A DNA stretch of 63,045 nt from Methylacidiphilum caldifontis. GTDB lineage: Bacteria; Verrucomicrobiota; Verrucomicrobiia; Methylacidiphilales; CAMAQI01. Positions 1 to 63,045 of the stretch are shown piece by piece. The position numbers were made by a program, and so were the translations under genes. Below the pieces are notes generated by a model. That model was not told where the DNA came from. It worked only from the letters and a program-made list of their open reading frames with translations, and ran no database searches. How positions within the stretch are numbered: position 1 is the stretch's first letter; each line of letters opens with the position of its first letter. The DNA lies in assembly GCA_945877805.1 (NCBI GenBank), contig CAMCSM010000005.1, forward strand, positions 1 to 63,045, written 5' to 3'.

Positions 1-34
1 GGTCGGTGATCATGAGAAATGCCCCTTAACACAA

Positions 35-62
35 AAAGCGAAGCCTGACGGCTTCGCTTTTT
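35..62. terminator. Bidirectional rho-independent terminator hairpin
   Basis: Perfect 11-bp stem aaagcgaagcc / ggcttcgcttt with loop tgac, an A-run on the left and a T-run on the right. A + frame closes with TAA at 27-29 just upstream. Confidence 0.7.
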
Positions 63-152
63 AAACGGGTCTTAATCACCTCAAAATGTTCCTACAGGAA
101 CACTCACTTTTAATTGACGTCAGAACGCAAATCTAATTGTCGTTGGACAATT

Positions 153-245
153 GCCTCTGCGGCCCTCTATTTGGCGGCCGATGAGTCCTCGATGGTCACG
201 GGAAGCAGTCTGATGATCGATGGAGGATGGACGGCAGGTAAATAA
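153..245 (+). pseudogene. C-terminal remnant of a short-chain dehydrogenase/reductase (SDR) gene
   Basis: The frame reads ASAALYLAADESSMVTGSSLMIDGGWTAGK*, a classic SDR C-terminus. The same frame is closed by TAA at 111-113, so there is no Rossmann-fold part. Confidence 0.6.
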
Positions 246-267
246 TCCCTTTCGGAATATCCAATTT

Positions 268-1137
268 ATGAAATCTCTTCCTTTTAAAATCGTCGATTCA
301 CATTTGCACTTTTGGGATCCAGAGCAGTTTGGATACCCTTGGCTCGGTCATGTTCCGATCATTGCGTCGAAACATACTCCAGAGGAATTACTAAAGGCTT
401 ATCCCTTCGTGAAGGAGATCGATGCGGTTTTTGTTCAGGCGGAATGTCGGACCGAACAGGCATTACAAGAAGTCGAGTGGGTCACCCAGCTTTCCAAAAA
501 ATATCCGTGGATTAAGGGGATCGTCGCCTACGCACCGATGAATCAAGGGAAGAAGACACAAAAATGGCTCGAAAGTTTGGATAAAAACCCAATGGTGAAG
601 GGAGTTCGTCATCAGCTTCAGGGGGAAGAAGAGGACTCGTTTTGCCTGAAGCCCGATTTTATCAAAGGAATCCAATCGCTCTCCTATCGTGGTCTTGTAT
701 TTGATCTCTGTCTCAAGCATCACCAGCTTCCCCAGGCGAAGGAACTCGTTGAGAAATGCCCGCATAATTCATTTGTCCTTGATCATTTCGGGAATGCGAC
801 GCTCAAGGATGATTCCTTTGAAACGTGGAGTCATGATTTACGACGGATCGCGGAATTTCCTCATGTCTCAGTGAAGCTTTCCGGGCTTCTTACGCAGCTT
901 CCGACCGTTGTGGATTCAAGGAAGGTCTCTGAAATTTTTAAAGTCGTTCTCGATGCCTTTGGTCCCCAAAGGACGCTGTTTGGAAGTGATTGGCCGGTGG
1001 TGAATTTGAATGGAAATTATGAGCAGTGGTTGGAAATAGTTCTCCAGGAAACATCCAGTTTCTCGGAATCAGACCGTCATTCCATTTTTTCGAAGAATGC
1101 TGAACGGATCTATCATCTGAAAAAGGATGAATCTTGA
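268..1137 (+). CDS. Amidohydrolase-2 family metal-dependent hydrolase (TIM barrel)
   Basis: Motifs seen: '[11 protein letters not shown]', 'VLDHFG', 'FGSDWPV'. The ORF track starts at 220, but ATG 268 ([14 protein letters not shown]) fits family N-termini better and avoids the SDR remnant. Confidence 0.8.
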
Positions 1138-1184
1138 GGAGCTCTTCCACTTTAGTCGAAAAAACATACACACGAAAAGCAACG

Positions 1185-3944
1185 ATGAAAAAAAATAAAA
1201 AACAAGTTTCCAAAAGTCCTTCAAAATATGTCTATGCTTTCTGCTCCGGAAAAGCGGATGGGGATGGAACGATGAAGGGCCTTCTTGGAGGTAAAGGGGC
1301 GAATCTTGCGGAGATGACTCGAATTGGACTTCCCGTTCCTCCGGGCTTTACGATCAGCACGGAAGTTTGCAGGCACTATTATGCGAATCAACAAACGCTC
1401 CCCAAATCGTTGACTTCCGAAATTTCCAGCACTCTTAAAAAGATGGAGGAATCTTTGGGGAAGAAATTTGGTGATCCTTCCAATCCACTCTTGGTTGCGG
1501 TTCGTTCTGGTGCAAGGGAATCGATGCCAGGGATGATGGATACGATTTTAAATCTCGGCTTAAACGACAGGACGGTGGAGGGGTTGATCAAGGCGAGCAA
1601 AAATGAGCGTTTTGCCTACGATTGCTATCGGCGCTTCATTCAGATGTATGGGGATGTCGTGATGGGTGTTCAGAAAAGGGAGGGCGAGGAGGAAGAGCCG
1701 TTTGAGTCGGTGATTGATGAACTCAAAAGGGAACTCTTTCCCAAGCGAAAAGAGGTTCAGGATACGGAGCTGGATACGCAAGCATTGAAGACTTTGGTGG
1801 AGCGTTTTAAAGCATTGGTCAAGAACCGAACGGGGAAGTATTTTCCTGAAAACCCGGTCGAACAACTTTATGGGGCGATCGGAGCGGTTTTCAAATCTTG
1901 GAATAATGAGCGGGCGATTGTCTATCGTCAGAAGTATAAGATTCCCTCGGAGTGGGGAACGGCAGTAACGGTTCAGGCAATGGTTTTCGGAAACACGGGT
2001 GAAAACTCCGGATCCGGAGTCGCATTCACCCGCGATCCTGCCACGGGAGAAAAAGTTTTTTATGGGGAATTTTTGATCAATGCACAGGGGGAGGATGTCG
2101 TCGCTGGGGTGCGTACTCCTGAACCAGTCTCTCAACTCAAAAAGAAAATGCCCAAAACGTACCGTGAATTGGAAGCGGTTCGCCAGCGTTTGGAAAAGCA
2201 TTTCCGGGAGATGCAGGATTTCGAGTTCACGATTGAAGATGGACGACTCTTTATGCTCCAAACCCGTAACGGAAAGAGAACCGGCGTTGCCGCAGTTCGT
2301 ATTGCGGTGGAGATGGTGGCTGAAAAGTTGATCCGTCAGGAGGAGGCGGTTCGCCGTGTTCCGCCGGATTCGTTGAGTCAGCTTTTGACCCCGATTTTTG
2401 ATCGGGAGGCCCGCAAATCGGCTCACTTGATTGCTCGTGGATTACCAGCCGGTCCCGGAGCCGCGACGGGGCGGATTTATTTCAACTCCTATGAAGCGGA
2501 GGCCCGGGTCGCTCAGGGTGAAAAAGTCCTTTTGGTTCGAACCGAAACCTCTCCTGAAGATATTCGGGGAATGATGGCCTCCGAAGGAACTCTCACCTCA
2601 CGGGGTGGGGTCAGTTCCCATGCGGCCTTGGTTGCAAGACAGATGGGGAAGGTCTGTGTTTGTGGGGCTTCAGCCCTTCAGATCGATTATGAAAGAGGAG
2701 TTTTAAAGGTCGGAAGTCAGATTTATAAAAAGGGAGAGTTTCTTTCCATTGATGGAAGTACGGGAGAAGTTTTTGCGGGTGAACTCAAAACCGCACCCTC
2801 AGAAGTCATCCAAGTGCTTCTGGAAAAATCTCTGCCTCCCTCGAAGAGTCAGACCTATCTCAATTACGCCAAGCTCATGAAGTGGGCTGATCAGTATCGT
2901 CGCCTCGATGTTCGAACCAACGCAGATCAGCCTGATCAGGTTCAAAATGCGATTGCATTCGGAGCCCAGGGGATTGGGCTCTGCCGAACGGAACATATGT
3001 TTTTTGAAGGGGAGAGGATCGATCTGATGAGAGAGATGATTCTTTCGGAGACTACTACGGATCGCAAAAAAGCCCTAGAAAAACTTCTCCCTCTTCAACG
3101 GGGGGATTTTATTGAAATCTTTTTATCCCTGGAGGGTTATCCTGCCAATATCCGACTTCTTGATCCTCCACTGCATGAGTTCCTTCCGCATACGGACGCC
3201 CAGCAAAAGGATCTCTCGATCAAGTTGGGGATCCCTTTGGAGCGAATCTCAAGGCGGGTTCAGGACTTGCACGAATTTAATCCGATGCTCGGACATCGGG
3301 GATGTCGACTGGGAGTGGTTTTCCCTGAAATCACGGAGATGCAGGCACGGGCGATCTTTGAGGCGGCAGCGACGGTGATTCAGGCGAAGATCATTGTGAA
3401 ACCCGAGATCATGATTCCGCTGGTCGGCTATGAACAGGAACTTAAGCACCAGATTGCGATCGTTCGACGTGTGGCGAAAGAGGTGATGGCCCAGAAGAAA
3501 GTGAAGTTTGATTATTTGGTCGGAACAATGATCGAGATTCCAAGAGCCTGCGTGGTTGCGGATTCGATCGCCCACGAGGCGGAGTTTTTCAGCTTTGGAA
3601 CGAATGATCTGACCCAAACGACTCTTGCTATGAGTCGTGATGATGCAGGCTCGTTTCTTCCCAGCTACCAGGACCTTGAAATCGTCCGTCACAATCCCTT
3701 TGCCTCGATTGATACCGAGGGAGTGGGCGGTTTGATGAAACTTGCGATCGAGAAAGGGAAGAAGAGACGATCTAAGATTAAACTTGGGGTCTGCGGAGAA
3801 CATGGAGGAGATCCGGATTCGATCCAGTTTTTTGACGAAATCGGGCTTCACTATGTCAGCTGCTCCCCTTATCGTGTTCCTGTCGCCCAATTGGCGGCGG
3901 CGCAGGCTGGGTTAAAAGCGGGAAATAAAAAAATCAAAAAATAG
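1185..3944 (+). CDS. ppdK: Pyruvate, phosphate dikinase
   Basis: Motifs seen: '[10 protein letters not shown]', 'GLPVPPGFT', phosphohistidine loop '[18 protein letters not shown]', 'GLCRTEHMF', 'FGTNDLTQ', 'CGEHGGDP'. ATG 1185 (MKKNKK..KYVYAF) is preferred to the TTG at 1134. Confidence 0.95.
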
Positions 3945-3969
3945 GTTATCGAAAATTTAAAAAAAAATC

Positions 3970-4770
3970 ATGAAAATCATTCGCTACCAAGACTCCTACG
4001 GTAAAATCGCATACGCTCAACAAACTGCGCAGGGGACATTTGATCTCGAGGGCGATCCTTATGCTTCCTTGAATGCGACTTCTCGAAAATCAGAGATCGC
4101 TAAGATTTTGGCTCCAATCGTTCCGACGCAGATTCTTTGCATCGGACTTAACTATCGAAAGCATGCGGAAGAGTGCGGAGCCCCGATCCCTGAGCGGCCT
4201 GTTCTTTTTGTAAAGGGAGTGAATGCCCTGCAAAATCCGGGAGATCCGATTGTTCTTCCTCGTCGTGCCCGAAGCGATGAAGTCGATTATGAGTGTGAAC
4301 TGGGGGTAGTGATTGGAAAGCCCTGTAAAAATGTGACCCGCGAAAAAGCGTTGGATTACGTTCTGGGCTACACATGCGTGAATGATGTGAGTGCTCGGGA
4401 CTGGCAACTCAAATGGGGTGGAGGACAATGGTGCAAGGGAAAGTTTTTCGATACCTTTGCCCCGATCGGTCCCTGTCTCGTGACTCCAGATGAGATTCCC
4501 AATCCGAATGCCCTCAAAATCAAAACCATTCTCAACGGAGAAACCGTTCAGGATTGGACGACGAGTGATATGATTTTTGATGTCCCCGCGATCATCGAGT
4601 TTTTGAGCGCAAGTACGACGCTGATTCCCGGGACATTGATTCTCACGGGAACACCCCAAGGCGTGGGAATGGCCTCCAAACCTCCAAAATATCTGAAGGC
4701 AGGTGATTCCGTGACGATCGAAATCGAAAAAATCGGAAGCATTACCAATCCTGTCATTGAAGAATCATAA
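3970..4770 (+). CDS. Fumarylacetoacetate hydrolase (FAH) family protein
   Basis: 'CIGLNYRKHAEE', 'DYECELGVVIGK' and 'LILTGTPQGVG' are typical FAH-fold motifs. Confidence 0.85.
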   Translation: MKIIRYQDSYGKIAYAQQTAQGTFDLEGDPYASLNATSRKSEIAKILAPIVPTQILCIGLNYRKHAEECGAPIPERPVLFVKGVNALQNPGDPIVLPRRARSDEVDYECELGVVIGKPCKNVTREKALDYVLGYTCVNDVSARDWQLKWGGGQWCKGKFFDTFAPIGPCLVTPDEIPNPNALKIKTILNGETVQDWTTSDMIFDVPAIIEFLSASTTLIPGTLILTGTPQGVGMASKPPKYLKAGDSVTIEIEKIGSITNPVIEES

Positions 4771-4921
4771 ATCGGTCGAAGATCGAAACAGAGAGTTGAT
4801 CTACAATGAAAGCATTTTCTTTCACCACTCGCATGGCATTAAATTCCGATTTATGAATTTAAAGAAATACAGTTTATTCTATTGATTGGTCAGGGGTATT
4901 CTTCTGCTTATTTGGAATGCG

Positions 4922-5638
4922 ATGAAAATACACCTTTATGTTCCCTGTTTTGTGGATCAGCTTTTTCCGAAGGCCGGAATGGCGATGGTTCAAATTTTAG
5001 AAAAACTTGGGCATACGGTTGAATTCGAGGAATCGATCTCCTGTTGCGGACAACCGGCCTTTAATTCTGGCTATTGGGATGAAGCGCGCAAAGTAGCGAC
5101 CCGAACGGTCGAAGCTTTAGAGTCGGCGGAAGTCGTTGTGATCGGTTCCGGCTCCTGCGGAGCGATGCTCCATAAGTTTTATCCTGAACTTTTTAAAGAG
5201 ACCGCCCTTTCTGAAAAAGCCAACGCGCTCGCGGCTAAAACTTTTGAGTTTAGCGACTTTCTCGTCCGCAAACTCGGAGTGACCGATCTCGGCGCTAAAT
5301 TTCCCCACAAAGTGACCTATCATGACGGCTGTCACGGCCTTCGTGAACTCGGCATCAAAAATCAACCACGCCAACTTCTCTCCCATGTTCAAGGAATCAC
5401 TCTTGTTGAAATGAAAGAGGCGGAGAGCTGTTGTGGATTCGGAGGAACCTTTTCTGCCAAATTTCCACTCATCTCCTCTGCGATGGGAGATGTCAAATGC
5501 AGCTCAGCCGTTGAAACCGAGGCCGACTATATTGTTTCGAGTGATTCAAGTTGTCTGATGCAAATTCAGGGACTTCTCACACGGCAACAAAAGCCAATTA
5601 AAACCATTCACTTAGCCGAAGTTCTGGTGAGCCAATGA
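4922..5638 (+). CDS. lutA: Lactate utilization protein A (CCG-domain Fe-S oxidoreductase)
   Basis: 'MKIHLYVPCFVDQLFP', 'CCGQPAFNSGY', 'ESCCGFGGTF'. It is followed by lutB and lutC. ATG 4922 is preferred to the TTG at 4886. Confidence 0.85.
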   Translation: MKIHLYVPCFVDQLFPKAGMAMVQILEKLGHTVEFEESISCCGQPAFNSGYWDEARKVATRTVEALESAEVVVIGSGSCGAMLHKFYPELFKETALSEKANALAAKTFEFSDFLVRKLGVTDLGAKFPHKVTYHDGCHGLRELGIKNQPRQLLSHVQGITLVEMKEAESCCGFGGTFSAKFPLISSAMGDVKCSSAVETEADYIVSSDSSCLMQIQGLLTRQQKPIKTIHLAEVLVSQ

Positions 5639-7032
5639 GTACAGGATACGCCAAAGAATTCAAAGAAAACTCCGGACGGATGAGTCAGGATCTGACCCAT
5701 CGTGCCGTCATTAAAAAAGCGCTCAATGCTTACGAAGTGAAGCGGGACGAAAACCGCTCCAAGTATCTCGATTGGCAAGAGGCCCGTCAGGCTGCCGCCG
5801 AAATCAAGTGGGAAGCAGTCAATCATCTCGATCGCTATCTCCTGGAGATGACAGAAAAGCTCGAAGCTCGCGGAACAAAGGTCTTCTGGGCCTCCAATGC
5901 AGAAGAGGCCCGCAACTACGTTATTAATCTCTCTCAAGAAAAGAAGGTTCAATCGATCATCAAATCGAAGACGATGACCTCAGAGGAGATTCATCTCAAC
6001 TCCGCCCTGGAGAAATTAGGCTACGATGTCATCGAATCGGACTTGGGTGAATACATCGTCCAACTCAATGAGGAGGCCCCTTATCACCTTGTCTTTCCTG
6101 CGATGCATTTAACCCGCGGACAGATCAAAGAGATTTTTAAAAAGAAGCTCGGCAGCAACACCTCTGATCAGCCCGAAGAACTCACGATGGTCGCCCGCGA
6201 CATCATGCGTCAAAAATATCTCACCGCCGATATGGGAATCAGCGGTGCCAACTTCGGCGTTGCCGAAACCGGAATGATCTCGATCACGGAGAACGAAGGC
6301 AATGCCCGCTTAACAACCTCCTTTCCAAAAATTCATGTGGCCCTGATGGGAATCGAAAAGGTTCTCCCCAAACTCGGTGACCTCGCCCTTTTTCTTCCAC
6401 TTCTTGCGACCGCAGGAGGGGGGCAGCAGATCACCTGTTACAACACGATGATCGGCGGCCCGCGTCTCAATGACGAAGTCGATGGCCCCGAGGAATTTCA
6501 TTTAGTGCTCATCGATAATCGACGCACCGAACTGCTCTCCGATGCCGAACAACGGGATGCGCTTCATTGTATCCGCTGCGCCGCCTGCTTGAATGTCTGT
6601 CCGATTTTCAAAAGTTCTGGAGGTCATAGCTATGGCACGACCTATCAAGGACCGATCGGCTCCGTCATCACCCCTCATCTTCGTGGACTCCAGGACTGGA
6701 AACATCTCTCTTTGGCCTCCTCGCTTTGCGCCTCCTGCACCGATGTCTGCCCGGTAAAAATCGATATTCATCATCACTTACTTCATAACCGTCGCAATGC
6801 GGTCAGTCAAAGCCCGGTCTGGTGGGAAAAAATAGCCTTTATCGGCTTTACCTTTGCGACGGCGATTCCAGCTCTCTTTCAACTAAGCATAAAAATCGCC
6901 CGACTCCTCCAGCCCCTGCATGGACTCATCAAAGGATCGCTCATCGATCCCGCACGCGCTTGGACTCAAACCCGAGATCTTCCAGAGATACCTGCGAAGA
7001 GCTTCCGCCAACAATGGAAGGAGCGAAAATGA
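5635..7032 (+). CDS. lutB: Lactate utilization protein B (4Fe-4S, LUD domain)
   Basis: Two ferredoxin-type clusters are present: 'CIRCAACLNVCP' and 'CASCTDVCP'. There is a 4-nt overlap with the lutA stop. Confidence 0.9.
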   Translation: MSTGYAKEFKENSGRMSQDLTHRAVIKKALNAYEVKRDENRSKYLDWQEARQAAAEIKWEAVNHLDRYLLEMTEKLEARGTKVFWASNAEEARNYVINLSQEKKVQSIIKSKTMTSEEIHLNSALEKLGYDVIESDLGEYIVQLNEEAPYHLVFPAMHLTRGQIKEIFKKKLGSNTSDQPEELTMVARDIMRQKYLTADMGISGANFGVAETGMISITENEGNARLTTSFPKIHVALMGIEKVLPKLGDLALFLPLLATAGGGQQITCYNTMIGGPRLNDEVDGPEEFHLVLIDNRRTELLSDAEQRDALHCIRCAACLNVCPIFKSSGGHSYGTTYQGPIGSVITPHLRGLQDWKHLSLASSLCASCTDVCPVKIDIHHHLLHNRRNAVSQSPVWWEKIAFIGFTFATAIPALFQLSIKIARLLQPLHGLIKGSLIDPARAWTQTRDLPEIPAKSFRQQWKERK

Positions 7033-7084
7033 AATCAAATCCATTCATCTCCCGCGGCGACGCGGCGACGCAGCGAAAAACAAG

Positions 7085-7111
7085 AATCTGCGAAAATCTG
7101 CGTGATCTGCG
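7085..7111. repeat. Three tandem copies of heptamer ATCTGCG at 9-10 bp spacing, inside the lutB-lutC spacer
   Basis: aatctgcg (7085), aatctgcg (7095), gatctgcg (7104), preceded by gcggcgac gcggcgac gcagcga. The same heptamer triplet recurs at 20311-20337. Confidence 0.8.
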
Positions 7112-7132
7112 GATAAGCATTCAGGGGTGTTT

Positions 7133-7837
7133 ATGAACGACTCCAAAGATTTGATCCTGCGCCGCATCCGCGAAGCCCTCAAAAGCCCAGCCCCGGTTCC
7201 CGGAGGTCATGACTACTCCCATGCGGAGACAACCCCCACACGACCCAAGCCCGATCTTGGAAGTTTTCGCCAATTTTTGCCTGAGGTCGAAAATGATTTT
7301 AACAGTCAATGGAGTCTTCTTTCCAAAAATTTTACCGCTTTAAAAACAGACTTCGGACTTCTGGATTCCAAAGAAGAGCTGACTCGATTTGTTCAGGAAC
7401 TCCAACGCACCGAAAACTGGAAACGGATCGGATATCATCGCGGCGGACTCACCACACCGATCATCGATTCGATTCAAACGGAAAAAGTTTGCGTGAATGA
7501 TCCTTACGATTGCCAGGACCTGGAAAAGTGCGATGTCGGCATCAGCGAATGCGACGCGATCGTCGCTCAAACCGGAAGTATTTTAATCACCGCCCGCAGT
7601 GCCGGTGGCCGCGGACTCTCCGCCCTTCCTCCTCATCACTTAATCCTCGCAAGAACTTCTCAAATGGTTTCCGATCTCCCCGCCGCCTACGATCTCCTTT
7701 ATCAACGCTACGGTCAGAGCTATCCGAGCATGATCAGCTTCATCACCGGCCCCAGCCGTACCGGCGACATCGAACGCATCGTCGTCCTCGGTGCCCACGG
7801 CCCTAAAAAATTGACCGTCGCGATTTTGAAAGATTAG
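7133..7837 (+). CDS. lutC: Lactate utilization protein C (LUD domain)
   Basis: 'ILRRIREAL' at the N-terminus and 'VGISECDAIVAQTGSILI'. It is the third gene of the lutABC order. ATG 7133 follows a GGGG; the ORF-track start is GTG 7127. Confidence 0.8.
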   Translation: MNDSKDLILRRIREALKSPAPVPGGHDYSHAETTPTRPKPDLGSFRQFLPEVENDFNSQWSLLSKNFTALKTDFGLLDSKEELTRFVQELQRTENWKRIGYHRGGLTTPIIDSIQTEKVCVNDPYDCQDLEKCDVGISECDAIVAQTGSILITARSAGGRGLSALPPHHLILARTSQMVSDLPAAYDLLYQRYGQSYPSMISFITGPSRTGDIERIVVLGAHGPKKLTVAILKD

Positions 7838-8175
7838 ATCTAATGATTTTTTAGATACAAAAATTTAGTGGGCTTTTGTTAATCTAGTTGGGTGAGAGGA
7901 TCAACGATTCCATTCCTAAAATTTTTGAATGTAATTGTGAGCTGTCACCTTGAAGCGCCTTTTAGAGCGATGAACTGCTGATGCCTGGAAAAACTTTTCG
8001 ATTTGACCGAGAAAAAAGGGATTTTATCTCTTTCGGAAAGTTACGGCAGAGTGCTGCTCTGGAGTGACGAAGAGAGAGTGAGAGAGCGCACAAAGAAGTA
8101 ATTTTACTTTTGGCGATTTTATCTTTCAGTCGCCTTTGAAAGAAACGGGATGATTCTTTCATTGAGAATTTATTG

Positions 8176-8309
8176 AATTTACAAACCTATTGTTAAAAAT
8201 GATTTGAACTAATACTTTTGTGAAAATTTACAAAACTTATTGTACCGGCTATGTTTTTTAAGTCTCCAACATCAACGACTTATGACGAAAAACTTACAAA
8301 ACTCATTGT
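8176..8309. repeat. Three direct repeats TTACAAA(A)CYYATTGT (iteron-like) in an AT-rich non-coding stretch
   Basis: Copies: 8176-8193 aatttacaaacctattgt; 8223-8243 aaaatttacaaaacttattgt; 8288-8309 aaaacttacaaaactcattgt. Confidence 0.7.
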
Positions 8310-8767
8310 CCTTGGACAAACAGACAGTATTACACGAAAAAAAGTAAATTTCGGGTAAATTACTTTTCAGTAATATTCCCGTCAAATGACATCAATGTCC
8401 TATTGGGAAGAATATGAACATTATTTTCATGAGCATCCCAGATAATGTAACGTTTATTTTCAAACGAAGTCTCTGGATCATGGGAGAAAGGGGTGAACTT
8501 TTTAGATTTAAAATCCTTCCCCCCTTAACAGCAAAAACCTGATGTTCCTGACCTTGATCTGCAACAGAAAAGGGAAAGGATTTTAGGCGAAAACCAATTT
8601 GATCTGCGATGAGACGGAGCGTGCTTTGCTCAACTCTCGATCGTTTGCTCCAAAAAGCTCTTTTAGACCCTTTTGAAAGGACATTTGACAAAGCAGGAAA
8701 AAAACTCCCAAATAAAAAACTTTTCAAACCCCCTTTGATTCGTATGATGACCGTTCATTTACGACAC

Positions 8768-8809
8768 GGTGAGATGGCTGAGTGGTCGAAAGCGACGGTT
8801 TGCTAAACC
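8768..8809 (+). tRNA. 5' half of tRNA-Ser(GCU), truncated after the anticodon loop (fragment, not an intact gene)
   Basis: Read as GGTGAGA-TG-GCT-GAGTGGTCGAA-AGC-G-ACGGT-TTGCTAA-ACC. This matches the acceptor, D-arm and anticodon arm of bacterial tRNA-Ser(GCU). The 3' anticodon-stem strand breaks after 3 nt, and no variable arm or T-arm follows. Confidence 0.6.
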
Positions 8810-8987
8810 TGATAAGTCCTTGGTATTAAGTTACTTACCTCGTAAGAAAAAGAAACGTTCGGCAAGAAAAGGAAGGAATAGAGTCTTTTACCGGCAATCA
8901 TTGCCAGTATTCATTAAATGCTCAAATAACCTTTTAGAGATCGATTTGAACTTCATGAAACCGAAAAAAAGGCGTTTTTAATCTACT

Positions 8988-9521
8988 TCATTTCGGCTCT
9001 TGCTTCCCCCAAGATTCAGTCAAAGTTTTATGGTTCTCTTGTATGGTTTGCCCAGAGAAAACATCCCAATTTTCTGAGAACCCCAGTGGGTCTGAAGCTC
9101 GAATCCGAAACCGCCTCATTTTTGTATCAGCGGGAGGAGTTTTTCTAGTTCTGACCCAGTAGGCATGTTGCTCTCGGACATAGATTGAAACGTAAATGCT
9201 TGGCACGATAAAAAACTTCGGCAACTCCTTGACCCCATTTAGTGCAACGAAACAATAAAATAAATTAGGGTCCTGAATTGTCTCATGCTTTTGACTCATT
9301 GCCCATGAGTGGCAAGGTTCATCGGCAAAAAGAGCTTCAGTCCGAGTTCGCTGATCTGTCGTTTTGACCTCAACTTTGAAAAGCTGACTCAAGAGAGAAT
9401 TTGCCACTAGAATATCAACGCCCTTGGTATTCCCAAGGGTAAGCGTGGCAACATAGCCACGCTGTACAAGTTGTGCTAAAGTATAAAATTCGCCTGTTAG
9501 ACCCGTTTGAGAATTTTCCAT
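8988..9521 (-). CDS. Small PD-(D/E)xK-type nuclease-like protein
   Basis: 'GEFYTLAQLVQRGY..GNTKGVDILV..FKVEVKT' gives a D...E-x-K arrangement. The start lies 2 nt after the stop of the giant helicase gene. Confidence 0.55.
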   Translation of the reverse strand: MENSQTGLTGEFYTLAQLVQRGYVATLTLGNTKGVDILVANSLLSQLFKVEVKTTDQRTRTEALFADEPCHSWAMSQKHETIQDPNLFYCFVALNGVKELPKFFIVPSIYVSIYVREQHAYWVRTRKTPPADTKMRRFRIRASDPLGFSENWDVFSGQTIQENHKTLTESWGKQEPK

Positions 9522-9523
9522 AT

Positions 9524-12500
9524 TTAGAAAACCTTCAAGAGTTCTGCAATCACGGCAAGATTTCCTTCATTTTCATCATCAAGTTCGATGGGAGCGTAAT
9601 CCAAATTGATCGGCTTGAGGATAATTTTGGAGTGTTCCCAACCTTCATCCGTAGTTCTTTTTTCGCTCTGATAACGTTTAAGTGTGTATTGACCAAGCCC
9701 ATCCGGATCTTGGATTGAGGCGTGATAAACGAGCAGGTCTTTTCCCTGTCTACTGCCAATACCAGGGGGTCCAAAAAGACACCATGATCCATCGGGAACT
9801 TTTGGTTCCATCGACTTTCCGGTGACTCGAGCGATAAAATACCCGTCTCGAATCGAAGTTCCTTCCGGAGGAATAACCCAATGTTTCGCTTCTTCAAATG
9901 ATTTAAGGTCTGACCCCATTTCAGCACCCCAAGTTCCGGCTGCAATAACGAGGTCTTCAAAAAGCGGAAGACAATTGCGAAACGCTTTCCGGTCCGATTC
10001 TGGAACGAGTGCAAAAGGAATAGGTTGAGAGCGATCAAAAATCTCCGAGTCCATTTTCGAAGGAGCACTTTCATTTGCGAACCAATCATTTCTCTTCACT
10101 ACAATTTCTTTTAAATCAGAGCGTTCGAGATAACGAGCTAACAGTCGAAAGTGCTTTCGCATCGCTTCAGGGTCATGGAGTTCATGAGCGGTGATCGAGA
10201 GGACTTCCCAATCCATTTCCCTTAATTGTGTTCGTATGATTTGATCTTTTGCTGCAGTTTGTGGGTTTCCATGAAGATGACTGCTTAACCCATCTAGATA
10301 GAGCGCCACAGATCGAAGATCTTCGTCTTCAGGTCTGAAAATGGCATCAGGTGTTGTCGTTCCTCTCCCAGTGCCAAGATGAAGTTGTTCCTGCCAAGAG
10401 GCCTCTGGAAAGCCCGCAGAGAGAAGAAGTTGACGAAGTCGGCGTTCGGCGGCGTTTACAGGGGCAAAATTATCTTGAGGAACTTCACCATGACTTTGGA
10501 GTATTGGAATCGTTCGTAGTTCTGTCAGTGAGCCTGCTGAACAGCTCAGGAAAGACTGAGCTCGGTGTCGATCGAGGTGAGGATGGTAAAACGAATTTCG
10601 ATACGTTTGAAGGCAGTCTGAACAGGATGCTTGGCATCCCGAGGGACAATCCTCGGTAATTGAAATTGCTTTTGCCTTTACCTCTGGAAATCGTTCGATC
10701 AGTTGCTCCAAGAGTCCTGATCCTCCGGGCATTGGATCGACGAGGTATGCGGTGACTTTGTCGTTTTCCATGTGTCCCATGACAACGAGTTGGAGATCTT
10801 CTTGTGCCATTTCTAACGTGCTGGCTGCGGCAAAGCGAATCGATTCTAAAACGCTATAGGCCTCTGTTTGATCGGAGAGATTCGGAAATTTAATAACATC
10901 AGCAACGAGGTCCGTATGCAGGGCTACTTCATCCGCAGTCTCACGCTGATCATTGCCACATCGTTCATGATGACCTTTTTTGAAATTTACCTTTTGGGCA
11001 TCAGAAGCGATCGGAGAGACGCTATCCCCACAAACAGAGCAAATGAGGTATCCAAAATTAATTCTTTTTTGAATTTCTGAATTAGATCCGACGTTCGCCA
11101 TCCGTAAATGCTGTCCCTTTAAAAAATGAATTTCTTGAGAGCCCCATAAGAATGCCTTCCCCCCCGAGTGACGGGACCGCTCCAATCCAAGAACAGCAAC
11201 CCCCATTTGAAAGCGATAGTCCTCTTCATCCGAAATTTGTGAGATATGAACTAGGTCGACATCCGTTAAGGGAAGCGAAGGTAAGGTTCTCGAAGTCGGA
11301 GTGCCTGAATGCCCTTGATCGACTTCACGTATTGCACTTTTACCCACTGTTACTTCTAACACGCAAACATCTCTCTCCTCTGCGGGTTGAAGTTGATAGC
11401 GCCGACTAACGAAGCGATGTCCATTGGCATAAATTAAGTTTCCTGGAACATATTCTCGAAGAGCCAAAAGCGGGGGACGGGGAAGTTCTAGTTCGCCAGA
11501 GTTGCCGGATTCCCAAAAAGGAATCTCTGCTGACCCCATAATCGAACCACGCTCTAATCCATATCCTGGAAGAAATCCCTCGAGGGCAAGTACGCTGTAG
11601 GTGACGGTCTCATCTTGACCCTCCCCTTCGCTTCGGCCTCGCTTCATCTCTCCCTTGATTCTTTTGATATAACGTTCGCAGCGCCGACGAATCGCTTCAT
11701 CTCCTGGATCAAGCGTTCCTGTTTGGCGTTGGAGATCATTGAGACGAGTTACCGTTTGATGAGACCAATTCAAACGACGTTGAAGCCGTTTCATCACGAG
11801 AAGGAGTTGGTCGACAAAACTGTCGATCGAAGAGGAAAGTAGTTTTTCTTCGATCACTTCGGAATCTTCTTTCGGCCAGCCTGCTGAAAAAACATCTAAA
11901 ATATGGTCTAGTATTTCTTGCTTGTGATCTTGAATTGATCTCCTCAATGGGGATAAGTCAGACAAAGTCGATCGAAGTTCATTTCCATCAAAAAGCCATG
12001 ATCGTACAGTTTTTGGAAAAGCGGCATCCAAAATTAGAGCAAGGGAGGGGGCATTCTGTGCCTTTTGATATAAACGACTGATAATCGTGGCATGGATATG
12101 TCTTCGCACCATCAGCGGATTAGAAAGATTGAAGACCGGCGCATCGACGCGTCCTGCCAGTAATTTTTCGGGGTGTAAGAAGTAAGAGCGATCATGACTC
12201 ACATCACGACAATAGGTGACATTCACCGCCATGCGATTTCGTCGACCCGCTCGACCGACCCGTTGCCAGTAGTTCGCTGGAAGTGGAGGAACATTTCTCA
12301 TCAGCACCGCATCAAGGGCTCCAATATCAACCCCCATCTCGAGAGTTTGGGTGCAGACAAGGGTATTTACGGCTTTTGATTTTATATCCTTAAACCAGTT
12401 TTCGATCTTTTCTCGGCGAGTATGAGGGACCATCGCCGTATGTTCTTCAGGACGGATGAGCTCATAATTTTGATCGAGCAACCGAAGATTATAATCATCG

Positions 12501-15430
12501 GAGTTCTCGGATTGAAATTCAAGAATCCCACTACATCGATAAACAGGACAAAGACTTTTCGGAGTCTTTCGGGTCATCCGACGACTACATCGTTTACATC
12601 TCCAGACTCCCTGACCGGGAACTAACTCTAATAAATTAGAGTCAACTTGGGAAAGACCAGATTGTTCCGGCAGTGATTTTCCCTTTGCGCCGAGAAGGTT
12701 TACAGGGACAAGCCATTTAAACTCTTGAAAAAAATGAAGAAGATCAAATAGAAATGGACTGAGATCATCCTCTTCAACTCCCCACTTTCGAACGGCTTGT
12801 TTAATATAAGTCGAACCCGTGGTTCCCTGCCATTGAATGACATAAGAATCTTTGTCTGATGCTTCACGCGACATCTTTGTCCCCTTGGGAGGATCCATAT
12901 CGGGAAGATAGCCATTTTGAATCTCTGAATCTCCGTGATTCCAGAACTTGCTGAAAGTTTTATGAACAGGATCGAGGAGAACCTTTTGTCTTCTTAAATA
13001 GTCAAGAATGCTCGCGGCCCCATCACAGACTTCATCCGGTGAGAGTTTTAGTTTTCGAGAGGCTTGAATGATAAAGGGTAAATGGGGAGTAAGACCTTTG
13101 TAATCGACTCTCATTCGACCCCAAGGTTCTAGTCCGAGAATTTGTCGGGGAGCCATCGTGATTTCACGAAGAATGGTCATTCGAAGAAATTTCTCCCGCT
13201 CTTTGGTGTGATTCATTTGAGCGTTCGCTGGAGCGACCCTCCAGACCTCGGGTAAAAGAGCATGAGAAAGACTCTCCTCTTTTTCAAATAATTGAGAGAG
13301 TGTGAGGGTCAAGTCTCCAACGGAGATCGGTCCTTTTTTTAATTCATCCGCAATCAATGACCTTAATCGAAATCGTCTCGCGTGATCTCTCATCCAACCG
13401 GATTGAAAGGCGGCATCTTGGCGGTTGTCGCAAAAGATCAAGAGTCTTTGGGGATCAAGATGATTGATCATGTCCTGAGCAAGCACATGGACGTCGGCAA
13501 CAGCAGTGGTTCGAACAGGACGAGCGGGCTCCCGGTAGCCAGCTCCCACGCGCCGCCCGTTTGCATCGCAGGTGAGGCAACGACTTAATACACCAGGATT
13601 CTCCTCTTTTGTCTGAATGGAATACAATGCAACCAGGGGATCGGGTCTTCCGCAATGTCCACATTGAGTTACTTTTTGATCATGAAAAGTCCCACAATAT
13701 CGACAGAAAAAAACAGGTGCGACTTTTGATTCGGGAATTTCTTCGCCTGAGACAAGTGAATCCACTAAGACACAACGGAGTCCGCTTTTCGCTTTTTCCA
13801 ATGGCTCCCAGTAACGGCTTTTTCCTGAGGCTTGCCCTCCTCCAAGAACTTGAGAGGTATGATGAAAATCCCGATGGTGACTTGAGAAGTAATGTTGCCC
13901 GCAAGTCGTACAAGTGGAAACAGCCAATCGAAATAAACCCTGATTTTCTTCATGAAGCTCCGCTGAAAAATGAAGCTTAAGATCATCGCCTGCTCCCGGA
14001 AAGGTAACGGTCGCTCCTCCGATTCCACGCATGAAGGCATGAACAACCGGGCGGAGTAACGGTCGATTCTCTTGGGAGGCCATTGCTCCGAGAATGAGCC
14101 AAGAAAGAACCTCTTCCTCCGTGGTTTCTCGTTTAAGTGCCAGTCCAAGTTTTTCAGTCGTCTCATGAAGGGGAAGCGGCTTTTCCAACAGTTGAGCGAG
14201 TTGATAAACCTCTTCAGACTGAGAAAGACCCTGATAGAGATCTTCCATGAAAGAGGCTTTTTTTACGAGAGTCCGGCCGCTTAAAGCAGTAAAGGCATGA
14301 CGAATCGTCTCTTCAGTTCCATCGACGGCAAGAACGCACTGTTCAAGAGCCTCCGAGCAATTTTTTGGTGCTGCTGAAATCGTTCGTCCAAGGGGCCAGG
14401 TTTGTGCGACATAGGACTCTGCAACGGTTGTGACTTTATCAATGGCAACTCCAAAGAAACGACTTGCAAATCGTTTGGCTGCATGGGGGTCTTTTGGGTC
14501 AACAATCGTCGCTGAAGTCGCAATACAGGTGGTGTTTTCCGGACTTTTTTCACAAAATCGAAGTAAGCGTCGAATGAGGCAAGCGGTCTCAGCCCCTTTT
14601 GCTCCGGTGAAAGTATGAGCTTCATCAAAGACTAAAAAATCAAGTCGAGCATTCGTAAATAGTTCGACATCCGTCTGGCGAGTGAGAAGGAGCTCCAATT
14701 GGTTTACGTTGGTTAAAAGAATCCGGGGTTGCTTTCCCGCTTCACGCATTTCTTCCCGAGAACAAAGCTCCTCAGCTGGATAAACGGTTTCGCCTGACTC
14801 TCGTTTCTGGGCCTCTTCCACCGCCTTCTCATAATCAGCACGCGAGGATCCCGGAGATAAGCGTTTTCCTGCGACATCCCCTTTTTTTCCAGGAGTCTTT
14901 CCGACATACATTCCAAAAGAAATTCCAGTTCCCGCCAATAAGCCCCTTAATCGTAACAGCTGATCTTCGGCTAAGGAGTTCATCGGATAAACTAAAACAG
15001 CGGAGATTCCCGACGCAGCTCTTGAATCGCGAAGGTCAAGGCAACGACTAATAATCGGATAAAGAAAGCATTCCGTCTTTCCTGATCCCGTTCCCGTCGA
15101 GATCAAGGTTGTTTTGCCGGATTGAATCGCCCGAATGGCCTCCTCCTGATGTTGATAAACGTGCTGAATGGAGGAGGGAATACGATCGCGAAGGAGAGGA
15201 TGAAGTATTTTTTCTTCAATCAACTTTTTGACCTCGCACCCCTGTTGAAAGGGACGACTTAAGGTGAGGTAAGGCCCCTTTAAAAGCGGTGTCGATCTTG
15301 TTTTGGTCAACGAAAGTAATTCCCTCATTTGAATATCCAGTCGGGGATCGGCAAAAGGATAGGCCGTAAGTTGGTAGCGTAAAAAACTGCCGACGACACG
15401 GTCGGTGAAAGCAATTGGATTTAAGGACAT
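9524..15430 (-). CDS. 1968-aa DEAH-box helicase + DUF1998 (DruE/DrmAB/MrfA-like) fused to a Vsr/DUF559-like endonuclease domain and a C-terminal LexA-type S24 peptidase domain
   Basis: Helicase: motif I 'STGTGSGKTE', motif II 'VFDEAHTF', motif VI 'QRVGRAGRR', several CxxC pairs. DUF1998-type: 'LEGFLPGYG', 'DPMPGGSGLLEQL', 'CPSGCQASCSDC'. Nuclease-like: 'TPDAIF..ALYLDGLSSHLHG..KDQIIRTQL..WEVL'. S24: 'LVIAAG', 'VTGKSMEP', 'YTLKRY'. Confidence 0.85.
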   Translation of the reverse strand: MSLNPIAFTDRVVGSFLRYQLTAYPFADPRLDIQMRELLSLTKTRSTPLLKGPYLTLSRPFQQGCEVKKLIEEKILHPLLRDRIPSSIQHVYQHQEEAIRAIQSGKTTLISTGTGSGKTECFLYPIISRCLDLRDSRAASGISAVLVYPMNSLAEDQLLRLRGLLAGTGISFGMYVGKTPGKKGDVAGKRLSPGSSRADYEKAVEEAQKRESGETVYPAEELCSREEMREAGKQPRILLTNVNQLELLLTRQTDVELFTNARLDFLVFDEAHTFTGAKGAETACLIRRLLRFCEKSPENTTCIATSATIVDPKDPHAAKRFASRFFGVAIDKVTTVAESYVAQTWPLGRTISAAPKNCSEALEQCVLAVDGTEETIRHAFTALSGRTLVKKASFMEDLYQGLSQSEEVYQLAQLLEKPLPLHETTEKLGLALKRETTEEEVLSWLILGAMASQENRPLLRPVVHAFMRGIGGATVTFPGAGDDLKLHFSAELHEENQGLFRLAVSTCTTCGQHYFSSHHRDFHHTSQVLGGGQASGKSRYWEPLEKAKSGLRCVLVDSLVSGEEIPESKVAPVFFCRYCGTFHDQKVTQCGHCGRPDPLVALYSIQTKEENPGVLSRCLTCDANGRRVGAGYREPARPVRTTAVADVHVLAQDMINHLDPQRLLIFCDNRQDAAFQSGWMRDHARRFRLRSLIADELKKGPISVGDLTLTLSQLFEKEESLSHALLPEVWRVAPANAQMNHTKEREKFLRMTILREITMAPRQILGLEPWGRMRVDYKGLTPHLPFIIQASRKLKLSPDEVCDGAASILDYLRRQKVLLDPVHKTFSKFWNHGDSEIQNGYLPDMDPPKGTKMSREASDKDSYVIQWQGTTGSTYIKQAVRKWGVEEDDLSPFLFDLLHFFQEFKWLVPVNLLGAKGKSLPEQSGLSQVDSNLLELVPGQGVWRCKRCSRRMTRKTPKSLCPVYRCSGILEFQSENSDDYNLRLLDQNYELIRPEEHTAMVPHTRREKIENWFKDIKSKAVNTLVCTQTLEMGVDIGALDAVLMRNVPPLPANYWQRVGRAGRRNRMAVNVTYCRDVSHDRSYFLHPEKLLAGRVDAPVFNLSNPLMVRRHIHATIISRLYQKAQNAPSLALILDAAFPKTVRSWLFDGNELRSTLSDLSPLRRSIQDHKQEILDHILDVFSAGWPKEDSEVIEEKLLSSSIDSFVDQLLLVMKRLQRRLNWSHQTVTRLNDLQRQTGTLDPGDEAIRRRCERYIKRIKGEMKRGRSEGEGQDETVTYSVLALEGFLPGYGLERGSIMGSAEIPFWESGNSGELELPRPPLLALREYVPGNLIYANGHRFVSRRYQLQPAEERDVCVLEVTVGKSAIREVDQGHSGTPTSRTLPSLPLTDVDLVHISQISDEEDYRFQMGVAVLGLERSRHSGGKAFLWGSQEIHFLKGQHLRMANVGSNSEIQKRINFGYLICSVCGDSVSPIASDAQKVNFKKGHHERCGNDQRETADEVALHTDLVADVIKFPNLSDQTEAYSVLESIRFAAASTLEMAQEDLQLVVMGHMENDKVTAYLVDPMPGGSGLLEQLIERFPEVKAKAISITEDCPSGCQASCSDCLQTYRNSFYHPHLDRHRAQSFLSCSAGSLTELRTIPILQSHGEVPQDNFAPVNAAERRLRQLLLSAGFPEASWQEQLHLGTGRGTTTPDAIFRPEDEDLRSVALYLDGLSSHLHGNPQTAAKDQIIRTQLREMDWEVLSITAHELHDPEAMRKHFRLLARYLERSDLKEIVVKRNDWFANESAPSKMDSEIFDRSQPIPFALVPESDRKAFRNCLPLFEDLVIAAGTWGAEMGSDLKSFEEAKHWVIPPEGTSIRDGYFIARVTGKSMEPKVPDGSWCLFGPPGIGSRQGKDLLVYHASIQDPDGLGQYTLKRYQSEKRTTDEGWEHSKIILKPINLDYAPIELDDENEGNLAVIAELLKVF

Positions 15431-16101
15431 AACGGAATCTCCATTTGTAAGTGAGGTCGAGCGGAATCATTCAGCGCACCCACTAATTGATCCATGTCGG
15501 TGGCAGGTGAAAGGGTACTTGATTTTAAATGTTCTTCTCGAACTCTTCGAGCATGAAGCACGGCTTGAGGAATTTTTGGAATGAGCGAACCCGTTGGAAC
15601 GGCGTTTTTCTCATACTCAGGATAATATCGGCGAAGTTCCCGTTTCGTCGCCTCGTAATCTTGAAATGACTTAGTGGTGTACGTTTCATGAAGAAGGAGC
15701 CAGTACTCAAAACAGGGACGTGAGAGAGCAACGTTAATTTTTTCCCTCTTTGCCAAATCAAGAGCCTGTTTCAGAACCGATTCCTTTTCCTTTGTTTCGA
15801 TTTCAGAGTCCAAGACACACCACACTTCATCAAAAGCCAATACTTCAGAGCTCGCTTTGCGAGCCTCCTTTCTACGTTGGGTTCGTAAATCGATCGCCTC
15901 TTTTACGAGCGTCATCGGATCTGTTCCCTTAGCTTGTAGAATTTCAATGGTAGAGAGCTTTAATCGATCTCTTAATCCCTCGAGATATTGCGGTTCCGTC
16001 TCCTCTCCCTCGGTGACGATGAGAAAGGTCTTTCCACTTGAGGCTGTTTTTGAATTTCTTCCTCGTCTGAAATTTCCGATCTCACGATCGTAGTTGCTCA
16101 T
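15421..16101 (-). CDS. RloB-family (AbiLii-like, TOPRIM-like) protein
   Basis: 'FLIVTEGEETEPQYL', 'FDEVWCVLDSE', 'ALSRPCFEYWLLLH'. ATGA overlap with the upstream ATPase gene and a 10-nt overlap with the helicase start. Confidence 0.85.
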   Translation of the reverse strand: MSNYDREIGNFRRGRNSKTASSGKTFLIVTEGEETEPQYLEGLRDRLKLSTIEILQAKGTDPMTLVKEAIDLRTQRRKEARKASSEVLAFDEVWCVLDSEIETKEKESVLKQALDLAKREKINVALSRPCFEYWLLLHETYTTKSFQDYEATKRELRRYYPEYEKNAVPTGSLIPKIPQAVLHARRVREEHLKSSTLSPATDMDQLVGALNDSARPHLQMEIPLCP

Positions 16102-17393
16102 GAGCGGATCAAGGCTCCATTGCTTTTGAAAAAGGGCACCGCTCCATAACGACCGCCGAGATACCCACGCTCCAATGACTCTTGGGCGCGTGGCTTATAA
16201 TCGGTTAATGGATAGAGGAAGGAATCCCCCTCTGGGCGTTTCTCAGAAAACCAGATCTGATCTCGACGAAGGGTATTGGTATTCAAGAGGGTCGGATTGT
16301 GGGTCGTAAAAAGAATCTGCGCCCCTTTCGGATTTGTCTTCGGGTCAAAAAGAAGTTTTAAGAGAGCTTTGACTAAAAGCGGGTGAAGACTGTTTTCCAG
16401 TTCATCGATGCAAACGGTGTAGCCTCCCTCGAGAATATCGAGCCATGGACCGCACAGCGCATAAAACCGACGGGTTCCCGCGGATTCCTCGCTCGCATCC
16501 ATCGAAACGAGTTTATCCCCCTTACCGGTATGCTTTAATTGAACGGTGGTGGAGGTGGGATCGGCAAGCTTTCCGCTGGCCTCGAGTTGAGAGAAAAGGG
16601 CAGGAGGGAGATCTCGTCGAACCTCTTCGAGAGGAATCTTTTTTTCATAAACGTCGACCCCTGCAATTCCAAAATCGGCCTCTCGAATCATTTCAATGAC
16701 TTTTTGAAACAAGTCTGGGCGTGTTTTATGAAGTCCATTGGTATAGGAAGGTAAGAACTGTCGATCGGCATCTAGGGCGATAAAACGGAGCTGATTGGGA
16801 AACCATCCATAGACATCGAAGAGTTGGGGGTGATTCAGTTGAGCCCCGGTTGAAAGAAAAAGAGCATTATCCCGTGTCATCTCCCGGAGCTTGCTGTCAT
16901 AACGAAAATTTTCGGTCGGAGGACTCCATTGATACTTGTCACCTTTCCAAAGACGCTCAAACCAGACTTGTGGTTTTCCTTTTGGATAAACGATGAGAAC
17001 TTCCTCCGTGACCCGTTCTGAAGTCAGGGAAAACCGATAGAGATGGCGCACCCCTTCTAAAATGAATGTGACTTCAAAAGAGGAGGGTTCGTGGGTCGAT
17101 TGTTCATCGAGTCGAAAAGGCATTACTCCAATCGTCTGTCCAGGAAGGAGTTTTGAAAAAGAGCCCTCGACGAAGCTCTTCATATACTCGATTGCAGCGA
17201 TAAAATTACTTTTTCCCGAGGCATTGGCCCCATAGATCGCCGCCGCTTTCACGATTTTTCCGTTTTTAAATCCTGGAATATCGACCGCGATAAAGTTCTC
17301 AGGCAACGTTTGATCGTAGTTGCTGGCGACCATGTTGAGGATCGCTTCTTCACGAAATGACCGGAAGTTTTTAACTCGAAATTCGATTAACAT
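16098..17393 (-). CDS. ABC/AAA_21-type ATPase (AbiLi / RloA-like)
   Basis: 'FRVKNFRSFREE', Walker A 'GANASGKSN', 'CIDELENSLHP' and 'TTHNP' form an OLD/AbiL-type ABC ATPase signature. Confidence 0.85.
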   Translation of the reverse strand: MLIEFRVKNFRSFREEAILNMVASNYDQTLPENFIAVDIPGFKNGKIVKAAAIYGANASGKSNFIAAIEYMKSFVEGSFSKLLPGQTIGVMPFRLDEQSTHEPSSFEVTFILEGVRHLYRFSLTSERVTEEVLIVYPKGKPQVWFERLWKGDKYQWSPPTENFRYDSKLREMTRDNALFLSTGAQLNHPQLFDVYGWFPNQLRFIALDADRQFLPSYTNGLHKTRPDLFQKVIEMIREADFGIAGVDVYEKKIPLEEVRRDLPPALFSQLEASGKLADPTSTTVQLKHTGKGDKLVSMDASEESAGTRRFYALCGPWLDILEGGYTVCIDELENSLHPLLVKALLKLLFDPKTNPKGAQILFTTHNPTLLNTNTLRRDQIWFSEKRPEGDSFLYPLTDYKPRAQESLERGYLGGRYGAVPFFKSNGALIRS

Positions 17394-17397
17394 GAAT

Positions 17398-18084
17398 TTA
17401 AAGTAGTAATTTTATTGGGTAATGTCGAGTTTTTTGCGTATTTTTCGTTAAAAAGCCTCTTTCGACTAAATCGGCGACCCAGTGGGCGGCGGTATCAAAC
17501 CGGATCCCCTCATGGTATTCTGTCCCTGTGCCTTGGCTCATCCCCTGCATAAATTTTTCGGGCGTAGAAAATTGGGTCCCAGAATAGCTGCTCTTCCAGT
17601 AAAGGTTCACAAACTCCAGATCATTCATCGCCACGATTTCATTTTTAAACTCCCAAGGGTCTTTGGGGTCTAGGGAAAATTCGTAGCGGATCGGGAATTC
17701 CTTCCGAACATCGACCGCCATCGACTGAGGGTTCGCAAAATCTCCCGTCACGATGAGCTCGCCGACAGGCTCTGGGTAAAAGTAAATCCAGCCCTCGATC
17801 TCCTCTTCGGAGCGGGTGATCAGAGGGGCCTTTTTTCGGCAGTAGGAGAAAGGGTGACCCTCAATGATATCGATCTGCCTTAAAGTTTCATCGCTGACTT
17901 CGTAGAGCTCGCCGATCACAGGGCGAAAGGGGATTTCTTGGACGCAGAAAGGGATCCCGCGAGCGAACAGTGCGTAGGGGTACTTCGTCCTGGCTTCTCC
18001 CAAGAACTTTGAATTCATGAGCTGGCTATGCAGGGCAAAGCCCCGGCGCAGGGTTCCGTAGCAAAAAAGGGGGGTTGTTTTCAT
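17398..18084 (-). CDS. Gamma-glutamylcyclotransferase (GGCT/AIG2-like) domain protein with an unknown ~110-aa C-terminal domain
   Basis: 'LFCYGTLRRG', 'VIGELYEV', 'IDIIEGHPFSY' (catalytic-Glu context) and 'IEGWIYFY'. I do not recognise the C-terminal half. Confidence 0.75.
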   Translation of the reverse strand: MKTTPLFCYGTLRRGFALHSQLMNSKFLGEARTKYPYALFARGIPFCVQEIPFRPVIGELYEVSDETLRQIDIIEGHPFSYCRKKAPLITRSEEEIEGWIYFYPEPVGELIVTGDFANPQSMAVDVRKEFPIRYEFSLDPKDPWEFKNEIVAMNDLEFVNLYWKSSYSGTQFSTPEKFMQGMSQGTGTEYHEGIRFDTAAHWVADLVERGFLTKNTQKTRHYPIKLLL

Positions 18085-18107
18085 CTGTTTTATGATAGCG
18101 GATTTAA

Positions 18108-19481
18108 TTAAAAATATCTTTCATTCTCAATTTCTGGAAGCGTCAGCTCCTGCTGAACCGAGGAAAGATGTGACCATGCTCCTGATTTTAGTTTAGCGAT
18201 CAATGCTTCAGATGCATATTTTTCAAGCCACCTCGAGTTTAGCCCAGAATCGACCGCTTCTGCGGCAAGCTTATAGACCAGTGTCATATTCACCTCCATT
18301 TCAAGATCCTTATGAATTTTTATGATCCCTTGTTCAAATTCGCATTGAGTTGGTGGGTCGAGGTGGATCCAAGATGAATTAAAACGGTTTAAAAGCTCCT
18401 CAGGGATTGAGTTTTGTTTTTTAATGGGAGTCGTTTCTTGAGTTGAGCCAAATCCGACCGTAATCTTTTTTTGGTGAAGCGTCTGCCAGGTTCCGGCCCC
18501 GATGATCATAAAATTATTTTGAAACCGTTTTTGATTTTCACGAGACCATCCTGGGAATACTTGGGTGCGGCAATCTAAAAGAGCATAAACTTCTTGCTGA
18601 ATATTTTTACACCAGTCGGTCTCTGCGGAAAATTTATCAAGCTCATCGATCATTAAAACCCCTTTTCCTTCGAGGTCGATAAACTCATTGATGACTTCAA
18701 GAGTTGATTTTCCTCCCTTTCCGCCGGTGACGATCCAAGAGCCGCTTTCTAAAGATATAAAGGGAAGCGACCTCTTGTTGGCAAATGCCTTACAAAGAGT
18801 TGTTTTACCAACCCCGGAAGGGCCAATAATCAGTGGAATAGGGCGAGTCCAAATCCCCCCCGGGCGGATATTGAGTTTTTTAATTTGATAAAAATCCTCA
18901 AGAGTCTGCATCGCTGCTGTCTGCGAGTTTGTTAAGACAAGATTGCGGGTATTTTCATTATTTTCCTCTGGTGAGGGCGCAACAAGGCTAATAAAGGGGT
19001 TTTCATTTTGGGTTAATTTAACCCAAGTGGTGAGGTCTTCAGGATGCGGTACAGTTTTTGTGATGATGTAGCAGATTTTTGCGTAAGGGAGCATCTCAGC
19101 AATCTTGGACTTGTCCGAAAAACTTAAATATCGCTTATTTTCATCCGTGGATTGCTTAATCATTGTAAATAGAAGCTCAATCAGCAGATCAATCTTATGC
19201 ATCGCTTCAGGGAGATAAGTTTTATGAGTTTGATAGCAAAATAGCTTTAAAGCCAAAAATTCGACATAGCGAGATTCTGCGATTTCCTGAAGCTTTTTCA
19301 GGAACTTCGCGATACGAGGAGGCGCATCAATAGACTCTGGAGGAAAATTCCAGTGAATATCGCAATTTTTGCATTCGTCCCAAGCGTCCGAAACTTCTTT
19401 TACATAATTCATTGCTTGAAGTTGAAACGCCTTTTGGATTTCATAATTTGATTTTGATCCAACTTCGATATTTAGCTTCAT
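18108..19481 (-). CDS. AAA+ ATPase with an unknown ~210-aa N-terminal domain
   Basis: Walker A 'GPSGVGKTT' and Walker B 'VLMIDELDKF', followed by a classic AAA+ spacing. Confidence 0.75.
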   Translation of the reverse strand: MKLNIEVGSKSNYEIQKAFQLQAMNYVKEVSDAWDECKNCDIHWNFPPESIDAPPRIAKFLKKLQEIAESRYVEFLALKLFCYQTHKTYLPEAMHKIDLLIELLFTMIKQSTDENKRYLSFSDKSKIAEMLPYAKICYIITKTVPHPEDLTTWVKLTQNENPFISLVAPSPEENNENTRNLVLTNSQTAAMQTLEDFYQIKKLNIRPGGIWTRPIPLIIGPSGVGKTTLCKAFANKRSLPFISLESGSWIVTGGKGGKSTLEVINEFIDLEGKGVLMIDELDKFSAETDWCKNIQQEVYALLDCRTQVFPGWSRENQKRFQNNFMIIGAGTWQTLHQKKITVGFGSTQETTPIKKQNSIPEELLNRFNSSWIHLDPPTQCEFEQGIIKIHKDLEMEVNMTLVYKLAAEAVDSGLNSRWLEKYASEALIAKLKSGAWSHLSSVQQELTLPEIENERYF

Positions 19482-19586
19482 AGGGTTCTCCGGTTTAATA
19501 GTTAATATACGAGGGTCGCTAAGTATAGATTATGCAAGTTTTAAAAGAGAGATCTGTGGCCTGCGAGATCGTTGATAATCAATGAC

Positions 19587-20255
19587 TTAAGGGAATGGAT
19601 GGGGGAGTCGTATATTTTTGTAATCTTGATAAAATTGGAGAAATTTATTCGATTGATCCTGAAGCATGCTTAAAGTTGCTTCGGCTTTAAGCTGATGCTC
19701 ATACCGGTACCCTGTTCCAAAATTCATCCCGCTTACTCCAAGATGCTCGAGATAGCAAATATCCGAAAAGCTCCCGATATGAATTTCGAACCCTTTAGCT
19801 TCTAATATCGATCTAAGTAGTGGATTATCGTATTGGTAGAGGACAACGCCTGATTCGCGACGATCAAACTCAAAAATCCAGTGATACTTTTTTTCAGTTT
19901 TAAAGAATTGGGCTGTGCTTTGTCCGATCTCTTCATCCGTGGATAAAAGGATATCAAATTCGCACCCCGCCTTTTGGAGAACATTTAGCAGGAGATGGAG
20001 GCCTAGCCGATCATCTACCCCCGTGGAACGAAGGATATCTCCCTCAACCTGAGGAGCGGTAATGGGGTTAACGGTGTCAATATGGGCAATTCCGAGAATC
20101 GAGGCATTAAAATCTTTAAAATAGTAGGGTCGGCCAGCCTCTGTATTTTTTTCAAAACCAAAGAGAGCTAGATAGGGATCGAGATCACCTTGAAATGCAA
20201 TGTCGATATTTTGAAGGAGATCACTAATGCTAACCGGAGAGATGTTTTTGTTCAT
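19587..20255 (-). CDS. Small M42/M20/M28-like metallopeptidase
   Basis: The metal-ligand pattern is 'AHIDTV' (H-x-D), 'GVDDRLG', 'STDEEIG', with later D and H ('SFSDI', 'YEHQ'). Confidence 0.6.
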   Translation of the reverse strand: MNKNISPVSISDLLQNIDIAFQGDLDPYLALFGFEKNTEAGRPYYFKDFNASILGIAHIDTVNPITAPQVEGDILRSTGVDDRLGLHLLLNVLQKAGCEFDILLSTDEEIGQSTAQFFKTEKKYHWIFEFDRRESGVVLYQYDNPLLRSILEAKGFEIHIGSFSDICYLEHLGVSGMNFGTGYRYEHQLKAEATLSMLQDQSNKFLQFYQDYKNIRLPHPFP

Positions 20256-20310
20256 ACCTGTAAGTATTACAGGATTTTAATATTTTTTTTTAAAGTAAGA
20301 GATAATGTTT

Positions 20311-20337
20311 AATCTGCGTAAATCTGCGAAATCTGCG
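20311..20337. repeat. Three tandem AATCTGCG units in the divergent promoter region
   Basis: aatctgcg at 20311, 20321 and 20330. A 16-mer follows, tgtctgaccccctctg (20352-20367), which recurs exactly at 52722-52737. Confidence 0.8.
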
Positions 20338-20394
20338 GATCAGACCGTCGTTGTCTGACCCCCTCTGCGAGGATGGATCAAAAAAGGAGATCCC

Positions 20395-21378
20395 ATGACG
20401 TTTGATCCATCAATTCCTTGTAAAAGTCAAAAAACCGAACCCTATCTCTGCCCTGAGTTGAAGCGATTCCACCAAGACTTGACCGAGCTTGGATTTGAGG
20501 AGAGCCGAAGTCACCGGATCCGTCAGGCGGTCGTCGGGTTCAGCAGTGGAATTCGGATTGGTTTATCTCCAAAACCGCTAAAAGAGCTCACAAGATACAA
20601 AGAGCTGGCGAAAGATCTCTTTCTCGATGAGGCTTCATCGGCGCTGGAAAGTTTGGAGGCCCTCTACCTGCGGCTCCAGGACCCTGAGCTCAACATGCTT
20701 CAAAATCTGCGGGCGGCTTACGAAGAGTGGCTCGATTCCGAGGAGACTACTGAGGCCGCAAAGAAAAACCTTTTGGCCTTGTCGATCGGAATGGGGATCA
20801 AGGCGGTTGAATTGGAATCCTTCCTTGTTCCTGAAATGGAGGAGATTTTCAAAATACTCATCCCGAGCCAGCGGTTCATCTCCGAGCGGCTTCTGGATCT
20901 TTTAGGGGGAGGAAAGGAAGTTCGTCCTCTTTTGATCGACTACTTTCACTTTACTTATCAGGAGAGTCCCCTGGAGTTGAAAGTCATTCCGGAGTATGCG
21001 GCTCGGTTTTATCCTGAGGGAGGGACCGACTTCGTGAGCTGGCTATTGGCGGGGTATGGACATGGGAGAGAGTTTTCCCGGAAAAACCTGGAACTGAGAG
21101 ATGCGCTCTTTGAGTCCGTGGGGAAGGAATCCATGGAAGTGAATAACAGAATATATGATCAACTGTTTAACGAAGAGCCGAAGAAAGACTTTGCGCCGAC
21201 GAGCGAGCTGGTCCTATCGGCGCTTTTCTGGTGCCGTCGCCAACATCGGCATCTTTTTCTGGATGAGAGTCCGGTCCACCGCTTTGAATTGATCCGCAAC
21301 CTCTACGATTTAACTTTCTGGATGGGCCTCATCGGCGAGAGCCGAAGGCAAAAGGCGGTAGGGAGAAATCAGTTTTAA
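20395..21378 (+). CDS. Hypothetical protein (327 aa, helical, no recognised domain)
   Basis: Long ORF with a good SD (aaggag, 8 nt upstream of the ATG). No motif recognised. Confidence 0.6.
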   Translation: MTFDPSIPCKSQKTEPYLCPELKRFHQDLTELGFEESRSHRIRQAVVGFSSGIRIGLSPKPLKELTRYKELAKDLFLDEASSALESLEALYLRLQDPELNMLQNLRAAYEEWLDSEETTEAAKKNLLALSIGMGIKAVELESFLVPEMEEIFKILIPSQRFISERLLDLLGGGKEVRPLLIDYFHFTYQESPLELKVIPEYAARFYPEGGTDFVSWLLAGYGHGREFSRKNLELRDALFESVGKESMEVNNRIYDQLFNEEPKKDFAPTSELVLSALFWCRRQHRHLFLDESPVHRFELIRNLYDLTFWMGLIGESRRQKAVGRNQF

Positions 21379-21462
21379 AGGGGAGGAGATGAAAGTGGAA
21401 TTAGATTGAGATACAGGAGTTTAAAGCTGTAATCGCATTCAGAATTATAAATTACCATAAAT

Positions 21463-22563
21463 ATGCCACTCTACGAAATGACCTCAGAGAAGTTTAGAGC
21501 TTTAAATTCCGCCTCATTTGTGGATCAACAAGTTCGGGAAAGAGATGATTTGCAGCGATTACTGAAGTCTCAAATCAATGTCCTCGGGGATGATCTCTAT
21601 GTACTTTCAGAAGAATTTGGGGACTGGGCGGATAGTCGACGCAGAATTGATTTATTGGCCATCGATCGTGATGCAAATCTCGTAGTAATCGAGCTGAAGC
21701 GAACTAACGATGGAGGTCATATGGAGCTCCAAGCGATTCGCTATGCCAGCATGATTTCAGCGATGACTTTTGAGAAGGCGGAAAGAATTCACCAGGATTT
21801 CTTATGCAAAATGGGGGAAAAGCCTGAAGTGGCCAAAACACGAATTCTCTCTTTTTTGAATTGGGAAGAGCCCGATGAAGAAAGTTTCGCTTCCGATGTC
21901 CGCATCGTTCTGGTTTCTGAGGATTTTGGAAAAGAGCTGACCACCGCCGTTCTTTGGCTACGTGAGCATGACATTGATATCAGATGTATCCGACTGCGCC
22001 CCTATCAAGATGGAGAAAAACTCCTTGTGGATGTCCAACAAATTCTCCCTCTTCCTGAGGCGCACGATTATCAAATTCAGCTTCGTGAAAAAGAGCATAT
22101 CGAACGCATTAATCGAGCAGAACGCTATGATTTACGCTACAAATTCTGGCAAGGGTTAATCTCGCTGGCACAAGCAAAACGAACCCGACATGCAAACATT
22201 ACCCCTGGCTCGTATGGATATATCGGCGCAAGTGCAGGCATCAACGGACTCAAGTTAAACTACACCATCACCAAAACAACAGCCGTGGTGGAGCTTTATA
22301 TTGATTGCGGTGTCGCCGAGAGAAATAATCAGATTTTCGATAAGCTTTACGCAAATCGAGAATCTGTAGAAAACAGTTTTGGAGACTCAATCTCATGGGA
22401 TAGACTTGACCATCGCCAAGCATGTAGAATCAAATATCAAATGAGTGAGGGAGGCTATCGAAGTCCTGAACAGGAGTGGACTAAAATTCAATCAAGCATG
22501 GTGGATGTCATGTCTCGGTTCGAGTCCGCTCTAAAGCCATCATTGGAATCTTTAGATATTTAA
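21463..22563 (+). CDS. NucS-like PD-(D/E)xK nuclease domain + DUF4268-type C-terminal domain protein
   Basis: 'RRIDLLAIDRDANLVVIELKR..HMELQAIRYASM' is the NucS/DUF91-type core. The C-terminal 'DUF4268-like' call is from memory of this architecture. Confidence 0.7.
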   Translation: MPLYEMTSEKFRALNSASFVDQQVRERDDLQRLLKSQINVLGDDLYVLSEEFGDWADSRRRIDLLAIDRDANLVVIELKRTNDGGHMELQAIRYASMISAMTFEKAERIHQDFLCKMGEKPEVAKTRILSFLNWEEPDEESFASDVRIVLVSEDFGKELTTAVLWLREHDIDIRCIRLRPYQDGEKLLVDVQQILPLPEAHDYQIQLREKEHIERINRAERYDLRYKFWQGLISLAQAKRTRHANITPGSYGYIGASAGINGLKLNYTITKTTAVVELYIDCGVAERNNQIFDKLYANRESVENSFGDSISWDRLDHRQACRIKYQMSEGGYRSPEQEWTKIQSSMVDVMSRFESALKPSLESLDI

Positions 22564-22597
22564 TTAGGGCTTGAGAGTTCCAAAGGTCGCTTAGATT

Positions 22598-24637
22598 TTA
22601 TTGAACTCCCAACGCCTTGAATACCGCATCGACGGGATCCGAATAGAAGGAAGTTTGAAATTTTGCGAAGAGTTCTCCAGGGATCGTGGGAATATCGGTC
22701 ACGCTTGCCATCGGGAGGATAATTCGTTTAGCCCCGGCATCAAATGCGACCTGTAAGGACTCCGCTAAGTTTTCGACAGGAATAATGCTCCCTCCCAAAC
22801 TCATGCTTCCGAGGACAACCATCTGCGCTTGAAGGGGTTTGTCTAAGAGTGACGAACAGAGCGCGACAAAGGTGCTGAGGGGGAGAAGGGTGGAGGCCCC
22901 GGTGTTGTGAAGCTCAACGAGATGCACGTGAAAGTCGTGATCGACCGGTTTCATCGAGACACTGACCCGTGAGGCATTCGCTTTAAAATAATCGAATCCG
23001 ACTTTGATTCCCTCTTTACCCTGACTATCAGTTCCCATGCCCGATATTTTAAGAGTGCCGTTTCCTGCGGTTCGTTGGGTTTCCAAGCGGTATAAACCGA
23101 GATGATTTGTTCCCCGGGCAATTGTATGGAGAACGCCGGGATTTAATTGTCCATCCGGGATCAAGGAGGAGCCTCCCTGCTCAGGAACATTGATGAATTT
23201 CTCTTCGTTCGTCGCTAGATTACGATAGCTAAAATGGACATCATAAAATTCCATTCCACCAATTTTCTTGAGTTGCTCTTTGACCCGGCGCCGGCATTCC
23301 AAAGCGTATTCCAGACAGCGTGCGACCGCCTCTTGATCGTATTCCCCGTGAGGATAGAGAAGCTTAAGTAGTCCGGAGGCTGTCCGTTTGACCGCGATGG
23401 TATCCCGTTGATTCAGATCCCGCCCGAGCCTGAAATATTTCTCGATCGCATCCGAGAAATTACGTTTTCTCATTTCACGGAATAACTCCGCAAGGTAATC
23501 GACAATCAATCCGAATTGATTGGTGAAAAACTCAGGCCTCATTTTCGGAATTTCCCATCCCGGGATGTAACAATGGAATCGATCAAAAAAAGCAGAATCG
23601 ATCATCGCCTCCGGGAATGGAGCGAGGAGATGGCTGGTTTTGACCATCACATCGACGGATTGATTGATGTTTCCGACAAAAACCATGGAGGCATTTGCGG
23701 AAATCGAATCACGGCCGCGGGCGAAAGAGCCGGAAGCCATGTAATCTTTCATGATCTGGACTCCATCTTTGTCTTCAAAAGTGATTCCGGCGACTTCATC
23801 AAAGGCGACGACATCCCAAAGTCCGACCAGTCCGACACGACGACTGCTCATATTATAGAAAAGATTCGCCACGGTGGTCTTGCCGCCAGAGACGAGAATG
23901 CTGTTCGGGCTGATCTCTTTGTAAATATGGCTTTTTCCCGTACCACGGGGACCGAGCTCGCACATGTTAAAATTATTTTCAACTAAAGGAATCATCCGGG
24001 CTAAGAGATGCCACTTCGCCCGTTCTGAAAAATTGACAGGTTCCATTCCGACGGATCGTAAAAGAACATCCAACCATTGCGTCTCTGTAAATGCCTTTCG
24101 GCCTGCAATGAGGACTTCCAGATCGAGATTGGGCATTTGAATCGGCTTCAGCTCCTCAATGATAAACGGAGAGCCCTTCTGCCCCTCCTCATAAAAATAG
24201 CGGAGGGTCACAATGCTCCAGATTCCTCCGACAAGAAGCTTCTCATACATTTGAATATAAGTGGTCGGAACATCGACTCCCTTAATTCCTAAATTGGAGA
24301 GAAGGGCCTCATAAATATCCCGCTTCTCATTGAGTTTGACTGTGATTTTGTCAATGATCTTGAGACTTCCCCGCTCACGGACAATCGATTTCACTTTCTC
24401 CGCTTCATCGGGACGAACATAATTTTCGGAGAGAATTTTCTTAACGGTGACGAGCCCTTGTTCAATCACTTCCGGATCGCTGGAGGCACAATGCATTCCG
24501 AGGAGATATTCGAGGACGAAAACGGGGACATTCGCTCCTTCCTTTATCAACTTGGTCAGGTCTTTCCGAACCACTTTCCCGGGAAAATGCTGATTCAAGA
24601 GATCATCAATCGTCTTATCTGTCACATTCGTTTCCAT
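22598..24637 (-). CDS. brxL: BREX Lon-like protease BrxL
   Basis: N-terminus 'LLNQHFPGKVVRKDLTKLIKEGANVPVFVLEYLLGM', Walker A 'GPRGTGKSH', Lon-protease-like C-terminus. It is the last gene of the brx order. Confidence 0.9.
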   Translation of the reverse strand: METNVTDKTIDDLLNQHFPGKVVRKDLTKLIKEGANVPVFVLEYLLGMHCASSDPEVIEQGLVTVKKILSENYVRPDEAEKVKSIVRERGSLKIIDKITVKLNEKRDIYEALLSNLGIKGVDVPTTYIQMYEKLLVGGIWSIVTLRYFYEEGQKGSPFIIEELKPIQMPNLDLEVLIAGRKAFTETQWLDVLLRSVGMEPVNFSERAKWHLLARMIPLVENNFNMCELGPRGTGKSHIYKEISPNSILVSGGKTTVANLFYNMSSRRVGLVGLWDVVAFDEVAGITFEDKDGVQIMKDYMASGSFARGRDSISANASMVFVGNINQSVDVMVKTSHLLAPFPEAMIDSAFFDRFHCYIPGWEIPKMRPEFFTNQFGLIVDYLAELFREMRKRNFSDAIEKYFRLGRDLNQRDTIAVKRTASGLLKLLYPHGEYDQEAVARCLEYALECRRRVKEQLKKIGGMEFYDVHFSYRNLATNEEKFINVPEQGGSSLIPDGQLNPGVLHTIARGTNHLGLYRLETQRTAGNGTLKISGMGTDSQGKEGIKVGFDYFKANASRVSVSMKPVDHDFHVHLVELHNTGASTLLPLSTFVALCSSLLDKPLQAQMVVLGSMSLGGSIIPVENLAESLQVAFDAGAKRIILPMASVTDIPTIPGELFAKFQTSFYSDPVDAVFKALGVQ

Positions 24638-24640
24638 AAA

Positions 24641-27253
24641 TTAAAAATCCTCGTTAATCGCCCGGTCGATCGTCACTTTGACGCTGGTTTGTTCGATTCC
24701 CGTGTTAAGATCCCGCGCCACCAGACGGAATTCTTTTTTTGGGTCGAATGTCTGACTGACCAAACTGAGCCAAACACTCTTCTTTCTCTCCTCCATCGTG
24801 CCCGATTCGGAATCAAAAGTCACTTTTTGAATATCTGAGACTGGAAGTTCCCCATCGCTCAAAAAAATCTCCAGCGAGACTGGTTTCAGTCGATCTCCCA
24901 CGGGTTCGGTTTGAAGGAATTCAAAGCGATGACGGGAGGTCGTGATGATGTGCCGGTTTCCAAGAATCTGGACATCGACCGGTTTGATTTTAGTTAAGGC
25001 CAGTCCTTTCCCTTTGATTTGTCTCACCGTGACAACCGGGATCACGATCTCCTGGGGCATCAGGCCTCCATGAAAGTAGCGGGCGCCCCCGACAAAGTGA
25101 AAGAGATTGACCCCTTTCGGAATCCAAAATTCGACATTCCCTTCGGCCTTAGCCGTTTCTTTTGTCGATCCCTTCCACGCCTTTTCGTAGGGAGGAAGAT
25201 TCGTTCCCAAGAGATACCGTTTTTTAGCGAGAATCGTTCCTTGGGGTTTTTCTTCAATTTTACTCTTTTCATGTTCCTCGGGATATTTCTCCTGAAAGAG
25301 GAATCCATGGTCCGCCGTAATTAAAATATAAGTGCCGTTGAGATTATCGATGATGTAGCGGACGAGCGAGGCAAGCTCCTCGATCGCCTTCCCTGTCGCC
25401 AGGAAAGTCTCCCCTTCGGTGCTGGCTGAATCGCCGCTCGCATCGACTCGATTGTGATAGATGTAAATCAATCGATGTCCTTCAACCATTTCCCGCCCCT
25501 TGGCCTTATTGGCTGCCAGAAGATCATCCGCCTTAAAGGCGATCCCCTCGTGTTTGGCGAGTATTTGTCTTCGCTGCTCGGTACTCCCCGTCGCCATTCC
25601 ATCGACGTGAACCTCCCCCTGGGCGGTGTATTCAAGTGTTTGATGTGGTAAGAGCGAGGCCATCCCTAATGCGGTATAGGAGGGGAGAACACCAAGCATG
25701 GAGCTCAGGTCCGATTGATATCGGTATTTTCCCGCGAGTTCCCGATGGAGTTCTTCTGCCGCTTCATAGCGGAAGCCATCGCTGATAATGACAAAGACCT
25801 TCCGCTTTTCGGCTTCCGCCAAACGGGGGGCTGCATGGCGCTCGTAGAAATCGTATTGATTCGGAACATCCCGGACTCTCCAATCCTGAAAGAAACGTTC
25901 TCCTCCTGCTTCCACCATTTTGCTCCATTGCAGGGCGATCTTCGGAATAAATCCGCACGAATAGCACTCTTCGATCTTCCCTCTTAAGTTCTTGAGCAAT
26001 TCCCATGGTTGTTTCTCCACTTCATCGGCATAACAGCAAAAGTGTCGATAGAGACGGTCTATCTTGAAATAGGTCGTTTCATAGGAACGAAAGCAGTCGG
26101 AAAGGGTTCCGGGCTCCAAAGCGGATTCCAATGTTCCACACCCTTTAAGAAATTCTTCGGCAACTTCCAGAGCGCGATAGGCGTAAAAGTAGCTCTTTCG
26201 GGGAACGAGATCGCTATCCGCGGAATCTCCATTTTGAACCCAATGCCCCATCTTACGAGCCGAGATCAATTCACCCCACGTTCCTTTTGATTCGTTGGAA
26301 ATGGCCTCTTTCACCAATGAGATCAGTCGTTTTTCAATCGCTTGAAAGGTTTGAATCTCCCTAATCTGTTCCAAAGTCAGATCATTTAGGAGAGAATTAA
26401 TGTCGATCTCCTTCTCGATCTCTCCGGACACCGTATCGTAGCTTTTTCGCTGCGTGGCGCTGTCCCTCCATTGGGAAAGGAAGGCGGTGATATCGGCGGT
26501 GCATGACTTAGGGAGGATTAGGGCTCGCAGAGAATGGGGTGGCTCTTGAAGTTTCAAGGCGAACTCTGTGACCAAGAGCCGCCTTAATAAAAGTCCAGGC
26601 TGCGTTAGGGCTTCCGGGATTCCAAAATATTTTTGGCAGAGCTTCCAAAAGGAACCATCCAGATGACATGCTTGAATCTCCTCCCAAATCACCGGGAGGC
26701 CTTCGATCCCCTTTTGTTCCTCGACTAGGAGTTGAAACAGTTGACGGGCACAGAGAAAGAAGTCCGGTTGGGTCGTTTTGAGAGCGATCGAGAGCATTTT
26801 CAGATCGAGACTCTCCGCCGTTTCATGGGGGGAGACCATCCCTTGCAGACTCTTGAGGCGGGCGGGACTTCGAAAGAAAGCCTCTCGGGCTTTCAAATGG
26901 GGCTTGAGTTGATGAGAATCCAATTTCAATTCATCAAAAATCTGGCTGATCCGGTCGGCGCTAAAAACGGCTTGGGAGGGCTTTAAATAATAGAGCCAAT
27001 CCTCCTCTGGACTCGGCTCCGGATGATTGGAATAAACCAGATATTTTCCCGCGGGATCCTCGATTTCCAAGAGGAGCTTGACCGAGAGAGAGCCGATCTC
27101 ATCCAGTTTCAATAAGCGAACTCCGGGGAGGGAGGGAATTAACTCCTTCACCTCGGCGGTGTACGATTTTTCCGGATCATACCAAAAGACAATCCGGCCA
27201 TTGACCTCAGAAAATCGTCTCTGCAACGCTTGTATTAATGCATTCTCCCCCAT
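24641..27253 (-). CDS. pglZ: BREX alkaline-phosphatase-family protein PglZ
   Basis: 'RIVFWYDPEKSY', 'VFVIISDGFRYEAAEEL', 'ILITADHGF'. ATG 27253 (MGENALIQAL) sits 1 nt after the upstream stop, while the ORF-track start 27295 overlaps it. Confidence 0.9.
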   Translation of the reverse strand: MGENALIQALQRRFSEVNGRIVFWYDPEKSYTAEVKELIPSLPGVRLLKLDEIGSLSVKLLLEIEDPAGKYLVYSNHPEPSPEEDWLYYLKPSQAVFSADRISQIFDELKLDSHQLKPHLKAREAFFRSPARLKSLQGMVSPHETAESLDLKMLSIALKTTQPDFFLCARQLFQLLVEEQKGIEGLPVIWEEIQACHLDGSFWKLCQKYFGIPEALTQPGLLLRRLLVTEFALKLQEPPHSLRALILPKSCTADITAFLSQWRDSATQRKSYDTVSGEIEKEIDINSLLNDLTLEQIREIQTFQAIEKRLISLVKEAISNESKGTWGELISARKMGHWVQNGDSADSDLVPRKSYFYAYRALEVAEEFLKGCGTLESALEPGTLSDCFRSYETTYFKIDRLYRHFCCYADEVEKQPWELLKNLRGKIEECYSCGFIPKIALQWSKMVEAGGERFFQDWRVRDVPNQYDFYERHAAPRLAEAEKRKVFVIISDGFRYEAAEELHRELAGKYRYQSDLSSMLGVLPSYTALGMASLLPHQTLEYTAQGEVHVDGMATGSTEQRRQILAKHEGIAFKADDLLAANKAKGREMVEGHRLIYIYHNRVDASGDSASTEGETFLATGKAIEELASLVRYIIDNLNGTYILITADHGFLFQEKYPEEHEKSKIEEKPQGTILAKKRYLLGTNLPPYEKAWKGSTKETAKAEGNVEFWIPKGVNLFHFVGGARYFHGGLMPQEIVIPVVTVRQIKGKGLALTKIKPVDVQILGNRHIITTSRHRFEFLQTEPVGDRLKPVSLEIFLSDGELPVSDIQKVTFDSESGTMEERKKSVWLSLVSQTFDPKKEFRLVARDLNTGIEQTSVKVTIDRAINEDF

Positions 27254-27254
27254 T

Positions 27255-27839
27255 TTATGAGGCTCCCTTTGTTTCTTGTAAAATTTGCGCACCATACGCC
27301 GTTAGTCGATACCTTTGAAGTCGACTAGTCGGCTTATCGGGAATGGTGCGCTCCACGAACTTCAGCTCGACGAGACGTTGGATTTGTTTGTTGAGCTCCC
27401 CGGAGACCGTTTGGTGACCGAGCTTTTTCGCCAAATGGATCTTTCCTTCTTCCGCTTGACCCAAAAGAACGATCAACTTTGCCGCTAACCTCGACTCTAG
27501 CCGCGACTCTAGCCGTTCATCTCCGGATTGCGGCTCTCGACGGCTGGCTTGGATGGGTAGAGAAAGCACCTTTGGATGAACCGGAAGACGGATCACGAAG
27601 GAGAGTCGATCCTCATCCGTTTCAAATCGGGGCTTCGGTGACCCGTTCTCCTTCATCGCCTTGAGGATTTTTGGGATTCCCGTGGAACGCCCCTCCGTCA
27701 GGTCGAGTTCTTTGAGGAATTCGCCAATCCGACGATTTCGGTACCGTCGGGAAACCGCTTTTCCTGCCCTCAGATCACTCATTTGAATCGATCGATCAGG
27801 GTCGTTGAGCATTTCAAGGATGTTGAGAGGGAGTGGCAT
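27255..27839 (-). pseudogene. N-terminally truncated paralogue of the AlbA_2/HATPase_c_4/wHTH regulator (C-terminal 194 aa only)
   Basis: 'SRRYRNRRIGEFLKELDLTEGRSTGIPKI' aligns with 'SQIRNPVIARVFRELDLVEQWGSGIPGI' of the 492-aa protein. Both end with '..SRLQ(R/K)YR(L/I)..'. The AlbA_2 N-domain is missing. Confidence 0.6.
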
Positions 27840-27848
27840 AGGATCACT

Positions 27849-28409
27849 TTAATGGGACATTAATTTTCTTACCCCTGAGACAAACACATTAAAACTTGCA
27901 GAACGATTACGGTCAGGGGTCATTTTTTTTGCAATCTCTGCTGCCCGAATCAATTTGGCCCGGGTTCCTGTTAACTCTTTTATCAGTTCTGAAGCATTTG
28001 TTAATTCATCAGGATTTCGTCGCATTAATCCTTTATAAGCGGAATGTCGTTTGGCATTTGGATATGCCTCCCCTACTGCATCTAGATCTCCAATAAACCA
28101 ACTTTCAAGCTCCTGACAGACGATTCGAATTAAGAACTCGGGCGAAGTTTCTGGAACTCTGGTTTTTAGCTGTTGTTTTAAGTTGGAGCAATTAGATCCA
28201 TCATTATCTCGCAAAATGATGAACCGATCATCAGGCTTCCTCCATTCTCGCATCTTTTTCGGAAACGAGGACTCTAAATCAGATTTACCTTTGTGATGGA
28301 TCAGTATCCAATGCTGAAACTCTAAAAATTCTGGGAAAAGCTTTGGAAATAACTCTCGAAGAGTTATCCCCATGGATTCCTCTTCCGTCATAAATATGAT
28401 ACGGCTCAT
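27849..28409 (-). CDS. DUF4276-type (TOPRIM-like) protein
   Basis: 'IIFMTEEES' supplies an acidic strand and 'FIILRDNDGS' a DxD, plus 'CQELESWFIGDLDA'. ATGA-type 4-nt overlap with the upstream ATPase. Confidence 0.75.
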   Translation of the reverse strand: MSRIIFMTEEESMGITLRELFPKLFPEFLEFQHWILIHHKGKSDLESSFPKKMREWRKPDDRFIILRDNDGSNCSNLKQQLKTRVPETSPEFLIRIVCQELESWFIGDLDAVGEAYPNAKRHSAYKGLMRRNPDELTNASELIKELTGTRAKLIRAAEIAKKMTPDRNRSASFNVFVSGVRKLMSH

Positions 28410-29611
28410 GTCACCAGTAATGATTTGCTGTTAAAAAGACCTTGGTTCCATAAATACCCGGGGAGATCTCCTTTCTTGTAAAGGCGAACCAAGAGAGGGT
28501 GATCGGAAGCATGATAGACAGTAGATTTGCCGTTTTCCTTTTCGAGCCAATAAATACAGTCCAGTGGCACAGAATTTAAAAAATCGGGCGAGTGAGAAGA
28601 GACAAATACCTGTCCCCCCCGCTCGGAGTATTGTAAAAATTCCTCCGCTAAAACACTCATTAACTCGGGATAAAGCTGATTTTCCGGTTCTTCAACACAA
28701 AGAATCGGATGTGGTTTTGGATCAGCCAATAAAACCAGATAAGCAAACATCTTAATCGTTCCATCGGAAACATTTTTGTCGATAAAAGGATCCACAAAAG
28801 CACCATCTTTGTATCTCATCAACAAGCGACCATCATCCGTGACAGTAACCGCAATGTCTGCGACACCAGGCACTCGCTCCAACATTTTTTTCTTAATGGA
28901 CTCGAAAATACCAGGATGTTTTTCGTATAAATAGCGAGCGGTGGAAGGGAGATTATCTCCGCTTGGTGAGAGATGGAGGGAATCTTCCTCCTCTTTGTCT
29001 CCGCGAGCACTGCTGATATGAAAGTCGGAAATATGCCAGTTCTCAATTAACTGGCGAAATGCGGAGGCGGCTTTAAACCGTTCAAATTGGCCTAAACCTT
29101 TTACGGCAAGTGTTTCAGGAGAATCCAATTTTTGAGGTTCACGCGTTAACTCAGAATCTTTTTTATCAAAATCCTCTTCGTTCGTAATCGCATAGCCTTC
29201 TCCGTTCTTAAAATCAATAAAATGGAAAGGAGATCCATGGGGTCCACGTTTATAGCGAAGGATTTCACGTTTAACGATGGGACCATTGCCTTGGTCATTT
29301 CCAATTTCAAGACGATAAGTCACCAGTCGATTGGTGCCAGCGATATCCAATCGAAACTGAATTTCGATCTCTAAATCTTCATTTTCATGACCACGACTAA
29401 GGACTTCTTTTAATCCATTGCGGCCACCTTCAATATTTAAAGCGGCCCTTACATTTTTTGCCAGGCAGTTTTTAAGGAAAGCAAATACTCTAAACAGGGT
29501 TGTTTTGCCTGTACCATTGCGCCCAACAAAAACACAATAGGGAGGAACCTCTGTAATTTCAATATCACAGAGGGCCTTAAAGTTTTTGACTCGGATCGTT
29601 TCAATATTCAT
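28406..29611 (-). CDS. ABC/AAA_15-21-type ATPase partner of DUF4276
   Basis: 'IRVKNFKAL', Walker A 'GRNGTGKTT', 'CVEEPENQLYP', 'SSHSP'. Confidence 0.8.
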   Translation of the reverse strand: MNIETIRVKNFKALCDIEITEVPPYCVFVGRNGTGKTTLFRVFAFLKNCLAKNVRAALNIEGGRNGLKEVLSRGHENEDLEIEIQFRLDIAGTNRLVTYRLEIGNDQGNGPIVKREILRYKRGPHGSPFHFIDFKNGEGYAITNEEDFDKKDSELTREPQKLDSPETLAVKGLGQFERFKAASAFRQLIENWHISDFHISSARGDKEEEDSLHLSPSGDNLPSTARYLYEKHPGIFESIKKKMLERVPGVADIAVTVTDDGRLLMRYKDGAFVDPFIDKNVSDGTIKMFAYLVLLADPKPHPILCVEEPENQLYPELMSVLAEEFLQYSERGGQVFVSSHSPDFLNSVPLDCIYWLEKENGKSTVYHASDHPLLVRLYKKGDLPGYLWNQGLFNSKSLLVT

Positions 29612-29675
29612 AAATTTTTAACCCAGAGATTAATATGATTTTCATAGCTCTTTGCACGCTCTAGACCAGTGAAAA

Positions 29676-31451
29676 TCATTCCTCCTCCTTCTTACAAATA
29701 CTCTTTGTCTCCGCCAGCAGATCGTCAAATTTTCCATAATTCACTTTTACACCGTCATCGAGATCGAGGGAAATCCGTTGATCGGCGAGGTGGCGGAGTT
29801 TTTCTTCGAAGTGGTGGAGCTCCGCCTGTTGTTTGACGATCGTCTCCTTCTCTCGCTCCAGCTTTTTGCGGGCACTCGTGGAGGTCGCAGCGGCGATGTC
29901 GTCCTCGAGATGAGCGATCCGAGCGGTGAATTTGGATTGGAGGGGGATTACATATTCCGTCCGCATCCGGGAGAGGGTTCCGGGATTATAGCGATGGAGA
30001 TAAACGAGGGCTTGGAAGGCCTGCTGTTTCCCGCTGGTGAAGAGCCAGTAAATCGGCCGCTTTTTGTAGGTCTGAAGATGATCCTTGTAAAACTTATCGG
30101 CGAGATAGGAGCGAATGATCTCACGGGGGGAATCTCCAGAGATCCCAAGACTGGAGGCGATCCAGGCGAGATTTTCCTCCAGATGCTCCCGTGGCCAAGC
30201 GGTGGCGATGAATTCCTCCAGCCGGTTTGCGGTATCGTCGGGGAACCAGGCCATTCCGGTCAGGGGAACAATCCCATCGGCATCGGCAGGAAAGGTCATG
30301 TAGTTTTGAGGATCGAATCCTTCTCCTCCGGCGTTGGCATAAACTAAGCCAGGTTTATCGAGCGAATAGCGCCCCATCATGCAGCCGATGGCGTAGGAGA
30401 TCAGTTCTTTGGCGGTGTCGCGGCGTAAAAGGGATTCATACTCCTCATCGGTCTTCCCTGCGCCATAACGATAGACGGGATTACAGGTCAGTGTGATTTC
30501 TTGAAGAGGAACATCGGGTGTTAATTCATCTTGAAGTCCGTAGGCGTCGATGAAAATGCGGTTGTTTTCTTCCTCCAGCCGTTTCATCTCCAGAGTCATG
30601 GAGTGCCAGTGGGACCGAAGCTTTTGATAGGTTTTCTGTGCAGTTGACAAAATGAAGTTCGAATTAAGTAGAGTTAACTCAATAAAATCCCAAGAGGATT
30701 CGTAGGAGTTCCAGTCTATTTTATGAAAAGCAATTAATTGTTTGCAATGTTCATCAATGAACTTGTACTTTTGATTTAAAATAATAGGGATTAAGGCAAC
30801 ATTTCCAACTTGAAAATTTAATGTAGGGTTCATCGCCTTCATGAAGCCGTGTGAAATATTTGAACATAATAATCCAGTCAGAAAATACCTGTCCTCTTCT
30901 GAGGGGAATGCAGATGATCCGGCAACATCAAATATAGCTTTTGTATCGGAAAATCTAACGCCAAAATAAGACGAGCTAACAAACGACCAAGTAATCGATT
31001 CGTGAAAATAATATTCGCAATTTTGAGGACGAGATCTCAGTTTGCCTTTTTCATCAGTAAAACTCTTAATTTCATAACCATTCTTTTCCCAATTAACTAT
31101 ATTTTCATTATTTCCATACCACTTACGATATTCCCCGCCTTTATTATATGGAAACCATTTCTTACTAAAATCGTGACTGCTTTTGCAATAAAAGCTGATT
31201 TTTAAGCGCGAAACTTCAAACCATTCTCGAACAAATCTCTCATTGTTTCCTGTTTGTAATCCGACTTTTACTGGTGCGATTTCCTCTAATCTTACATTGT
31301 CTTTGAAAGCCTTTCTTAATTGATCACTCGTCCAATAAGCAATCGGATTTCCGGGGATTTTCTTGAAATCATCAGCGGAGGCGCGGAAGAAGTAGCGGTC
31401 GGTAGTAGACGGTAAGGAATTGGTTGTGGATGGATTTTCAGAGGCACTCAT
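29676..31451 (-). CDS. pglX: BREX methyltransferase PglX, C-terminal half (TRD + C-terminal helical domain) as a separate ORF
   Basis: Starts with the TRD-entry motif 'IPGNPIAYWTS..GLQTGNNERFVREWFEV' and ends 'KKRPIYWLFTSGK..ALVYLHRYN..VNYGKF'. It has its own ATG 1 nt after the Shedu-like stop. Confidence 0.85.
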   Translation of the reverse strand: MSASENPSTTNSLPSTTDRYFFRASADDFKKIPGNPIAYWTSDQLRKAFKDNVRLEEIAPVKVGLQTGNNERFVREWFEVSRLKISFYCKSSHDFSKKWFPYNKGGEYRKWYGNNENIVNWEKNGYEIKSFTDEKGKLRSRPQNCEYYFHESITWSFVSSSYFGVRFSDTKAIFDVAGSSAFPSEEDRYFLTGLLCSNISHGFMKAMNPTLNFQVGNVALIPIILNQKYKFIDEHCKQLIAFHKIDWNSYESSWDFIELTLLNSNFILSTAQKTYQKLRSHWHSMTLEMKRLEEENNRIFIDAYGLQDELTPDVPLQEITLTCNPVYRYGAGKTDEEYESLLRRDTAKELISYAIGCMMGRYSLDKPGLVYANAGGEGFDPQNYMTFPADADGIVPLTGMAWFPDDTANRLEEFIATAWPREHLEENLAWIASSLGISGDSPREIIRSYLADKFYKDHLQTYKKRPIYWLFTSGKQQAFQALVYLHRYNPGTLSRMRTEYVIPLQSKFTARIAHLEDDIAAATSTSARKKLEREKETIVKQQAELHHFEEKLRHLADQRISLDLDDGVKVNYGKFDDLLAETKSICKKEEE

Positions 31452-31452
31452 T

Positions 31453-32688
31453 TTATCTCTTGATTCTAGAAACTTGTAGTTTTTTGAGCTTCATCATGGC
31501 AATAATATTGCTCAGACGACATAGCAGGTCGTCATAAGTCATAATATCAATCATGTTAGCATATTTTCTTCGAATAATCTCGAAGTCAAATTCCTGTTCA
31601 CTTGTAAAGTTATCGTCTCGGCCTATCAGTATTAGAGCCTTTGGATTAGTTATCTTGAGTTTGAACTTCTCCGGAAGTTCCTTTTTGTGTTTTTTATATA
31701 TTTCCTGCTCGCCTGCTTGCCCCCATTTACTCAGGTGAAATAAGTATTTTTCAGCCTGCATAATAGTACCTGACAGCTCTGCTCTTGGTGTATGATTGTC
31801 GCGGTATTTACTGCTCGAAATAATGCAATGAGAAAACGGTTTTTTAACTTCGATAATATCAATACTACCTTTGGCATCTACAAGCATTAAATCAACAAAT
31901 CTGTTTGTTGTCTTATCTAATCTTGTATAAAAATCTTTAATGCGAACGTTTTCAAGAACGGCAATATACTTTGGAAAAACAAATAGCACGAAGGCTAATA
32001 TTTTTTTTTGCCACGTTTTTTCCTCATAGCTATCAGCCTCAGTCAACATAGTACTAAGTTCATCGTGTATATATTGGAATTTTTGTAATTCATGTGCGAC
32101 AAGGACTTGGTTTGATGGGTTATTTTTTAGTGAATTTTTCTTTGCCATGTAACGATTTAACTTAGCTTCAGGATCCGACATGGTCGCAAAATAATCTTTA
32201 AGTACTCTTGATATCCGTGTCTCAGCGTAATGAGATATCTCTGTCGTTGAAGGAAAAATTTTTAGAAATCGCTCAAATTCTGCAGGATGGATTGCGTTTT
32301 CTTTTTCTCCTCCAACAATAATCGCCTCGTCGATCAATTCATCAATTTTTCTAAAAACAGAAATATTCCTTTCAGCAACAAAAAACCTTTTTGTTAATTT
32401 AATTTCCTTACTAATTAACAAGTCGTGTTTCAGTCTAAGAATGGTCTTATTTATTTTATAATATTTTCCCTCTAAAGTTCCAATTTTGAATGTATATTCT
32501 CTATCATCATTAAAATCAATTTGAACACCGTCGGAATCTAGATCCTTCTTTGTAAGAAAGAACGTGTGTAAGATCCTTATTTCTCCTGCTTTTGCTTCTA
32601 GCTCTCTATCGATCCAGTTCGGATCGGTAAATTTGAAAGGTTCATACTTAAGTAATAAATAATTTTTTTCTCTAGAGATCTCTATCAT
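31453..32688 (-). CDS. Shedu-type (SduA-like, DUF4263) PD-(D/E)xK nuclease
   Basis: 'FVDLMLVDAKGSIDIIEVKKP', 'IMQAEKYL', 'ALILIGRDD', 'IDIMTYDDLL'. This is the DUF4263 core with a variable N-terminal domain. Confidence 0.8.
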   Translation of the reverse strand: MIEISREKNYLLLKYEPFKFTDPNWIDRELEAKAGEIRILHTFFLTKKDLDSDGVQIDFNDDREYTFKIGTLEGKYYKINKTILRLKHDLLISKEIKLTKRFFVAERNISVFRKIDELIDEAIIVGGEKENAIHPAEFERFLKIFPSTTEISHYAETRISRVLKDYFATMSDPEAKLNRYMAKKNSLKNNPSNQVLVAHELQKFQYIHDELSTMLTEADSYEEKTWQKKILAFVLFVFPKYIAVLENVRIKDFYTRLDKTTNRFVDLMLVDAKGSIDIIEVKKPFSHCIISSSKYRDNHTPRAELSGTIMQAEKYLFHLSKWGQAGEQEIYKKHKKELPEKFKLKITNPKALILIGRDDNFTSEQEFDFEIIRRKYANMIDIMTYDDLLCRLSNIIAMMKLKKLQVSRIKR

Positions 32689-34634
32689 TTCCCAACCCTC
32701 CGTGCAGCTTGAAGATTTCTTTCGTTTAATGGAGGAAACTGCTTTGGCTTATTGTCTGAGTCCATGTCTTCATACTCAACAAAACAAAAAGCTCCTTTAT
32801 ATTCCTTGATGTAGGAGTTTCTCCAGATCGTTGCAGAAGTTCCAAACGCAATTCCCATAACCATATTGGCCATGTGAGCCATGCATTCAATCGTTGCATG
32901 ATCTAATAATTTTTCTCGGAGTTTTTCGTAGGATGATAAGAACATCCAGCTCTGCATGGTGACCATTCCGCTGTATCCATTTTTAAGGATCATTTCCAAT
33001 CCTCTTTCGATAAACATCGCAAAGAGATCGGATTTGCTATCAGGGAATACTTCCTTTGCCCATGTGCTCAACAATGGATTCATTCCCTTGCTCCCCATAT
33101 AAGGCGGGTTCGCGACAACCGCATCGTATTTACGGGAAAGGTATTCGGCCTGCTCGATCAATTTCAGAATACGTTCCAGTTGTTCCGAGATGAAAAGATC
33201 CTGTCCATCTTCCGCATTCCGCACCTCTGCCCACTGGCGCAATATCGGTAGTGCTTGCGTGAGGGAATCCGGAATGGTAATCAATGACCCAAAAGTTTTG
33301 GCATGGGCGAAAAGGCCGACAAGTTCCTTCAGTTCCGTTGGCAGGGGGGATTTGGTTGATGATGATGGGCGACTTCCCAGCAGTGGCTGTGCGTTGATTT
33401 CTGGAAGTAAATCCCCAGACTCGAAAGGGGAGGGGGAGGTTGGTTCTCCCAAAAGTTCTAAGTGAATTCCTCCGCTTTCTGAAAAGCAGAGGATTTTCGG
33501 GATGACTCTCCGTGTAAAAATTTGACGATCATCCTCTCGTGCTTTCATCATCAGGGCAAATCCGGCAAGCTGGGCCGCCCGTTCATCGATTTCTAGTCCA
33601 AAGAGATTTTTTTCGAGAATTAGCGTGGGAATCTCTTTTTTGAGATAGCCCCGTTCAAGATAGATTTCCCGGAAGAGATCGTAAGCTTCCACCAAGATAT
33701 GTCCGGAGCCGCAGGCGGGATCGAGGAGTGTGAGTTCTTCGGGGTTGAGGCTTTTGGGGGTGGAACAGTCCATCTCCGCCTGCACCTCGGGTGTCTGATC
33801 CCCTGGAGGAATATAATAAGTCATTTTGGCTTTTAATCCCGATTGTGGATAAGTGGCCATCCATTGAGAACCGAGGGTATTCTGCACCAGATATTGAACA
33901 ATCCACTTCGGAGTAAAAAGCTGCGTGGCAGCGGGAATATCCTCCGATTTGACCACTTTTCCGATGACCGCGTCTTTCTTTTCAGAGATATAATATTGAT
34001 AAAGCCAGCCGACAATTTCGACCTCCTGCCAATCCGAGGCATCGACTTCCCGAATCATTTTTCGAATGTTCGAATCGGTATGAAGGAGGTTTTCAGAAAG
34101 CAGGAGCTCGGTCGCTCCTCCGACAAATTCAAAGAGAAAGGGCATGGCCTCGTGAAGTTGATGACATTGCTCCAAAAGCAAATATCGATAAAGCTCCGCA
34201 TCTTTTGTTCCCTCCAACTTGAGCGAGAGAACTTTCTGCTTGTCCAATCGGGACCAGTCGAGGAGTTCCGCTTTTTCCAGAATTTCAGGGATCGATTTTT
34301 CTGGATCGGGATGACTCAAAACCCGCAGACCGTGATCGAAATAACCGTGGAGCTCCATGAATCGAATGGCGACGAGCCGATTGAACCAGGAATAGGCGGC
34401 CTCCTCCATCGACGCTTCAAATCCCTGCTTCTGAATTTTATCCTTCAGAAGACCGTAGGCATGGAGATCGGAGCGGGGAAATGGTCTCCCCTCGATCAGG
34501 ATGAATTCCCCCGACTCTTTGACCGTCGCGAATCCCTCCTTGGAAATTCCATAGAGAGATGCCTGGGCGGTGACCGCGGCGATAAAATCTTTGCGTGCCG
34601 ACTGGGCGTAGGTTTTGAGAGCGCTTTTATTCAT
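32685..34634 (-). CDS. pglX: BREX methyltransferase PglX, N-terminal half (N-domain + N6-adenine MTase core) as a separate ORF
   Basis: PglX-type N-terminus 'YSWFNRLVAIRFME', SAM motif 'LLDPACGSGHILVEAY', catalytic 'VVANPPYMG'. The stop overlaps the Shedu-like ATG (ATGA). Confidence 0.85.
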   Translation of the reverse strand: MNKSALKTYAQSARKDFIAAVTAQASLYGISKEGFATVKESGEFILIEGRPFPRSDLHAYGLLKDKIQKQGFEASMEEAAYSWFNRLVAIRFMELHGYFDHGLRVLSHPDPEKSIPEILEKAELLDWSRLDKQKVLSLKLEGTKDAELYRYLLLEQCHQLHEAMPFLFEFVGGATELLLSENLLHTDSNIRKMIREVDASDWQEVEIVGWLYQYYISEKKDAVIGKVVKSEDIPAATQLFTPKWIVQYLVQNTLGSQWMATYPQSGLKAKMTYYIPPGDQTPEVQAEMDCSTPKSLNPEELTLLDPACGSGHILVEAYDLFREIYLERGYLKKEIPTLILEKNLFGLEIDERAAQLAGFALMMKAREDDRQIFTRRVIPKILCFSESGGIHLELLGEPTSPSPFESGDLLPEINAQPLLGSRPSSSTKSPLPTELKELVGLFAHAKTFGSLITIPDSLTQALPILRQWAEVRNAEDGQDLFISEQLERILKLIEQAEYLSRKYDAVVANPPYMGSKGMNPLLSTWAKEVFPDSKSDLFAMFIERGLEMILKNGYSGMVTMQSWMFLSSYEKLREKLLDHATIECMAHMANMVMGIAFGTSATIWRNSYIKEYKGAFCFVEYEDMDSDNKPKQFPPLNERNLQAARRVGK

Positions 34635-36109
34635 GAAGATTTGAGGAATTTGATCCCCTTTTTGGAGATGCGGTATTTTTGAAGACGACTGTTCGGTTTT
34701 TCGGGGATTGTCCGCTCGATCAGTCCCTTTTCAAGGAGCGGAAGGAGATGACGTTGATAATTCAAATAAACACTGGCAAGCCCCGCGGCCTTCAGGAGAT
34801 CGATCTTGGTTTTTGGGGTGTTGGAGCAGGCCTTTAAAATCATCGCGACTTGCTCACTGACTTGCTCACTGACTTGCTCACTGACTTGCTTGTTTGACTG
34901 GGCCCGTGACTGGGCCTTTAGTCTGGATGTCTCTCCTTTTCGAGACTGCGTGCGAGAGAGAGGGAGGATTTTGGGCAACGGGACGGTGAAACGGACTCGG
35001 CCTGCGAGTTCTTCAATGATCGGGTCCTGGAGTTTTTCAGCTTTGGCCTGACGGAAGATCCCGGGGATACCGCTCCCCCATTGCTCGACGAGATCGAGTT
35101 CACGAAAGACGCGGGCGATCACCGGATTGCGGATCTGTGAAACACCTCGTTTCAGTTCTTCAACGGTCAACCCCGGCAACAATAAACCCGGGCTTTCGAC
35201 CTCGATTCGATTATCAAAAAAAGCAATGCGGGTCGGCGTCCCTCGATGAGAATAATCGGCATGCACGAGGGCATTGATGATGACTTCACGCAAGATATTG
35301 ACGGGGATACTCCAAAGATCTTTGCGACGGATCTCCGAAAAATCGGCCCCCCGCATGGCGTGTTTTTTGAGAAAGAGCATAATCGACTCCACGGCATGGG
35401 GAAGGGGATCGAGGAGATCGATATGATCAAAAATATCCGCTTTGTCATTGCCGATGAAGCGCCCGCATTGAATCCAGGCATCATCAAAATGAAGGCGCCT
35501 CTCTTTGGCATAGAGGAGAATGCCTCCCTGACTTGGAACCAGTCGGCCCTGATCCTTCACGAGGATCCGGAGACTTTGCAACATCGGCTTATCGACAGTG
35601 CGACCTTGAAAATCTTCCTGAATCGCCTTTAAATCCAAAGCATCGATATCAAGGTCGGGCATTGGCAAGGCATCGAAGCTGACGCCCGCAACACCCCGTT
35701 GTAATTCTGCGATGAGTTGGGGATCGGCCTGTCGGTTTGTCGAACCGAGGCGGACATAAGCCCCACGGTCGATTCCTTCCGCTTTGAGGAAATGGGGGCG
35801 GGTTCCACTCAGAAAAACTTCAACCACCAAGAGCGTTTTGCCCTGGACGGTCATCATCTCAATATTGGGCACCAATCGGGGTGAGATCGAATCGGCGATC
35901 AGATTCGCCAAACGCTCCTCTTCATCGAGTGGCGACTCGATCCCCAAAACTTTGCGATCATCGGTTACACCAAGTACCAGACGGCCGCCAGCGGAGTTCG
36001 CGAAAGCGACCAACGTTTTTAATAAAGGGGTGGGGGAGGATAAATTCCGCTTGAACTCAAGGGTTTTGCTCTCGGGCTCATTTAAAATTTCAGTAAAGGG
36101 ACGGTTCAT
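34631..36109 (-). CDS. AlbA_2 (Schlafen-like) + HATPase_c_4-like + C-terminal wHTH putative regulator
   Basis: 'ESKTLEFKR..LLKTLVAFANSAGGRLVLGV' is the AlbA_2 motif. 'INALVHADY' and 'WGSGIPGI' are also present. The C-terminal wHTH ends 'NSRLQKYRISKKG'. Confidence 0.8.
   Translation of the reverse strand: MNRPFTEILNEPESKTLEFKRNLSSPTPLLKTLVAFANSAGGRLVLGVTDDRKVLGIESPLDEEERLANLIADSISPRLVPNIEMMTVQGKTLLVVEVFLSGTRPHFLKAEGIDRGAYVRLGSTNRQADPQLIAELQRGVAGVSFDALPMPDLDIDALDLKAIQEDFQGRTVDKPMLQSLRILVKDQGRLVPSQGGILLYAKERRLHFDDAWIQCGRFIGNDKADIFDHIDLLDPLPHAVESIMLFLKKHAMRGADFSEIRRKDLWSIPVNILREVIINALVHADYSHRGTPTRIAFFDNRIEVESPGLLLPGLTVEELKRGVSQIRNPVIARVFRELDLVEQWGSGIPGIFRQAKAEKLQDPIIEELAGRVRFTVPLPKILPLSRTQSRKGETSRLKAQSRAQSNKQVSEQVSEQVSEQVAMILKACSNTPKTKIDLLKAAGLASVYLNYQRHLLPLLEKGLIERTIPEKPNSRLQKYRISKKGIKFLKSS
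34847..34916. repeat. In-frame 12-nt tandem repeats (gacttgctcact x3 + degenerate copy, then tgactgggcccg x~2)
   Basis: Units at 34847, 34859 and 34871, a degenerate copy at 34883, then 34895 and 34907. They encode AQSRAQSNKQVSEQVSEQVSEQV in the regulator linker. Confidence 0.9.
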
Positions 36110-36123
36110 GACTTGAAGCGGGG

Positions 36124-39100
36124 TTATTTAATCTGAATTCTTTCATTCCGAAACAGAGCCGCCTTCAGGTGAGATTGAAGGGCTTTGATGAAGTCGTCGG
36201 CCTGCTCGGGGGTTTCCAAGTAAGAACCATTCACGAGCTCGGAGGGTTTGATGACGGTTCGAACCTTCATGACGGGGGTGGAGTCCCCTTTGCCGGAGCT
36301 TGTTTTTTTCTCCTTCAAAATCCCGGAAATTTCCGCGTAAATTTTTTCCGTGAGGTTTTCGATTTTTTCCTCGGCTTGGGCAAGGTGAGCGAGGCTCTCT
36401 TGGGAGGCGATTTGCGTTCGCAGATCATTCAGAGGGGCGAGCAATGCGTCACGGTGGGGAGCGAGCGAGGCCTGGGAGGCGATCTCTTTCTCAAGGATCG
36501 CGATTCCCTTCGTGAGTTTCTCATAGACCTTCTCCCGACGGCTAAGGATCAGGGCTTGATTGACTTGTTCCACCGTTTGGATCAGTCCATTCGCCTCTTT
36601 GATGATTTCGTAGGGGGCCTTGGCTCCGAGAATCACCGCGATCCGTTTCAGCGCCTGTGAAGCCTGAGGATCTCCCATCAAGTCCTCTTGATTGAGGATA
36701 AATCGTTGATGGGCGCCCCGAAGCTCTTCCCAATTTCGTTTTTGGTTGATGTAGAAGTGTTCAATCTGATGAACGGTTTCGGAAAGATCGAGAAGATCCT
36801 TCTTTTGATCCACAAAACGTTCCAAAAATTTAAATCCTTCGGTTTCAACGGTAAACTTCTTGAGCGAGGTGAGACTCTCTTGGATTTCCGTCGCTCCCGG
36901 GTAGTTGCCGGTATCGGCCAAAGGCTTGAACTGTCCCAGTTTTGTCTCCCATTCCCGCAACCGGGACTGGGTGAATTCAAAGAGAGAATCTTCCCCTTCA
37001 GGCCCCATTTGCGAAAAGAGCTGTTGTCCGATCGATCGGGCGGACTGAAGTTTGGCTGTATCGAGAGACTTTCTTTGGACGACGGTGATCTTTTTCCAAT
37101 TCGCTTGGGCTGAAATCTTTTCGTACACCTGCGCCGGAGAAATGGGGGCTCCATTCAAGACAAACTGGATCTCTCCCAAAACGGAGAGACGGGCGAGAAG
37201 GAGAACGGTCTCCCATTCGGGCCATCCAAAGGGGCGATTTGAAAAACGTTCCGAGGCCATCTCCTCGACGATCAAGGTCTTGCTCGTTCGGACAGAAAGA
37301 TCGATGTACTGACGAACTTCCTGAAGGGCTTGGGGATTGGATTCCTCTGTCTGGGCAATGAGCGTTTGCTGTCCGATATCGTTGCTTCGAAGAATCGCCT
37401 GAATTTCCCTGAGGGGCTCGGAGAGGACCTTGCGGATATAACTCATCTTTGGGAAAGTGTTTCGGATGAGGTAATCGAGAGCCTCATCCATCCACTGAGA
37501 GGCGGAGGAGGACTTGGATTCGACCGTCGCTCCAGCGGCGAAAAATCCGGCCCGGAGGAAGAGTTGGGTGATGAGCGTTTTGATCCGGGTTTGTCGTTGC
37601 CGGTTCTCTTCCGCCAGATCTCCGAGAATTCGTTTGGTGGCGGAGGAGATGGTCCCGTCGTTTTTATTCCGAACATAGCGATCGGTTTTGAGATAAACCC
37701 GGAGTTCACGCCCTAAGGTTTCATCATCAGGAAGGCGGATAATCAGCTGTCCTCCATCGACCGAGCTTTCGAGAATGCACTTCTCATTTTTGGCATTGGC
37801 ATAGTCCTCACCTAAGGGGGTAATAACCCGGACTTGGACCGCTCCTTCGAGTCGGTTTCCAATCGGGCGGCTGTCGCAAAAGCGATTGAAAGAAAAGTCC
37901 TTGCCGCTGGCCTTGTAACGGTGCTTGCGAATTCCGCCGAGGAGGTCCTCAAAGAGAATTTCTCCCAGCTTGCGGGATTCCTCGCCTGAATCGATGGAGG
38001 TGTTTTTAATTTCCCGGCTAATATCCCGCTCTTCGTTGGTCAGAAATTGGTAGAGATCGCCATTTCGGCTGATGAGAGTCTCTTTTTCGAGTCGGATGAG
38101 ACTGGCTTCAATCTTCTTTCTCAGGAGGTGACGGTCGGTATCGACCTGATCGACACAAAGGGTGACCAAGTTATCGACCGATCCTTTGACTTCTTCGACA
38201 TAACGGATCAGGAAGAGGACCTTCAGGATATCCATATCGAAAGGTTCGAGGGATGGATTCGTCGAAGCCTGTTCGATCGTTTTTTGGACGAAGGTATCAA
38301 GAAAGTTTTCAATGGCGGGATAAAACCGGTAAAGGGGGACTAAAATTCCGACCGATTGAGCCGAGACCTCTTTGGCCGCCGATTGAAAAGCATCGAGTAA
38401 GGAGCGTTCCCCTCGGGCCAAATGAGTTCCTGCAGCGCCTACCTTACGGATCGATTCGAATATTTTTTGAATCAACTGGAATTGATAAGGGGCAAAAGGA
38501 TAATTTTTGGCGAAGTCGGCGGGATCCTTGTAAGCATGGAAGGTCATGCCGACTTGGGTAAAAGTGAGTTGGTTTTTAATGATATCGCTTTTACTGCGGT
38601 AGAGAGTTTCAAGGTCTGCGACCACGGAGGATTTTTTGGCCAGAAGGCGGGTCTGGATCACTTCATCGACATTCGCGCTTGAAAGAGAGAGACGGTTTTT
38701 CTTGAAGCGTCCCTGAATCTTCGAAAAATCGTTCATGCGGTTCGTCGTTTGTTCTCCGAGAACGGTATCGATATCCTCTTGCGATGTGACGATCAACCAA
38801 GCTCGACCTTTACAGATCGTGCCGAGATTTTCGGTGATCGTCTGTAAATCGAGCATTTTTTGAGATTGTCCGCCGATATACTGACCGACTTCATCGGCGA
38901 GGAAAATAATGCGGTGGTGGGGTCCTTTGGCGGTGAGGTAGTCATTCACCCATTTTCCGAAATTTTCGATTGTCAGAGGGAAGTTTTTCTCGGCGTTATC
39001 GAGCCACTTCGAGGCCGATTCCAGACTTTGTCCAATGGCCTCGGAAAAGGCTTGGGCAATTTCATCGCGATGGAAATCATAGGCATCGCGTTCTTCCAAC

Positions 39101-39708
39101 CACAACTTTCCGGTCGCTTTTTGAAAGGAAGCATGGAATTTATCGAGTTGCCCTTTTTCCCGTAGATTCCGCTCCATATGGGCGATATGGGGGTGATCGG
39201 GACTGAATCCCTCCATCTGATTAAAGACCCGGAGAAAGACTTCCAAAATGGCATCTCTCGATAAGGTGGCGTTGGCTTTGCTGCTGATGTTAAAAAGGAT
39301 GACATCGGTATTCGCTTTCACCGCCTGGGTCATTTCTCCGTAAAGCAGGGAATCCTGGACTTTGGATTCAAAAAAATCGATGGGCTGTTTGGTTTGACCT
39401 TCATGAGTCACGAGCTCATTCCGAAGGAGGTAGGAGAGAACCTTGATGAAGTGGGATTTACCTGAACCAAAGAATCCGGAGACCCAGACCCCCATTTGCT
39501 CGGTGATATTCGCGTCGTGAGGATTTTTGATCGCATCAAGGTAAGAGGTAAAAAATTTATTGAGATGCTTCCGGGTCTCCGTGGTAACGACAAATTCATC
39601 CAGCTCCTGCCACACGGAGGCGGAATCCTGCTGATCGGCTTTGACGACGCCGTTGATGGGACGGGAAATTTCACGAACGAATAAGTCTTGGATGGTGAGT
39701 TTGCTCAT
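36124..39708 (-). CDS. brxC: BREX P-loop ATPase BrxC/PglY
   Basis: 'GFFGSGKSHFIKVLSYLL', length 1194 aa, and position between brxB and pglX. Confidence 0.9.
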   Translation of the reverse strand: MSKLTIQDLFVREISRPINGVVKADQQDSASVWQELDEFVVTTETRKHLNKFFTSYLDAIKNPHDANITEQMGVWVSGFFGSGKSHFIKVLSYLLRNELVTHEGQTKQPIDFFESKVQDSLLYGEMTQAVKANTDVILFNISSKANATLSRDAILEVFLRVFNQMEGFSPDHPHIAHMERNLREKGQLDKFHASFQKATGKLWLEERDAYDFHRDEIAQAFSEAIGQSLESASKWLDNAEKNFPLTIENFGKWVNDYLTAKGPHHRIIFLADEVGQYIGGQSQKMLDLQTITENLGTICKGRAWLIVTSQEDIDTVLGEQTTNRMNDFSKIQGRFKKNRLSLSSANVDEVIQTRLLAKKSSVVADLETLYRSKSDIIKNQLTFTQVGMTFHAYKDPADFAKNYPFAPYQFQLIQKIFESIRKVGAAGTHLARGERSLLDAFQSAAKEVSAQSVGILVPLYRFYPAIENFLDTFVQKTIEQASTNPSLEPFDMDILKVLFLIRYVEEVKGSVDNLVTLCVDQVDTDRHLLRKKIEASLIRLEKETLISRNGDLYQFLTNEERDISREIKNTSIDSGEESRKLGEILFEDLLGGIRKHRYKASGKDFSFNRFCDSRPIGNRLEGAVQVRVITPLGEDYANAKNEKCILESSVDGGQLIIRLPDDETLGRELRVYLKTDRYVRNKNDGTISSATKRILGDLAEENRQRQTRIKTLITQLFLRAGFFAAGATVESKSSSASQWMDEALDYLIRNTFPKMSYIRKVLSEPLREIQAILRSNDIGQQTLIAQTEESNPQALQEVRQYIDLSVRTSKTLIVEEMASERFSNRPFGWPEWETVLLLARLSVLGEIQFVLNGAPISPAQVYEKISAQANWKKITVVQRKSLDTAKLQSARSIGQQLFSQMGPEGEDSLFEFTQSRLREWETKLGQFKPLADTGNYPGATEIQESLTSLKKFTVETEGFKFLERFVDQKKDLLDLSETVHQIEHFYINQKRNWEELRGAHQRFILNQEDLMGDPQASQALKRIAVILGAKAPYEIIKEANGLIQTVEQVNQALILSRREKVYEKLTKGIAILEKEIASQASLAPHRDALLAPLNDLRTQIASQESLAHLAQAEEKIENLTEKIYAEISGILKEKKTSSGKGDSTPVMKVRTVIKPSELVNGSYLETPEQADDFIKALQSHLKAALFRNERIQIK

Positions 39709-39713
39709 AATAA

Positions 39714-40286
39714 TCAGGGGATGAGGCGGAAGGCCCGGTAGTAGTTATTGCTTTCAATGGTTCCAAAGAGTTTAAGGGATTTACCGTCGTATTCCCCAGG
39801 ATAAAAAAGAATCACAGGTATTTTATCGAGATGGGAGTGGAGACTTTCAAAAAGACTATGTCCGCGGATCAAGGGATAGACGGGACCGATGCCGGTCAGA
39901 AAAACAAGGGAGGGGGAAGATTCCATGACTTTTTGAGCGATCAAAGGAGCAAGTTTGTCCTCCTTTAATCGACCTGAGAGGGCCTTGAGGAGAGCGGCAT
40001 CCCCCTCTTTTTTCTGTTTTTCGATGGATTTATCCAAAAGTCCCGCCGATTGAAGATACTCGATTGTGAACTTCCATAAATCGAGATGGAAAATCTTCAG
40101 TCCTGGGCGTTTTTTTGGGCCATGCTCCAACAGGAAAGAGAGGTGTTGGCGCATCGCCTGTTCTTCCTTGGGAGGGTAATCAAAAATATGAAAAGAGATT
40201 TCATTACCGAGACCTCGGCTCTCGAGAAAGCCATCGGAAGTGATCTTCTCTAGGATTAGATTTAAACGTTCTTGAAAAGGGGTCAT
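39714..40286 (-). CDS. brxB: BREX protein BrxB (DUF1788)
   Basis: 'ISFHIFDYPPKEEQAMRQHL', size 190 aa, 4-nt overlap with brxA. Confidence 0.85.
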   Translation of the reverse strand: MTPFQERLNLILEKITSDGFLESRGLGNEISFHIFDYPPKEEQAMRQHLSFLLEHGPKKRPGLKIFHLDLWKFTIEYLQSAGLLDKSIEKQKKEGDAALLKALSGRLKEDKLAPLIAQKVMESSPSLVFLTGIGPVYPLIRGHSLFESLHSHLDKIPVILFYPGEYDGKSLKLFGTIESNNYYRAFRLIP

Positions 40287-40930
40287 GGCGGTAAAAGGAT
40301 TGTTTTCAGGATTCCGTTCTCCTGTTTATGTTTGAGATACTCGATCAATTCCGGCTCAAATAATGGCCTCTGGAGAAGCATCTCCCGGGTATTGTTGAGA
40401 TAACCCGCCTGCTGAAGAATCTGAAAGACGCTGGAAGAGAGTCGGCGAACCGTCTCGGGGCTCCACGATAAAACCGATTCATCCCGGCCTGAGCAATCTT
40501 CGATGAAATGGTTAAAATCTTTTTTCGTAAGCTCCTTGGAGAAAGATCTTAACCGCTCTTGGAGGCAAAGTCGGATGAAGTCGGAAAGAAGTCGGCTATG
40601 CTTCATTGCACAAGCGAAGAGGGCTTGAGTTGAAAGCGAGAGAGAGCCGTCCCGAACCATAATCCAGAGGGTTCGATCCATGGTTTCAAGACGCTGCCGT
40701 AAAAGTCTCACAAGCCTTTGGGTGGTGTTTGGATTTTTGGATTTCAGCACGTTTTCCTGATAGAAAGCTTGCTTCCATCTTTCATCAGAGACCTCTTCCA
40801 AAAGCAGTCCCGCAACAATACGACTTTCGGAAACTTTCAGCGAACCGGCCGTGAGATCAGCACGATAGACGTTCGCAGACGGGGCTTTCACCACGCCTTC
40901 TTTAGTCGATAATGTTTTTGAATAGGTCAT
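40283..40930 (-). CDS. brxA: BREX protein BrxA (DUF1819)
   Basis: 'YRADLTAGSLKVSESRIVAGLLL', size 215 aa, first gene of the array. Confidence 0.85.
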   Translation of the reverse strand: MTYSKTLSTKEGVVKAPSANVYRADLTAGSLKVSESRIVAGLLLEEVSDERWKQAFYQENVLKSKNPNTTQRLVRLLRQRLETMDRTLWIMVRDGSLSLSTQALFACAMKHSRLLSDFIRLCLQERLRSFSKELTKKDFNHFIEDCSGRDESVLSWSPETVRRLSSSVFQILQQAGYLNNTREMLLQRPLFEPELIEYLKHKQENGILKTILLPP

Positions 40931-41241
40931 ATTTCTGATCGAGTAAACTTTTTTTCTCTCTCATATCTACCAATGCTTTGCGTAAATAAAAGTGATTTAT
41001 GGAAAAAGAAAAGGACACTTTAGAAGGAGGTATTTCTAAAATTAAAAAAGACTTTTTGCCACTCATTTATCATCACAGTTCCTACTTCGGTTATCTCTTC
41101 CTCTTCTGTATTGCAGCCAAGATCGGAAGAAGAAGCTTTGGTGGAAACTGTTTTCGCTCCATGCCAATCGGCGGTATGAAGAAAGTGTGTAGTCATAAGC
41201 AAATCCTATCAGAGGCCCTCGGACATTGATAGGGGGATGGG

Positions 41242-43392
41242 TTAATTCGCTTCTGGCTTAATAATTTTCAAGAATCTCGATGCGGGCTTTTTTTGATCTG
41301 ATATCAAATAAAGACGGTTTCGGCATCTCGTCATCGCGACGTAAAGCTTAAGAGCATCCCTCCATTCTTCAATTTGGTTGGGATCAGGGCATATCCCTTC
41401 GTTTAAATCGATTAGAATAACACAGCCAAATTCAAAGCCTTTTGCGGACTGAAAGTCCGATACAACCACTGGCTTATCAATATTAAGAAAGTTCTCTGAA
41501 AGCTCTAAGCCATTGATCGCATCGGGATAAGGATTTCCTTCCAGAATTTCGGAAATAATGGCTTGATTTTGGGAAGGATGTAAAATCGCCACATTGCTTT
41601 GGGGGTCATGTTCGAACCATTGATTCGCAATTGACCATGCTTCAGTGATAGGATTATCGGAGTTTATGATCTCTGGATAATCCCCTTCAGCAGTTGCGTG
41701 CTCCGGCGATAAAAGCTCGATTTCATCATCCTCTTTTAATTCAGGATAGGCGTCAAGTAAACGACTGGATGATTCCAAAACTCTTTTTGGGTTTCGGTAG
41801 TTCTTTTTAAGGGTAAATGTTCGACGTCCCTTTCGACCGAGTCCCGCATTGTAAAGCTTTCCATCCTTTACAAAGACTTGTTGCCAAGGATCACCTGCAA
41901 GAAAGAGGGAATTCTCTTCACGATAGCAAAGGGCTTTCATGATTTTAAAGTCAAGAGTCGATAAATCTTGATACTCATCAACAAGTAAGCTCCGAAATTT
42001 ACATTCATGTGTGAGTCCATTTCCATCAACCGACAGTCTTTCAATGGCGTGAATGACCGCCTGCGTGAGAAATAGTTCGTCGGAGATATGATGGAGCAGC
42101 AGCCAAACCTCATAACGAACGGTCAAATCCAAAATCTGTACACGTTCTCTATTATTAAATTTAATAAGACGTCCACGTCGCTTGTAACGCAGGTAATCTT
42201 TTCGCGTTTGAATAGAAAAAGTACTTCGGATCAAATCTGTTTCTTGCTTCAAATACGAACTGAGATTTAAACCTTTTTTATTCAAGCGCCTTTCAATCGA
42301 TCTTTTAAATTCACCCTCTCGAAAATCAAAATTCACATGGGCATCCCAAAAATTTATCCATGCCTCGGAAATATTATGAAATATATATCTTCGCTCTCTT
42401 GGTGTTACAGGAACAGTTATTTGATTGCAGAAATTTTTAGCCGCGTGAATGGCATTTGTTACATCCTCTCCTTGGTTTGCGGCTGTTGCAAAATCTCTTA
42501 GAAATGGTTCAACGTCAGCTATTTTTAAAATCTTTTTGTATAAATCATAAATGCAATATGATCTTAAATTGGGGGATTGACCCTTATGCGCGGCCAATCG
42601 TGAGATTAAATGGGCCAGATTTCTATTTAAAGTGACAATAGCAATACGTTCATTTGGGTATTGATGAGCAAGACGCAGCGCTCGATGAACGATGATTGAG
42701 GTTTTGCCTGATCCCGCAACGCCATTTAAAACAGCAGGCATATCGACATCTTCATCCACAATAGGCTTTTGAGAAGGATCGAGATAAAGCAGCCAATCAA
42801 TAAATTTACCAGATACAAACATTTGGTTGACTAGCCCAATGTTCTCCTGTGAAACGAGCAGTATATTTCCGCTATTTGCATCACTCGATGCAGCTTTTTC
42901 AATCCTTTCGCTTCCCAGATTTTCGCATAATTCTGCTTTGTTTTGGTGTAAATCAAATGTAGCAATAGCCCCTTTTACGTCTCCGCGTTTTAAAGAAATA
43001 AGAGCGGAAAGAATTAAATCCGAAATCTTAGGAAATGAGAAAGAATTTTTAAGTAAAATATCATTAATTTCATTCTCGTCCGTAAAATGATCCCAATATA
43101 GTATGGCGCTCTTAAATTCAGGGCATTCGACTGCATCATCGACTCGATCTTTAATGGGTTCGAAGAGTTTTTTCTCGGCAGTTTCGATCGATGTTAAAGC
43201 GGCCGGGTTTAGAGAATATTTAACGGTTGGTGCGTTCGTCGCTGGTACCGATTGAATGAAGCGTATTTCCTTCGTCTCTTTGGAAACAACCGGCGTTAAG
43301 TCTCGATGCGCCTCTATCCAATGTTCAGATTCCTCGTGATCACCGAACAAATAAAAGCACTCTCCTCGTATTGAAGTGTCAGAAAGCGACAT
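41242..43392 (-). CDS. UvrD/REP-like superfamily 1 helicase (probably the 3' part of a frameshifted longer gene)
   Basis: Walker A 'GVAGSGKTS', 'LLVDEYQDLS', 'LKKNYRNP', 'AKGFEFGCVILID', 'LYVAMTRCRNRLYL'. Confidence 0.8.
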   Translation of the reverse strand: MSLSDTSIRGECFYLFGDHEESEHWIEAHRDLTPVVSKETKEIRFIQSVPATNAPTVKYSLNPAALTSIETAEKKLFEPIKDRVDDAVECPEFKSAILYWDHFTDENEINDILLKNSFSFPKISDLILSALISLKRGDVKGAIATFDLHQNKAELCENLGSERIEKAASSDANSGNILLVSQENIGLVNQMFVSGKFIDWLLYLDPSQKPIVDEDVDMPAVLNGVAGSGKTSIIVHRALRLAHQYPNERIAIVTLNRNLAHLISRLAAHKGQSPNLRSYCIYDLYKKILKIADVEPFLRDFATAANQGEDVTNAIHAAKNFCNQITVPVTPRERRYIFHNISEAWINFWDAHVNFDFREGEFKRSIERRLNKKGLNLSSYLKQETDLIRSTFSIQTRKDYLRYKRRGRLIKFNNRERVQILDLTVRYEVWLLLHHISDELFLTQAVIHAIERLSVDGNGLTHECKFRSLLVDEYQDLSTLDFKIMKALCYREENSLFLAGDPWQQVFVKDGKLYNAGLGRKGRRTFTLKKNYRNPKRVLESSSRLLDAYPELKEDDEIELLSPEHATAEGDYPEIINSDNPITEAWSIANQWFEHDPQSNVAILHPSQNQAIISEILEGNPYPDAINGLELSENFLNIDKPVVVSDFQSAKGFEFGCVILIDLNEGICPDPNQIEEWRDALKLYVAMTRCRNRLYLISDQKKPASRFLKIIKPEAN

Positions 43393-43619
43393 CCTCCACC
43401 TAAATCGTATTTGTAAGCGTTTTTAATGCGACTTTCACCATGTCGTGTTAATCGTATTGAAGGCGAGACCCCAAGCCCAATTTCCCCAATAAACTGCAAT
43501 GCTTTTTCAGCGGCATTTCTTTTAAAGCCACCTGCGCGTTTCATCGATTCAATGGATTTCACCAATTGTCGGTGATGACTTTTTTCGAGTATTATGGTTT
43601 TGGGTTCCATCCTATTCAC
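43314..43619 (-). CDS. 101-aa ORF with a RelE/ParE-like motif; likely the displaced N-terminus of the helicase gene
   Basis: 'HGESRIKNAYKYDLGGGCRFLTLQ' continues naturally as 'IRGECFYLFGDHEESEHWI' in the overlapping helicase frame (79-nt overlap). Confidence 0.5.
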   Translation of the reverse strand: MNRMEPKTIILEKSHHRQLVKSIESMKRAGGFKRNAAEKALQFIGEIGLGVSPSIRLTRHGESRIKNAYKYDLGGGCRFLTLQYEESAFICSVITRNLNIG

Positions 43620-43696
43620 TTATTCCTATGCTGCGTGAAGTGGTGAATTTTTGCAATCTTGTACTCCTCGATTTAATTGCAATTTTAAACAGCCGG

Positions 43697-43957
43697 TCAG
43701 AATTCATCACTCAATCGGGGCTCCCCTAATAATCGAACAATCTCGTCATCCTTTTTTTGCACAAACAGGACGCATTTCTGGTCCTGTGCCATTTGAAGTA
43801 GCTCCTCCTCGGAAAAGATGGCATGGACCTGTTTTTGGCAGTGGTCACAAAACCGGATGAGGGGGTTCTCGGTCTTATTCAATTTTGTCCACTCTTTCGG
43901 GCAAAGGTGGATGGTGCAGTTTTGAATGCGATAACTGTTTTCAGGAGTATATTCCAT
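43697..43957 (-). CDS. Small Cys-rich (zinc-ribbon-like) protein, 86 aa
   Basis: 'NCTIHLCPKEW...FCDHCQKQV' gives a Cx4C...CxxC pattern. ATG 43957 overlaps the TGA of a 9-codon upstream mini-ORF. Confidence 0.5.
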   Translation of the reverse strand: MEYTPENSYRIQNCTIHLCPKEWTKLNKTENPLIRFCDHCQKQVHAIFSEEELLQMAQDQKCVLFVQKKDDEIVRLLGEPRLSDEF

Positions 43958-44018
43958 CACCCCATGATAGCCAGCTCATGGGACATTGGCAGGGTGAGGG
44001 TAGAAGATCATTTAAAGG
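43910..44018. repeat. Copy 1 of a ~110-bp direct repeat (leader + first 17 codons of the 86-aa gene)
   Basis: gatggtgcagttttgaatgcgataactgttttcaggagtatattccatcaccccatgatagccagctcatgggacattggcaggg... is near-identical to 45966-46077. Confidence 0.9.
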
Positions 44019-44072
44019 CATCGTCTCTCGCCAAGGCTCAAAGCTTTCAAAGGAATACCTAAATCCCCCCTA

Positions 44073-44220
44073 AAGCCTGAGTCTCTGAAAACCGTTTCAA
44101 TGGAATTGAAAGCGCCTGACGATGAATGCGGTTCTCTTGAAAGAAGTCTCTTTCAAAGAAACCGCATTTCATCGCCAGGGGCGGGGTTCATCACCCCGTC
44201 GTTTCCTGAGACTCAGGCTT
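44073..44220. repeat. Nested inverted repeats (possible structured RNA or MITE-like element)
   Basis: A perfect 13-bp outer stem (aagcctgagtctc at 44073-85, gagactcaggctt at 44208-20) encloses an imperfect 9+8-bp hairpin (44125-44168) and a GC hairpin (about 44181-44200). Confidence 0.5.
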
Positions 44221-44439
44221 TTCTTCCTGTTTTTTCAGAAGGGAGGGAACCTTGGGAGACTTGGAGCCTTCGTGAGAGGAAATGTATTAAGTTTTTAGTT
44301 TCCGCAATTCTTTTTCATTTTCTGAATCGAATGGCGGACTTTTTCAATGAGTTCGGTGGGGGCTGGTCACTTGGGAGTGTTTCCCCCCCAGTCGCATGAC
44401 CCGTGGCGACGAACGATTCGACTGGACGGTGTTATTTTT

Positions 44440-44467
44440 TTAAGTATCTTGGCTTTAACTTACTTAA
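44440..44467 (+). promoter_or_regulatory. Possible abiEi operator/promoter inverted repeat
   Basis: ttaagta-N14-tacttaa lies 11 nt upstream of the abiEi ATG in an AT-rich stretch. AbiEi proteins are known autoregulators that bind inverted repeats. Confidence 0.3.
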
Positions 44468-44477
44468 ATAAAAAACA

Positions 44478-45089
44478 ATGCCCCTCACGAAACAGGATCA
44501 ACTTCTTGCACTCGCCGGTCGCCATGCGCTCATTAGCGAGCAGGATATCCAGCGCTCAGGCATCAGGAGCACCACGGTCAGCCGGGCCGTGAAGGCGGGT
44601 CTGCTGGAGCGTCTCAACCGGGGACTTTACCGCCTCCCGGACGCTCCTTGGGACGAGCATCTCAATCTCTCCGAAGTTGCAGCCCGTGTGCCCCGTGCGG
44701 TGATCGTGCTGGTCAGCGCTTTGCAATTCCACCGGATCGGCACTCACCAAGCCCATTCAGTGAACATCCTTCTGCGCAACAACGCTGTCGCCCCACGACT
44801 CAGCTACCCGCCCATTGAGGTTTTTAAGTCGGGCATCGAAGCCGCCTTTACCGAAGGGGTTGAGATCCATCGGCTCAACGACATTGAGGTTCCCATCACC
44901 GACCCCGCGCGCACCGTGGTCGATTGCTTCAAATACCGCAGCCGTCTCGGATTGGATCTCTGCCTCGAGGCGCTCAAAGAGGGACTTCGCGCCCGGGAAC
45001 ACAGAATCAAGCCAGCCCGGATTATGGAACTTGCCAAGCTCCAGCACGTGAGCACCGTCATCCGGCCCTACCTCGAAAGTCTGATCTGA
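44478..45089 (+). CDS. abiEi: Type IV toxin-antitoxin system antitoxin AbiEi
   Basis: 'GIRSTTVSRAVKAGLLERLNRGLYRL', 'SALQFHRIG', and a TGATG overlap with the next gene. Confidence 0.85.
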   Translation: MPLTKQDQLLALAGRHALISEQDIQRSGIRSTTVSRAVKAGLLERLNRGLYRLPDAPWDEHLNLSEVAARVPRAVIVLVSALQFHRIGTHQAHSVNILLRNNAVAPRLSYPPIEVFKSGIEAAFTEGVEIHRLNDIEVPITDPARTVVDCFKYRSRLGLDLCLEALKEGLRAREHRIKPARIMELAKLQHVSTVIRPYLESLI

Positions 45090-45931
45090 TGGCTGCTCAG
45101 ACCAACATCGCGGCATCCGTTCGGGATCGACTGAAGAACCAGACACGAAGTCAGGGCGGGGACTTGCAGGCTCTGCTCCATGAATTCGTGCTGGGTCGCT
45201 TCTTCGCCCGCCTCTCGCAGAGCGCCTACCACGACCGCCTGATCCTCAAGGGTGCCCAACTGTTTCGGCTCTGGAGCGATCAGCCCCACCGTCCCACCCG
45301 CGACGCCGACTTCCTCGGCTATGGAGATCCAGACCCAGAAAAGTTGGCGCAGATTTTTGACCAAATCACCGCCATCCAGCCCGGAGAAGACGATGGCTTG
45401 AAGTTCGAACCTGCCGCCGCGGAACCCATTCGCGAAGACAACACCTACGGCGGCATCCGCCTCAAGATCATTGTGCTCTTGGGGACGATGCGGATTCCTC
45501 TGCAATTCGATGTCGGCTACGGCGATGTCATCACTCCCGCGACGGAACAAAGAACGTGGCGCGGGATGCTCGGCTACCCTGACACCCCGCTCATGACTTA
45601 CCCCGTAGAAACCGTCATCGCAGAGAAACTGGAGGCGATGGTTTCCCTCGACATCACCAACAGTCGGATGAAAGACTTCTACGACCTGCACTGGCTGGCC
45701 ACCCATTTTGAACTCGATCCCAAATCGGTTCGCAAGGCCATCGAAGTCACCTTCACACGGCGTCGAACAACGCTTCCATCCGCGCTCCCTGTTGCCTACA
45801 CAGCAGCGTTCTACGAAGATTCCCAGAAAGCGACGCAGTGGAATGCCTTTCTCCGCAAAAACAGGCTGCAAGCACCTGAGCTTCCCGAACTCATCAAAAT
45901 CATTCAAACGCACTTTCCTTTCCCGTTCTAA
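45089..45931 (+). CDS. abiEii: AbiEii nucleotidyltransferase toxin
   Basis: 'SVRDRLKNQ', 'LILKGAQLF', 'RPTRDADFLG'. ATG 45089 overlaps the abiEi stop. The ORF-track start at 44924 is an artefactual extension. Confidence 0.85.
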   Translation: MAAQTNIAASVRDRLKNQTRSQGGDLQALLHEFVLGRFFARLSQSAYHDRLILKGAQLFRLWSDQPHRPTRDADFLGYGDPDPEKLAQIFDQITAIQPGEDDGLKFEPAAAEPIREDNTYGGIRLKIIVLLGTMRIPLQFDVGYGDVITPATEQRTWRGMLGYPDTPLMTYPVETVIAEKLEAMVSLDITNSRMKDFYDLHWLATHFELDPKSVRKAIEVTFTRRRTTLPSALPVAYTAAFYEDSQKATQWNAFLRKNRLQAPELPELIKIIQTHFPFPF

Positions 45932-45965
45932 TTCATGTCTGAATACACCGAAGCCGATTACTGCT

Positions 45966-46077
45966 GATGGTGCAGTTTTGGATTCGATAAGTGTTTTCAG
46001 GAGTATATTCCATCACCCCATGATAGCCAGCTCATGGGACATTGGCAGGGAGAGGGTGGGGATAATGATTTTAAAGG
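45966..46077. repeat. Copy 2 of the ~110-bp direct repeat; carries a truncated duplicate (MEYTPENTYRIQNCTISSNRLRCIQT*) of the 86-aa gene start
   Basis: Near-identical to 43910-44018, diverging exactly at 45966 and 43910. Confidence 0.9.
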
Positions 46078-46161
46078 TTTCCTGTTGACGACTTCGTGGG
46101 GGAACTCCCATTGGAGGGAGATGAACGAAAAATACGAAGTGCTTAAAAAGGTTTCTCACCG

Positions 46162-47331
46162 ATGAAACAAGCCTTGTCACAACCGGAATACATCGCCTTT
46201 CTTGGCAATATTAAAGACCGGATTCTTCGTGCCCGTAACTCGGCTGGTCATGCCGTCAATCGGGAGATGCTTTTACTCTATTGGGATATCGGAAGCGGAA
46301 TCATTGAGAAGCAAAAGGCTCTCGGATGGGGCGAATCCGTGATCGATCACCTTTCGTCCGACCTCCAAACCGAATTTCCTCTCAGCTCCGGATTTTCCTC
46401 TCGAAACCTGCGCGACATGAAACGTCTTTATCTCGCCTATTCAGACGAAACCATTTGGCGACAACCTGTCGCCAAATTGATCAAGACCTCAAACAAATCC
46501 CCTATTTGGCAACAGGCTGTCGCCAAATTCAAAGCCAACCCAACCGGGTTGATTAAGGAATTGGTGACGGCAGTTCCTTGGGGGCAAAATCTTTTGATTC
46601 TTAATAAACTCCGTGATCCTCAATCAATCCTCTATTATTTAATGGCGACCATGCAATTGGGGTGGAGCCGGAATGTGTTGCTAAACCAAATTAAAGCCGG
46701 TGCCTATGAGCGTGCGGTCAAAGAGTCGAAGCGTCACAATTTCTCTTTGGTTTTACCAGAATCCCTAGCGGAACAGGCGGATGAAATGCTAAAAAGCCGC
46801 TACAATCTTGATTTTCTCGGCATTCATCAGGCCGTCAAGGAGCGGGAACTGGAAAATCGGCTCGTCTCCCATCTGCAACAATTTATCTTGGAACTTGGAT
46901 ACGGTTTTTGCTTTATCGGACGACAGCACCGTCTTGCTCTCGGTTCCAAAGAATACTTTGTCGATCTCCTTTTCTATCATCGTTTTCTTAAAGCACTCGT
47001 TGCCTTTGATCTTAAAATCGGTTCCTTTGAGCCAGAACATACTGGTAAAATGGATTTTTATCTCAATCTCCTTAATGAAAAGGAAAAAGCCACCGAAGAT
47101 CGTCCCTCGATAGGGGTTATCCTTTGTGCCGAAAAGCATGATGTCGAAGTTGAGTTCGCTTTGAAAACCAAAGCCAATCCGATTGGAGTTGCTGAATACC
47201 AACTCCAACCCCGACTTCCTGCGGAATTCAAAGGGAAACTCCCCTCGGCCCAACAGTTGGCGGACGTTATAAAGAATGCAAAGGGAGAAAATACAGGGAT
47301 CTCTATAAGGAAAAGGATCGAGAAACGATAA
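46162..47331 (+). CDS. DUF1016 (YhcG-like) PD-(D/E)xK nuclease family protein
   Basis: 'REMLLLYWDIGSGI', 'FSSRNLRDMKRLY', 'LGYGFCFIGRQHRL..YFVDLLFYH..LVAFDLKIG'. Confidence 0.8.
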   Translation: MKQALSQPEYIAFLGNIKDRILRARNSAGHAVNREMLLLYWDIGSGIIEKQKALGWGESVIDHLSSDLQTEFPLSSGFSSRNLRDMKRLYLAYSDETIWRQPVAKLIKTSNKSPIWQQAVAKFKANPTGLIKELVTAVPWGQNLLILNKLRDPQSILYYLMATMQLGWSRNVLLNQIKAGAYERAVKESKRHNFSLVLPESLAEQADEMLKSRYNLDFLGIHQAVKERELENRLVSHLQQFILELGYGFCFIGRQHRLALGSKEYFVDLLFYHRFLKALVAFDLKIGSFEPEHTGKMDFYLNLLNEKEKATEDRPSIGVILCAEKHDVEVEFALKTKANPIGVAEYQLQPRLPAEFKGKLPSAQQLADVIKNAKGENTGISIRKRIEKR

Positions 47332-47337
47332 AGTAAA

Positions 47338-47770
47338 GCCGCTGGAAGCGGAAATAGTTTTGGTACAGAGGGAGATGGGGGTACAACTCTGCAGAAAAGC
47401 ATTCTCCTTCGTCAGAGCACTTTCTCCTACGTTAAAACTACGGCGAACAAGTCGGCGGAACAGGTGAAGAAATCCTCTATTTTTTGTTTAAAAACGTATC
47501 TTGCAATATAACTCATTTTAAACTCTTTGCTGTTTTTTCTGTTATTTTTGAATTTAAAAGATCCGTGTAAATCCGTGTTATTTGCTCCCCCACCTCCCAG
47601 CGAGCCAAAATTACTTCCGCTTCCAGCGAAGATCTCATTTTCGGTTCCCGAACCTTTTGTGGTTAAAACAGTCTTTTCCCCATTCGTGTTGATTCGTGTT
47701 CATTGGTGGTTCAAAATGGTTTTGAATGGTTTTGATTAGAGTAAATGAGCGAAAATAAGTGGTTAAATAG
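47338..47770. repeat. Composite block of dispersed short repeats
   Basis: An imperfect ~42-bp inverted repeat (47340-47381 vs 47587-47628). atccgtg x2 (47561, 47571). attcgtgtt x2 (47682, 47692). agcgaaaataagtggttaaa (47748-67). Units recur at 51100-51560. Confidence 0.75.
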
Positions 47771-47848
47771 AATTTTATAAACTTGGCGTTATAAAACTCG
47801 TTTTTTAATGCATTGCATTTGAAACGATCTTTAATGCCGAATCTGGAT

Positions 47849-48427
47849 TTATTCCGGTTCCTCGAGCCGCTCTTGCATGAGGGAAAAATCCTCTTCCAAG
47901 GATTGAATCTGGTGGTTTTGAATTCTCCACGCCATAAGCTGTGCCCAGAATAGGTCCCCTTTTCTCCAATCGGTTTTTTTATCAAGGATCCAATGGATAA
48001 TCGGAGACTTTTTTTCGTAGGCGGAAATCCCGATTTTCCAAGCTTCCTCAAAAAGGAGTCGCTGAGAATCCTCGTCATTTTTCAAAAAGGGAAAATCGAG
48101 GGCCTTCCATCCTCGCTGGCAGGTCAGCTCCAAGGCGAAGAGCGGGACAATCACCTCCAGAGGAAGCTCTTTCCAGATCTCTTCCAATATTTGTATCGAG
48201 GATTCGGTTCCAGGAATCATCTCTTGAGGCGGGCGTGGATCATGCTCGGTGACGGAGCAGCAGGCCCCGTTGAGTATTCCAAACCAAAGGAGCCGTTCGG
48301 GGGAGGAGTGATCGGGATTAAATTGAATCCAATCCTCAAGGCTCTGATTCGCAACCTGGATCAGGAAGTCGTCGTTGGATGTGAGCAATCGATTCATCCG
48401 TCGATTCTCATGGATCCCCTCAGACAT
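47849..48427 (-). CDS. Hypothetical protein (192 aa from ATG 48427)
   Basis: Long ORF. ATG 48427 lies at the same position of the shared leader (ccctcaccctgccaATGtc) as in the two other leader copies. No domain recognised. Confidence 0.5.
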   Translation of the reverse strand: MSEGIHENRRMNRLLTSNDDFLIQVANQSLEDWIQFNPDHSSPERLLWFGILNGACCSVTEHDPRPPQEMIPGTESSIQILEEIWKELPLEVIVPLFALELTCQRGWKALDFPFLKNDEDSQRLLFEEAWKIGISAYEKKSPIIHWILDKKTDWRKGDLFWAQLMAWRIQNHQIQSLEEDFSLMQERLEEPE

Positions 48428-48461
48428 TGGCAGGGTGAGGGAAGAGAATGATTTTAAAAGG
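48423..48461. repeat. Partial third copy of the leader repeat
   Basis: gacattggcagggtgagggaagagaatgattttaaaagg compared with 43983-44018 and 46039-46077. Confidence 0.75.
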
Positions 48462-48466
48462 ACCAT

Positions 48467-49867
48467 ATGGTAAGACTACAATTGTCTGAGGGTCTACTTT
48501 ATTTTTTGAACGATATGGAGAGTTATTTTTATGCCGAAGATGAAGGTGAGTATCTCTATATAGAAACCCTCGAATTTGAATGTTACTACAAGATTTGGCC
48601 TGAGACGGATGCTGTTATACGCCGAAAGGGGGAGCAGGGCTGGAAGCGTTTTGTGCCACGTTGGCAGATGCCGCACACAACTCTTTTTCAATTTCGTACT
48701 GAAGGATGGCTAACGGTCCCGGTCGGGACGCAAGAATCAGATTTTTACGAAAGGATCAATGAATTGGGATTCGCGAAAGATGAGACAATCCTCAACAAAC
48801 AGTATTTGTGGTCAATCCGAGAGGCATTTGAGATCGTTTATCGTTATTCTAACCGAATTTGGAATCAGATTCCAAAGCAATATCGTACAGTCATGCGACG
48901 ACACCCCGATCATCGATGGGCGCTTCTTTGGGGAAACTCGCAATCGAGTTATTTTGAGGGATTAATAAATTCAAACCAATGGCTGGCGATTGCTTTGGCT
49001 GAGCAAATATTAAAGATGGAAAGCGCAATGGCTTTTCAGCAAAATAAAGAGAATCTACTTCATTGTATGGTGCAAAAATCACAAGCTGAGATTGCGGAGT
49101 TTCTTGGATTTTCTCAGCCCAAGCTGGCTGTAAAGCTTTTGAAAAAACTGTCTCTCGGCGCTGAAATTAATGCCGTAGGATGGATCATGGATTTGATGCA
49201 GCAAGGGGCACCCGTTGAGGAGTATGTCCATCTAATAGAAATTGCGCCTGAATGTCTGGACTTCATGATGCAGATTCACCCTTATCCGCTCGTTAGCCCG
49301 AAGTTTTATCGACTCATTGACCCTGTCGGAGTGCGAAAGTTTGAATATGATGGAAACTTTAAATCGAAAGTTATTTGTTCAAAAAAGGAAAATTGGCCAA
49401 GATGGGAGTACACGATTTCGCGATTAACGGAGATTTCTCAAGTGGCAAAGGAGGTTGGAGCTGTTTCCCTAAGTCCAGCGCAAAACTGGGGTGGATTGAG
49501 GCAAATAGATCATGAACTTCGCCTTCGATTATCGCAAAAGAACGTCGAAAACATTGTATTTCCAGAACCGCCTTTTGTTGGGAATGAAAAAATTTCGCCG
49601 ATTTGCACCGCGCTAGCTCTGGTCGAAGAAGGGAGACGAATGCACCATTGTATTGGAGGTTATTACAATGACGTAGTTCAGCGCAAGGGATATGCCTATC
49701 ACATGAACCTGCCGGAAGAGTCAACTTGGTGGATAACGGAGAGATCTTGGGATAAACAATGGGAAATCAGAGAATGTGCAGGTCGTCGAAACGCATCAGT
49801 TAGCAGCGAGTCGCGGAGCGTATTTCAAAAATGGCTGGATCAATCCAACGAGAAAATTAACCTTTAA
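48467..49867 (+). CDS. PcfJ-like domain protein
   Basis: The C-terminal 'LVEEGRRMHHCIGGYYNDVVQRKGYAYHM' matches my memory of the PcfJ-like core. The real start may be ATG 48515. Confidence 0.5.
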   Translation: MVRLQLSEGLLYFLNDMESYFYAEDEGEYLYIETLEFECYYKIWPETDAVIRRKGEQGWKRFVPRWQMPHTTLFQFRTEGWLTVPVGTQESDFYERINELGFAKDETILNKQYLWSIREAFEIVYRYSNRIWNQIPKQYRTVMRRHPDHRWALLWGNSQSSYFEGLINSNQWLAIALAEQILKMESAMAFQQNKENLLHCMVQKSQAEIAEFLGFSQPKLAVKLLKKLSLGAEINAVGWIMDLMQQGAPVEEYVHLIEIAPECLDFMMQIHPYPLVSPKFYRLIDPVGVRKFEYDGNFKSKVICSKKENWPRWEYTISRLTEISQVAKEVGAVSLSPAQNWGGLRQIDHELRLRLSQKNVENIVFPEPPFVGNEKISPICTALALVEEGRRMHHCIGGYYNDVVQRKGYAYHMNLPEESTWWITERSWDKQWEIRECAGRRNASVSSESRSVFQKWLDQSNEKINL

Positions 49868-49908
49868 AATCTGTATTTCTTCGAATGGAATAAAATGAAT
49901 TTAGCGGC

Positions 49909-50952
49909 TTAGATTGAATAACTTTTTTTCATTTTTTGTATCGACCCTTTGACTTTTTGAATTAATTCCGGTGGCTGGATCACTTGGGCGTGCTCCCCCC
50001 AGCTCAGGATCCAGGGCTCGATCTCAAAGAGACTGTTGAGGGTCATTCGGATCTCGATCCGATCGTGGGTCAGTTCCCGAATCACCTGGGTCGGATGCCA
50101 ATGGCGTTCCTTGACCAGGGCGGAGGCAAAGGAATCAAAGCGGATAATGACCTCATGGTTTTCTTTGCCTTCAAAAACTCCAAAACTTTGAGCAAGATGT
50201 TTTTGAATGGAAAAACCTTTCGGCTTTTCAAACTTCTCCCCAGTAACCTCTAGCTTTCTCATTCGAGGAAGGACAAAGCGGCGAATCTCTTGCCGATTCA
50301 GGTCGAAGGCAAAGAGATACCATTGGCCGGAAATACAGGCGAGATGGTAAGGATGAACCCTCCGCTTTTCATAACCGGTGGCATTTAGTTTTTTGTATTC
50401 AAATTGGATGACTTTTCGATGCAGGAGGGCCGGGCTTAAATTTTTAAAAAGCTCTAAATTGGTAATCGTTGCCCCGGAGGAACGGAAAGAGATCGCAGAG
50501 GAAAGATCGGCCCAAGAGACGGAGATCTGATCCTGAAGCCCACCGCTGAGCTTCTCGAAGGCGAGCTGGAGGGGATGCTCAAAGGGGGTGCCGCGGTATT
50601 GCTCTAATGATTTTTGAGCGACCAACAGGGCGAGGAGCTCCCCCTCTGTAATCTGAACCGTTGGGAAATGATTCACTGGCTCGGTGTAGTAATAGCCGTA
50701 ACGCGCGGAGTCATATTCCAAGGGGAGCTCGAGCCGATCTTTCATGAACTCGATATCTCTGAGGATCGTCTTCGTGGAGACTTCCAGCTCGGAGGCGATC
50801 GAGGTACAATTTGGGTAACGGATTTCCGATGCGGGAGAGATTTTGACCGTTCGTATAATCTCATGGATCCGATACATCCGTTCGATTGGAGGGCGGGAGT
50901 GAAGTGTTTTCGAGGGGGAGCGACTCATAGGACATAAGATGTCCTTATTCAC
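49909..50952 (-). CDS. HTH-WYL-WCX transcriptional regulator (BrxR/CapW-like family)
   Basis: 'IERMYRIHEIIR', 'IASELEVSTKTILRDIEFMKDRLELPLEY', and a WYL core 'ACISGQWYLFAFD'. Confidence 0.8.
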   Translation of the reverse strand: MNKDILCPMSRSPSKTLHSRPPIERMYRIHEIIRTVKISPASEIRYPNCTSIASELEVSTKTILRDIEFMKDRLELPLEYDSARYGYYYTEPVNHFPTVQITEGELLALLVAQKSLEQYRGTPFEHPLQLAFEKLSGGLQDQISVSWADLSSAISFRSSGATITNLELFKNLSPALLHRKVIQFEYKKLNATGYEKRRVHPYHLACISGQWYLFAFDLNRQEIRRFVLPRMRKLEVTGEKFEKPKGFSIQKHLAQSFGVFEGKENHEVIIRFDSFASALVKERHWHPTQVIRELTHDRIEIRMTLNSLFEIEPWILSWGEHAQVIQPPELIQKVKGSIQKMKKSYSI

Positions 50953-51099
50953 GGTTTTTGCAATAAAACTATAAATCGGTCAAAGAGCGAAACCAAAGAG
51001 TTATCCTGAATTAAAAAATTCAATTTAATAAGGAACCGACTCCAAAGAGGTTTGGAGGAGACGATCTGATCCCGCAGCAGCGCATAGGCATCAACTTAA

Positions 51100-51560
51100 G
51101 GAAAAATATCCGATTAACCACGGATGGACGCGGATTAACGCTGATTGCTGAGAATTAAATACGTTCATCACCACGGATAACACGGATTTCACGGATTGAG
51201 AAAAGGCATTCAAAACAGGGGAGATTCGTTCGGCTGCCGGAACGAATCCAAAACCAAGGGATCAATCATCTCTCCCTGAAAGCTTTCGGGGGAGAGTGAT
51301 TGATACCTTGGTTTGAATTCCGATTCTGATCGAAATTTGCCCTGTTTTGAGACTCCCTATTAGCGAGGATCAGCGAAGATAAGTGGTTTAAAAACGACTT
51401 TAACCCTTGGCGAATTCCTGCCCCGTACTCTTTGTCGGGGTTGTATTTATGTTGCTCCCCTTCCACCCTCCGAGCTAACATTACAAGCAGCTCCGCTGTT
51501 AGTGGTTAATCGTTTTCACGATCCTTTTGGCGGTTAAAATTTGTTTTGGTTATTATCCTT
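51100..51560. repeat. Second composite block of the same dispersed repeat family
   Basis: cacggat (reverse complement of atccgtg) at 51119, 51172, 51181 and 51190. agcgaagataagtggtttaaa (51372-93). ttgctccccttccaccctccgagctaacattacaagcagctccgctg (51453-97) parallels 47583-47628. Confidence 0.75.
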
Positions 51561-51653
51561 AGGTTGACGTCAATGCGCCCAGTGGTCGCCGCTCCATTTT
51601 TGCGATGCGTTTTTTACCGCTTACACATGAAGCGGGAGTAAATTGCGATTAAT

Positions 51654-52151
51654 TTAACTCTTTTTTGAAGAAAACATTTTTGACAAACGAGGATCGATTT
51701 CGAGGTCGCGGGGAGGTGAAATCGTACAATGTTTGAATTGGGGGTGGAAGGGATCGATGAGAGCATTGAGTTCTTCAGGAACGATCACAGAGGGGAAAAT
51801 ATAGGCGACCGCTATTTTTTGTTTGATTAAGTTTGTACCGAATACTTCAGTGCACGGATCGTGGGGGATGGTATTCCAATTTCGGGGGAGATTTTTGGGA
51901 GTGTGGATTAAATCTTCGGGGACAGAAAGGGTCCCGTAGGAGAAAAGGGACTTAGAGGCCTTGGAGTCTGCGATATGAACCAAAGTCTCACAAAATGCGC
52001 AGGCAAGACTTTGAGAAGTATAAACACAAGGAGTTCCTTTTTGATGCCATCGACCAGAAACAAAGAGTCCTCCTTCTCCTGAAAACAAAGGAAGGTGCTG
52101 TTTTTTTGAAATTCGATAAAACAGCCTGTTTTTCAAGCGTACACGCCCCAC
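51654..52151 (-). CDS. RES-domain toxin
   Basis: 'LFYRI', 'SGRWHQKGTPCVYTSQS', 'AFCETLVH' give the R...E...S pattern. Start uncertain: GTG 52151 or TTG 52136. Confidence 0.8.
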   Translation of the reverse strand: MGRVRLKNRLFYRISKKQHLPLFSGEGGLFVSGRWHQKGTPCVYTSQSLACAFCETLVHIADSKASKSLFSYGTLSVPEDLIHTPKNLPRNWNTIPHDPCTEVFGTNLIKQKIAVAYIFPSVIVPEELNALIDPFHPQFKHCTISPPRDLEIDPRLSKMFSSKKS

Positions 52152-52591
52152 TCAATCCGCTTCAACGTATCTAAAACGATTTCCTCACCCCCTTGGGTCA
52201 CTAAGAGAGTCATCGGGATGACCTCTCCAAGCGATGGATTGGAAGATTTAAGCCATTGGCACGCGACCTCTTCGGTCCCCAATACTTTGACAGCCTCAGC
52301 GAAGATTCGCATCGCGCGAATGGTCTTGATGGAATATTCGTAGGAAAGATTTTTTCCTCTTTGCCGCTGAATATTGCGATCATGAATGCCAAAGGTCTGA
52401 TTGAATGTTTTCTGATCCGTGCCGAGCTTTTTCACAATCCCGAGAAAAAATTCATGGGGAACACCTTGCTGCTCCAATTGATCTCGAAATCGCGACTCGG
52501 TAATTTTGGAGGAAAAAACAGTGCTCTTAGAAAAAGGAGGAGTGATCTCCTTTTTCTTCACACGATTTTTTGCTGCAGGGCGGGTTAGCAT
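52133..52591 (-). CDS. Xre/MbcA/ParS-type antitoxin (DUF2384-like C-terminus)
   Basis: 'ACQWLKSSNPSLGEVIPMTLLVTQGGEEIVLDTLKRIEWGVYA', and overlap with the RES gene. Confidence 0.8.
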   Translation of the reverse strand: MLTRPAAKNRVKKKEITPPFSKSTVFSSKITESRFRDQLEQQGVPHEFFLGIVKKLGTDQKTFNQTFGIHDRNIQRQRGKNLSYEYSIKTIRAMRIFAEAVKVLGTEEVACQWLKSSNPSLGEVIPMTLLVTQGGEEIVLDTLKRIEWGVYA

Positions 52592-52785
52592 TCATAAAAA
52601 TTAAGCGACATTTTAACATTAGTCAAACGACAATATGTCTTATATCTAAAAGATCTTAAATAAGATCAATATCGCCCAAACAAAACCCCGCTTTTAATTG
52701 GCTGCTCCCTCCCCCAACAAATGTCTGACCCCCTCTGTTAGATTAAGAGCAGAGAAGGTGAAGTAAACAAAACCCAAGGAGCCTT

Positions 52786-54180
52786 ATGAAAATTGAATGC
52801 ACACTCGACTACGACAAAATCATGGCCAATCAAGCCGCCCCCATCTTTTTGGCGGTAAAACTAAAAGCGGATACTTTTGCGGCCTCCGCTCGGCCTAAGC
52901 CGATCGCCTTTTGTGTAGTTCTCGACCGCAGTGGCTCCATGCAGGGATCTCCTATCGCTATGGCCCGAGAGGCGACCAAGCAGGTGATTCGGAATCTTCG
53001 AAGCGAGGATTATCTCAGCGTCATCGCGTTCGATGATATTGCTGAGGCTGTGATTCCTTTGCAGCAGATCTCCTCAAAGCAGTCGGCCATCGAGAAAATC
53101 CAAAAGATTGATACGCGGGGAAGCACGAATCTCACCGCGGGATGGATGCTCGGACGGGATGAGCTTAAGAAATCCCCGGAGGGAGTATCGCGCAAAATCC
53201 TTCTCCTTTCAGATGGGCAGCTCAACAGGGGAGTGATTGAGCCCGAGCAGGTCAAACGGGTCGTTGCGTCGGGGATTGAAATTGATCGGATTAAGACCTC
53301 TTCTCTGGGATTTGGAGAGGGCTACAACGAGGATCTCCTTGCCGATCTCGCCCAATGCAGCAATGGAGCCTTTTATGATGCAAATTCCGCTGACTCTCTT
53401 CCGGCGATCTTTACCGAGGAGCTCGAAGGACTTCAAAAGATCGTCTGTCAGAATGTGCGGATTCGCATCCGAAAAGAAACTTTTTGCGAAAGCTTCGAAC
53501 AGCTTGGCAATTACCCTGTTGCGATACAGGGCGATGGAAGTATTGAAATGATGATCGGGGATCTGGTCAGTGAAGAGGAAAGGACCTTGGTCTTTGGGCT
53601 GGAGGTGCTTCCGCTTCCGCTCTTGCCTGGAGGTCACTCCGTGACGACCCTTCAAGGAGAGGCCCTTATTCATCTTGAAATTATTTACGATCAAATTGGG
53701 GAAAAGGAGATCGCCTCGAAACAGTTCGCGCAAATGATCCGTGTTCTGCCGATTCAGAATCCAGAGGAAATTAAAATTAATGAATCTGTTATCCCGCTCA
53801 TCAGCGCGCAGCGGGCGGGAAAGACCGTGGAGGAGGTGATTTCCGATCTCGACCACGGTCGGGTGGAGGAGGCGAAAGCGAAGATTCAACGGCTTCGCGA
53901 GTCGCTGAGCCGCTATGGGAGCGAAGAATGGACAAAAGACGCCAGGGCACTTCTGGATCGAGTCATGGAGCGGGTCGATCAAGGAAACTTTAACTCTGCG
54001 GCGCGTAAAATGAGCAAGTACTCCTCCCGAAGCTACCGGAACATGAGCAGCAGCACCGTTTGGACCGCAGAGGTTGAGGCCCCGACCTTCAGCAAGAAGA
54101 CCATTATAAAAACACCTGAGCTCTCGAAAGAGAAGCCGGATTCAAATCAAAACGGAGAAAGTCAGGATCCCCATATTTGA
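52786..54180 (+). CDS. von Willebrand factor type A (VWA) domain protein
   Basis: MIDAS motif 'VVLDRSGSMQG', 'VIAFDD', 'GSTNL', 'ILLLSDGQ'. A good SD (aaggag) is present. Confidence 0.85.
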   Translation: MKIECTLDYDKIMANQAAPIFLAVKLKADTFAASARPKPIAFCVVLDRSGSMQGSPIAMAREATKQVIRNLRSEDYLSVIAFDDIAEAVIPLQQISSKQSAIEKIQKIDTRGSTNLTAGWMLGRDELKKSPEGVSRKILLLSDGQLNRGVIEPEQVKRVVASGIEIDRIKTSSLGFGEGYNEDLLADLAQCSNGAFYDANSADSLPAIFTEELEGLQKIVCQNVRIRIRKETFCESFEQLGNYPVAIQGDGSIEMMIGDLVSEEERTLVFGLEVLPLPLLPGGHSVTTLQGEALIHLEIIYDQIGEKEIASKQFAQMIRVLPIQNPEEIKINESVIPLISAQRAGKTVEEVISDLDHGRVEEAKAKIQRLRESLSRYGSEEWTKDARALLDRVMERVDQGNFNSAARKMSKYSSRSYRNMSSSTVWTAEVEAPTFSKKTIIKTPELSKEKPDSNQNGESQDPHI

Positions 54181-54289
54181 GATTATGTATTATTTTTGGC
54201 GACATTTACTATCGAATGAAGGAAAAGTGCTTCGGATGCTGGCGCCGAGGAGCTTCCCGAGTTATCTGAAACGATTTAAAGGGAGGGCC

Positions 54290-54763
54290 ATGCGGCTTTC
54301 CATTCAGATCGAGCGACACCAAGAGCCCGAATCGGATTTGGACTATCTGCGGTTGGCGCTTTTTTCGGATCATCGACGGATCAATCGGTACACCATTTGT
54401 CCCCTTGCCTTGCTCGACTCGGTTTTTTATAGCGAGGAGCATCCGATCTACACATGTCCGATTTGTGGACAGATCGAGTGTGCAGGCTTTAAGAAAGGAG
54501 TCCATGTCGCGCACAGCGAGGGCTATACCCTTTGGAAAGTCTTTGAGCCCGGTCCGAGAAGGGTTTATCTTTTTAATCACCTTCAATATCGGGAGGAAGT
54601 CATCGCGGGCTACCGAGAGCTTCAATATCAAATCCAAAAAAAGCCATCGATGGCGATCCCTTATTTGTCCGCGGATAAAATGGAAGAGCACTTATTAAAA
54701 ATGACGCAGAAGAGTGAAATTTTGGGAGTTGGGTTAGAAAACGCTGAATATAGAGTATTGTAA
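54290..54763 (+). CDS. Hypothetical protein (157 aa) with a CPICGxxxC motif
   Basis: ATG 54290 is preceded by gggaggg. No domain recognised. Confidence 0.45.
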   Translation: MRLSIQIERHQEPESDLDYLRLALFSDHRRINRYTICPLALLDSVFYSEEHPIYTCPICGQIECAGFKKGVHVAHSEGYTLWKVFEPGPRRVYLFNHLQYREEVIAGYRELQYQIQKKPSMAIPYLSADKMEEHLLKMTQKSEILGVGLENAEYRVL

Positions 54764-54777
54764 ATGGATTATTAAAT

Positions 54778-55104
54778 ATGTGGCTAATGACAAAATACGG
54801 TTTCTTCTCGATCGTCCAAAAAGGATTTGAGAAAGAGTTTCAAATTCGGGCCCGTGAGCGGATTGATATCGATCATGCCGCCAGAATTACAGGGGCAGGG
54901 CCGGTGATTAAAACACCTAAGGGAGACTATTCCTATCGGATTGAAGTGACCCATGAGGAACTCCAAAAGCTGATGCGAGTTTTAATCGAGGACTTGGATT
55001 ACAATAATTTTAAATCGATGATCGCTTTGCAGCAGGATCAGAAAGAGAAGCTCGACGCCTACCATGATGTATGGGGGATTTTGGAAAAACACTGTCGGGA
55101 TTGA
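54778..55104 (+). CDS. Hypothetical protein (108 aa)
   Basis: ORF only, in an AT-rich context. Confidence 0.4.
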   Translation: MWLMTKYGFFSIVQKGFEKEFQIRARERIDIDHAARITGAGPVIKTPKGDYSYRIEVTHEELQKLMRVLIEDLDYNNFKSMIALQQDQKEKLDAYHDVWGILEKHCRD

Positions 55105-55168
55105 AGATGTTTAATTTCAGTCCCTTAAATCTCTTGTTGAAATATCAAAATAATATTTAATAAAAATC

Positions 55169-55672
55169 ATGGCCACTCTAAATAAATATAGCGATGGATC
55201 GGGATATTATGTCAAAAACAGCTTCAGCACGAAGGGCAAGCTTTTTCATGTGACATATCAGCTTTCCACTGAAGGATTAAAATTATTATTAGCTAAAGAT
55301 GTAGGTGATGGAAATATTATTCCAAAGGGGCTTTTTCAGGAGCTTTTAAATAGTAAAGATATTTATACTAATAAATCTGGAGTCGAAGGAGAAATTACAT
55401 CAAGCGATTTCAATTCAGACGATAATGCGGATTCATTTCTGAATTTTACACAGGAAGCGCAAATATGGGTGTTAGGAGTACTAGAATCCCATCCTAAAGT
55501 TCAAACTCGAGTGAGCGAAAGTTTTGATGGTAAGTCGCGAACAATAGAAATGAAAATCGATCGGGATGTTAGTAATTTCCATCAACAGCTTATGTATATT
55601 GCTAAAAATATGGATGGAACGGATTTTTTTAAAAACCTAGATCAATCATATAATTCGAAACGTAAGAGTTGA
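55169..55672 (+). CDS. Hypothetical protein (167 aa)
   Basis: ORF only, in an AT-rich context. Confidence 0.4.
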   Translation: MATLNKYSDGSGYYVKNSFSTKGKLFHVTYQLSTEGLKLLLAKDVGDGNIIPKGLFQELLNSKDIYTNKSGVEGEITSSDFNSDDNADSFLNFTQEAQIWVLGVLESHPKVQTRVSESFDGKSRTIEMKIDRDVSNFHQQLMYIAKNMDGTDFFKNLDQSYNSKRKS

Positions 55673-55696
55673 ACGTCCTCTAGGTCGACGTTTGTA

Positions 55697-56587
55697 TCAA
55701 TATTTTTTCATCCCTTTAAAAACCTCTAGTAGTTTTAAAGCCCGTGGGCGGATCGAAATCAATCTCGGGTGCCATGCGAGGAGGAGCTCTCGGCGGTAAC
55801 CGGTGATCCAGGTGAGTTTGTGGCGGGGGATCAATGGATCAATGCCGTGCATCACAAGATCTGGAAGGATCGCCGAAGCGATCCCATGGCGCACGAGTTG
55901 TGCGGCCTGGGTGAAGCTGCTGCAAAAATGGGTGATTCGAATCGTTTGTTTATGCTTCTGGGCAGCACTTTGAAATTGTTCCAGAAATTCTCCCCCAATC
56001 GGGGTCGCTAAAGGATGATGATTTAAAAGGTCTTCCACTTTTTCTTTTTTCCATGCCACGGGAGCAAACAGCGAGTAACCCAATTCAACCATCGGAGCCG
56101 ACTTTAAACTTGAGACGAGGGCGGTCTTGCGAACGATTCCAAAGTCGATGCTGTGATCGACGAGTCCTTGAACGATCTCACGGGATCGAAATTCGTGAAA
56201 GTGGAGGGAGTACGGCTTTAATTCCTTTTGAAAGGTTTTAAGTCGTGGAATCAGGAACCATTCGAGGACGCTGTTCCCAGAGGCGATTCGGAAATCCAAC
56301 GGAGCCCCCTCGCAGGAGCTTTTAAAATCCTCAAGACCTTGAAGCTGGAGTCTGGCATTGCGGACGAGTTCATTTCCTGCCTCGGTGATCTCGATCCCTT
56401 TTCCTTTGCGTCGGGTCAGCTCAACCCCAAAGAACTCCTCCAGTTCCCGTATCTGGCGACTGTAGAGGCTCTGCTTGGCCGGATCTCCTCCGGCTGCCTT
56501 GGTGATGCTTCCTTGTTCGGCAATGGCGCAGAAGTTGACGAGACGATCAAAGGAGAGTCCGCCGGTGGAGAGGAGTTTTTTAAACAT
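55697..56587 (-). CDS. LysR-family transcriptional regulator
   Basis: N-terminal HTH 'FCAIAEQGSITKAAGGDPAKQSLYSRQIRELEEFFGVELTRR' with a substrate-binding-like C-terminus. Confidence 0.85.
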   Translation of the reverse strand: MFKKLLSTGGLSFDRLVNFCAIAEQGSITKAAGGDPAKQSLYSRQIRELEEFFGVELTRRKGKGIEITEAGNELVRNARLQLQGLEDFKSSCEGAPLDFRIASGNSVLEWFLIPRLKTFQKELKPYSLHFHEFRSREIVQGLVDHSIDFGIVRKTALVSSLKSAPMVELGYSLFAPVAWKKEKVEDLLNHHPLATPIGGEFLEQFQSAAQKHKQTIRITHFCSSFTQAAQLVRHGIASAILPDLVMHGIDPLIPRHKLTWITGYRRELLLAWHPRLISIRPRALKLLEVFKGMKKY

Positions 56588-56657
56588 ATCTTAAAAGTAA
56601 TGTAATATGATTATTATACTCTATCAAGTACTCATTCATTGTGGTATGTTTTAGAGC

Positions 56658-57605
56658 ATGAGAGAGAATAACCACTGGGATCTGATCGGCGACATCCACG
56701 GATACGCTGATGAGTTAATCTTGATGCTGGCTCAGCTTGGCTATCAGAAACACAAAGAGAGTTACGCACACCCTCAGGGACGAAAAGTGATCTATCTCGG
56801 GGACTACATCGATAAAGGACCGAAAATACGGGAATCCTTGAAAATCGTTCGTGGAATGGTCGATGCCGGAAATGCCCTAGCGATCATGGGAAACCATGAA
56901 TACAACGCCTTAGCCTACCACACCGCAGACAATCAAGGGGGATGGCTCAGAAGCCACAATAAGGATCATCACGCTCAACATGCCAACACCATTGAGCAAA
57001 TCGTCGATCCTCATCCTGAGGAGTGGAGAGAATGGATGAACTGGTTTTCAACCCTCCCGCTCTTTCTCGACTTAGGAAATCTCCGAGTGGCTCATGCTGG
57101 ATGGGATACAAAGCTGACAGGGCATCTAAAAGAGATCCATCGACTGGATGAGCCGACTTTAAAGGAGATGAATCGGCGGGACTCTTTACTCAACGAGGCC
57201 AAACAGGTTTTCCTGAACGGTCCGGAGCTTCGACTGCCCAAAGGCCATGAAATAGAGGATCATGCCGGTGTCAAACGGAACACAATGCGCTGCCGCTGGT
57301 GGAGTTCGATGAAGGGGAAAAGTTATCGGGAGGCGATCTTTCCAAGCTCTGAAGACGCACCTGATCTTCTCATCCCCGATCAAGCGCTTGAAGGACTCTT
57401 TGCCTACTCGGAAGAGGAAGTGCCCCTCTTCTTCGGTCACTATGCACTTCCGCCGAATACAACCCCGGAGCCGCTCCAGAGGAATGTCGCCTGTCTCGAC
57501 TACAGCATCGCCCACCATGGAGGATTAACGGCCTATCGCTGGGATGGGGAGGGGGAGCTAACCCAGGATAAATTTGTAGTCATTACCAAACCAATAAACT
57601 TATGA
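56658..57605 (+). CDS. Metallophosphoesterase (PrpE/ApaH-like Ser/Thr or diadenosine-polyphosphate phosphatase)
   Basis: 'LIGDIHGY', 'IYLGDYIDKGP', 'GNHE'. Confidence 0.8.
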   Translation: MRENNHWDLIGDIHGYADELILMLAQLGYQKHKESYAHPQGRKVIYLGDYIDKGPKIRESLKIVRGMVDAGNALAIMGNHEYNALAYHTADNQGGWLRSHNKDHHAQHANTIEQIVDPHPEEWREWMNWFSTLPLFLDLGNLRVAHAGWDTKLTGHLKEIHRLDEPTLKEMNRRDSLLNEAKQVFLNGPELRLPKGHEIEDHAGVKRNTMRCRWWSSMKGKSYREAIFPSSEDAPDLLIPDQALEGLFAYSEEEVPLFFGHYALPPNTTPEPLQRNVACLDYSIAHHGGLTAYRWDGEGELTQDKFVVITKPINL

Positions 57606-57940
57606 ATAACATCAATGAAGGCGACTTAAAAAATCCCGGAGAACTTCCACAAATTGAAGCCCCCGAGTTTATTTTACTTTGGAGCGAAGGACACTGTGCC
57701 GGTACTAAGGACAATAAAACGAGAATCTACTGTGGAGAGCGAATCATTTGGGATCAAATGATCGCTCATCATAAAAAGAATCATGAAACTCCCCCTGAGC
57801 GTGGATCATGGGATGACCTAAAGTCCGAGGAATCGAGGAAATATATCGAAGGGCTCACCGGATACGAAATCATCCCTCCCGATAATAGCCTCATCTACGG
57901 TCGGCCGAGCTTAGGAAAACGATTCAATCTAACCCCTTAA
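57602..57940 (+). CDS. Hypothetical protein (112 aa)
   Basis: ORF with a 4-nt overlap to the upstream gene. No domain recognised. Confidence 0.45.
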   Translation: MNNINEGDLKNPGELPQIEAPEFILLWSEGHCAGTKDNKTRIYCGERIIWDQMIAHHKKNHETPPERGSWDDLKSEESRKYIEGLTGYEIIPPDNSLIYGRPSLGKRFNLTP

Positions 57941-57963
57941 AAAATCTCAAAAAAGAAAACATT

Positions 57964-58566
57964 ATGGAGAAAACATTTATTGCAGATCGCATCAAGGTCG
58001 CCTGCGTAGGAGATAGCATCACCTGCGGAGGAGCAATCCAAGAGGAAGAAAAACGCTATCCCGCCCAACTCCAATCGCTTCTTGAGGGAGAATACCTCGT
58101 TCAAAACTTCGGGGTCTCCGGTGCGACTCTCCTCAAAAGCGGAAACAAGCCGTACTGGACAGAGCCCGATTTTTTAACCTCCCATGCTTTCAATCCCCAG
58201 ATCGTGGTCATTAAACTTGGAACAAACGATTCCAAGCCCGAGAACTGGAAGCATAAGGATCAATTCGTTCAGGACTATCTCAATCTGATCAAGTCGTATC
58301 ACGATCTTGGGAGCAATCCGAAAGTCTTTATTTGTCGTCCAATTCCGGCCTTCGGCTTTGGGAACTTCGGGATCACGGATGAGGTGATCAAAAACGAGGT
58401 CATTCCACTCATTGACCTTGTCGCTCAAAAAGCAGGTGTTCCAGTCATCGACCTCTATGACGCACTCAACTGGAAAGGCGACCTCGTTCCCGATCGAGTC
58501 CACCCCAATGCGGAGGGTGCGAGGCTCATTGCGGAAGCGGTTTTAGAGGCGATCAACCCAAAGTAA
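57964..58566 (+). CDS. SGNH/GDSL-family hydrolase
   Basis: 'VACVGDSITCGG', 'GTND', 'DRVHPN'. Confidence 0.85.
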   Translation: MEKTFIADRIKVACVGDSITCGGAIQEEEKRYPAQLQSLLEGEYLVQNFGVSGATLLKSGNKPYWTEPDFLTSHAFNPQIVVIKLGTNDSKPENWKHKDQFVQDYLNLIKSYHDLGSNPKVFICRPIPAFGFGNFGITDEVIKNEVIPLIDLVAQKAGVPVIDLYDALNWKGDLVPDRVHPNAEGARLIAEAVLEAINPK

Positions 58567-58571
58567 TAAAT

Positions 58572-59207
58572 ATGAGTAACATCAGTAATGCCGATTCTTT
58601 GGTGTGGGAAGATTCGATTCTGGACTTTGAAAAAGAGGATGCCACGAATCCGCCGCCTAAGGGAGGAATTGAATTTATTGGATCTTCCACGATCAAAAAA
58701 TGGGGAGATTTGACGAAGGTCTTTCCGGGACTGCCTGTTTATAACAGAGGCTTTGGAGGCTCTCAAATTAAAGACACCATCTTTTACGCTTCCAGAATCA
58801 TCATTCCCTATTCTCCACGGATGATTGTCTTTCATGCGGGTGACAACGATCTGGCCTCAGGTGCCACCTTTGAGCAGGTGATTGCGGATTTAAAAGAATT
58901 GATCGAGATTGTTCACGCCAGACTTCATGAAACTGAATTTTATTTTCTCTCATTGAAGCCAAGTGAAAACCGGAAGGAATTTCGCCTTGAGCAACAAAAG
59001 GTTAATGAAGGGGCACAAGAATGGATGAAGAATACTTCCCGGCTGCATTACATAGACCAATGGAATATGGTCATCGATGCTGAGGGGAACCCACGACCAG
59101 AGTTATTTGTCGAAGATCAATTACACCTCAGTGAGGCTGGTTACAAATTACTAGCGGAGCTGGTCTCTCCACTTTTAGGGGATATAACTTCATTTTCAGG
59201 GGAGTAA
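58572..59207 (+). CDS. SGNH/GDSL-like hydrolase
   Basis: 'IEFIGSSTI', 'HAGDNDL', 'EDQLHLSEAGY'. Confidence 0.75.
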   Translation: MSNISNADSLVWEDSILDFEKEDATNPPPKGGIEFIGSSTIKKWGDLTKVFPGLPVYNRGFGGSQIKDTIFYASRIIIPYSPRMIVFHAGDNDLASGATFEQVIADLKELIEIVHARLHETEFYFLSLKPSENRKEFRLEQQKVNEGAQEWMKNTSRLHYIDQWNMVIDAEGNPRPELFVEDQLHLSEAGYKLLAELVSPLLGDITSFSGE

Positions 59208-59842
59208 AATCGAAGACCCGTTACTCCCCACTTAGAAGTGCTAAACTGAGGATTAACGATATTATTTTTTGATTCTATCGTGACAATCTCTGCGTTTTCT
59301 GGATTGGCCAAAAGATCAAATTGTTCGACTGTAAGATGAAGGTAGCGCATGACGAAGCATCGGATGGTTAGACCGTGCGTAACGATAAGAATCCGTTGAA
59401 CTTGTTTCCGACGAGACTGACGAAGGAGTCCTTCGAGAAATCCAGATGTTCTGTCATAGCAGTCAGCAGGGCTTTCGCCCCCGTTAAAACGATAGTAAAA
59501 CCAGCCATGAGTTCGGCGCAGCTCTTGTTGCGATGGAACATCGGTATAACCAAATTCAACCTCTCTTAGGCGGGGATCTTCGTAAATACGGAGATCCTCT
59601 CTCTTGACTTCTGCCCCCTCCAATATTCCCGTTAGGGTTTCGCGTGTTCTTCGGTAGGGCGATGCGTAAATCAGTGCATTCTCAATAAAGTCGCGACCAA
59701 GCGTTTTCCCTGTCGCTCTCGCTTGCTGTATTCCCAGTTTTGACAGCGGAATATTGTGATCTCCAACCTCAGCCGGATTAAGCTCTCCAGTATTTGCTAA
59801 AGACTGTCCATGTCTGACGAGTTTAATTTCCAAATTATTCAC
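59141..59842 (-). CDS. Histidine phosphatase (phosphoglycerate-mutase-like) family protein
   Basis: 'LVRHGQSLAN', 'RRTRET', 'IVTHG'. Confidence 0.85.
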   Translation of the reverse strand: MNNLEIKLVRHGQSLANTGELNPAEVGDHNIPLSKLGIQQARATGKTLGRDFIENALIYASPYRRTRETLTGILEGAEVKREDLRIYEDPRLREVEFGYTDVPSQQELRRTHGWFYYRFNGGESPADCYDRTSGFLEGLLRQSRRKQVQRILIVTHGLTIRCFVMRYLHLTVEQFDLLANPENAEIVTIESKNNIVNPQFSTSKWGVTGLRFYSPENEVISPKSGETSSASNL

Positions 59843-60006
59843 TTACATAATTTACTACTTCCCATCCAAATTACAAGCATCAGGGGATTTTGCTCTAGAT
59901 AAACCTTGAAGCGGTCGGTTTTGATGACAATTTACCTTCACATGAGAGTGAAAGTTGAGAATTTAATTGGAACAACCGATCGGTTGAATAACTGTTCGGT
60001 AAAAAT

Positions 60007-60543
60007 ATGATTCCCATCCTTGCCAACGCTGGAGTTCCGATGATCTTCGTGACGTTACCAGCCATGCTCTATCTGATCGTCCCTGTTATTGTGATCGAAT
60101 TTTTGGCCGGAAGACGATTACTCACAGAAGAAACTACCAAGACAAAATGGATTGGACTGGCCGTTGCCAATATCGCATCAACATTCCTCGGGTGGCCTCT
60201 TGCGTGGGTTGTGTTAGTTGTCCTTCAGATGACTACAGGCGGCGGCGGAGCGCATGGACTCGATTCACCCATAGGGATTATATTGTCGGTCACGCAGCAA
60301 GCACCTTGGTTGATTCCATACGAAGATGAGCTCTTCTGGATGATTCCGATTGCAATGGGAGTCCTGCTCGTCCCATTCTTTTTTGTCTCAGTGTTCTCGG
60401 AGCGACTCATATTAATTTATATGTGGAAACAGAGTGATAAATCTGTTGTGCGGCATTTTTCATGGAATGCACATTTATGGTCTTATGGATTTCTTCTTCT
60501 TGTCGTGATCGTGTATGCTACCTACTCATTTACAACCAAATAA
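60007..60543 (+). CDS. Integral membrane protein
   Basis: About five hydrophobic segments. No domain recognised. Confidence 0.6.
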   Translation: MIPILANAGVPMIFVTLPAMLYLIVPVIVIEFLAGRRLLTEETTKTKWIGLAVANIASTFLGWPLAWVVLVVLQMTTGGGGAHGLDSPIGIILSVTQQAPWLIPYEDELFWMIPIAMGVLLVPFFFVSVFSERLILIYMWKQSDKSVVRHFSWNAHLWSYGFLLLVVIVYATYSFTTK

Positions 60544-60580
60544 GACCGAACAAGGTCGTCGAGCCAACGCACTACCGCGA

Positions 60581-61123
60581 ATGACCCGGTATCTCTCACT
60601 ATTTTTTTCGTTTATTCTACTATCCTGTGGCCCTGCTGGCGTTGGCCCTTCCGAAATTAGACTGAATCGGAAAATTACCCCTTCGGAGGTGATTGGTGTG
60701 TGGAGACTACAGCAAGCTTGTCTGGATTTGTTAGCGCAGGACGGAACTTGGCCTGCCCCTTACAAACCTCGACCCGGCACTCCACATGAAATTGAGATCA
60801 GGGAAGACGGAACCTGTCGTTTTCAGTCCGTAAGGGAACATTATGACTTTGAGACTAAGAAACATTCGATTGAGTATTTTGATTGGTCGGGAACTTGGTC
60901 CCTGGACCGCCCCATCGATGGTCGCAACTGCAATGAGCTTGGGCTTAGCTTCAAAGAACGAAGAACGGGAATAGAATTAGATTTCACCGATCTATTCAAA
61001 CAAGTGGATCTTTGGCATTATTGGGGAGATCCTGATGCCTGCCAAATCATGATTTACGAGAAAAAAAATGTCCAACCAAGCGGTTCCTCCAATCCCCTTC
61101 CGCCTACGGCTCCAAGGGGATAG
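60581..61123 (+). CDS. Putative lipoprotein
   Basis: 'MTRYLSLFFSFILLSCGPAG' carries a lipobox (LLSC). The ORF-track start at 60515 overlaps the previous gene. Confidence 0.6.
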   Translation: MTRYLSLFFSFILLSCGPAGVGPSEIRLNRKITPSEVIGVWRLQQACLDLLAQDGTWPAPYKPRPGTPHEIEIREDGTCRFQSVREHYDFETKKHSIEYFDWSGTWSLDRPIDGRNCNELGLSFKERRTGIELDFTDLFKQVDLWHYWGDPDACQIMIYEKKNVQPSGSSNPLPPTAPRG

Positions 61124-61298
61124 GTGACCGCCGACGTTAGGCGACTTATGACACGTCCTGTAGAAAGCTTGACAAAAATAGACTACGCCGAATCTCCCGT
61201 GTGGCGATCCACCAGTTCCGACACGCCAGACGAGACGCACGCCTCACCGAACACTTTGTCAGTCTTTTCCGTATTCCGCCCCGATCTGGAATCGTCAA

Positions 61299-61682
61299 TC
61301 AATCGTCATTATAACCCCTCCGCGTCAAATCCGCAAAGGTCAAGGCGGCTGGCTCTGGCTTTTTTTCTAAGAACATCCCCAAAGCCTTCGCCAGTAATTC
61401 AGAGGCTCTTAAACGATACATAGTAGGTCGAGACTCATCTCTCATTACCTTTCCCCACATGATTAAAATCTCATCTCGTTCGGAAACTCCCGCACGATTC
61501 TCAGCGTTTGTGTGAATCCTGATCGCAGCTTGAACCTCAGGGTCAGCGATGTACCGCTGGCAAGTCCGATAAGCCATCTTCACGCCGTCTTTGTTCATGG
61601 CGTCAACGGTCTCTCGGATCGACCCTCTCCAGTACCGGGCGAAGGTCATTTTATTTGTTTTAGATAAATGAGTTTTAGGCAT
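61299..61682 (-). CDS. Phage terminase small-subunit-like protein
   Basis: 'YIADPEVQAAI', 'RLRASELLAKALGMF' resemble P27/Terminase_2-type small terminases. The call is from memory and should be verified by HMM. Confidence 0.45.
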   Translation of the reverse strand: MPKTHLSKTNKMTFARYWRGSIRETVDAMNKDGVKMAYRTCQRYIADPEVQAAIRIHTNAENRAGVSERDEILIMWGKVMRDESRPTMYRLRASELLAKALGMFLEKKPEPAALTFADLTRRGYNDD

Positions 61683-61821
61683 AAAATACGACTTTATACG
61701 CCAATTTTAACACTGTTTTCATAGGAAGCAACCGAGTTCAAACTTGAAACGATTTATTTTAAAAATAGGGGCTTGATTTAATTTTTCGGATTTCTCCATG
61801 GTTAAGAATAAAGGAGAAACT

Positions 61822-62031
61822 ATGACTGAGAAATATACGACACAAGAACCCAATAGAAATCTGCTTTCTAAAGAGCAGCTGGCAAAAAACATTCAACGGC
61901 ACGTTCGATCGATTGATAACCTCCGGGCCCATGGACTTCCGTACATCCGGATCCCCGGACTCGGTATTCGATTTCATTGGCCCACGGTGGAAAAGTGGCT
62001 CTTAAGCCATCAACGAGGTCAGGTTCTTTAA
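61822..62031 (+). CDS. Excisionase/AlpA-type helix-turn-helix protein
   Basis: 'LLSKEQLAKNIQRHVRSIDNLRAHGLPYIRIPGLGIRFHWPTVEKWL'. Confidence 0.6.
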   Translation: MTEKYTTQEPNRNLLSKEQLAKNIQRHVRSIDNLRAHGLPYIRIPGLGIRFHWPTVEKWLLSHQRGQVL

Positions 62032-62084
62032 TCTAACGATCTCTTAAAAATATTTAATCCAACCCACAACTTTGAGAATTTAAA

Positions 62085-63045
62085 ATGAATCCTATAAATC
62101 AATCATGCCCAGACATTGCGCCTCTCTTCCGAACGGTTACACTTTTTGACAATGTTAAGAACAAGCGGTGCATACCAAAGCTCATGACGGTCAAAGATGG
62201 TCTCGACGACATCCGTAATGGCAAGTGGGCTCAAATGATTCAACCTATCAGGGATGAGCCGAATAAAGAAAAACGGGATCTATTAAAAGAAAAAATTCCG
62301 GCAGTAAAATGGGCGGGTGAGTTCTCTGGACTTAAAGACAAAGATCTTAATTTTTTTTCTGGAATTGTTTGCGTCGATTTCGACGAAATTGGAGAAATAG
62401 CCGAACCGCTTAAGAAACAGCTCCGCTCCCATTCTTCCGTTTTAGCTTATTTCACGTCGCCGTCAGGGGAGGGCATCAAAGCCCTGATTGTAGTAGAATC
62501 GTCGCTCCAGAGCGACCCGAAGGCCCAATACATAGGCATTTACAAGGTTCTTACCAATGAGATGAAGGATTTCGAGAAGTTCGTTGATCAATCTGCTTCC
62601 AACATCGGCCGGAACTGCTTTGTTTCCTATGATCCTGAACTGTTTGTTCGTGATGGCGCTGTCGTTCCTTTTGTTGATGAAGGGCAGTTAAAAAAGTTTG
62701 AGGAGGCTTACGAGAGAAGACCCTTTCTGAAAACTGAAGAGACTGAATCTTCTTTAAAATCTGAAAAGTCTGTAGGATCTGTATCCTCTATATCACAAAT
62801 CATCGAAAAACGGAGAAAACGAACTCAAATCAAAAGGGAGCGTTTCTCTCCTAGAGTTGAAAGAATCTACGATCAGTACCTATCCACCCGAATGGCTAAA
62901 GCGGGAGGTAGGCATGATGAATCCTTAAAAGCCGTCACCGCTCTTCACTCCGTTGTTACTGCCTCCATCATTCAGACGATGCTTTTAACTTTTTTTGATG
63001 AAAATGATCAAATTTTTACAACCTCAAGGAAGGATCATCAAAAAG
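62085..63045 (+). CDS. VirE_N / BT4734-like N-terminal domain primase-replication protein (3'-partial, runs off the window)
   Basis: Not in the ORF track because no stop is reached; I translated it by hand and found no stop in 320 codons. Motifs: 'GIVCVDFDEIG', 'YFTSPSGEGIKALIVV', 'GRNCFVSYDPELFV'. Confidence 0.75.
   Translation, partial: MNPINQSCPDIAPLFRTVTLFDNVKNKRCIPKLMTVKDGLDDIRNGKWAQMIQPIRDEPNKEKRDLLKEKIPAVKWAGEFSGLKDKDLNFFSGIVCVDFDEIGEIAEPLKKQLRSHSSVLAYFTSPSGEGIKALIVVESSLQSDPKAQYIGIYKVLTNEMKDFEKFVDQSASNIGRNCFVSYDPELFVRDGAVVPFVDEGQLKKFEEAYERRPFLKTEETESSLKSEKSVGSVSSISQIIEKRRKRTQIKRERFSPRVERIYDQYLSTRMAKAGGRHDESLKAVTALHSVVTASIIQTMLLTFFDENDQIFTTSRKDHQK

What the first reader, a model, noticed from the sequence alone, without database searches (positions are those of the whole stretch)
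8988..15430. Orphan DruE/DrmAB-like giant helicase with extra nuclease and peptidase domains plus a small PD-(D/E)xK partner
The 1968-aa protein combines a DEAH helicase core ('GTGSGKTE', 'DEAH', 'QRVGRAGRR') containing a long Cys-rich insertion. It also has a DUF1998-type module ('LEGFLPGYG', 'CPSGCQASCSDC') and a Vsr/DUF559-like endonuclease motif ('PDAIF..YLDG..H..D..R..L..W.V'). It ends in a LexA-type S24 domain. DUF1998 helicases are hallmark components of Druantia (DruE) and DISARM (DrmA/DrmB) and of MrfA repair. No DruA-D/H/M, drmC/D/E or methylase genes accompany this one. The only dedicated-looking partner is a 177-aa PD-(D/E)xK protein that starts 2 nt after the helicase stop. This may be a compact two-gene helicase-nuclease system not matching any described subtype.
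Basis: partly seen in the sequence, partly recalled or inferred. Interest (0 to 1): 0.82.

Follow-up and report, generated by a model that had tools for sequence, protein, structure and literature searches.

The report
Orphan ARMADA helicase-nuclease with LexA-like switch
The giant gene is an intact ArmC, the helicase-nuclease of the recently described ARMADA type I anti-phage system, here without its two usual partner genes; the small neighbouring nuclease is not its partner, and the helicase ends in a LexA-like self-cleaving module that the ARMADA description does not mention.

Summary
There is a 1968-aa ORF (9524-15430, minus strand) with a DEAH helicase core, Cys-rich inserts, DUF1998/MZB, a Vsr-type nuclease motif and a C-terminal S24 domain. 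A 177-aa PD-(D/E)xK gene starts 2 nt after its stop.

The helicase belongs to a described family, ArmC of ARMADA type I (Bell et al. 2025 preprint). Homologues 52% identical are listed by name in that paper's Table S1. Of 83 related loci, 54 carry the giant Eco57I/PglX-like methylase ArmB upstream and at least 25 carry the SNF2 helicase ArmA. Neither gene is on this 63-kb contig, so "orphan" is correct.

The 177-aa nuclease is absent from all 85 related loci (duplicates included) and lies next to unrelated genes elsewhere. The two-gene system is therefore not supported. That junction is conserved in the closest relatives.

Two things appear undescribed. The S24 module keeps LexA's Ala-Gly cleavage motif and Ser/Lys dyad, and it recurs on unrelated restriction enzymes. 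The armB-armC junction is a slot for other defence systems.

The parts
9524..15430 (-). armC: 1968-aa YprA-family helicase-nuclease of ARMADA type I, intact ORF
   Evidence: ORF; Pfam; PADLOC DruE-type hits. Homologues at 52% identity are listed as ARMADA Type I helicase. ArmB lies upstream in 54 of 83 related loci and ArmA in at least 25.
14615..15094 (-). RecA1 core from Walker A (GTGSGKT, aa 113-119) to DEAH (aa 269-272)
   Evidence: One search gives the motif positions. Both motifs are invariant in the 12-sequence alignment A1.
13556..13933 (-). Cys-rich insert (aa ~500-625) with CxxC at 507, 576, 590 and 618: predicted zinc-binding module inserted at the start of RecA2
   Evidence: CxxC positions. 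All eight Cys are invariant in A1. Weak zinc-ribbon hits. The equivalent module is described for ARMADA and Druantia helicases in PMC12458937.
12239..12457 (-). RecA2 / Helicase_C (aa 992-1064) including motif VI QRVGRAGRR
   Evidence: Pfam Helicase_C E=4.8e-12; motif position.
10610..10834 (-). MZB / DUF1998 zinc-binding domain (aa 1533-1607), four-Cys cluster 1595-1606
   Evidence: Pfam PF09369 E=1.2e-8; Cys residues invariant.
10121..10468 (-). Vsr-type PD-(D/E)xK nuclease domain (aa ~1655-1770); candidate catalytic residues D1695, D1713, H1720, D1729
   Evidence: These residues are invariant in A1 and A2. The region aligns to E. coli ArmC 1723-1806, its 'active Vsr' region (blastp 8e-4, hhalign 6e-4). 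The AF2 model shows an alpha/beta core with pLDDT about 90. There is no Pfam hit and hhalign against E. coli Vsr itself is weak. The Vsr assignment for type I ArmC comes from PMC12458937 Table S2.
9527..10021 (-). LexA-like S24 autopeptidase module (aa 1804-1968): linker with cleavage motif I-A-A-G (A1830 A1831 G1832 = nt 9935-9943), Ser1873 and Lys1918
   Evidence: Pfam Peptidase_S24. The top 30 Foldseek hits are LexA, lambda CI and UmuD. S1873 aligns to LexA S119 and K1918 to LexA K156. AAG, S and K are invariant in 30 S24-bearing ArmC proteins and 91-100% conserved in 45 heterologous fusions.
15421..16101 (-). RloB-like / AbiLii gene (226 aa); its stop overlaps the armC start by 10 nt
   Evidence: Pfam RloB 1.9e-39; PADLOC AbiLii 4.9e-21. 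The same 10-nt overlap with armC occurs in L001 and L006.
16098..17393 (-). AAA_21 ATPase / AbiLi gene (431 aa); with the RloB-like gene it forms an AbiL-type pair embedded next to armC
   Evidence: Pfam AAA_21 8.6e-38; PADLOC AbiLi 1.7e-94. It is 64-67% identical to the gene at the same position in L001, L002 and L006.
8988..9521 (-). Free-standing 177-aa PD-(D/E)xK nuclease (I-Ssp6803I / Hjc-like). It is adjacent to armC but is not a conserved partner
   Evidence: Searches give fold and catalytic residues. It is absent from 85 armC loci and lies in varied contexts.

Best explanation
The 1968-aa gene is an intact armC, the YprA-family helicase-nuclease effector of an ARMADA type I defence system. 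It belongs to the large sub-branch of that family that ends in a LexA-like S24 module.

It lies at the edge of a defence island more than 40 kb long. Core metabolism genes end at 7837, and a tRNA-Ser-like fragment lies at 8768-8811. In relatives the operon reads armA (SNF2) - armB (Eco57I/PglX-like methylase of about 1650 aa) - variable cargo - armC. Here armA and armB are missing from the whole contig. Only the cargo and armC remain, the cargo being an AbiL-type AAA_21/RloB pair. The downstream 177-aa gene is an independent small PD-(D/E)xK nuclease of a family that turns up in many defence islands.

Inferred mechanism, by homology with MrfA, DruE and E. coli ArmC:
- The DEAH motor loads on single-stranded or forked DNA of a replicating phage and translocates.
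- The OB-CON-DUF1998 'canopy' and the zinc modules hold the strand.
- The C-terminal Vsr-type domain cuts it.
- The S24 module is predicted to cleave its own chain at Ala1831-Gly1832, using Ser1873 and Lys1918. As in LexA, CI and UmuD, this would most likely happen in response to RecA-ssDNA filaments, so it would switch the enzyme when DNA damage or phage replication intermediates appear. The direction of the switch is not known: it could activate the enzyme, or it could be an SOS-linked shut-off that spares host DNA ('restriction alleviation').

All four genes are needed in E. coli ARMADA II. ArmC alone is therefore unlikely to give full ARMADA defence unless its partners are encoded elsewhere.
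For: Shown here:
- Family membership is supported.
- ArmA and ArmB are the only recurrent neighbours in an unbiased clustering of 1063 neighbour ORFs.
- ArmA, ArmB, ArmD-type RelE and DruH are absent from the window by tblastn.
- The AAA_21-RloB-armC block and its 10-nt overlap are shared with L001, L002 and L006, where ArmC is 70-72% identical.
- The armB-armC gap is at least 1.5 kb in 33 of 54 loci. Of 20 cargo proteins sampled, 18 match known defence families.
- All helicase, Vsr and S24 catalytic residues are retained.
- The S24 fold is confirmed.

From the literature: the ARMADA architecture, the Vsr assignment, and the finding that all four genes are essential in type II (PMC12458937).

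Inferred: substrate, polarity, RecA dependence, and the consequence of cleavage.
Against: - No experiment exists for ARMADA type I or for any S24-bearing ArmC.
- The Vsr domain is not detected by Pfam, and its match to E. coli Vsr is weak.
- The cleavage loop is modelled at low confidence (pLDDT below 50 for aa 1830-1843).
- The contig is only 63 kb, so armA and armB may exist elsewhere.
- An intact 5.9-kb ORF argues against a useless remnant. That fits a partner-independent or re-partnered role as well as it fits a recent loss.
Confidence: 0.7

Rival explanations
1. ArmC has been re-partnered. In this lineage the AAA_21/RloB pair and ArmC work together as a three-gene module, with an OLD/PARIS-like ATPase-Toprim sensor plus a helicase-nuclease. 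The module therefore no longer needs ArmA and ArmB.
For: The three genes form a conserved block with an identical 10-nt RloB/ArmC overlap in the window, L001/L002 and L006. The AAA_21 proteins are 64-67% identical.
Against: In L001, L002 and L006 the block still follows ArmB. AbiL is an autonomous two-gene system in PADLOC. The same slot holds about 30 unrelated cargo sets in other loci. Only 3 of 83 other loci have this pair.
Confidence: 0.15
2. ArmC is a recently orphaned remnant. It is still intact but gives no defence, because ArmA and ArmB were lost when the island was rearranged.
For: All four genes are essential in E. coli ARMADA II. ArmA and ArmB are absent from 47 kb upstream and 9 kb downstream of armC. 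The window's upstream genes (GGACT, a 457-aa AAA+ protein, a 222-aa protein) occur next to ArmC in no other locus.
Against: There is no frameshift or stop in 5.9 kb, and every invariant catalytic residue is kept. About 15 other loci with full 10-kb flanks also lack ArmB nearby, so a solo or distant arrangement may be tolerated.
Confidence: 0.3
3. One reading: a compact two-gene system made of the giant helicase and the 177-aa PD-(D/E)xK nuclease.
For: The gap is only 2 nt and the genes share a strand. The small protein is a real PD-(D/E)xK nuclease with an intact catalytic motif. In two other contexts a homologue sits next to a restriction-type enzyme: a Mrr-helicase in L086 and an MmeI-type enzyme in L095.
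Against: The small gene is present in 0 of 85 ArmC loci. Its roughly 170-member family lies beside different neighbours each time. ArmC already carries its own nuclease. The closest ArmC relatives have unrelated downstream genes.
Confidence: 0.05
4. It is a Druantia type III-like DruE that has lost DruH, or a DISARM class 1 with fused DrmA-DrmB.
For: The best PADLOC models are DruE3 and DruE1 (E=1e-113 and 1e-107). The best solved relative is a 2108-aa DEAD/DEAH helicase, 9tu7 (E=8e-66), which is probably a DruE (that identification is inferred). Relatives have DrmD-like and DrmMI-like neighbours.
Against: PADLOC 2.0 predates ARMADA, so it has no ArmC model. The nuclease is Vsr-type, not PLD. 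There is no DruH in the window and none is a recurrent neighbour. DrmA models score only 56 bits, and there is no DrmC. The authors' own table calls the homologues ARMADA type I.
Confidence: 0.04
5. ArmC cooperates with the adjacent type 1 BREX system, on the same strand 7 kb upstream. BREX's PglX methylase would stand in for ArmB, and ArmC would supply the nuclease that BREX lacks.
For: ArmA and ArmB are described as BrxHII-like and PglX-like. A complete set of BREX type 1 genes lies at 22598-40930 on the same strand.
Against: None of the 83 other ArmC loci has BREX genes within 10 kb. Two plus-strand genes separate the two gene sets. Defence islands juxtapose systems by chance.
Confidence: 0.04
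6. It is a housekeeping MrfA/YprA-type DNA-repair helicase.
For: It shares the YprA core and the MZB domain. PDB 6znp (YprA) is hit at 1.3e-33.
Against: It sits in a defence island. It is about 2.6 times larger than MrfA and has ARMADA/Druantia-specific inserts. Its flanks vary between genomes. No MrfB is present.
Confidence: 0.01

Closest known systems
ARMADA type I (ArmA-ArmB-ArmC; Bell et al. 2025 preprint, PMC12458937). It is predicted only, never tested.
   Same: The helicase is 46-72% identical to proteins whose contigs or accessions the authors list as ARMADA Type I helicase. It shares the zinc modules, OB-CON-DUF1998 and C-terminal Vsr-type nuclease. Relatives have SNF2 and giant Eco57I-like methylase genes upstream.
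   Different: ArmA and ArmB are absent from this contig. The protein has an extra C-terminal S24 module that the paper's text and held supplements do not mention. An AbiL-type pair is wedged against the armC start.
ARMADA type II of E. coli (ArmABCD; tested in PMC12458937 and PMC13463889)
   Same: It has the same overall helicase-Vsr effector plan. ArmC aligns in several segments between residues 13 and 1754, including the Vsr motif (phmmer 199 bits).
   Different: Identity is only about 23-31%. E. coli ArmC has extra EEP and second Vsr domains and no S24. Type II has ArmD (a RelE-GajB helicase). S24-bearing ArmC loci never have an ArmD-like gene downstream: 0 of 34, against 7 of 33 for S24-less loci.
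Druantia type III DruE (helicase-nuclease effector; 2026 preprints and PDB 9tu7)
   Same: It is a sister clade of YprA helicases with similar inserts and gives the best PADLOC and PDB matches. It is proposed to act on ssDNA-containing replication intermediates.
   Different: DruE has PLD nuclease domains and needs DruH. Here the nuclease is Vsr-type, there is no DruH, and there is an S24 tail.
LexA / lambda CI / UmuD (S24 self-cleaving proteins)
   Same: It shares the fold (Foldseek E=1e-6), the Ser/Lys dyad in register with LexA S119 and K156, and an 'LPL...(V/I)AAG' cleavage-site region.
   Different: The module is at the C-terminus of a 1.8-kaa enzyme instead of following a DNA-binding domain. 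RecA dependence and the effect of cleavage are untested.
AbiL (AbiLi/AbiLii), related to PARIS- and OLD-type ATPase-Toprim pairs
   Same: The upstream pair matches AbiLi (1.7e-94) and AbiLii/RloB.
   Different: It is embedded inside a remnant ARMADA operon and is translationally overlapped with armC.
I-Ssp6803I homing endonuclease / archaeal Hjc (PDDEXK_5-like)
   Same: The 177-aa protein shares the fold and the E...D...ExK motif.
   Different: It is not in an intron. It is free-standing in defence islands, and Pfam scores it below threshold (17.5 against 26.1 bits).

Membership tests
ARMADA type I | YprA-like helicase falling in the ARMADA I clade | tested here: met
   It is 52% identical over its full length to MBN2437725.1 and MFA5786294.1, both listed as 'ARMADA Type I helicase'. 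The contigs of L012, L070, L080 and L084 are listed too. No formal tree was built.
ARMADA type I | C-terminal Vsr-type (PD-(D/E)xK) nuclease fused to the helicase | tested here: inconclusive
   A PD / LDG..H / D..IR motif is invariant and aligns to the Vsr region of E. coli ArmC. There is no Pfam hit, and hhalign against E. coli Vsr gives a probability of 3%.
ARMADA type I | BrxHII/RapA-like SNF2 helicase gene (armA) in the operon | tested here: not met
   tblastn finds no hit in the 63-kb window with the L003 SNF2 protein or E. coli ArmA. The gene is present in at least 25 related loci.
ARMADA type I | PglX/Eco57I-like methyltransferase gene (armB) in the operon | tested here: not met
   tblastn finds no hit in the window with ArmB of L001, L003 or E. 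coli. The only Eco57I-type methylase is BREX PglX at 29676-34634. ArmB is present in 54 of 83 related loci.
ARMADA type II | ArmD (RelE-GajB helicase) immediately after armC | tested here: not met
   The gene downstream is the 177-aa nuclease. A GajB-like helicase exists 26 kb away at 41242-43392, with only 23% identity to E. coli ArmD over the helicase part.
Druantia type III | DruH partner and PLD nuclease domains in DruE | tested here: not met
   E. coli DruH gives no tblastn hit in the window. There is no PLD domain in Pfam.
DISARM class 1 | Separate DrmA and DrmB genes plus a DrmC PLD nuclease | tested here: not met
   The helicase and DUF1998 are in one polypeptide. DrmA models score only 56 bits. 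No DrmC is present.
Peptidase S24 (LexA-type autopeptidase) | S24 fold with Ser-Lys dyad | tested here: met
   Pfam scores 30.8 bits against a cut-off of 23.3. Foldseek hits LexA, CI and UmuD. S1873 and K1918 align to LexA S119 and K156 and are invariant.
Peptidase S24 (LexA-type autopeptidase) | Internal Ala-Gly (or Cys-Gly) cleavage site upstream of the catalytic core | tested here: met
   I-A-A-G at 1829-1832 is invariant in 30 ArmC proteins and 91-98% conserved in 45 other fusion proteins. It is preceded by 'LPL', as in LexA.
Peptidase S24 (LexA-type autopeptidase) | Actual self-cleavage, stimulated by RecA-ssDNA | not testable with these tools
   This needs biochemistry.
AbiL | AbiLi ATPase plus an adjacent AbiLii (RloB-like) gene | tested here: met
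   PADLOC gives AbiLi 1.7e-94 and AbiLii 4.9e-21. The two genes overlap by 4 nt.
PD-(D/E)xK nucleases (177-aa protein) | Restriction-endonuclease-like fold with D...(D/E)xK | tested here: met
   The AF2 model has pLDDT 91. Foldseek hits I-Ssp6803I at 5.8e-5, plus Hjc and EcoRV. D36, E51 and K53 are invariant.

The most novel reading that the evidence does not exclude
The LexA-like S24 tail may be a portable, self-cleaving control module that bacteria attach to DNA-cutting defence enzymes. Copies 40-49% identical, with the same Ala-Ala-Gly site and Ser/Lys dyad, end ArmC helicases, Type ISP and MmeI-type restriction-modification enzymes, McrC, a Res-type helicase and Schlafen-type helicases.

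If cleavage responds to RecA filaments, it would wire these enzymes directly to the SOS signal. That could arm them when phage DNA replicates. Alternatively it could disarm them while damaged host DNA is being repaired, which would be a built-in form of restriction alleviation.

Separately, ArmC without ArmA and ArmB might still act as a solo effector.
Probability: 0.4. Interest if true: 0.75.

Novelty: new variant of a known kind. Interest (0 to 1): 0.5.

Why it matters
The locus itself is an incomplete copy of a system that already has a name, so the 'new compact two-gene system' claim falls away. Three points are still worth a specialist's time.

First, a large branch of ARMADA type I effectors carries a LexA-type autopeptidase with its own cleavage site. 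The same module sits on several unrelated restriction enzymes. This suggests a direct, testable link between RecA/SOS signalling and control of DNA-targeting immunity, and possibly a protein-level answer to how such enzymes avoid killing a host whose DNA is being repaired. ARMADA type I has not been tested at all.

Second, the armB-armC junction is a slot that collects other defence systems, so it could be mined for new ones.

Third, PADLOC 2.0, which has no ARMADA models, matches this gene best to DruE. ArmC genes may therefore be labelled as lone DruE by tools of that generation.

Tried and rejected
- Promoter and terminator scan of 7800-21500: counts equal chance expectation, so it says nothing about operon structure.
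- phmmer of the last 328 aa against PDB sequences: no hit. The fold search was needed instead.
- Pfam on the isolated Vsr region, the Cys-rich insert and the coiled-coil region: nothing significant.
- hhalign of the Vsr-region profile against E. coli Vsr: only the D..R..L..GW.V segment aligns, with probability 3%.
- Rfam on the whole window: no family reached its threshold. The tRNA-like fragment scores 21.6 against 29 bits.
- Homologues of the upstream 457-aa AAA+ protein: only about 10 were found, none next to ArmC, GGACT or AbiL. This gives no evidence that it belongs with the helicase.
- EDL933 accession NC_002655 is not in the collection. Sakai NC_002695 was used for the reference ARMADA II and Druantia III proteins.
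- The representative search with the S24 module returned many truncated metagenomic ORFs. Only 45 hits with more than 150 aa of non-ArmC N-terminal sequence were counted as different architectures, and 10 of them were domain-checked.
- Literature searches for S24 fusions to defence or restriction enzymes found nothing relevant. This covers open-access text only and is not proof of novelty.
- The BREX-ArmC hybrid idea: no other ArmC locus has BREX nearby.

Full report
OBSERVATION

The two ORFs exist as described. One runs 9524..15430 on the minus strand (1968 aa). The other runs 8988..9521 on the minus strand (177 aa), and its ATG lies 2 nt after the helicase stop.

Pfam finds DEAD, ResIII, Helicase_C, MZB (the renamed DUF1998; residues 1533-1607) and Peptidase_S24 (1829-1962), all above their gathering scores.

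That string reads: a 222-aa protein (19587..20255), a 457-aa AAA+ protein (18108..19481), a GGACT-domain protein (17398..18084), an AAA_21 ATPase (16098..17393) and an RloB-like protein (15421..16101). The stop of the RloB-like gene overlaps the helicase start by 10 nt. PADLOC calls the last two AbiLi (1.7e-94) and AbiLii (4.9e-21).

WHAT THE HELICASE IS

PADLOC's best models are DruE3 and DruE1 (1.8e-113 and 7.6e-107), far ahead of DrmA (5e-16). A search of 5.8 billion proteins gave more than 3000 relatives. Most of the best 120 are about 1970 aa with the same DEAD, Helicase_C, MZB and S24 architecture, and they come from many phyla.

The genomic context settles the classification.
- In the first contexts read, a gene of about 1650 aa with an Eco57I domain lay upstream, and in one case an SNF2 helicase lay upstream of that. 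PADLOC scores that gene as type IIG/DrmMI-like.
- I fetched 80 loci from one-genome-per-species contigs.
- tblastn found the giant methylase in 58 of all 85 loci and the SNF2 gene in 37.
- An unbiased all-against-all clustering of 1063 neighbour ORFs found only these two families to be recurrent: 54 and 25 loci of 83. The SNF2 count is limited by the 10-kb flank.

This trio is ARMADA (ArmA SNF2, ArmB PglX-like methylase, ArmC YprA-like helicase with a C-terminal Vsr nuclease), defined by Bell et al. in a 2025 preprint (PMC12458937).

Membership is direct. Two homologues 52% identical to the window protein, both about 1972 aa and S24-bearing, are MBN2437725.1 and MFA5786294.1. Both are listed as 'ARMADA Type I helicase' in that paper's Table S1. 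So are the contigs of my loci L012, L070, L080 and L084.

Against the experimentally tested E. coli systems, fetched from strain Sakai, the window protein scores 199 bits to ArmC (type II) and 175 bits to DruE (type III). That is the pattern expected of a third lineage, type I, which lies between them.

No ArmC structure is solved. The best PDB relatives are a 2108-aa helicase, 9tu7 (E=8e-66), probably a DruE (that identification is inferred), and YprA/MrfA 6znp.

ORPHAN STATUS

tblastn with ArmA and ArmB from L001, L003 and E. coli finds nothing in the window. DruH also finds nothing. The window extends 47 kb upstream and 9 kb downstream of armC. The source contig is about as long as the window (63,073 nt).

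The closest relatives are L001/L002 and L006 (a Verrucomicrobiia MAG), with ArmC 70-72% identical. They read ArmB - AAA_21 - RloB - ArmC, with the same 10-nt RloB/ArmC overlap. The window therefore looks like that arrangement after ArmB, and presumably ArmA, was replaced by unrelated genes. The GGACT, 457-aa AAA+ and 222-aa genes occur beside ArmC nowhere else. The AAA+ family is rare and shows no link to ArmC.

The ORF shows no sign of decay. Every residue that is invariant across the aligned homologues is kept, including the Walker A, DEAH, motif VI, Cys-cluster, nuclease and peptidase residues.

THE SMALL DOWNSTREAM GENE

It is a genuine PD-(D/E)xK nuclease. The AF2 model has pLDDT 91.3. 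Foldseek's best hits are the homing endonuclease I-Ssp6803I (5.8e-5), the SPARDA nuclease domain, Hjc resolvases and EcoRV. E11, D36, E51 and K53 are invariant in 33 homologues.

It is not ArmC's partner.
- None of the 85 ArmC loci contains a homologue.
- The closest ArmC relatives have unrelated downstream genes.
- The roughly 170 members of its family sit next to something different in each of seven contexts read. These were a Mrr-helicase, an MmeI-type enzyme, a Schlafen-helicase island, IS elements, a radical-SAM cluster and an integrase island.

It is best seen as a small free-standing nuclease that frequents defence islands.

THE AbiL PAIR AND THE CARGO SLOT

Among the 54 loci with ArmB upstream:
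- 13 have ArmB abutting ArmC (gap under 300 nt);
- 8 have a gap of 300-1500 nt;
- 33 have 1.5-9.5 kb of unrelated genes in between. Almost every such set is unique.

I sampled 20 of these cargo proteins, and 18 match PADLOC models at E below 1e-5. The matches were DarG, AbiEi/AbiEii, type II methylases and a restriction enzyme, RmrA, HEC-01, HEC-03, HEC-04, MkoA/MkoB, PDC-S68, Drt1a, IetS, PDC-M26 and GajB-like.

The armB-armC junction is therefore a collecting point for other defence systems, and the window's AbiL-type pair is one such passenger. The ARMADA paper does not discuss this.

Whether the pair has become functionally tied to ArmC in this lineage cannot be decided here. I give that 0.15.

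THE C-TERMINAL MODULES

The nuclease. Residues 1692-1733 carry TTPD, YLDG..H.HG and D..IR, all invariant. This parallels Vsr's PD, HG..WH and D..D signature.
- The segment aligns to E. coli ArmC 1723-1806, the region its authors call the active Vsr domain (blastp 8e-4, hhalign 6e-4).
- The AF2 model gives a confident alpha/beta core there.
- Pfam does not detect it, and a profile comparison with E. coli Vsr itself is weak.

The peptidase. The last 165 residues are a complete LexA-type module.
- The model's best 30 structural matches are LexA, lambda CI and UmuD (E from 1e-6).
- Ser1873 and Lys1918 align with LexA S119 and K156.
- About 40 residues upstream lies 'LPLFEDLVIAAG'. This matches LexA's 'LPLVGRVAAG', in which Ala84-Gly85 is the self-cleavage bond (established LexA biochemistry, from my own knowledge).
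- The Ala-Ala-Gly, the Ser and the Lys are invariant in 30 S24-bearing ArmC proteins of 41-59% identity.
- The words S24, LexA and peptidase do not occur in the ARMADA paper or its held supplements.
- Among the genome loci, 45 of 83 ArmC genes carry the tail.
- An ArmD-like helicase follows none of 34 tailed genes but 7 of 33 untailed ones (Fisher p=0.005, not corrected for phylogeny).

THE S24 MODULE ELSEWHERE

An exhaustive HMMER search of 1.84 billion representatives with residues 1801-1968 found 1486 proteins, 768 of them at E of 1e-10 or better. Many are ArmC fragments.

However, 45 of the best 150 have more than 150 N-terminal residues with no similarity to ArmC, yet keep the linker, AAG (91-98%), Ser and Lys (100%). 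I domain-checked ten:
- P0262: a ResIII helicase.
- P0281 and P0269: Eco57I/MmeI-type methylase-TRD enzymes.
- P0299 and P0303: Type ISP enzymes.
- P0336: a Schlafen group-3 helicase.
- P0265: a restriction-endonuclease domain.
- P0294: McrC.
- P0282 and P0307: S24 only.

The tail is therefore a portable module on DNA-targeting defence enzymes. I found no description of this in the searchable literature. That search covers open-access text only.

MECHANISM

Shown here: the domain content, the conserved catalytic residues, the family and its context.

Inferred from MrfA, DruE and E. coli ArmC: an ATP-driven motor that engages single-stranded or forked phage DNA and cuts it with the Vsr-type domain.

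Inferred from LexA, CI and UmuD: self-cleavage at Ala1831-Gly1832, probably promoted by RecA-ssDNA filaments. This would detach the 137-residue peptidase core from the enzyme. I cannot tell whether that switches the enzyme on or off.
- On: the tail acts as an inhibitor or a dimerisation lock that is released by phage replication intermediates.
- Off: an SOS-linked shut-off spares unmodified host DNA made during repair, analogous to ClpXP-dependent restriction alleviation of type I enzymes (my own knowledge). The module's presence on single-chain restriction-modification enzymes makes this reading at least as attractive.

All four genes of E. coli ARMADA II are required for defence. I therefore expect ArmC alone not to give canonical ARMADA immunity.

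VERDICT

The sequence observation is sound. The proposed 'new compact two-gene system' is not supported.

The locus is an ArmA/B-less copy of ARMADA type I, with an AbiL passenger and an unrelated small nuclease next door. It counts as a new variant of a known kind because of the undescribed S24 switch and the partner-less configuration.

Interest is moderate (0.5). It comes mainly from the S24 module and the cargo slot, not from the original claim.

Noticed in passing
window 29676-34634 (-): The BREX methylase gene pglX is split in two. The N-terminal half is 32685..34634 (matches profile positions 1-614 of 1174). The C-terminal half is 29676..31451 (positions 621-1170). A complete Shedu gene, sduA (31453..32688; PADLOC 4.5e-159), sits exactly between them. 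It overlaps the first half by 4 nt and ends 2 nt before the second. This is one defence gene nested inside another.
   Followed up: partly
window 22598-40930 (-): A type 1 BREX gene set (BrxA, BrxB, BrxC, PglX, PglZ, BrxL) carries further passengers. These are a Schlafen/AlbA_2-HATPase_c_4 protein (34631..36109), a truncated paralogue of it (27255..27839) and a HEC-01 pair (27849..29611). The same AlbA_2/HATPase_c_4 family is also cargo in the armB-armC gap, or just upstream of armC, in six other loci (cluster 3).
   Followed up: partly
window 8768-8811 (+), inside the AT-rich gap 7838-8987: A sequence resembles the 5' half of a tRNA-Ser(GCU): acceptor, D arm and anticodon arm. It lies between the last core gene (lutC-like, which ends at 7837) and the first island gene. 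Rfam tRNA scores 21.6 bits against a threshold of 29, and ARAGORN finds no tRNA. It may be a remnant of the island's integration site.
   Followed up: partly
window 43910-44001 and 45966-46057: Two 92-nt direct repeats, 96% identical, flank an AbiEi/AbiEii pair (44478..45931). A partial third copy lies at 48423-48457. The AbiE cassette may have arrived as a discrete mobile unit.
   Followed up: no
related loci L001-L085, between armB and armC: The armB-armC junction holds highly variable cargo in 33 of 54 loci. The cargo includes DarTG, AbiE, type II RM, Mokosh, DRT1, IetAS and HEC systems. Unannotated genes in this slot, such as L007:8987-9994 and L074:8092-9939 (no PADLOC hit), are candidates for new defence genes.
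   Followed up: partly
proteins P0262, P0281, P0269, P0299, P0303, P0336, P0265, P0294: The same LexA-like S24 tail, 40-49% identical to ArmC's, ends Type ISP, MmeI-type, McrC, Res-type and Schlafen-helicase proteins.
   Followed up: partly
window 17398-19481 (-): A GGACT (gamma-glutamyl cyclotransferase-like) protein with a C-terminal extension of about 110 aa follows a rare AAA+ ATPase (457 aa; weak IetA-like PADLOC hits; only about 10 homologues in 5.8 billion proteins). Both lie directly upstream of the AbiL pair. Their function is unknown. They may be another defence cassette.
   Followed up: partly
L005 13383-13532: In L005 the ArmC ORF ends at 1793 aa, but similarity to the window's linker region continues for about 40 codons past the stop (tblastn reaches query residue 1835). 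This looks like a decayed S24 tail, which suggests that the module is gained and lost within the closest subclade.
   Followed up: no
window 21463-22563 (+) and 41242-43392 (-): Two more defence candidates lie in the island. One is a PDC-S11 protein (1.6e-119). The other is a 716-aa UvrD/GajB-like helicase with an unassigned N-terminal region of about 200 aa. It is distantly similar to E. coli ArmD (23% identity) but lies 26 kb from armC.
   Followed up: partly

Follow-up and report, generated by a model that had tools for sequence, protein, structure and literature searches.

The window (the whole 63,045-nucleotide stretch of DNA analysed) carries three co-directional minus-strand genes encoding proteins of 222, 457, and 228 aa. 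The open reading frame (ORF) listing confirmed their existence and the intervals between them, 105 nt from peptidase to ATPase and 23 nt from ATPase to GGACT gene, as the original prediction had described. Every motif it quoted is present in the translations: AHIDTV, DDRLG, and DEEIG (222 aa); GPSGVGKTT and LMIDELD (457 aa); and FCYGTLRRG and IIEGHP (228 aa). Its calls of a peptidase, an AAA+ protein, and a GGCT/AIG2 protein were likewise right, as judged from ligand conservation, an AlphaFold (AF2) model with Foldseek searches, Pfam PF00004 and PF06094, and relatives in the PDB. The features of the locus are as follows.

20256..20394, no strand: divergent AT-rich intergenic region 5' of the peptidase gene, with a short hairpin at 20257-20273
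19587..20255, minus strand: predicted minimal MH-clan (M20/M28/M42-type) co-catalytic metallopeptidase, 222 aa (conserved ligands, AF2 model, Foldseek)
18108..19481, minus strand: AAA+ ATPase of a rare family of mobile elements and defence islands, 457 aa (PF00004, E=8e-12)
18972..19481, minus strand: orphan N-terminal domain of the ATPase, aa 1-170 (family alignment; common only to P0003 and P0006)
17398..18084, minus strand: GGACT/AIG2-type gamma-glutamyl(amine) cyclotransferase with an orphan C-terminal domain, 228 aa (PF06094)
17740..18069, minus strand: GGACT catalytic domain, aa 6-115 (Pfam envelope; YGTL and the Glu of IIEGHP, E75)
17443..17727, minus strand: orphan C-terminal domain of the GGACT protein, aa ~120-214 (tblastn, 68% identity over aa 120-214 to three other loci)
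15421..17393, minus strand: AbiL system, with AbiLi at 16098-17393 (PADLOC 1.7e-94, Pfam AAA_21) and AbiLii/RloB at 15421-16101 (PADLOC 4.9e-21, Pfam RloB)
9524..15430, minus strand: DruE (Druantia helicase) homologue (PADLOC DruE3 1.8e-113; Pfam DEAD, Helicase_C, MZB, and a C-terminal Peptidase_S24)

The trio forms the 5' end of a tightly packed seven-gene minus-strand array that runs from 20255 to 8988, with successive gaps of 105, 23, 4, -4, -10, and 2 nt. Downstream of the GGACT gene come AbiLi (after 4 nt), AbiLii (4-nt overlap), the DruE homologue (10-nt overlap), which is the final large gene of the array, and a 177-aa ORF. On the opposite side of the trio lie a divergent orphan ORF, then PDC-S11, and then BREX. 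PADLOC identified AbiL, DruE, PDC-S11, and BREX with Shedu and HEC-01 inside, and with known defence genes this dense in the flanks the setting is a true defence island. The trio had been placed at the head of a defence array; the island is real and the trio does lie at its 5' end, but we rejected the view that it is free-standing there, as it opens an array running through AbiL and DruE. Because packing is continuous across all seven genes, spacing does not delimit a three-gene unit. The intergenic region at 20256..20394 is probably the promoter region of the array. Scans for promoter consensus and terminators performed no better than on shuffled sequence and were uninformative on operon boundaries; the terminator scan, with that same limit, showed no convincing terminator within 20255-8988. 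We saw no integrase, tRNA, or repeat boundary around the trio, and tRNA genes are absent from the whole window. GC content is 0.38-0.44 in the peptidase and ATPase genes and 0.48-0.52 in the GGACT gene, a step at the ATPase/GGACT boundary that is consistent with a separate history of the latter.

The 222-aa protein consists of a catalytic domain only. Its match to Pfam M42 (PF05343) falls below the gathering threshold (18.2 bits versus 23.2) and covers only profile positions 104-182 of 292, and PHROG peptidase families, including phrog_4191, match at 1e-8. We found 416 homologues; among the ligand positions of the family, H58, D60, D81/D82, and D131 never vary, and E108/E109 and H187 hardly ever do. 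An AlphaFold model from 32 homologues reached a pLDDT of 95.3. Foldseek matched this model with probability 1.00 to PepT, the DapE catalytic domain, CPG2, TET/M42 aminopeptidases, and SGAP, with TM-scores normalised to the targets of only 0.35-0.55; coverage was best for DapE constructs limited to the catalytic domain. The modelled fold, the five metal ligands, and the general-base Glu place the protein in MEROPS clan MH. The catalytic-domain fold and the ligand pattern H-x-D, D, E-E, D/E, H are common to the M42 (TET/FrvX) and M20 (DapE, PepT, CPG2) enzymes of this clan, but those enzymes oligomerise and select substrates through a dimerisation, lid, or PDZ-like domain, which the window peptidase lacks.

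This peptidase family is distinct, unnamed, and mostly phage-borne. It occurs on 59 IMG/VR contigs and in Enterococcus phages, the model matches phage peptidases in BFVD, and in bacteria the family is found at 16 loci in 185,579 GTDB species genomes; a plasmid search returned one weak match. The closest homologues keep a different upstream partner, which is Cys-rich, and the window peptidase has lost both this usual partner and the C-terminal Zn-ribbon tail of the family. As candidates for the partner, the divergent 327-aa ORF and the ATPase N-domain were rejected (hhalign probability ~0.1% for each), and the upstream gene in Enterococcus phage H1 was ruled out.

Pfam PF00004 (46.1 bits versus a cut-off of 21.2) identifies the 457-aa protein as a classic AAA ATPase. 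Invariant in its family are Walker A residues G223, G225, and K226, Walker B residues D279 and E280, GTW at 330-332, and ELL.RF at 362-367, and the nearest solved structures by family profile are VAT, p97, and ClpA. In the profile alignment, the position of the VAT pore-loop motif KYYG corresponds to the family consensus 'sgargsp' (VTGGKGG in the window protein), which has no aromatic residue; an invariant Trp, W249, precedes it by a few residues. Because no aromatic pore-loop residue is obvious, an unfoldase role for the ATPase is uncertain. The N-domain gave no Pfam match at E<=1 and nothing in profile searches, and the C-domain of the GGACT protein likewise had no Pfam or PDB match in profile searches, so that both are indeed orphans, as had been proposed.

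Relatives of the ATPase are rare, numbering nine among 5.8 billion clusters. A scan of JGI metagenomes added a single clear family member (43% identity), a weak second match at 26%, and other weak matches, and none were found in IMG/VR, GenBank phages, or plasmids. Neighbours of the family include Metallophos phosphoesterases (four loci, among them the metagenome member), a PD-(D/E)xK nuclease beside CBASS, a paralogous AAA gene, and toxin-antitoxin genes and integrases (two loci). PADLOC assigned the partners at these other loci to no known system. With such varied neighbours, the family looks like the core of a conflict system whose partners can be exchanged.

An analogy with IetAS, which reportedly combines an AAA+ ATPase (IetA) with a subtilisin-like protease (IetS; Gao et al. 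2020), had been drawn for the window genes. The likeness lies in an ATPase beside a peptidase and in the defence-island setting, and IetA models are the best PADLOC matches to the window ATPase. However, those matches are weak and partial (best 23.3 bits, aa 174-287), NCBIfam IteA_antiphage scores 13.1 bits versus a cut-off of 510, and PADLOC gave no IetS match. IetS is a subtilisin-like serine endoprotease, whereas the window partner is of the di-metal MH-clan exopeptidase type. The analogy does not extend beyond this logic, and on sequence grounds the window pair is not a member of IetAS. ClpXP, HslUV, and the PAN-proteasome also involve an AAA+ ATPase encoded beside a peptidase, and NCBIfam models of PAN, ClpX, and HslU give weak matches; in contrast to these machines, the window ATPase has no evident aromatic pore-loop residue at the aligned position, and the peptidase beside it has an exopeptidase-type fold without a known compartment-forming domain.

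The 228-aa protein matches PF06094 over aa 6-115 (E=8e-21, 75.3 bits versus a cut-off of 22.8), with PH0828, YtfP, and AIG2L1 as PDB relatives. Y9-G-T-L and E75 fall in conserved alignment columns (E75 in the 'LEGHP' column) and align with PH0828 and YtfP; we take E75 to be the equivalent of the catalytic Glu in human GGACT. A ChaC-like depletion of glutathione, which the original prediction had offered as one possible activity, is not favoured, as the domain is of the GGACT/AIG2 type; the Pfam scan gave no ChaC match at E<=0.1 and only GGACT and weak AH_C and AIG2_2 matches. From what is known of the family, a gamma-glutamyl-amine or an isopeptide is a likelier substrate than glutathione. A single-sequence AlphaFold model of this protein was unusable (pLDDT 34). 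The C-domain also occurs elsewhere as a free-standing small ORF with its own upstream intergenic region and was not found in IMG/VR; the protein had no match in plasmids.

The GGACT domain has clear phage connections. It matches phrog_2520, a phage 'moron/AMG' PHROG, at 2e-17, and also the GGCT genes of phages UFV-P2, NV1, and CW02, which carry a cassette reportedly composed of GGCT, amidoligase, GATase, and ATP-grasp genes (Iyer et al. 2009; Hardies et al. 2013). The sole full-length relative among 1.84 billion representatives lies on a phage-like contig, where it overlaps the start of an Amidoligase_2 gene by 4 nt and has no ATPase or peptidase beside it. In contrast to the phage cassette, the window has no amidoligase, GATase, or ATP-grasp among its Pfam-scanned ORFs (220 to 50952), and the GGACT gene is chromosomal, within a defence island, with the ATPase and AbiL as neighbours. 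GGCT-amidoligase cassettes are a recognised feature of phages (PMC5498523, PMC11318856).

No system composed of a peptidase, an AAA+ ATPase, and a GGACT protein appears in PADLOC or in the literature searched, in keeping with the original prediction. The check it proposed, conserved co-occurrence of the trio, came out negative: the trio was not found at about 75 loci of the peptidase family or at about 8 distinct loci of the ATPase family. The ATPase-peptidase pair recurs once, independently, in a Verrucomicrobiae metagenome-assembled genome (locus L022). There, a 297-aa AAA+ family member (BLASTP 1e-23, 29% identity over 253 aa) with every signature motif precedes a 267-aa peptidase family member by 16 nt. 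Both sit in an integrative mobilizable element that also carries integrases, a MobA/MobL relaxase, and genes with weak matches to TIR_2 and Metallophos. Gene order is reversed relative to the window, and there is no GGACT gene. The reversed order and the deep divergence show that this is not a recent copy, and because both families are rare in bacteria, two such adjacencies are unlikely to have arisen by chance. At 5 further distinct ATPase loci for which context was available, and at some 75 further peptidase loci, the pair was not found; the later screens of neighbours relied on degenerate DNA motifs, with lower sensitivity than HMM searches would have (~64 of ~80 known peptidase loci matched the pattern). 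No gene of the trio is more than about 50% identical to any relative.

A new three-gene defence system is therefore not established, whereas the recurrence at L022 makes a two-gene ATPase-peptidase module plausible. The reading that we favour, tentatively and at somewhat less than even chances, is that two units have become neighbours by chance: (i) an ATPase-peptidase conflict module (19587-20255 and 18108-19481), and (ii) a GGACT gene (17398-18084) linked to it by adjacency only. The first would couple a classic-type AAA+ ATPase to a stripped-down di-metal MH-clan exopeptidase or amidohydrolase. The ATPase may serve as a sensor or remodeller driven by nucleotide, probably taking its input through the N-domain, and the peptidase may be the effector, trimming or de-acylating a protein or peptide target during attack by a phage or mobile element. 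The second unit would be a phage-type enzyme that releases 5-oxoproline from gamma-glutamyl-amine or isopeptide linkages, with a small and apparently separately mobile C-terminal domain. It may work alone or feed on products of the first unit, for example by resolving the gamma-glutamyl adducts proposed for phage amidoligase cassettes. We separate the GGACT gene from the pair only because of its GC content and non-recurrence. What the analysis shows is that the genes exist, which folds they encode, that the catalytic motifs are intact, how each family is distributed, and that the ATPase-peptidase adjacency recurs independently once; coupling between the proteins, a part in defence, the substrates, and any link of the GGACT enzyme with the pair are inferences.

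Of the alternatives, the one that survives best, though we consider it rather unlikely, is that the genes are unrelated phage or mobile-element cargo (morons or remnants) gathered in an integration hotspot, with no joint function and not necessarily defensive; the peptidase and GGACT proteins, for example, could then keep in the host the role that they serve in phages. The grounds for refutation set out in the original prediction largely apply: besides the missing recurrence of the trio, the peptidase and GGACT families are mainly phage-borne, in line with the IMG/VR, Enterococcus phage, BFVD, and PHROG matches and with the phage-like closest relative of the GGACT protein, but no member of the ATPase family turned up in collections of viruses, phages, or plasmids. 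The loss of the usual partner and Zn-ribbon tail by the peptidase, together with the low identity of each gene to its relatives, also suits stray cargo. On the other hand, all catalytic residues are kept and the ORFs are intact, the ATPase-peptidase adjacency recurs at L022, and the boundaries looked for around the trio were not seen.

We regard as unlikely a single three-gene abortive-infection system in which the ATPase senses infection and the peptidase and GGACT proteins are effectors or processing steps, for example by unfolding, trimming, and cleaving gamma-glutamyl linkages in turn, or by depleting a gamma-glutamyl metabolite. The genes are co-directional and closely spaced in a defence island, catalytic motifs are intact in all three proteins, and no known system in PADLOC claims them. 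A coherent chain can also be drawn from family knowledge: gamma-Glu-Lys isodipeptides from proteolysis are a classical GGACT substrate, so that a peptidase could supply the cyclotransferase. Against this, the trio was not found elsewhere, the L022 pair has no GGACT gene, the only full-length GGACT relative pairs with an amidoligase rather than an ATPase or peptidase, and GC content steps between the ATPase and GGACT genes.

It is more doubtful still that the trio is an accessory part of a larger operon extending via AbiLi and AbiLii into DruE, i.e. a new system of as many as seven genes that resembles Druantia or extends AbiL. What distinguishes the Druantia types is a variable set of genes upstream of DruE, and the window DruE is without its known partners (DruA-D, F, G, H, and M); PADLOC found no Dru model match (DruABCD, DruMFG, DruH) in the five proteins upstream. 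The continuous packing of the array and the lack of a convincing internal terminator fit such an operon. However, AbiLi and AbiLii are a complete recognised two-gene system by themselves, the closest plasmid DruE homologue (45.6% identity, Synechocystis) has unrelated upstream genes, GC content varies along the array, and genes in defence islands are normally packed tightly, which is no proof of co-function.

Very improbable, finally, is a host counter-measure that erases phage-installed gamma-glutamyl or peptide modifications (products of the amidoligase/ATP-grasp/GGCT cassette), in which the ATPase would engage the modified target, the minimal MH exopeptidase would trim it, and the GGACT enzyme, taken over from a phage cassette, would cleave the gamma-glutamyl-amine linkage left behind to 5-oxoproline; if true, this would be defence by removal of a phage-made post-translational or cell-wall modification and not by cell killing.

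For the present, the value of the locus is one of caution: neighbours in a packed defence island do not by themselves prove a system. If the favoured pair does work as a conflict module, di-metal exopeptidases would join the types of effector in prokaryotic immunity, and a small AAA+ family with interchangeable hydrolase partners (phosphoesterase, nuclease, peptidase) would be defined. The large, unnamed 'peptidase' family that many phages carry would also gain its first lead to a function. Should the GGACT enzyme be involved, it would be the host that brings gamma-glutamyl chemistry into its conflict with phages, and the long-standing puzzle of the phage amidoligase/GGCT cassette would be open to experiment. 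We note that the 23-nt and 4-nt gaps on its two sides tie the GGACT gene to the ATPase gene and AbiLi as closely as operon partners, which runs counter to splitting it from the pair.

The original prediction proposed that three neighbouring genes form a new three-gene defence module. All three genes are real, each with significant homology, and the ORF translations confirmed their positions, the gaps of 105 and 23 nt and every motif that had been quoted:

17398-18084, minus strand, GGACT gene, 228 aa
18108-19481, minus strand, AAA+ ATPase gene, 457 aa
19587-20255, minus strand, peptidase gene, 222 aa

The domains assigned from these motifs were likewise correct by Pfam, solved-structure and fold matches, and all three enzymes look active, judging by their sequences. 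Seven co-directional genes form an array here, and the trio makes up its 5' end. The peptidase gene is followed after 105 nt by the ATPase gene and after another 23 nt by the GGACT gene; then come AbiLi (4 nt), AbiLii (-4 nt), DruE (-10 nt, the AbiLii/RloB gene overlapping the DruE start by 10 nt) and, 2 nt past the DruE stop, a 177-aa ORF that weakly matches PDDEXK_5. Because the array continues tightly past the third gene, spacing offers no ground for cutting it after GGACT. GC content steps from 0.38-0.44 in the peptidase and ATPase genes to 0.48-0.52 in the GGACT gene, as in AbiLi. Promoter and terminator consensus scans in the window did not rise above shuffled sequence.

We tentatively favour a two-gene ATPase-peptidase conflict module; the GGACT gene beside it would descend from phages and is at most conjecturally linked to the pair. 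This choice follows from a recurring pair, a conflict-like ATPase family and active-looking enzymes in a defence island. The recurrence was found at L022, a locus in a Verrucomicrobiae MAG and one of the 16 genomic peptidase loci, where a 297-aa ATPase-family gene stops 16 nt ahead of a 267-aa peptidase-family gene. This ATPase is 29% identical to that of the window over 253 aa (1e-23), keeps all signature motifs and is without the N-domain; the gene order, ATPase then peptidase, is the reverse of the window's. The L022 element also carries two integrases, a MobA/MobL relaxase, a weak TIR_2 protein and a Metallophos gene. With both families so rare, it is most improbable that chance put them side by side twice among about eight distinct ATPase loci. 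Of the comparative evidence, L022 alone speaks positively for functional coupling within the trio, and what it ties together is two genes, not three.

The 457-aa ATPase matches PF00004 (8e-12) and belongs to a rare family, with nine clusters among 5.8 billion and essentially one further member, L094, in JGI metagenomes; none was found in IMG/VR viral contigs, GenBank phages or plasmids. The family core (aa ~181-428) bears the signature LTxSQ, PLIxGxxGxGK, GxW, IDELDKF, GxGTWQ and IPEELLxRF. Its nearest neighbours by profile are VAT, p97/Cdc48 and ClpA, and no aromatic residue aligned at the pore loop 1 position in the profile alignment. The N-terminal 170 aa are common only to two homologues, P0003 and P0006, and matched nothing in Pfam. 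The surroundings of family members are mobile or defensive, and the neighbours differ among loci:

L001: Wadjet genes, integrases
L002: ParD/zeta genes, transposase, tandem paralogue
L003-5: two Metallophos genes, Fic, integrase
L010-12: RelB-like pair
L013: PD-(D/E)xK nuclease, CBASS adjoining
L094: Metallophos gene directly upstream

No peptidase-family or GGACT gene was found in any of these loci. Rarity, carriage on mobile elements and exchangeable hydrolase partners are conduct typical of conflict systems. Metallophos (calcineurin-like phosphoesterase) genes lie beside or near the AAA+ family in three distinct loci (L003-L005, L094 and L022), which hints that this ATPase has a second partner, perhaps the commoner one. 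At L002 (8001-10298), tandem paralogues of 264 aa, without the N-domain, and 469 aa, with it, adjoin the ParD/zeta toxin pair; an AAA_22 gene and two genes lacking annotation come before them.

The 222-aa peptidase has at least 416 word-sharing homologues. It scores below threshold against Pfam M42 (18.2 bits, cut-off 23.2) and is without the second domain of M42/M20 enzymes, and is thus not a bona fide member. An AlphaFold model from 32 homologues (pLDDT 95.3, pTM 0.91) matched PepT, DapE catalytic-domain constructs, carboxypeptidase G2, TET/M42 aminopeptidases and S. griseus aminopeptidase with probability 1.00, and the ligand set H58-x-D60, D81/D82, E108-E109, D131 and H187 varies little or not at all across the family. 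The family is large and unnamed, with Pfam annotation almost absent, and mainly viral: a pattern scan recovered 59 distinct IMG/VR contigs of 5-180 kb, and genomic loci number 16 in 185,579 species (one genome per species). Matches include the phage protein families phrog_4191 and phrog_34186, BFVD structure models of 'peptidase' proteins from Lactococcus, Shigella and marine phages, and genes in 140-kb Enterococcus phages. Family members sit in phage replication/early or conjugative-element regions, with SSB, DUF932, RadC, ParB_N, dUTPase and HNH. Most are 250-370 aa long with a CxxC...CxxC tail at the C-terminus; the window peptidase ends right after the catalytic domain, as does its homologue P0098.

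In 8 of about 20 peptidase loci examined, the immediate upstream gene encodes a conserved Cys-rich protein without a Pfam match. This partner is not present in the window. The closest relative with visible neighbours (P0014 at L110, 49% identical) has an upstream Cys-rich gene, kin to the usual partner family across the zinc-ribbon region. The upstream proteins, found in many phage and genome loci, are 350-550 aa long and contain several CxxC zinc-ribbon repeats as well as an SCWW motif; together with the phage-type MH peptidase they look like an uncharacterised two-gene phage module. Coordinates of the Cys-rich gene at its loci are as follows:

L006:593-1633
L009:6778-8004
L020:8628-9974
L021:8299-9957
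L026:7090-8616
L030:8420-9724
L110:2418-3731

The third protein matches Pfam GGACT over aa 6-115 (E=8e-21) and has PH0828, YtfP and AIG2L1 as solved AIG2/GGACT-fold relatives. Because the domain is of the GGACT/AIG2 type by Pfam, not ChaC, its substrate is presumably a gamma-glutamyl amine or isopeptide rather than glutathione, which makes the ChaC-like glutathione depletion first suggested less likely. An exhaustive search of 1.84 billion representatives yielded 4,792 GGACT-domain proteins, a single one of them (P0132; 44% identical, aa 2-214) a full-length relative; one additional hit, P0142, covers the C-domain only. P0132 and a 460-aa Amidoligase_2 gene overlap by 4 nt at the start of the latter. 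Genes for ribonucleotide reductase, a YqaJ exonuclease, an AAA_24 ATPase and DNA methylases give the 47-kb contig of P0132 a phage-like look, though the 20 kb seen includes no structural genes. Many podophages are known to carry GGCT-amidoligase-GATase-ATP-grasp cassettes, for which peptidoglycan remodelling or protein tagging has been hypothesised (PMC5498523; PMC11318856, citing Iyer et al. 2009). The window's GGACT domain matches genes of the cassette phages UFV-P2, NV1 and CW02, and also phrog_2520. The window differs from such cassettes in that the ligase is absent among the window ORFs scanned by Pfam.

Homology of the GGACT C-domain runs from about aa 130 to 214. On three contigs (L016-L018) it stands alone, 68% identical, as an ORF of some 100 aa preceded by an intergenic region of its own, which marks it as a separately mobile module. 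Profile and Pfam searches detected no relatives of known function; remote-homology checks thus upheld the orphan status predicted for this domain and for the ATPase N-domain. The stand-alone ORF (L016:199-510; also L017 and L018) has a terminator-like hairpin upstream and adjoins a two-partner-secretion pair (TPS-domain protein and ShlB) and a transposase.

Comparative genomics gives the putative three-gene system no support. No other locus examined holds all three genes, and two of the three members occur mainly in phages, which counts against the original prediction. At motif-level sensitivity, none of about 75 peptidase loci had a GGACT gene in the 6-10 kb around the peptidase gene; these neighbour screens used degenerate DNA motifs that recovered about 80% of known family members. 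Among the matches listed, no trio gene exceeds about 50% identity to a relative; sampling of the lineage is thus poor, and the trio's absence elsewhere is therefore weaker evidence than it would be in a well-sampled clade. After the two-gene module, the next most probable reading is that the genes are unrelated phage-derived cargo, which fits the viral distribution of the peptidase and is set against the pair at L022; we consider it unlikely. The original three-gene model, with its contiguous genes and no second locus, is doubtful. Least probable, and in our view distinctly improbable, is a larger operon reaching DruE. The tight spacing speaks for it, as does the lack of every known Druantia partner gene around the DruE homologue (PADLOC); against it, the nearest DruE homologue in plasmids (Synechocystis, 45.6% identity), itself fragmented, has different neighbours.

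The trio is not IetAS, a likeness raised at first, by PADLOC and NCBIfam, and the array is no recognised Druantia type. Neither the peptidase nor the GGACT protein has a counterpart in PADLOC 2.0, and the literature searched gave no link of GGCT-fold enzymes to phage defence, in keeping with the prediction that no described system has this composition. The predicted defence-island setting is genuine, with DruE, AbiL, PDC-S11, BREX and others around the trio; the island is dense and extends from ~8.9 kb to at least ~47 kb:

220-7837, left flank, housekeeping genes (amidohydrolase, pyruvate phosphate dikinase, FAA hydrolase, LutABC)
9524-15430, minus strand, DruE homologue, 1968 aa (PADLOC DruE3, 1.8e-113), LexA-like Peptidase_S24 domain at the C-terminus (aa 1829-1962)
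in the array after the GGACT gene, minus strand, AbiLi and AbiLii (PADLOC, 1.7e-94 and 4.9e-21)
beyond a divergent 327-aa ORF, PDC-S11 (PADLOC, 1.6e-119)

Other members are a UvrD/GajB-like helicase, AbiEi, YhcG and a type 1 BREX operon with embedded HEC-01, Schlafen/AlbA_2 and Shedu genes. The 327-aa ORF (20395-21378, plus strand, GC ~0.51), divergent from the peptidase gene, separates the trio from PDC-S11; it is an orphan within the island, with no match in Pfam, NCBIfam or PHROG and a marginal one in PADLOC (AbiEi, E=0.035). In the BREX operon, pglX occupies two minus-strand ORFs within 29676-34634, an N-half (32685-34634; PADLOC PglX positions 1-614 of 1174) and a C-half (29676-31451; positions 621-1170). 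Between them lies a complete Shedu gene (31453-32688; SduA_C, 1.2e-36) in a sharp GC trough of 0.355; either a defence gene was inserted or PglX is naturally split. Further defence genes are embedded at 27255-29611 and 34631-36109 (minus strand). The operon encloses a HEC-01 pair (a 401-aa AAA_21 ATPase, 8e-181, and a 186-aa DUF4276 protein), a 194-aa HATPase_c_4/Fic-like_C protein and, between brxC and pglX, a 492-aa Schlafen AlbA_2/HATPase_c_4 protein.

Follow-up and report, generated by a model that had tools for sequence, protein, structure and literature searches.

What becomes of a BREX system when other defence genes have settled between its genes, and in one case inside the gene for its methyltransferase, is the question raised by the stretch of DNA analysed here (63,045 nucleotides, the window). 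It carries twelve open reading frames between positions 22598 and 40930, all on the minus strand, which the original prediction read as a type 1 BREX operon containing a nested defence island and transcribed as one unit. The coordinates were as predicted according to the ORF list, and the gaps between the reading frames, when recomputed, came out at the same values (-4, +5, +14, -4, -4, +1, +64, -4, +9, +1 and +3 nt). The reading that we prefer, with a probability of roughly two in three, is that the locus holds a complete type 1 BREX system with defence cargo, in which PglX is made as two polypeptides that would reassemble non-covalently.

A type 1 BREX locus with accessory genes at three positions

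All six BREX genes that had been predicted were recognized by full-length PADLOC, Pfam and NCBIfam matches, in the canonical type 1 order brxA, brxB, brxC, pglX, pglZ, brxL on one strand, when the two pglX ORFs are counted together. The stop of brxA (40283..40930, minus strand like all genes below; PADLOC BrxA 1.5e-59, Pfam PF08849 3.2e-48) overlaps the start of brxB (39714..40286; PADLOC BrxB 1.1e-65, Pfam PF08747) by 4 nt. The full-length brxC gene (36124..39708; PADLOC PDLC02471 E = 0, three BrxC Pfam domains) encodes the BrxC/PglY ATPase, residues 5-1194 of which match positions 2-1190 of the PADLOC profile PDLC02471 end to end. At the other end of the locus are a type A pglZ (24641..27253, 870 aa; TIGR02687 2.4e-237, PADLOC PglZ 7.1e-259) and brxL (22598..24637, 679 aa; TIGR02653 1149 bits, PADLOC BrxL E = 0). 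For pglZ the mechanical ORF list gives a start at 27295, but we adopted the ATG at 27253, as an AAGGGAG Shine-Dalgarno sequence lies upstream of it and the match to the PADLOC PglZ profile does not begin until residue 16 of the longer ORF. The spacing of +1 nt between pglZ and the preceding ORF depends on this assumed start. Six extra ORFs had been counted in the locus. Interleaved same-strand extras are indeed present, but they amount to five genes plus a split pglX, since the apparent sixth extra arises from pglX being encoded as two ORFs. The accessory defence genes have been gained at three permissive positions, namely between brxC and pglX, inside pglX, and between pglX and pglZ.

At the brxC/pglX position lies a gene of 492 aa (34631..36109) with SLFN_AlbA_2, HATPase_c_4 and wHTH domains (Pfam PF04326, PF13749 and PF21247). 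Gene and place agree with the predicted “AlbA_2-type regulator”, but the label needs changing: proteins of this architecture, common in BREX loci, are treated in PMC12839542 as RNase effectors of the Schlafen family joined to a minimal histidine-kinase-like ATPase and a wHTH domain. The composition of the gene matches that of the BREX core (GC3 0.57), and two of the loci used for comparison (L014 and L038) have homologs with 67-75% identity in the pglX hinge.

The ABC-ATPase/DUF4276 pair and the truncated AlbA_2-family gene were found between pglX and pglZ as predicted. The pair is HEC-01: an ABC ATPase gene (28406..29611, 401 aa; PADLOC PDLC04144 8e-181, Pfam AAA_21 and AAA_15) is followed by its DUF4276 partner (27849..28409, 186 aa; PADLOC PDLC04143 2.6e-45, Pfam PF14103), with an overlap of 4 nt, and the two lie inside another defence system, which is the arrangement that defines HEC-01. 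The HEC-01B component has been described as TOPRIM-like, and in the sole published test HEC-01 gave no protection against the phages tried (Payne et al. 2024). We rejected a PARIS identity of the pair, as the AriA models scored just 1.3e-29 and 4.7e-23, far below HEC-01, and the partner had no AriB match. The remaining ORF (27255..27839, 194 aa) is what is left of the 3' part of a second AlbA_2-family gene: of HATPase_c_4 just the C-terminal portion has survived (partial PF13749, profile positions 26-87 of 89), together with the wHTH (PF21247). It shares 29% identity with residues 327-492 encoded by the 492-aa gene and 51% with an ORF of 189 aa in another locus (L031), and it provides the Shine-Dalgarno sequence and the coupled start of pglZ.

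Defence genes embedded in BREX have been published before, and the headline interpretation is therefore a known phenomenon: Payne et al. 2024 described “guilt-by-embedding” for defence genes in BREX, Gu et al. 2023 counted 87 Shedu genes located in BREX loci, Went et al. 2024 reported PARIS inside Salmonella BREX, and a survey in NAR 2026 (PMC12839542) covers the auxiliary or back-up effectors of BREX. Shedu, OLD-type ABC ATPase plus TOPRIM pairs and Schlafen-HK-wHTH proteins are all listed as BREX-embedded in Payne et al. 2024, Gu et al. and PMC12839542. The BREX systems of Salmonella D23580 (PARIS between pglX and pglZ) and of the E. fergusonii plasmid pEFER (BrxU) have the same six-gene order and likewise have same-strand accessory defence genes placed among the core genes. 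The pglX/pglZ position holds an ABC-ATPase/TOPRIM-type pair both in known BREX and here, although here it is HEC-01 and not PARIS. In contrast to these two systems, the present locus has three embedded modules plus a remnant, and one of the modules lies inside pglX, so that pglX is two ORFs. The unusual element is this split of pglX at a flexible hinge with a Shedu gene in the gap, not the embedding itself.

The divided pglX gene and the Shedu gene in its hinge

In all characterised BREX systems PglX is one polypeptide of approximately 1200 aa with an integral target-recognition domain (PMC12707154), whereas the window encodes it in ORFs of 649 aa (pglXN, 32685..34634) and 591 aa (pglXC, 29676..31451). 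The first matches positions 1-648 of the 1210 in NCBIfam profile NF033452 with 725.6 bits and the second positions 649-1210 with 715.5 bits, so each half alone exceeds the cut-off of 500 bits, and the break falls cleanly at position 648/649. The N-half comprises the N-terminal domain and the methyltransferase domain with intact N6-adenine methyltransferase motifs (the SAM-binding motif I LDPACGSGHIL, and NPPY in ANPPYMG), aligned with those of E. coli BrxX, and the C-half has a leader of 19 aa followed by the target-recognition domain and the C-terminal domain. Aligned with E. coli BrxX, pglXN covers residues 1-622 (1.4e-174) and pglXC residues 641-1198, and pglXC also aligns with residues 642-1218 of Salmonella PglX (2.3e-152). 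The two BrxX alignments bracket the hinge loops, residues 638-675, that join the methyltransferase and target-recognition domains (PMC11842806). In contiguous relatives approximately 2-12 variable residues separate the motif “...NERN..GEK” from “FxxASAxDFKKIPG”, and this is where the break falls.

Start, stop and Shine-Dalgarno sequence are in order in each of the two halves. The pglXN stop and the sduA start overlap as ATGA, with a GGAGG Shine-Dalgarno sequence within the last pglXN codons, and the ATG of pglXC is positioned 1 nt past the sduA stop. Such overlap or near-abutment, with a Shine-Dalgarno sequence in the upstream gene, suggests that sduA and the C-half are each probably coupled in translation to the gene before them. 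The start of pglXC, where the leader is followed by YFFRASADDFKKIPG, is common to dozens of stand-alone C-halves.

The gene between the halves is sduA (31453..32688, 411 aa; PADLOC SduA 4.5e-159, Pfam SduA_C), in agreement with the predicted Shedu-like nuclease inside pglX. Its product matches PADLOC PDLC00388 end to end, contains the DUF4263/SduA_C nuclease domain of the PD-(D/E)xK type (PF14082, 126.8 bits with a cut-off of 27) and resembles E. coli Shedu SduA (PDB 8PS4/8PS5) by sequence homology, with the same length of 411 aa, an E-value of 1.5e-94 against 8PS4 and the nuclease motif D...DIIEVKKP aligned. The gene differs from its E. coli counterpart in lying in the pglX hinge and in having a GC content much lower than its neighbours. 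The relatives with approximately 60% identity whose contexts were examined are carried by an integrative element or lie in a Tn7-like context, in both cases without BREX, or occupy the pglX/pglZ site of a BREX locus with a contiguous PglX; these are the contexts of a single-gene system able to stand alone. A transposon or self-mobile insertion carrying sduA was considered and rejected, as the insertion has no signature of terminal inverted repeats or target-site duplication, the weak short repeats being typical of AT-rich DNA, no Rfam family was found in positions 20000-44500, and there is no transposase or integrase gene between the pglX halves.

The sduA gene (GC 0.34, GC3 0.31 compared with about 0.55), the HEC-01 genes (GC3 0.37 for the ABC ATPase and 0.35 for its partner) and the target-recognition segment of pglXC are compositionally foreign. 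A low-GC tract (30327..32834) extends through the last 49 pglXN codons, sduA and the target-recognition part of pglXC with GC3 values of 0.40, 0.31 and 0.405, respectively, compared with 0.525 in the rest of pglXN and 0.627 in the C-terminal-domain part of pglXC, and is probably one acquired module. In its target-recognition bins pglXC reaches 65-87% identity with PglX proteins that are otherwise distant (L032, L013 and L025).

Recurrence of the split and the fate of PglX

With sduA unameliorated at this GC3, its insertion in this genome may be recent, and intact halves may be halves that have not yet decayed. It could then be argued that the insertion killed pglX and that the BREX genes are an undecayed relic beside a working Shedu, HEC-01 and Schlafen-type protein, since type 1 BREX methylates a 6-bp non-palindromic motif and excludes unmethylated phage, and both activities require PglX, so that the system would be dead with it. 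The foreign HEC-01 genes fit this proposal, as does the nearest PglX relative (L023; 59% identical in the N-half and 70% in the C-half), which is contiguous. In addition, the N-terminal domain of Salmonella PglX could be purified alone while the C-terminal domain was not expressible alone (Went et al.), and for that reason a free C-half would not be trivially stable. Against the proposal stand the position of the break, which is exactly at the interdomain linker and not random, the proper expression signals on both halves and the full length of every other BREX gene.

Further evidence against a dead pglX comes from other lineages. A split at the same column was seen in 4 of approximately 15 evaluable genome loci and 4 of approximately 32 metagenome loci, and in all four split C-half contexts examined (Pantoea, Pseudomonas aeruginosa, Aeromonas and the archaeon Methanocalculus) the order was pglXN, cargo, pglXC. 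In protein databases, 76 of the best 120 C-half homologs are 559-667 aa long, and 54 of these 76 start with Met, V or L and a leader of 4-32 aa before a FRASA-type motif. The top 150 representatives of 50%-identity clusters included 57 contiguous and 27 C-half-only proteins, approximately 20 of the latter with Met, leader and motif. About a quarter of the informative related clusters are thus split, a prevalence that, like the other counts, is rough because the searches were seeded with words or patterns and the genes had been called on fragmentary contigs.

The cargo in the hinge varies. Besides SduA in the window and in L009, it consists of RT_UG5-nitrilase (L017, L019) or 3' remnants of it (L018, L046, L006), of HEC-02 A+B (L006), of Schlafen-type genes or fragments (L014, L038, L022, L041), or of a 6.2-kb insert with Tle1-like, HATPase_c_3, AbiP2 and PDC-S13 genes (L058). 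Many lineages have the same linker broken by varied cargo, so that the hinge acts as a third site at which cargo docks, and judged by these comparisons the split is no isolated accident. The halves in other lineages are under purifying selection: between two split loci with hinge cargo of the same family (L041 and L022) dN/dS was 0.07 for the N-half and 0.13 for the C-half at a dS of approximately 2, the N-halves of L018 and L021 gave a dN/dS of 0.07, and all remaining split pairs had pN far below pS. Flanking BREX core genes are kept in 8 of 10 evaluable split loci, while some split loci look degraded (L014, and L019/L020 without pglZ and brxL), as would be expected if the insertion kills. 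Weighing the two sides, we consider it unlikely that pglX is dead.

The locus L009, from a Ca. Marinamargulisbacteria MAG, deserves separate mention, as it has the order pglXN-sduA-pglXC-HEC-01A-HEC-01B-pglZ-brxL with 29-53% amino-acid identity to the window, and thereby keeps the identical sduA-bearing arrangement at approximately 46% identity. The window appears as a single contig of approximately 63 kb seen once, and exact-protein look-ups gave no other record, so an assembly chimera of a metagenomic contig had to be considered. We regard it as highly improbable given this independent MAG with the same gene order, the isolate genomes with the same kind of split, and the reading frames that abut or overlap precisely at every junction.

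The shared combination of sduA in pglX and HEC-01 after it could also mean that SduA and/or HEC-01 are integrated effector arms of BREX, triggered by the BREX complex or when that complex is inhibited. Precedents would be PrrC, which is held inactive by EcoprrI until restriction is inhibited, and the Ocr-type inhibitors proposed as triggers of embedded ABC-ATPase systems (Payne et al.; PMC12839542). Against such wiring, which we find doubtful, stand the contexts of the close SduA relatives examined, which lie outside BREX or at another site of it, the unrelated cargo taken by the hinge, the structure of E. coli SduA (8PS4), solved as a single protein, and the description of Shedu as a single-gene immune system (Gu et al.). 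Most likely the accessory genes would be autonomous second-line (back-up) systems that share the expression of the operon.

Transcription of the locus and a proposed two-subunit PglX

What stood of the original prediction as a whole is the complete BREX system with interleaved same-strand defence genes, but the “one polycistron” is not established by spacing. A single transcript cannot be read from gene spacing because characterised BREX operons have promoters inside coding sequence; in pEFER and Salmonella BREX the principal start sites lie upstream of both brxA and pglZ, and a terminator inside brxC is read through (PMC12707154). By analogy, internal promoters could drive pglZ-brxL, and perhaps the embedded modules, semi-independently. 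In the AT-rich sduA/target-recognition tract the coding strand has several pairs of promoter-like hexamers (30895-30718), which agree with this, whereas at approximately 9 of the 11 junctions the genes overlap or are at most 5 nt apart, in keeping with translational coupling, and the numbers of promoter-like (18 compared with 20.5 expected from shuffled sequence) and terminator-like sites (25 compared with 25.9) show no enrichment with a consensus that may not be that of the host. We see these two possibilities as evenly balanced. Internal promoters would compete only with the single polycistron and are compatible with a BREX system whose PglX is made in two pieces. In the sole sizeable gap, the 64 nt (29612..29675) that separate pglXC from the HEC-01 ATPase gene, the consensus scan scored no promoter-like or terminator-like site. 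The main promoter site is most likely the 311-nt region upstream of brxA (40931..41241), where the same scan found no sigma-70-like match on the minus strand, again with a consensus that may not be the host's. Upstream of brxA there is no brxR-type regulator gene, and the next gene encodes a UvrD-like helicase.

A split PglX or a hinge insertion is not mentioned in the running texts of Payne et al., Gu et al. and PMC12839542, and no description of a split-PglX layout with hinge cargo was found in the literature searched. The closest likeness is to type I restriction-modification, where catalysis and target recognition reside on separate polypeptides, HsdM and HsdS, and where recombination swaps the recognition modules. 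In type IIB enzymes with two subunits, such as BcgI, the methyltransferase and the target-recognition module are likewise on separate polypeptides. The comparison with HsdM/HsdS is one of working principle and not of membership: by homology the two halves belong to BREX PglX and neither of them to HsdM or HsdS, an HsdR is lacking, and the system requires BrxB, BrxC, PglZ and BrxL. The separation is seen in the ORFs themselves, and the assembly is suggested by the conservation of split halves.

In the mechanism that we propose, the N-half with its N-terminal and methyltransferase domains would supply catalysis, and the C-half with its target-recognition and C-terminal domains would supply sequence specificity and DNA binding. 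Like HsdM and HsdS, the halves would come together again non-covalently, on DNA and as part of the BREX complex, and form an active methyltransferase in this organism. The hinge may in addition be a breakpoint for the exchange of target-recognition modules. We lean cautiously towards the more general view that the PglX hinge is a recurrent, tolerated docking site and that split PglX is a working two-subunit enzyme of methyltransferase and specificity parts. If this is true, BREX would have been brought back to a type-I-like HsdM/HsdS organisation, in which target-recognition modules and embedded cargo could be exchanged as cassettes, and in which old cargo would leave 3' stumps behind because the signals for starting translation of the following core gene lie in them.

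The BREX locus and its embedded genes

The locus consists of 12 minus-strand ORFs between positions 22598 and 40930 of the window, and an ORF listing reproduced both the coordinates and all 11 gaps reported in the original prediction. The BREX-1 gene set is complete, with full-length matches to all six families: BrxA, BrxB and BrxC (PADLOC, Pfam), PglZ type A and BrxL (PADLOC, NCBIfam), and PglX when counted as two ORFs. Since pglX is encoded in two pieces, only five of the six ORFs initially taken as extra are additional genes, the sixth being the second piece of pglX.

Three defence modules are embedded in the operon. The Shedu-like nuclease expected within pglX matches the SduA profile (PADLOC 4.5e-159) as well as the solved E. 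coli Shedu 8PS4 (E = 1.5e-94), with the DIIEVKKP nuclease motif aligned. The ABC-ATPase and DUF4276 pair is likewise present and corresponds to HEC-01 (PADLOC, 8e-181 for the ATPase and 2.6e-45 for its partner); a PARIS identity for this pair was ruled out, as PADLOC preferred the HEC-01 profiles. A 492-aa protein carries SLFN_AlbA_2, HATPase_c_4 and winged-helix domains (Pfam), which agrees with the AlbA_2 architecture proposed for it, but its designation as a regulator is doubtful because the same architecture is listed as the Schlafen-RNase-HK-wHTH effector class in a 2026 survey (PMC12839542). The fifth gene, a 194-aa ORF upstream of pglZ, retains only the C-terminal part of HATPase_c_4 and the wHTH (Pfam).

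Accessory genes are thus interleaved in BREX as a nested defence island, but the concept has already been published. Defence genes lying within operons of BREX, DISARM, Hma and type I RM systems are known from earlier work and have served as a route to discovery. HEC-01, defined by Payne et al. (2024) as an ABC ATPase with a TOPRIM-like protein, gave no protection in their assay. Gu et al. found 87 Shedu genes within BREX loci, and Went et al. (2024) described PARIS between pglX and pglZ in Salmonella BREX. Among the BREX-embedded “auxiliary and backup effectors” of the 2026 survey are three such classes: Shedu-type nucleases, OLD-type ABC ATPase and TOPRIM pairs, present in at least 1242 taxa, and the Schlafen-RNase-HK-wHTH proteins, present in at least 1017 (PMC12839542). 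With its Shedu, HEC-01 pair and Schlafen-type gene, the locus is a good example of this known pattern. The closest BREX relatives were found in Desulfobacteraceae-type MAGs and metagenomes; near-identical DNA had no match in complete E. coli genomes or plasmids, and exact-protein look-ups for SduA and the PglX C-half returned no record.

The tight gene spacing, from which co-transcription had been predicted, is not proof that the genes share one transcript. In a consensus scan the numbers of promoter-like and terminator-like sites in the locus equalled the expectation from shuffled sequences, and neither kind of site was seen in the 64-nt gap. For the pEFER and Salmonella BREX systems the main start sites have been reported upstream of both brxA and pglZ, along with a terminator inside brxC that is read through (PMC12707154). 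The 311-nt region upstream of brxA holds no brxR-type WYL regulator; it contains small ORFs at 40999-41229 (plus strand, 76 aa) and 41020-41202 (minus strand, 60 aa).

The BREX locus lies within a larger defence island. Downstream, the minus strand of 9524-19481 encodes a 1968-aa YprA-type helicase (DEAD/Helicase_C/MrfA-Zn-binding) that carries an S24 peptidase domain at its C-terminus, together with RloB paired with AAA_21, a protein with a GGACT domain and an AAA ATPase. On the opposite flank, a 716-aa UvrD-like helicase, whose N-terminal region of about 200 aa has no Pfam match, is encoded at 41242-43392 (minus), followed on the plus strand by an AbiEi/AbiEii toxin-antitoxin pair (44478-45931) and a DUF1016/YhcG PD-(D/E)xK nuclease (46162-47331); a DUF1016 nuclease is co-embedded with SduA in the BREX loci L062-L064. 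Convergent to brxL is a PDC-S11/DUF4268 gene (21463-22563, plus), a 50%-identical homolog of which adjoins brxA in two other BREX loci (L026, 1272-1898; L051, 2237-2863), suggesting that it is a recurrent BREX neighbour.

PglX is broken at the interdomain linker

The two pieces of pglX, pglXN (32685-34634, 649 aa) and pglXC (29676-31451, 591 aa), are separated by sduA (31453-32688). Positions 1-648 of NCBIfam NF033452 map to the former and 649-1210 to the latter, and each piece on its own exceeds the family cut-off. When aligned with solved structures, the N-half covers residues 1-622 of E. coli BrxX and the C-half covers BrxX 641-1198 and Salmonella PglX 642-1218. The break therefore separates the “upper jaw” (N-terminal and methyltransferase domains) from the “lower jaw” (target-recognition and C-terminal domains), which in PglX are described as connected through a flexible hinge formed by loops at residues 638-675 (PMC11842806). 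Contiguous relatives have few variable residues between '...NERN..GEK' and 'FxxASAxDFKKIPG', and it is here that the break falls. The SAM and NPPY motifs of pglXN are intact by alignment to E. coli BrxX. The pglXN stop overlaps the sduA start (ATGA), with a GGAGG within the last codons of pglXN, and the ATG of pglXC lies 1 base past the sduA stop.

Since PADLOC holds half-length PglX models (PDLC02516, 593 positions; PDLC02525, 607 positions) and NCBI names both halves 'PglX', the data on split PglX are already public, yet apparently they have not been discussed. We found no prior text on a split PglX or on the hinge as an insertion site in the searchable literature, namely the running text of freely available papers.

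We favour, at a probability of about 65%, the reading that the locus is a BREX-1 system in which PglX would act as a catalytic and a specificity half joined non-covalently, with coupled translation and second-line cargo. The main rival is that a recent, unameliorated insertion of sduA has inactivated pglX in this locus. It is supported by the nearest PglX relative, L023, which is contiguous, and by the C-terminal domain of Salmonella PglX, which is reportedly not expressible alone (Went et al.). We consider such an inactivation unlikely, given that the break falls at the interdomain linker and recurs in other loci.

Recurrence and turnover of the split

A scan of species-representative genomes produced 17 loci, in four of which (L006, L009, L014 and L017) the break in PglX lies at the same column of the alignment, with cargo in the gap; a metagenome scan added the split loci L038, L041, L046 and L058 among approximately 32 evaluable loci. 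The Ca. Marinamargulisbacteria MAG locus L009 has the gene order of the window, pglXN-sduA-pglXC-HEC-01A-HEC-01B-pglZ-brxL. Amino-acid identity between the two is only 29-53%, and stop and start codons overlap in L009. Among the 120 best matches to the C-half, 76 are 559-667 aa long and lack a methyltransferase Pfam domain, often on long contigs, and in 54 of these an initial Met, V or L and a leader of 4-32 aa precede a FRASA-type motif, the commonest leader being 12 aa, MSQEQNKDMSQYFYRASA... The order pglXN, cargo, pglXC was found in all four contexts examined (Pantoea ananatis, Pseudomonas aeruginosa, Aeromonas veronii and the archaeon Methanocalculus). Representatives at 50% identity were also searched exhaustively, and the best 150 include 57 clearly contiguous proteins, 27 C-half-only proteins (about 20 with Met, leader and motif) and 62 uninformative partial calls. 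These counts put the split share of informative clusters at roughly one quarter, an approximate figure, as the searches were seeded and the gene calls fragmentary. Two further arrangements were seen: L037 (5805-13180) has two full-length tandem pglX genes in one BREX locus, and L054 (269-5798) carries on one strand a PglX C-half-like region, pglZ and a PglX N-half-like region at 29-40% identity, an unusual order that may reflect either a permuted split or two systems lying side by side.

Outside the window, the split is also conserved. In pairs of split loci whose hinges carry cargo from one family, strong purifying selection acts on both halves: L041 and L022 have dN/dS values of 0.07 in the N-half and 0.13 in the C-half at a dS of about 2, and the N-halves of L018 (Pantoea ananatis) and L021 (Aeromonas veronii) have 0.07; in the remaining split pairs dS is saturated, with pN much lower than pS. 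Of the 10 evaluable split loci, 8 retain the rest of the BREX core, the exceptions being L014 and L019/L020. In the latter (Pseudomonas aeruginosa, 3406-15191), brxC and a Fic gene precede a split pglX whose hinge contains an intact RT_UG5-nitrilase; genes for a deaminase and a TIR protein follow, and pglZ and brxL are absent. This locus is either a decayed BREX or another use of the split PglX module.

A single ancient split as the sole origin was ruled out, as split and contiguous forms interleave in the identity matrices of both halves (split L017 and contiguous L001 share 73% identity, split L019 and contiguous L003 70%), which implies repeated splitting, re-fusion or cassette exchange. 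The hinge cargo itself is diverse: SduA in the window and L009, the RT_UG5-nitrilase defence reverse transcriptase in L017 and L019, HEC-02 A+B in L006, and a Schlafen/AlbA_2-type gene or fragment in L014, L038, L022 and L041. The largest cargo seen, in L058 (3851-10010, 6.2 kb), amounts to a small defence island within a single gene; of its five ORFs one is unknown, and the others encode a protein with a Tle1-like phospholipase domain, a HATPase_c_3 protein, an AbiP2 reverse transcriptase and PDC-S13/Bro-N. The 3' stumps of RT_UG5-nitrilase in L018 (132 aa), L046 and L006 (last ~45 codons) match the intact gene of L017 and L019, which shows that some splits are old, with cargo that turns over. 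Between the pglX halves of L021 (9724-10000) lies a degenerate 3' end left over from another pglX N-half ('GGEVVSTTA...', 'LLDGNSEAEK'), an indication that recombination has replaced the N-half itself.

Old cargo often persists as a 3' stump immediately upstream of the next core gene, presumably retained because it carries the Shine-Dalgarno and coupled start of that gene. The 194-aa remnant of the window, 29% identical to residues 327-492 of the full-length 492-aa protein and 51% identical to a 189-aa ORF of L031, fits this pattern; the pglZ ATG at 27253 lies 1 base past the preceding stop, with an AAGGGAG Shine-Dalgarno upstream.

Module exchange and the meaning of a two-piece PglX

The third-position GC content (GC3) is 0.49-0.63 in the BREX core genes, 0.57 in the 492-aa Schlafen-type gene and 0.54 in the 194-aa remnant, and is 0.31 in sduA, 0.35-0.37 in the HEC-01 pair and 0.40 in the last 49 codons of pglXN. 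Within pglXC it is 0.405 over the first 375 codons (the target-recognition part) and 0.627 in the remaining C-terminal domain. Identity to PglX of L032, L013 and L025 is 65-87% in the target-recognition segment and only 30-60% in the N-half, whereas L005 is a good match in the N-half and C-terminal domain and not in the recognition segment. These opposite profiles show that recognition modules move horizontally, with the hinge as a breakpoint; sduA probably came in along with the target-recognition module of this locus.

A transposon, intron or intein origin of sduA was rejected: no mobility gene is present, no structured-RNA family (Rfam) was found at the locus, and, apart from AT-rich matches at chance level, neither terminal repeats nor a target duplication were seen. 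An obligate SduA-PglX partnership was also rejected, as relatives of SduA are found outside BREX. Since its close relatives occupy three settings, namely an integrative element, a Tn7-like context and the pglX|pglZ position of a BREX with contiguous PglX, SduA is by these comparisons an autonomous passenger.

In the two-piece reading that we favour, the catalytic and specificity halves would assemble non-covalently, on DNA and with BrxB, BrxC and PglZ, to give a methyltransferase that is active and also serves as the specificity factor, much as HsdM and HsdS of type I RM are likewise separate subunits that assemble. Translation of the cargo and the C-half would be coupled to the preceding gene, and the cargo may serve as a second line of defence, e.g. 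when BREX is inhibited. In BREX, PglX is both the central component and the specificity factor, and its recognition domain is regarded in current reviews as belonging integrally to a single protein; a 2025 review describes the domain as integral to the methyltransferase, unlike in type I systems (PMC12707154).

Because pipelines name both halves PglX, each above the NCBIfam cut-off, defence-finding tools could miscount split loci, or discard them if the halves are treated as pseudogenes. The hinge would be a third, intragenic site for 'guilt-by-embedding' discovery of defence genes. With a naturally two-piece PglX, catalysis and specificity would be available as separable subunits for biochemistry and BREX re-targeting, and the swapping of recognition modules between systems would be accounted for.
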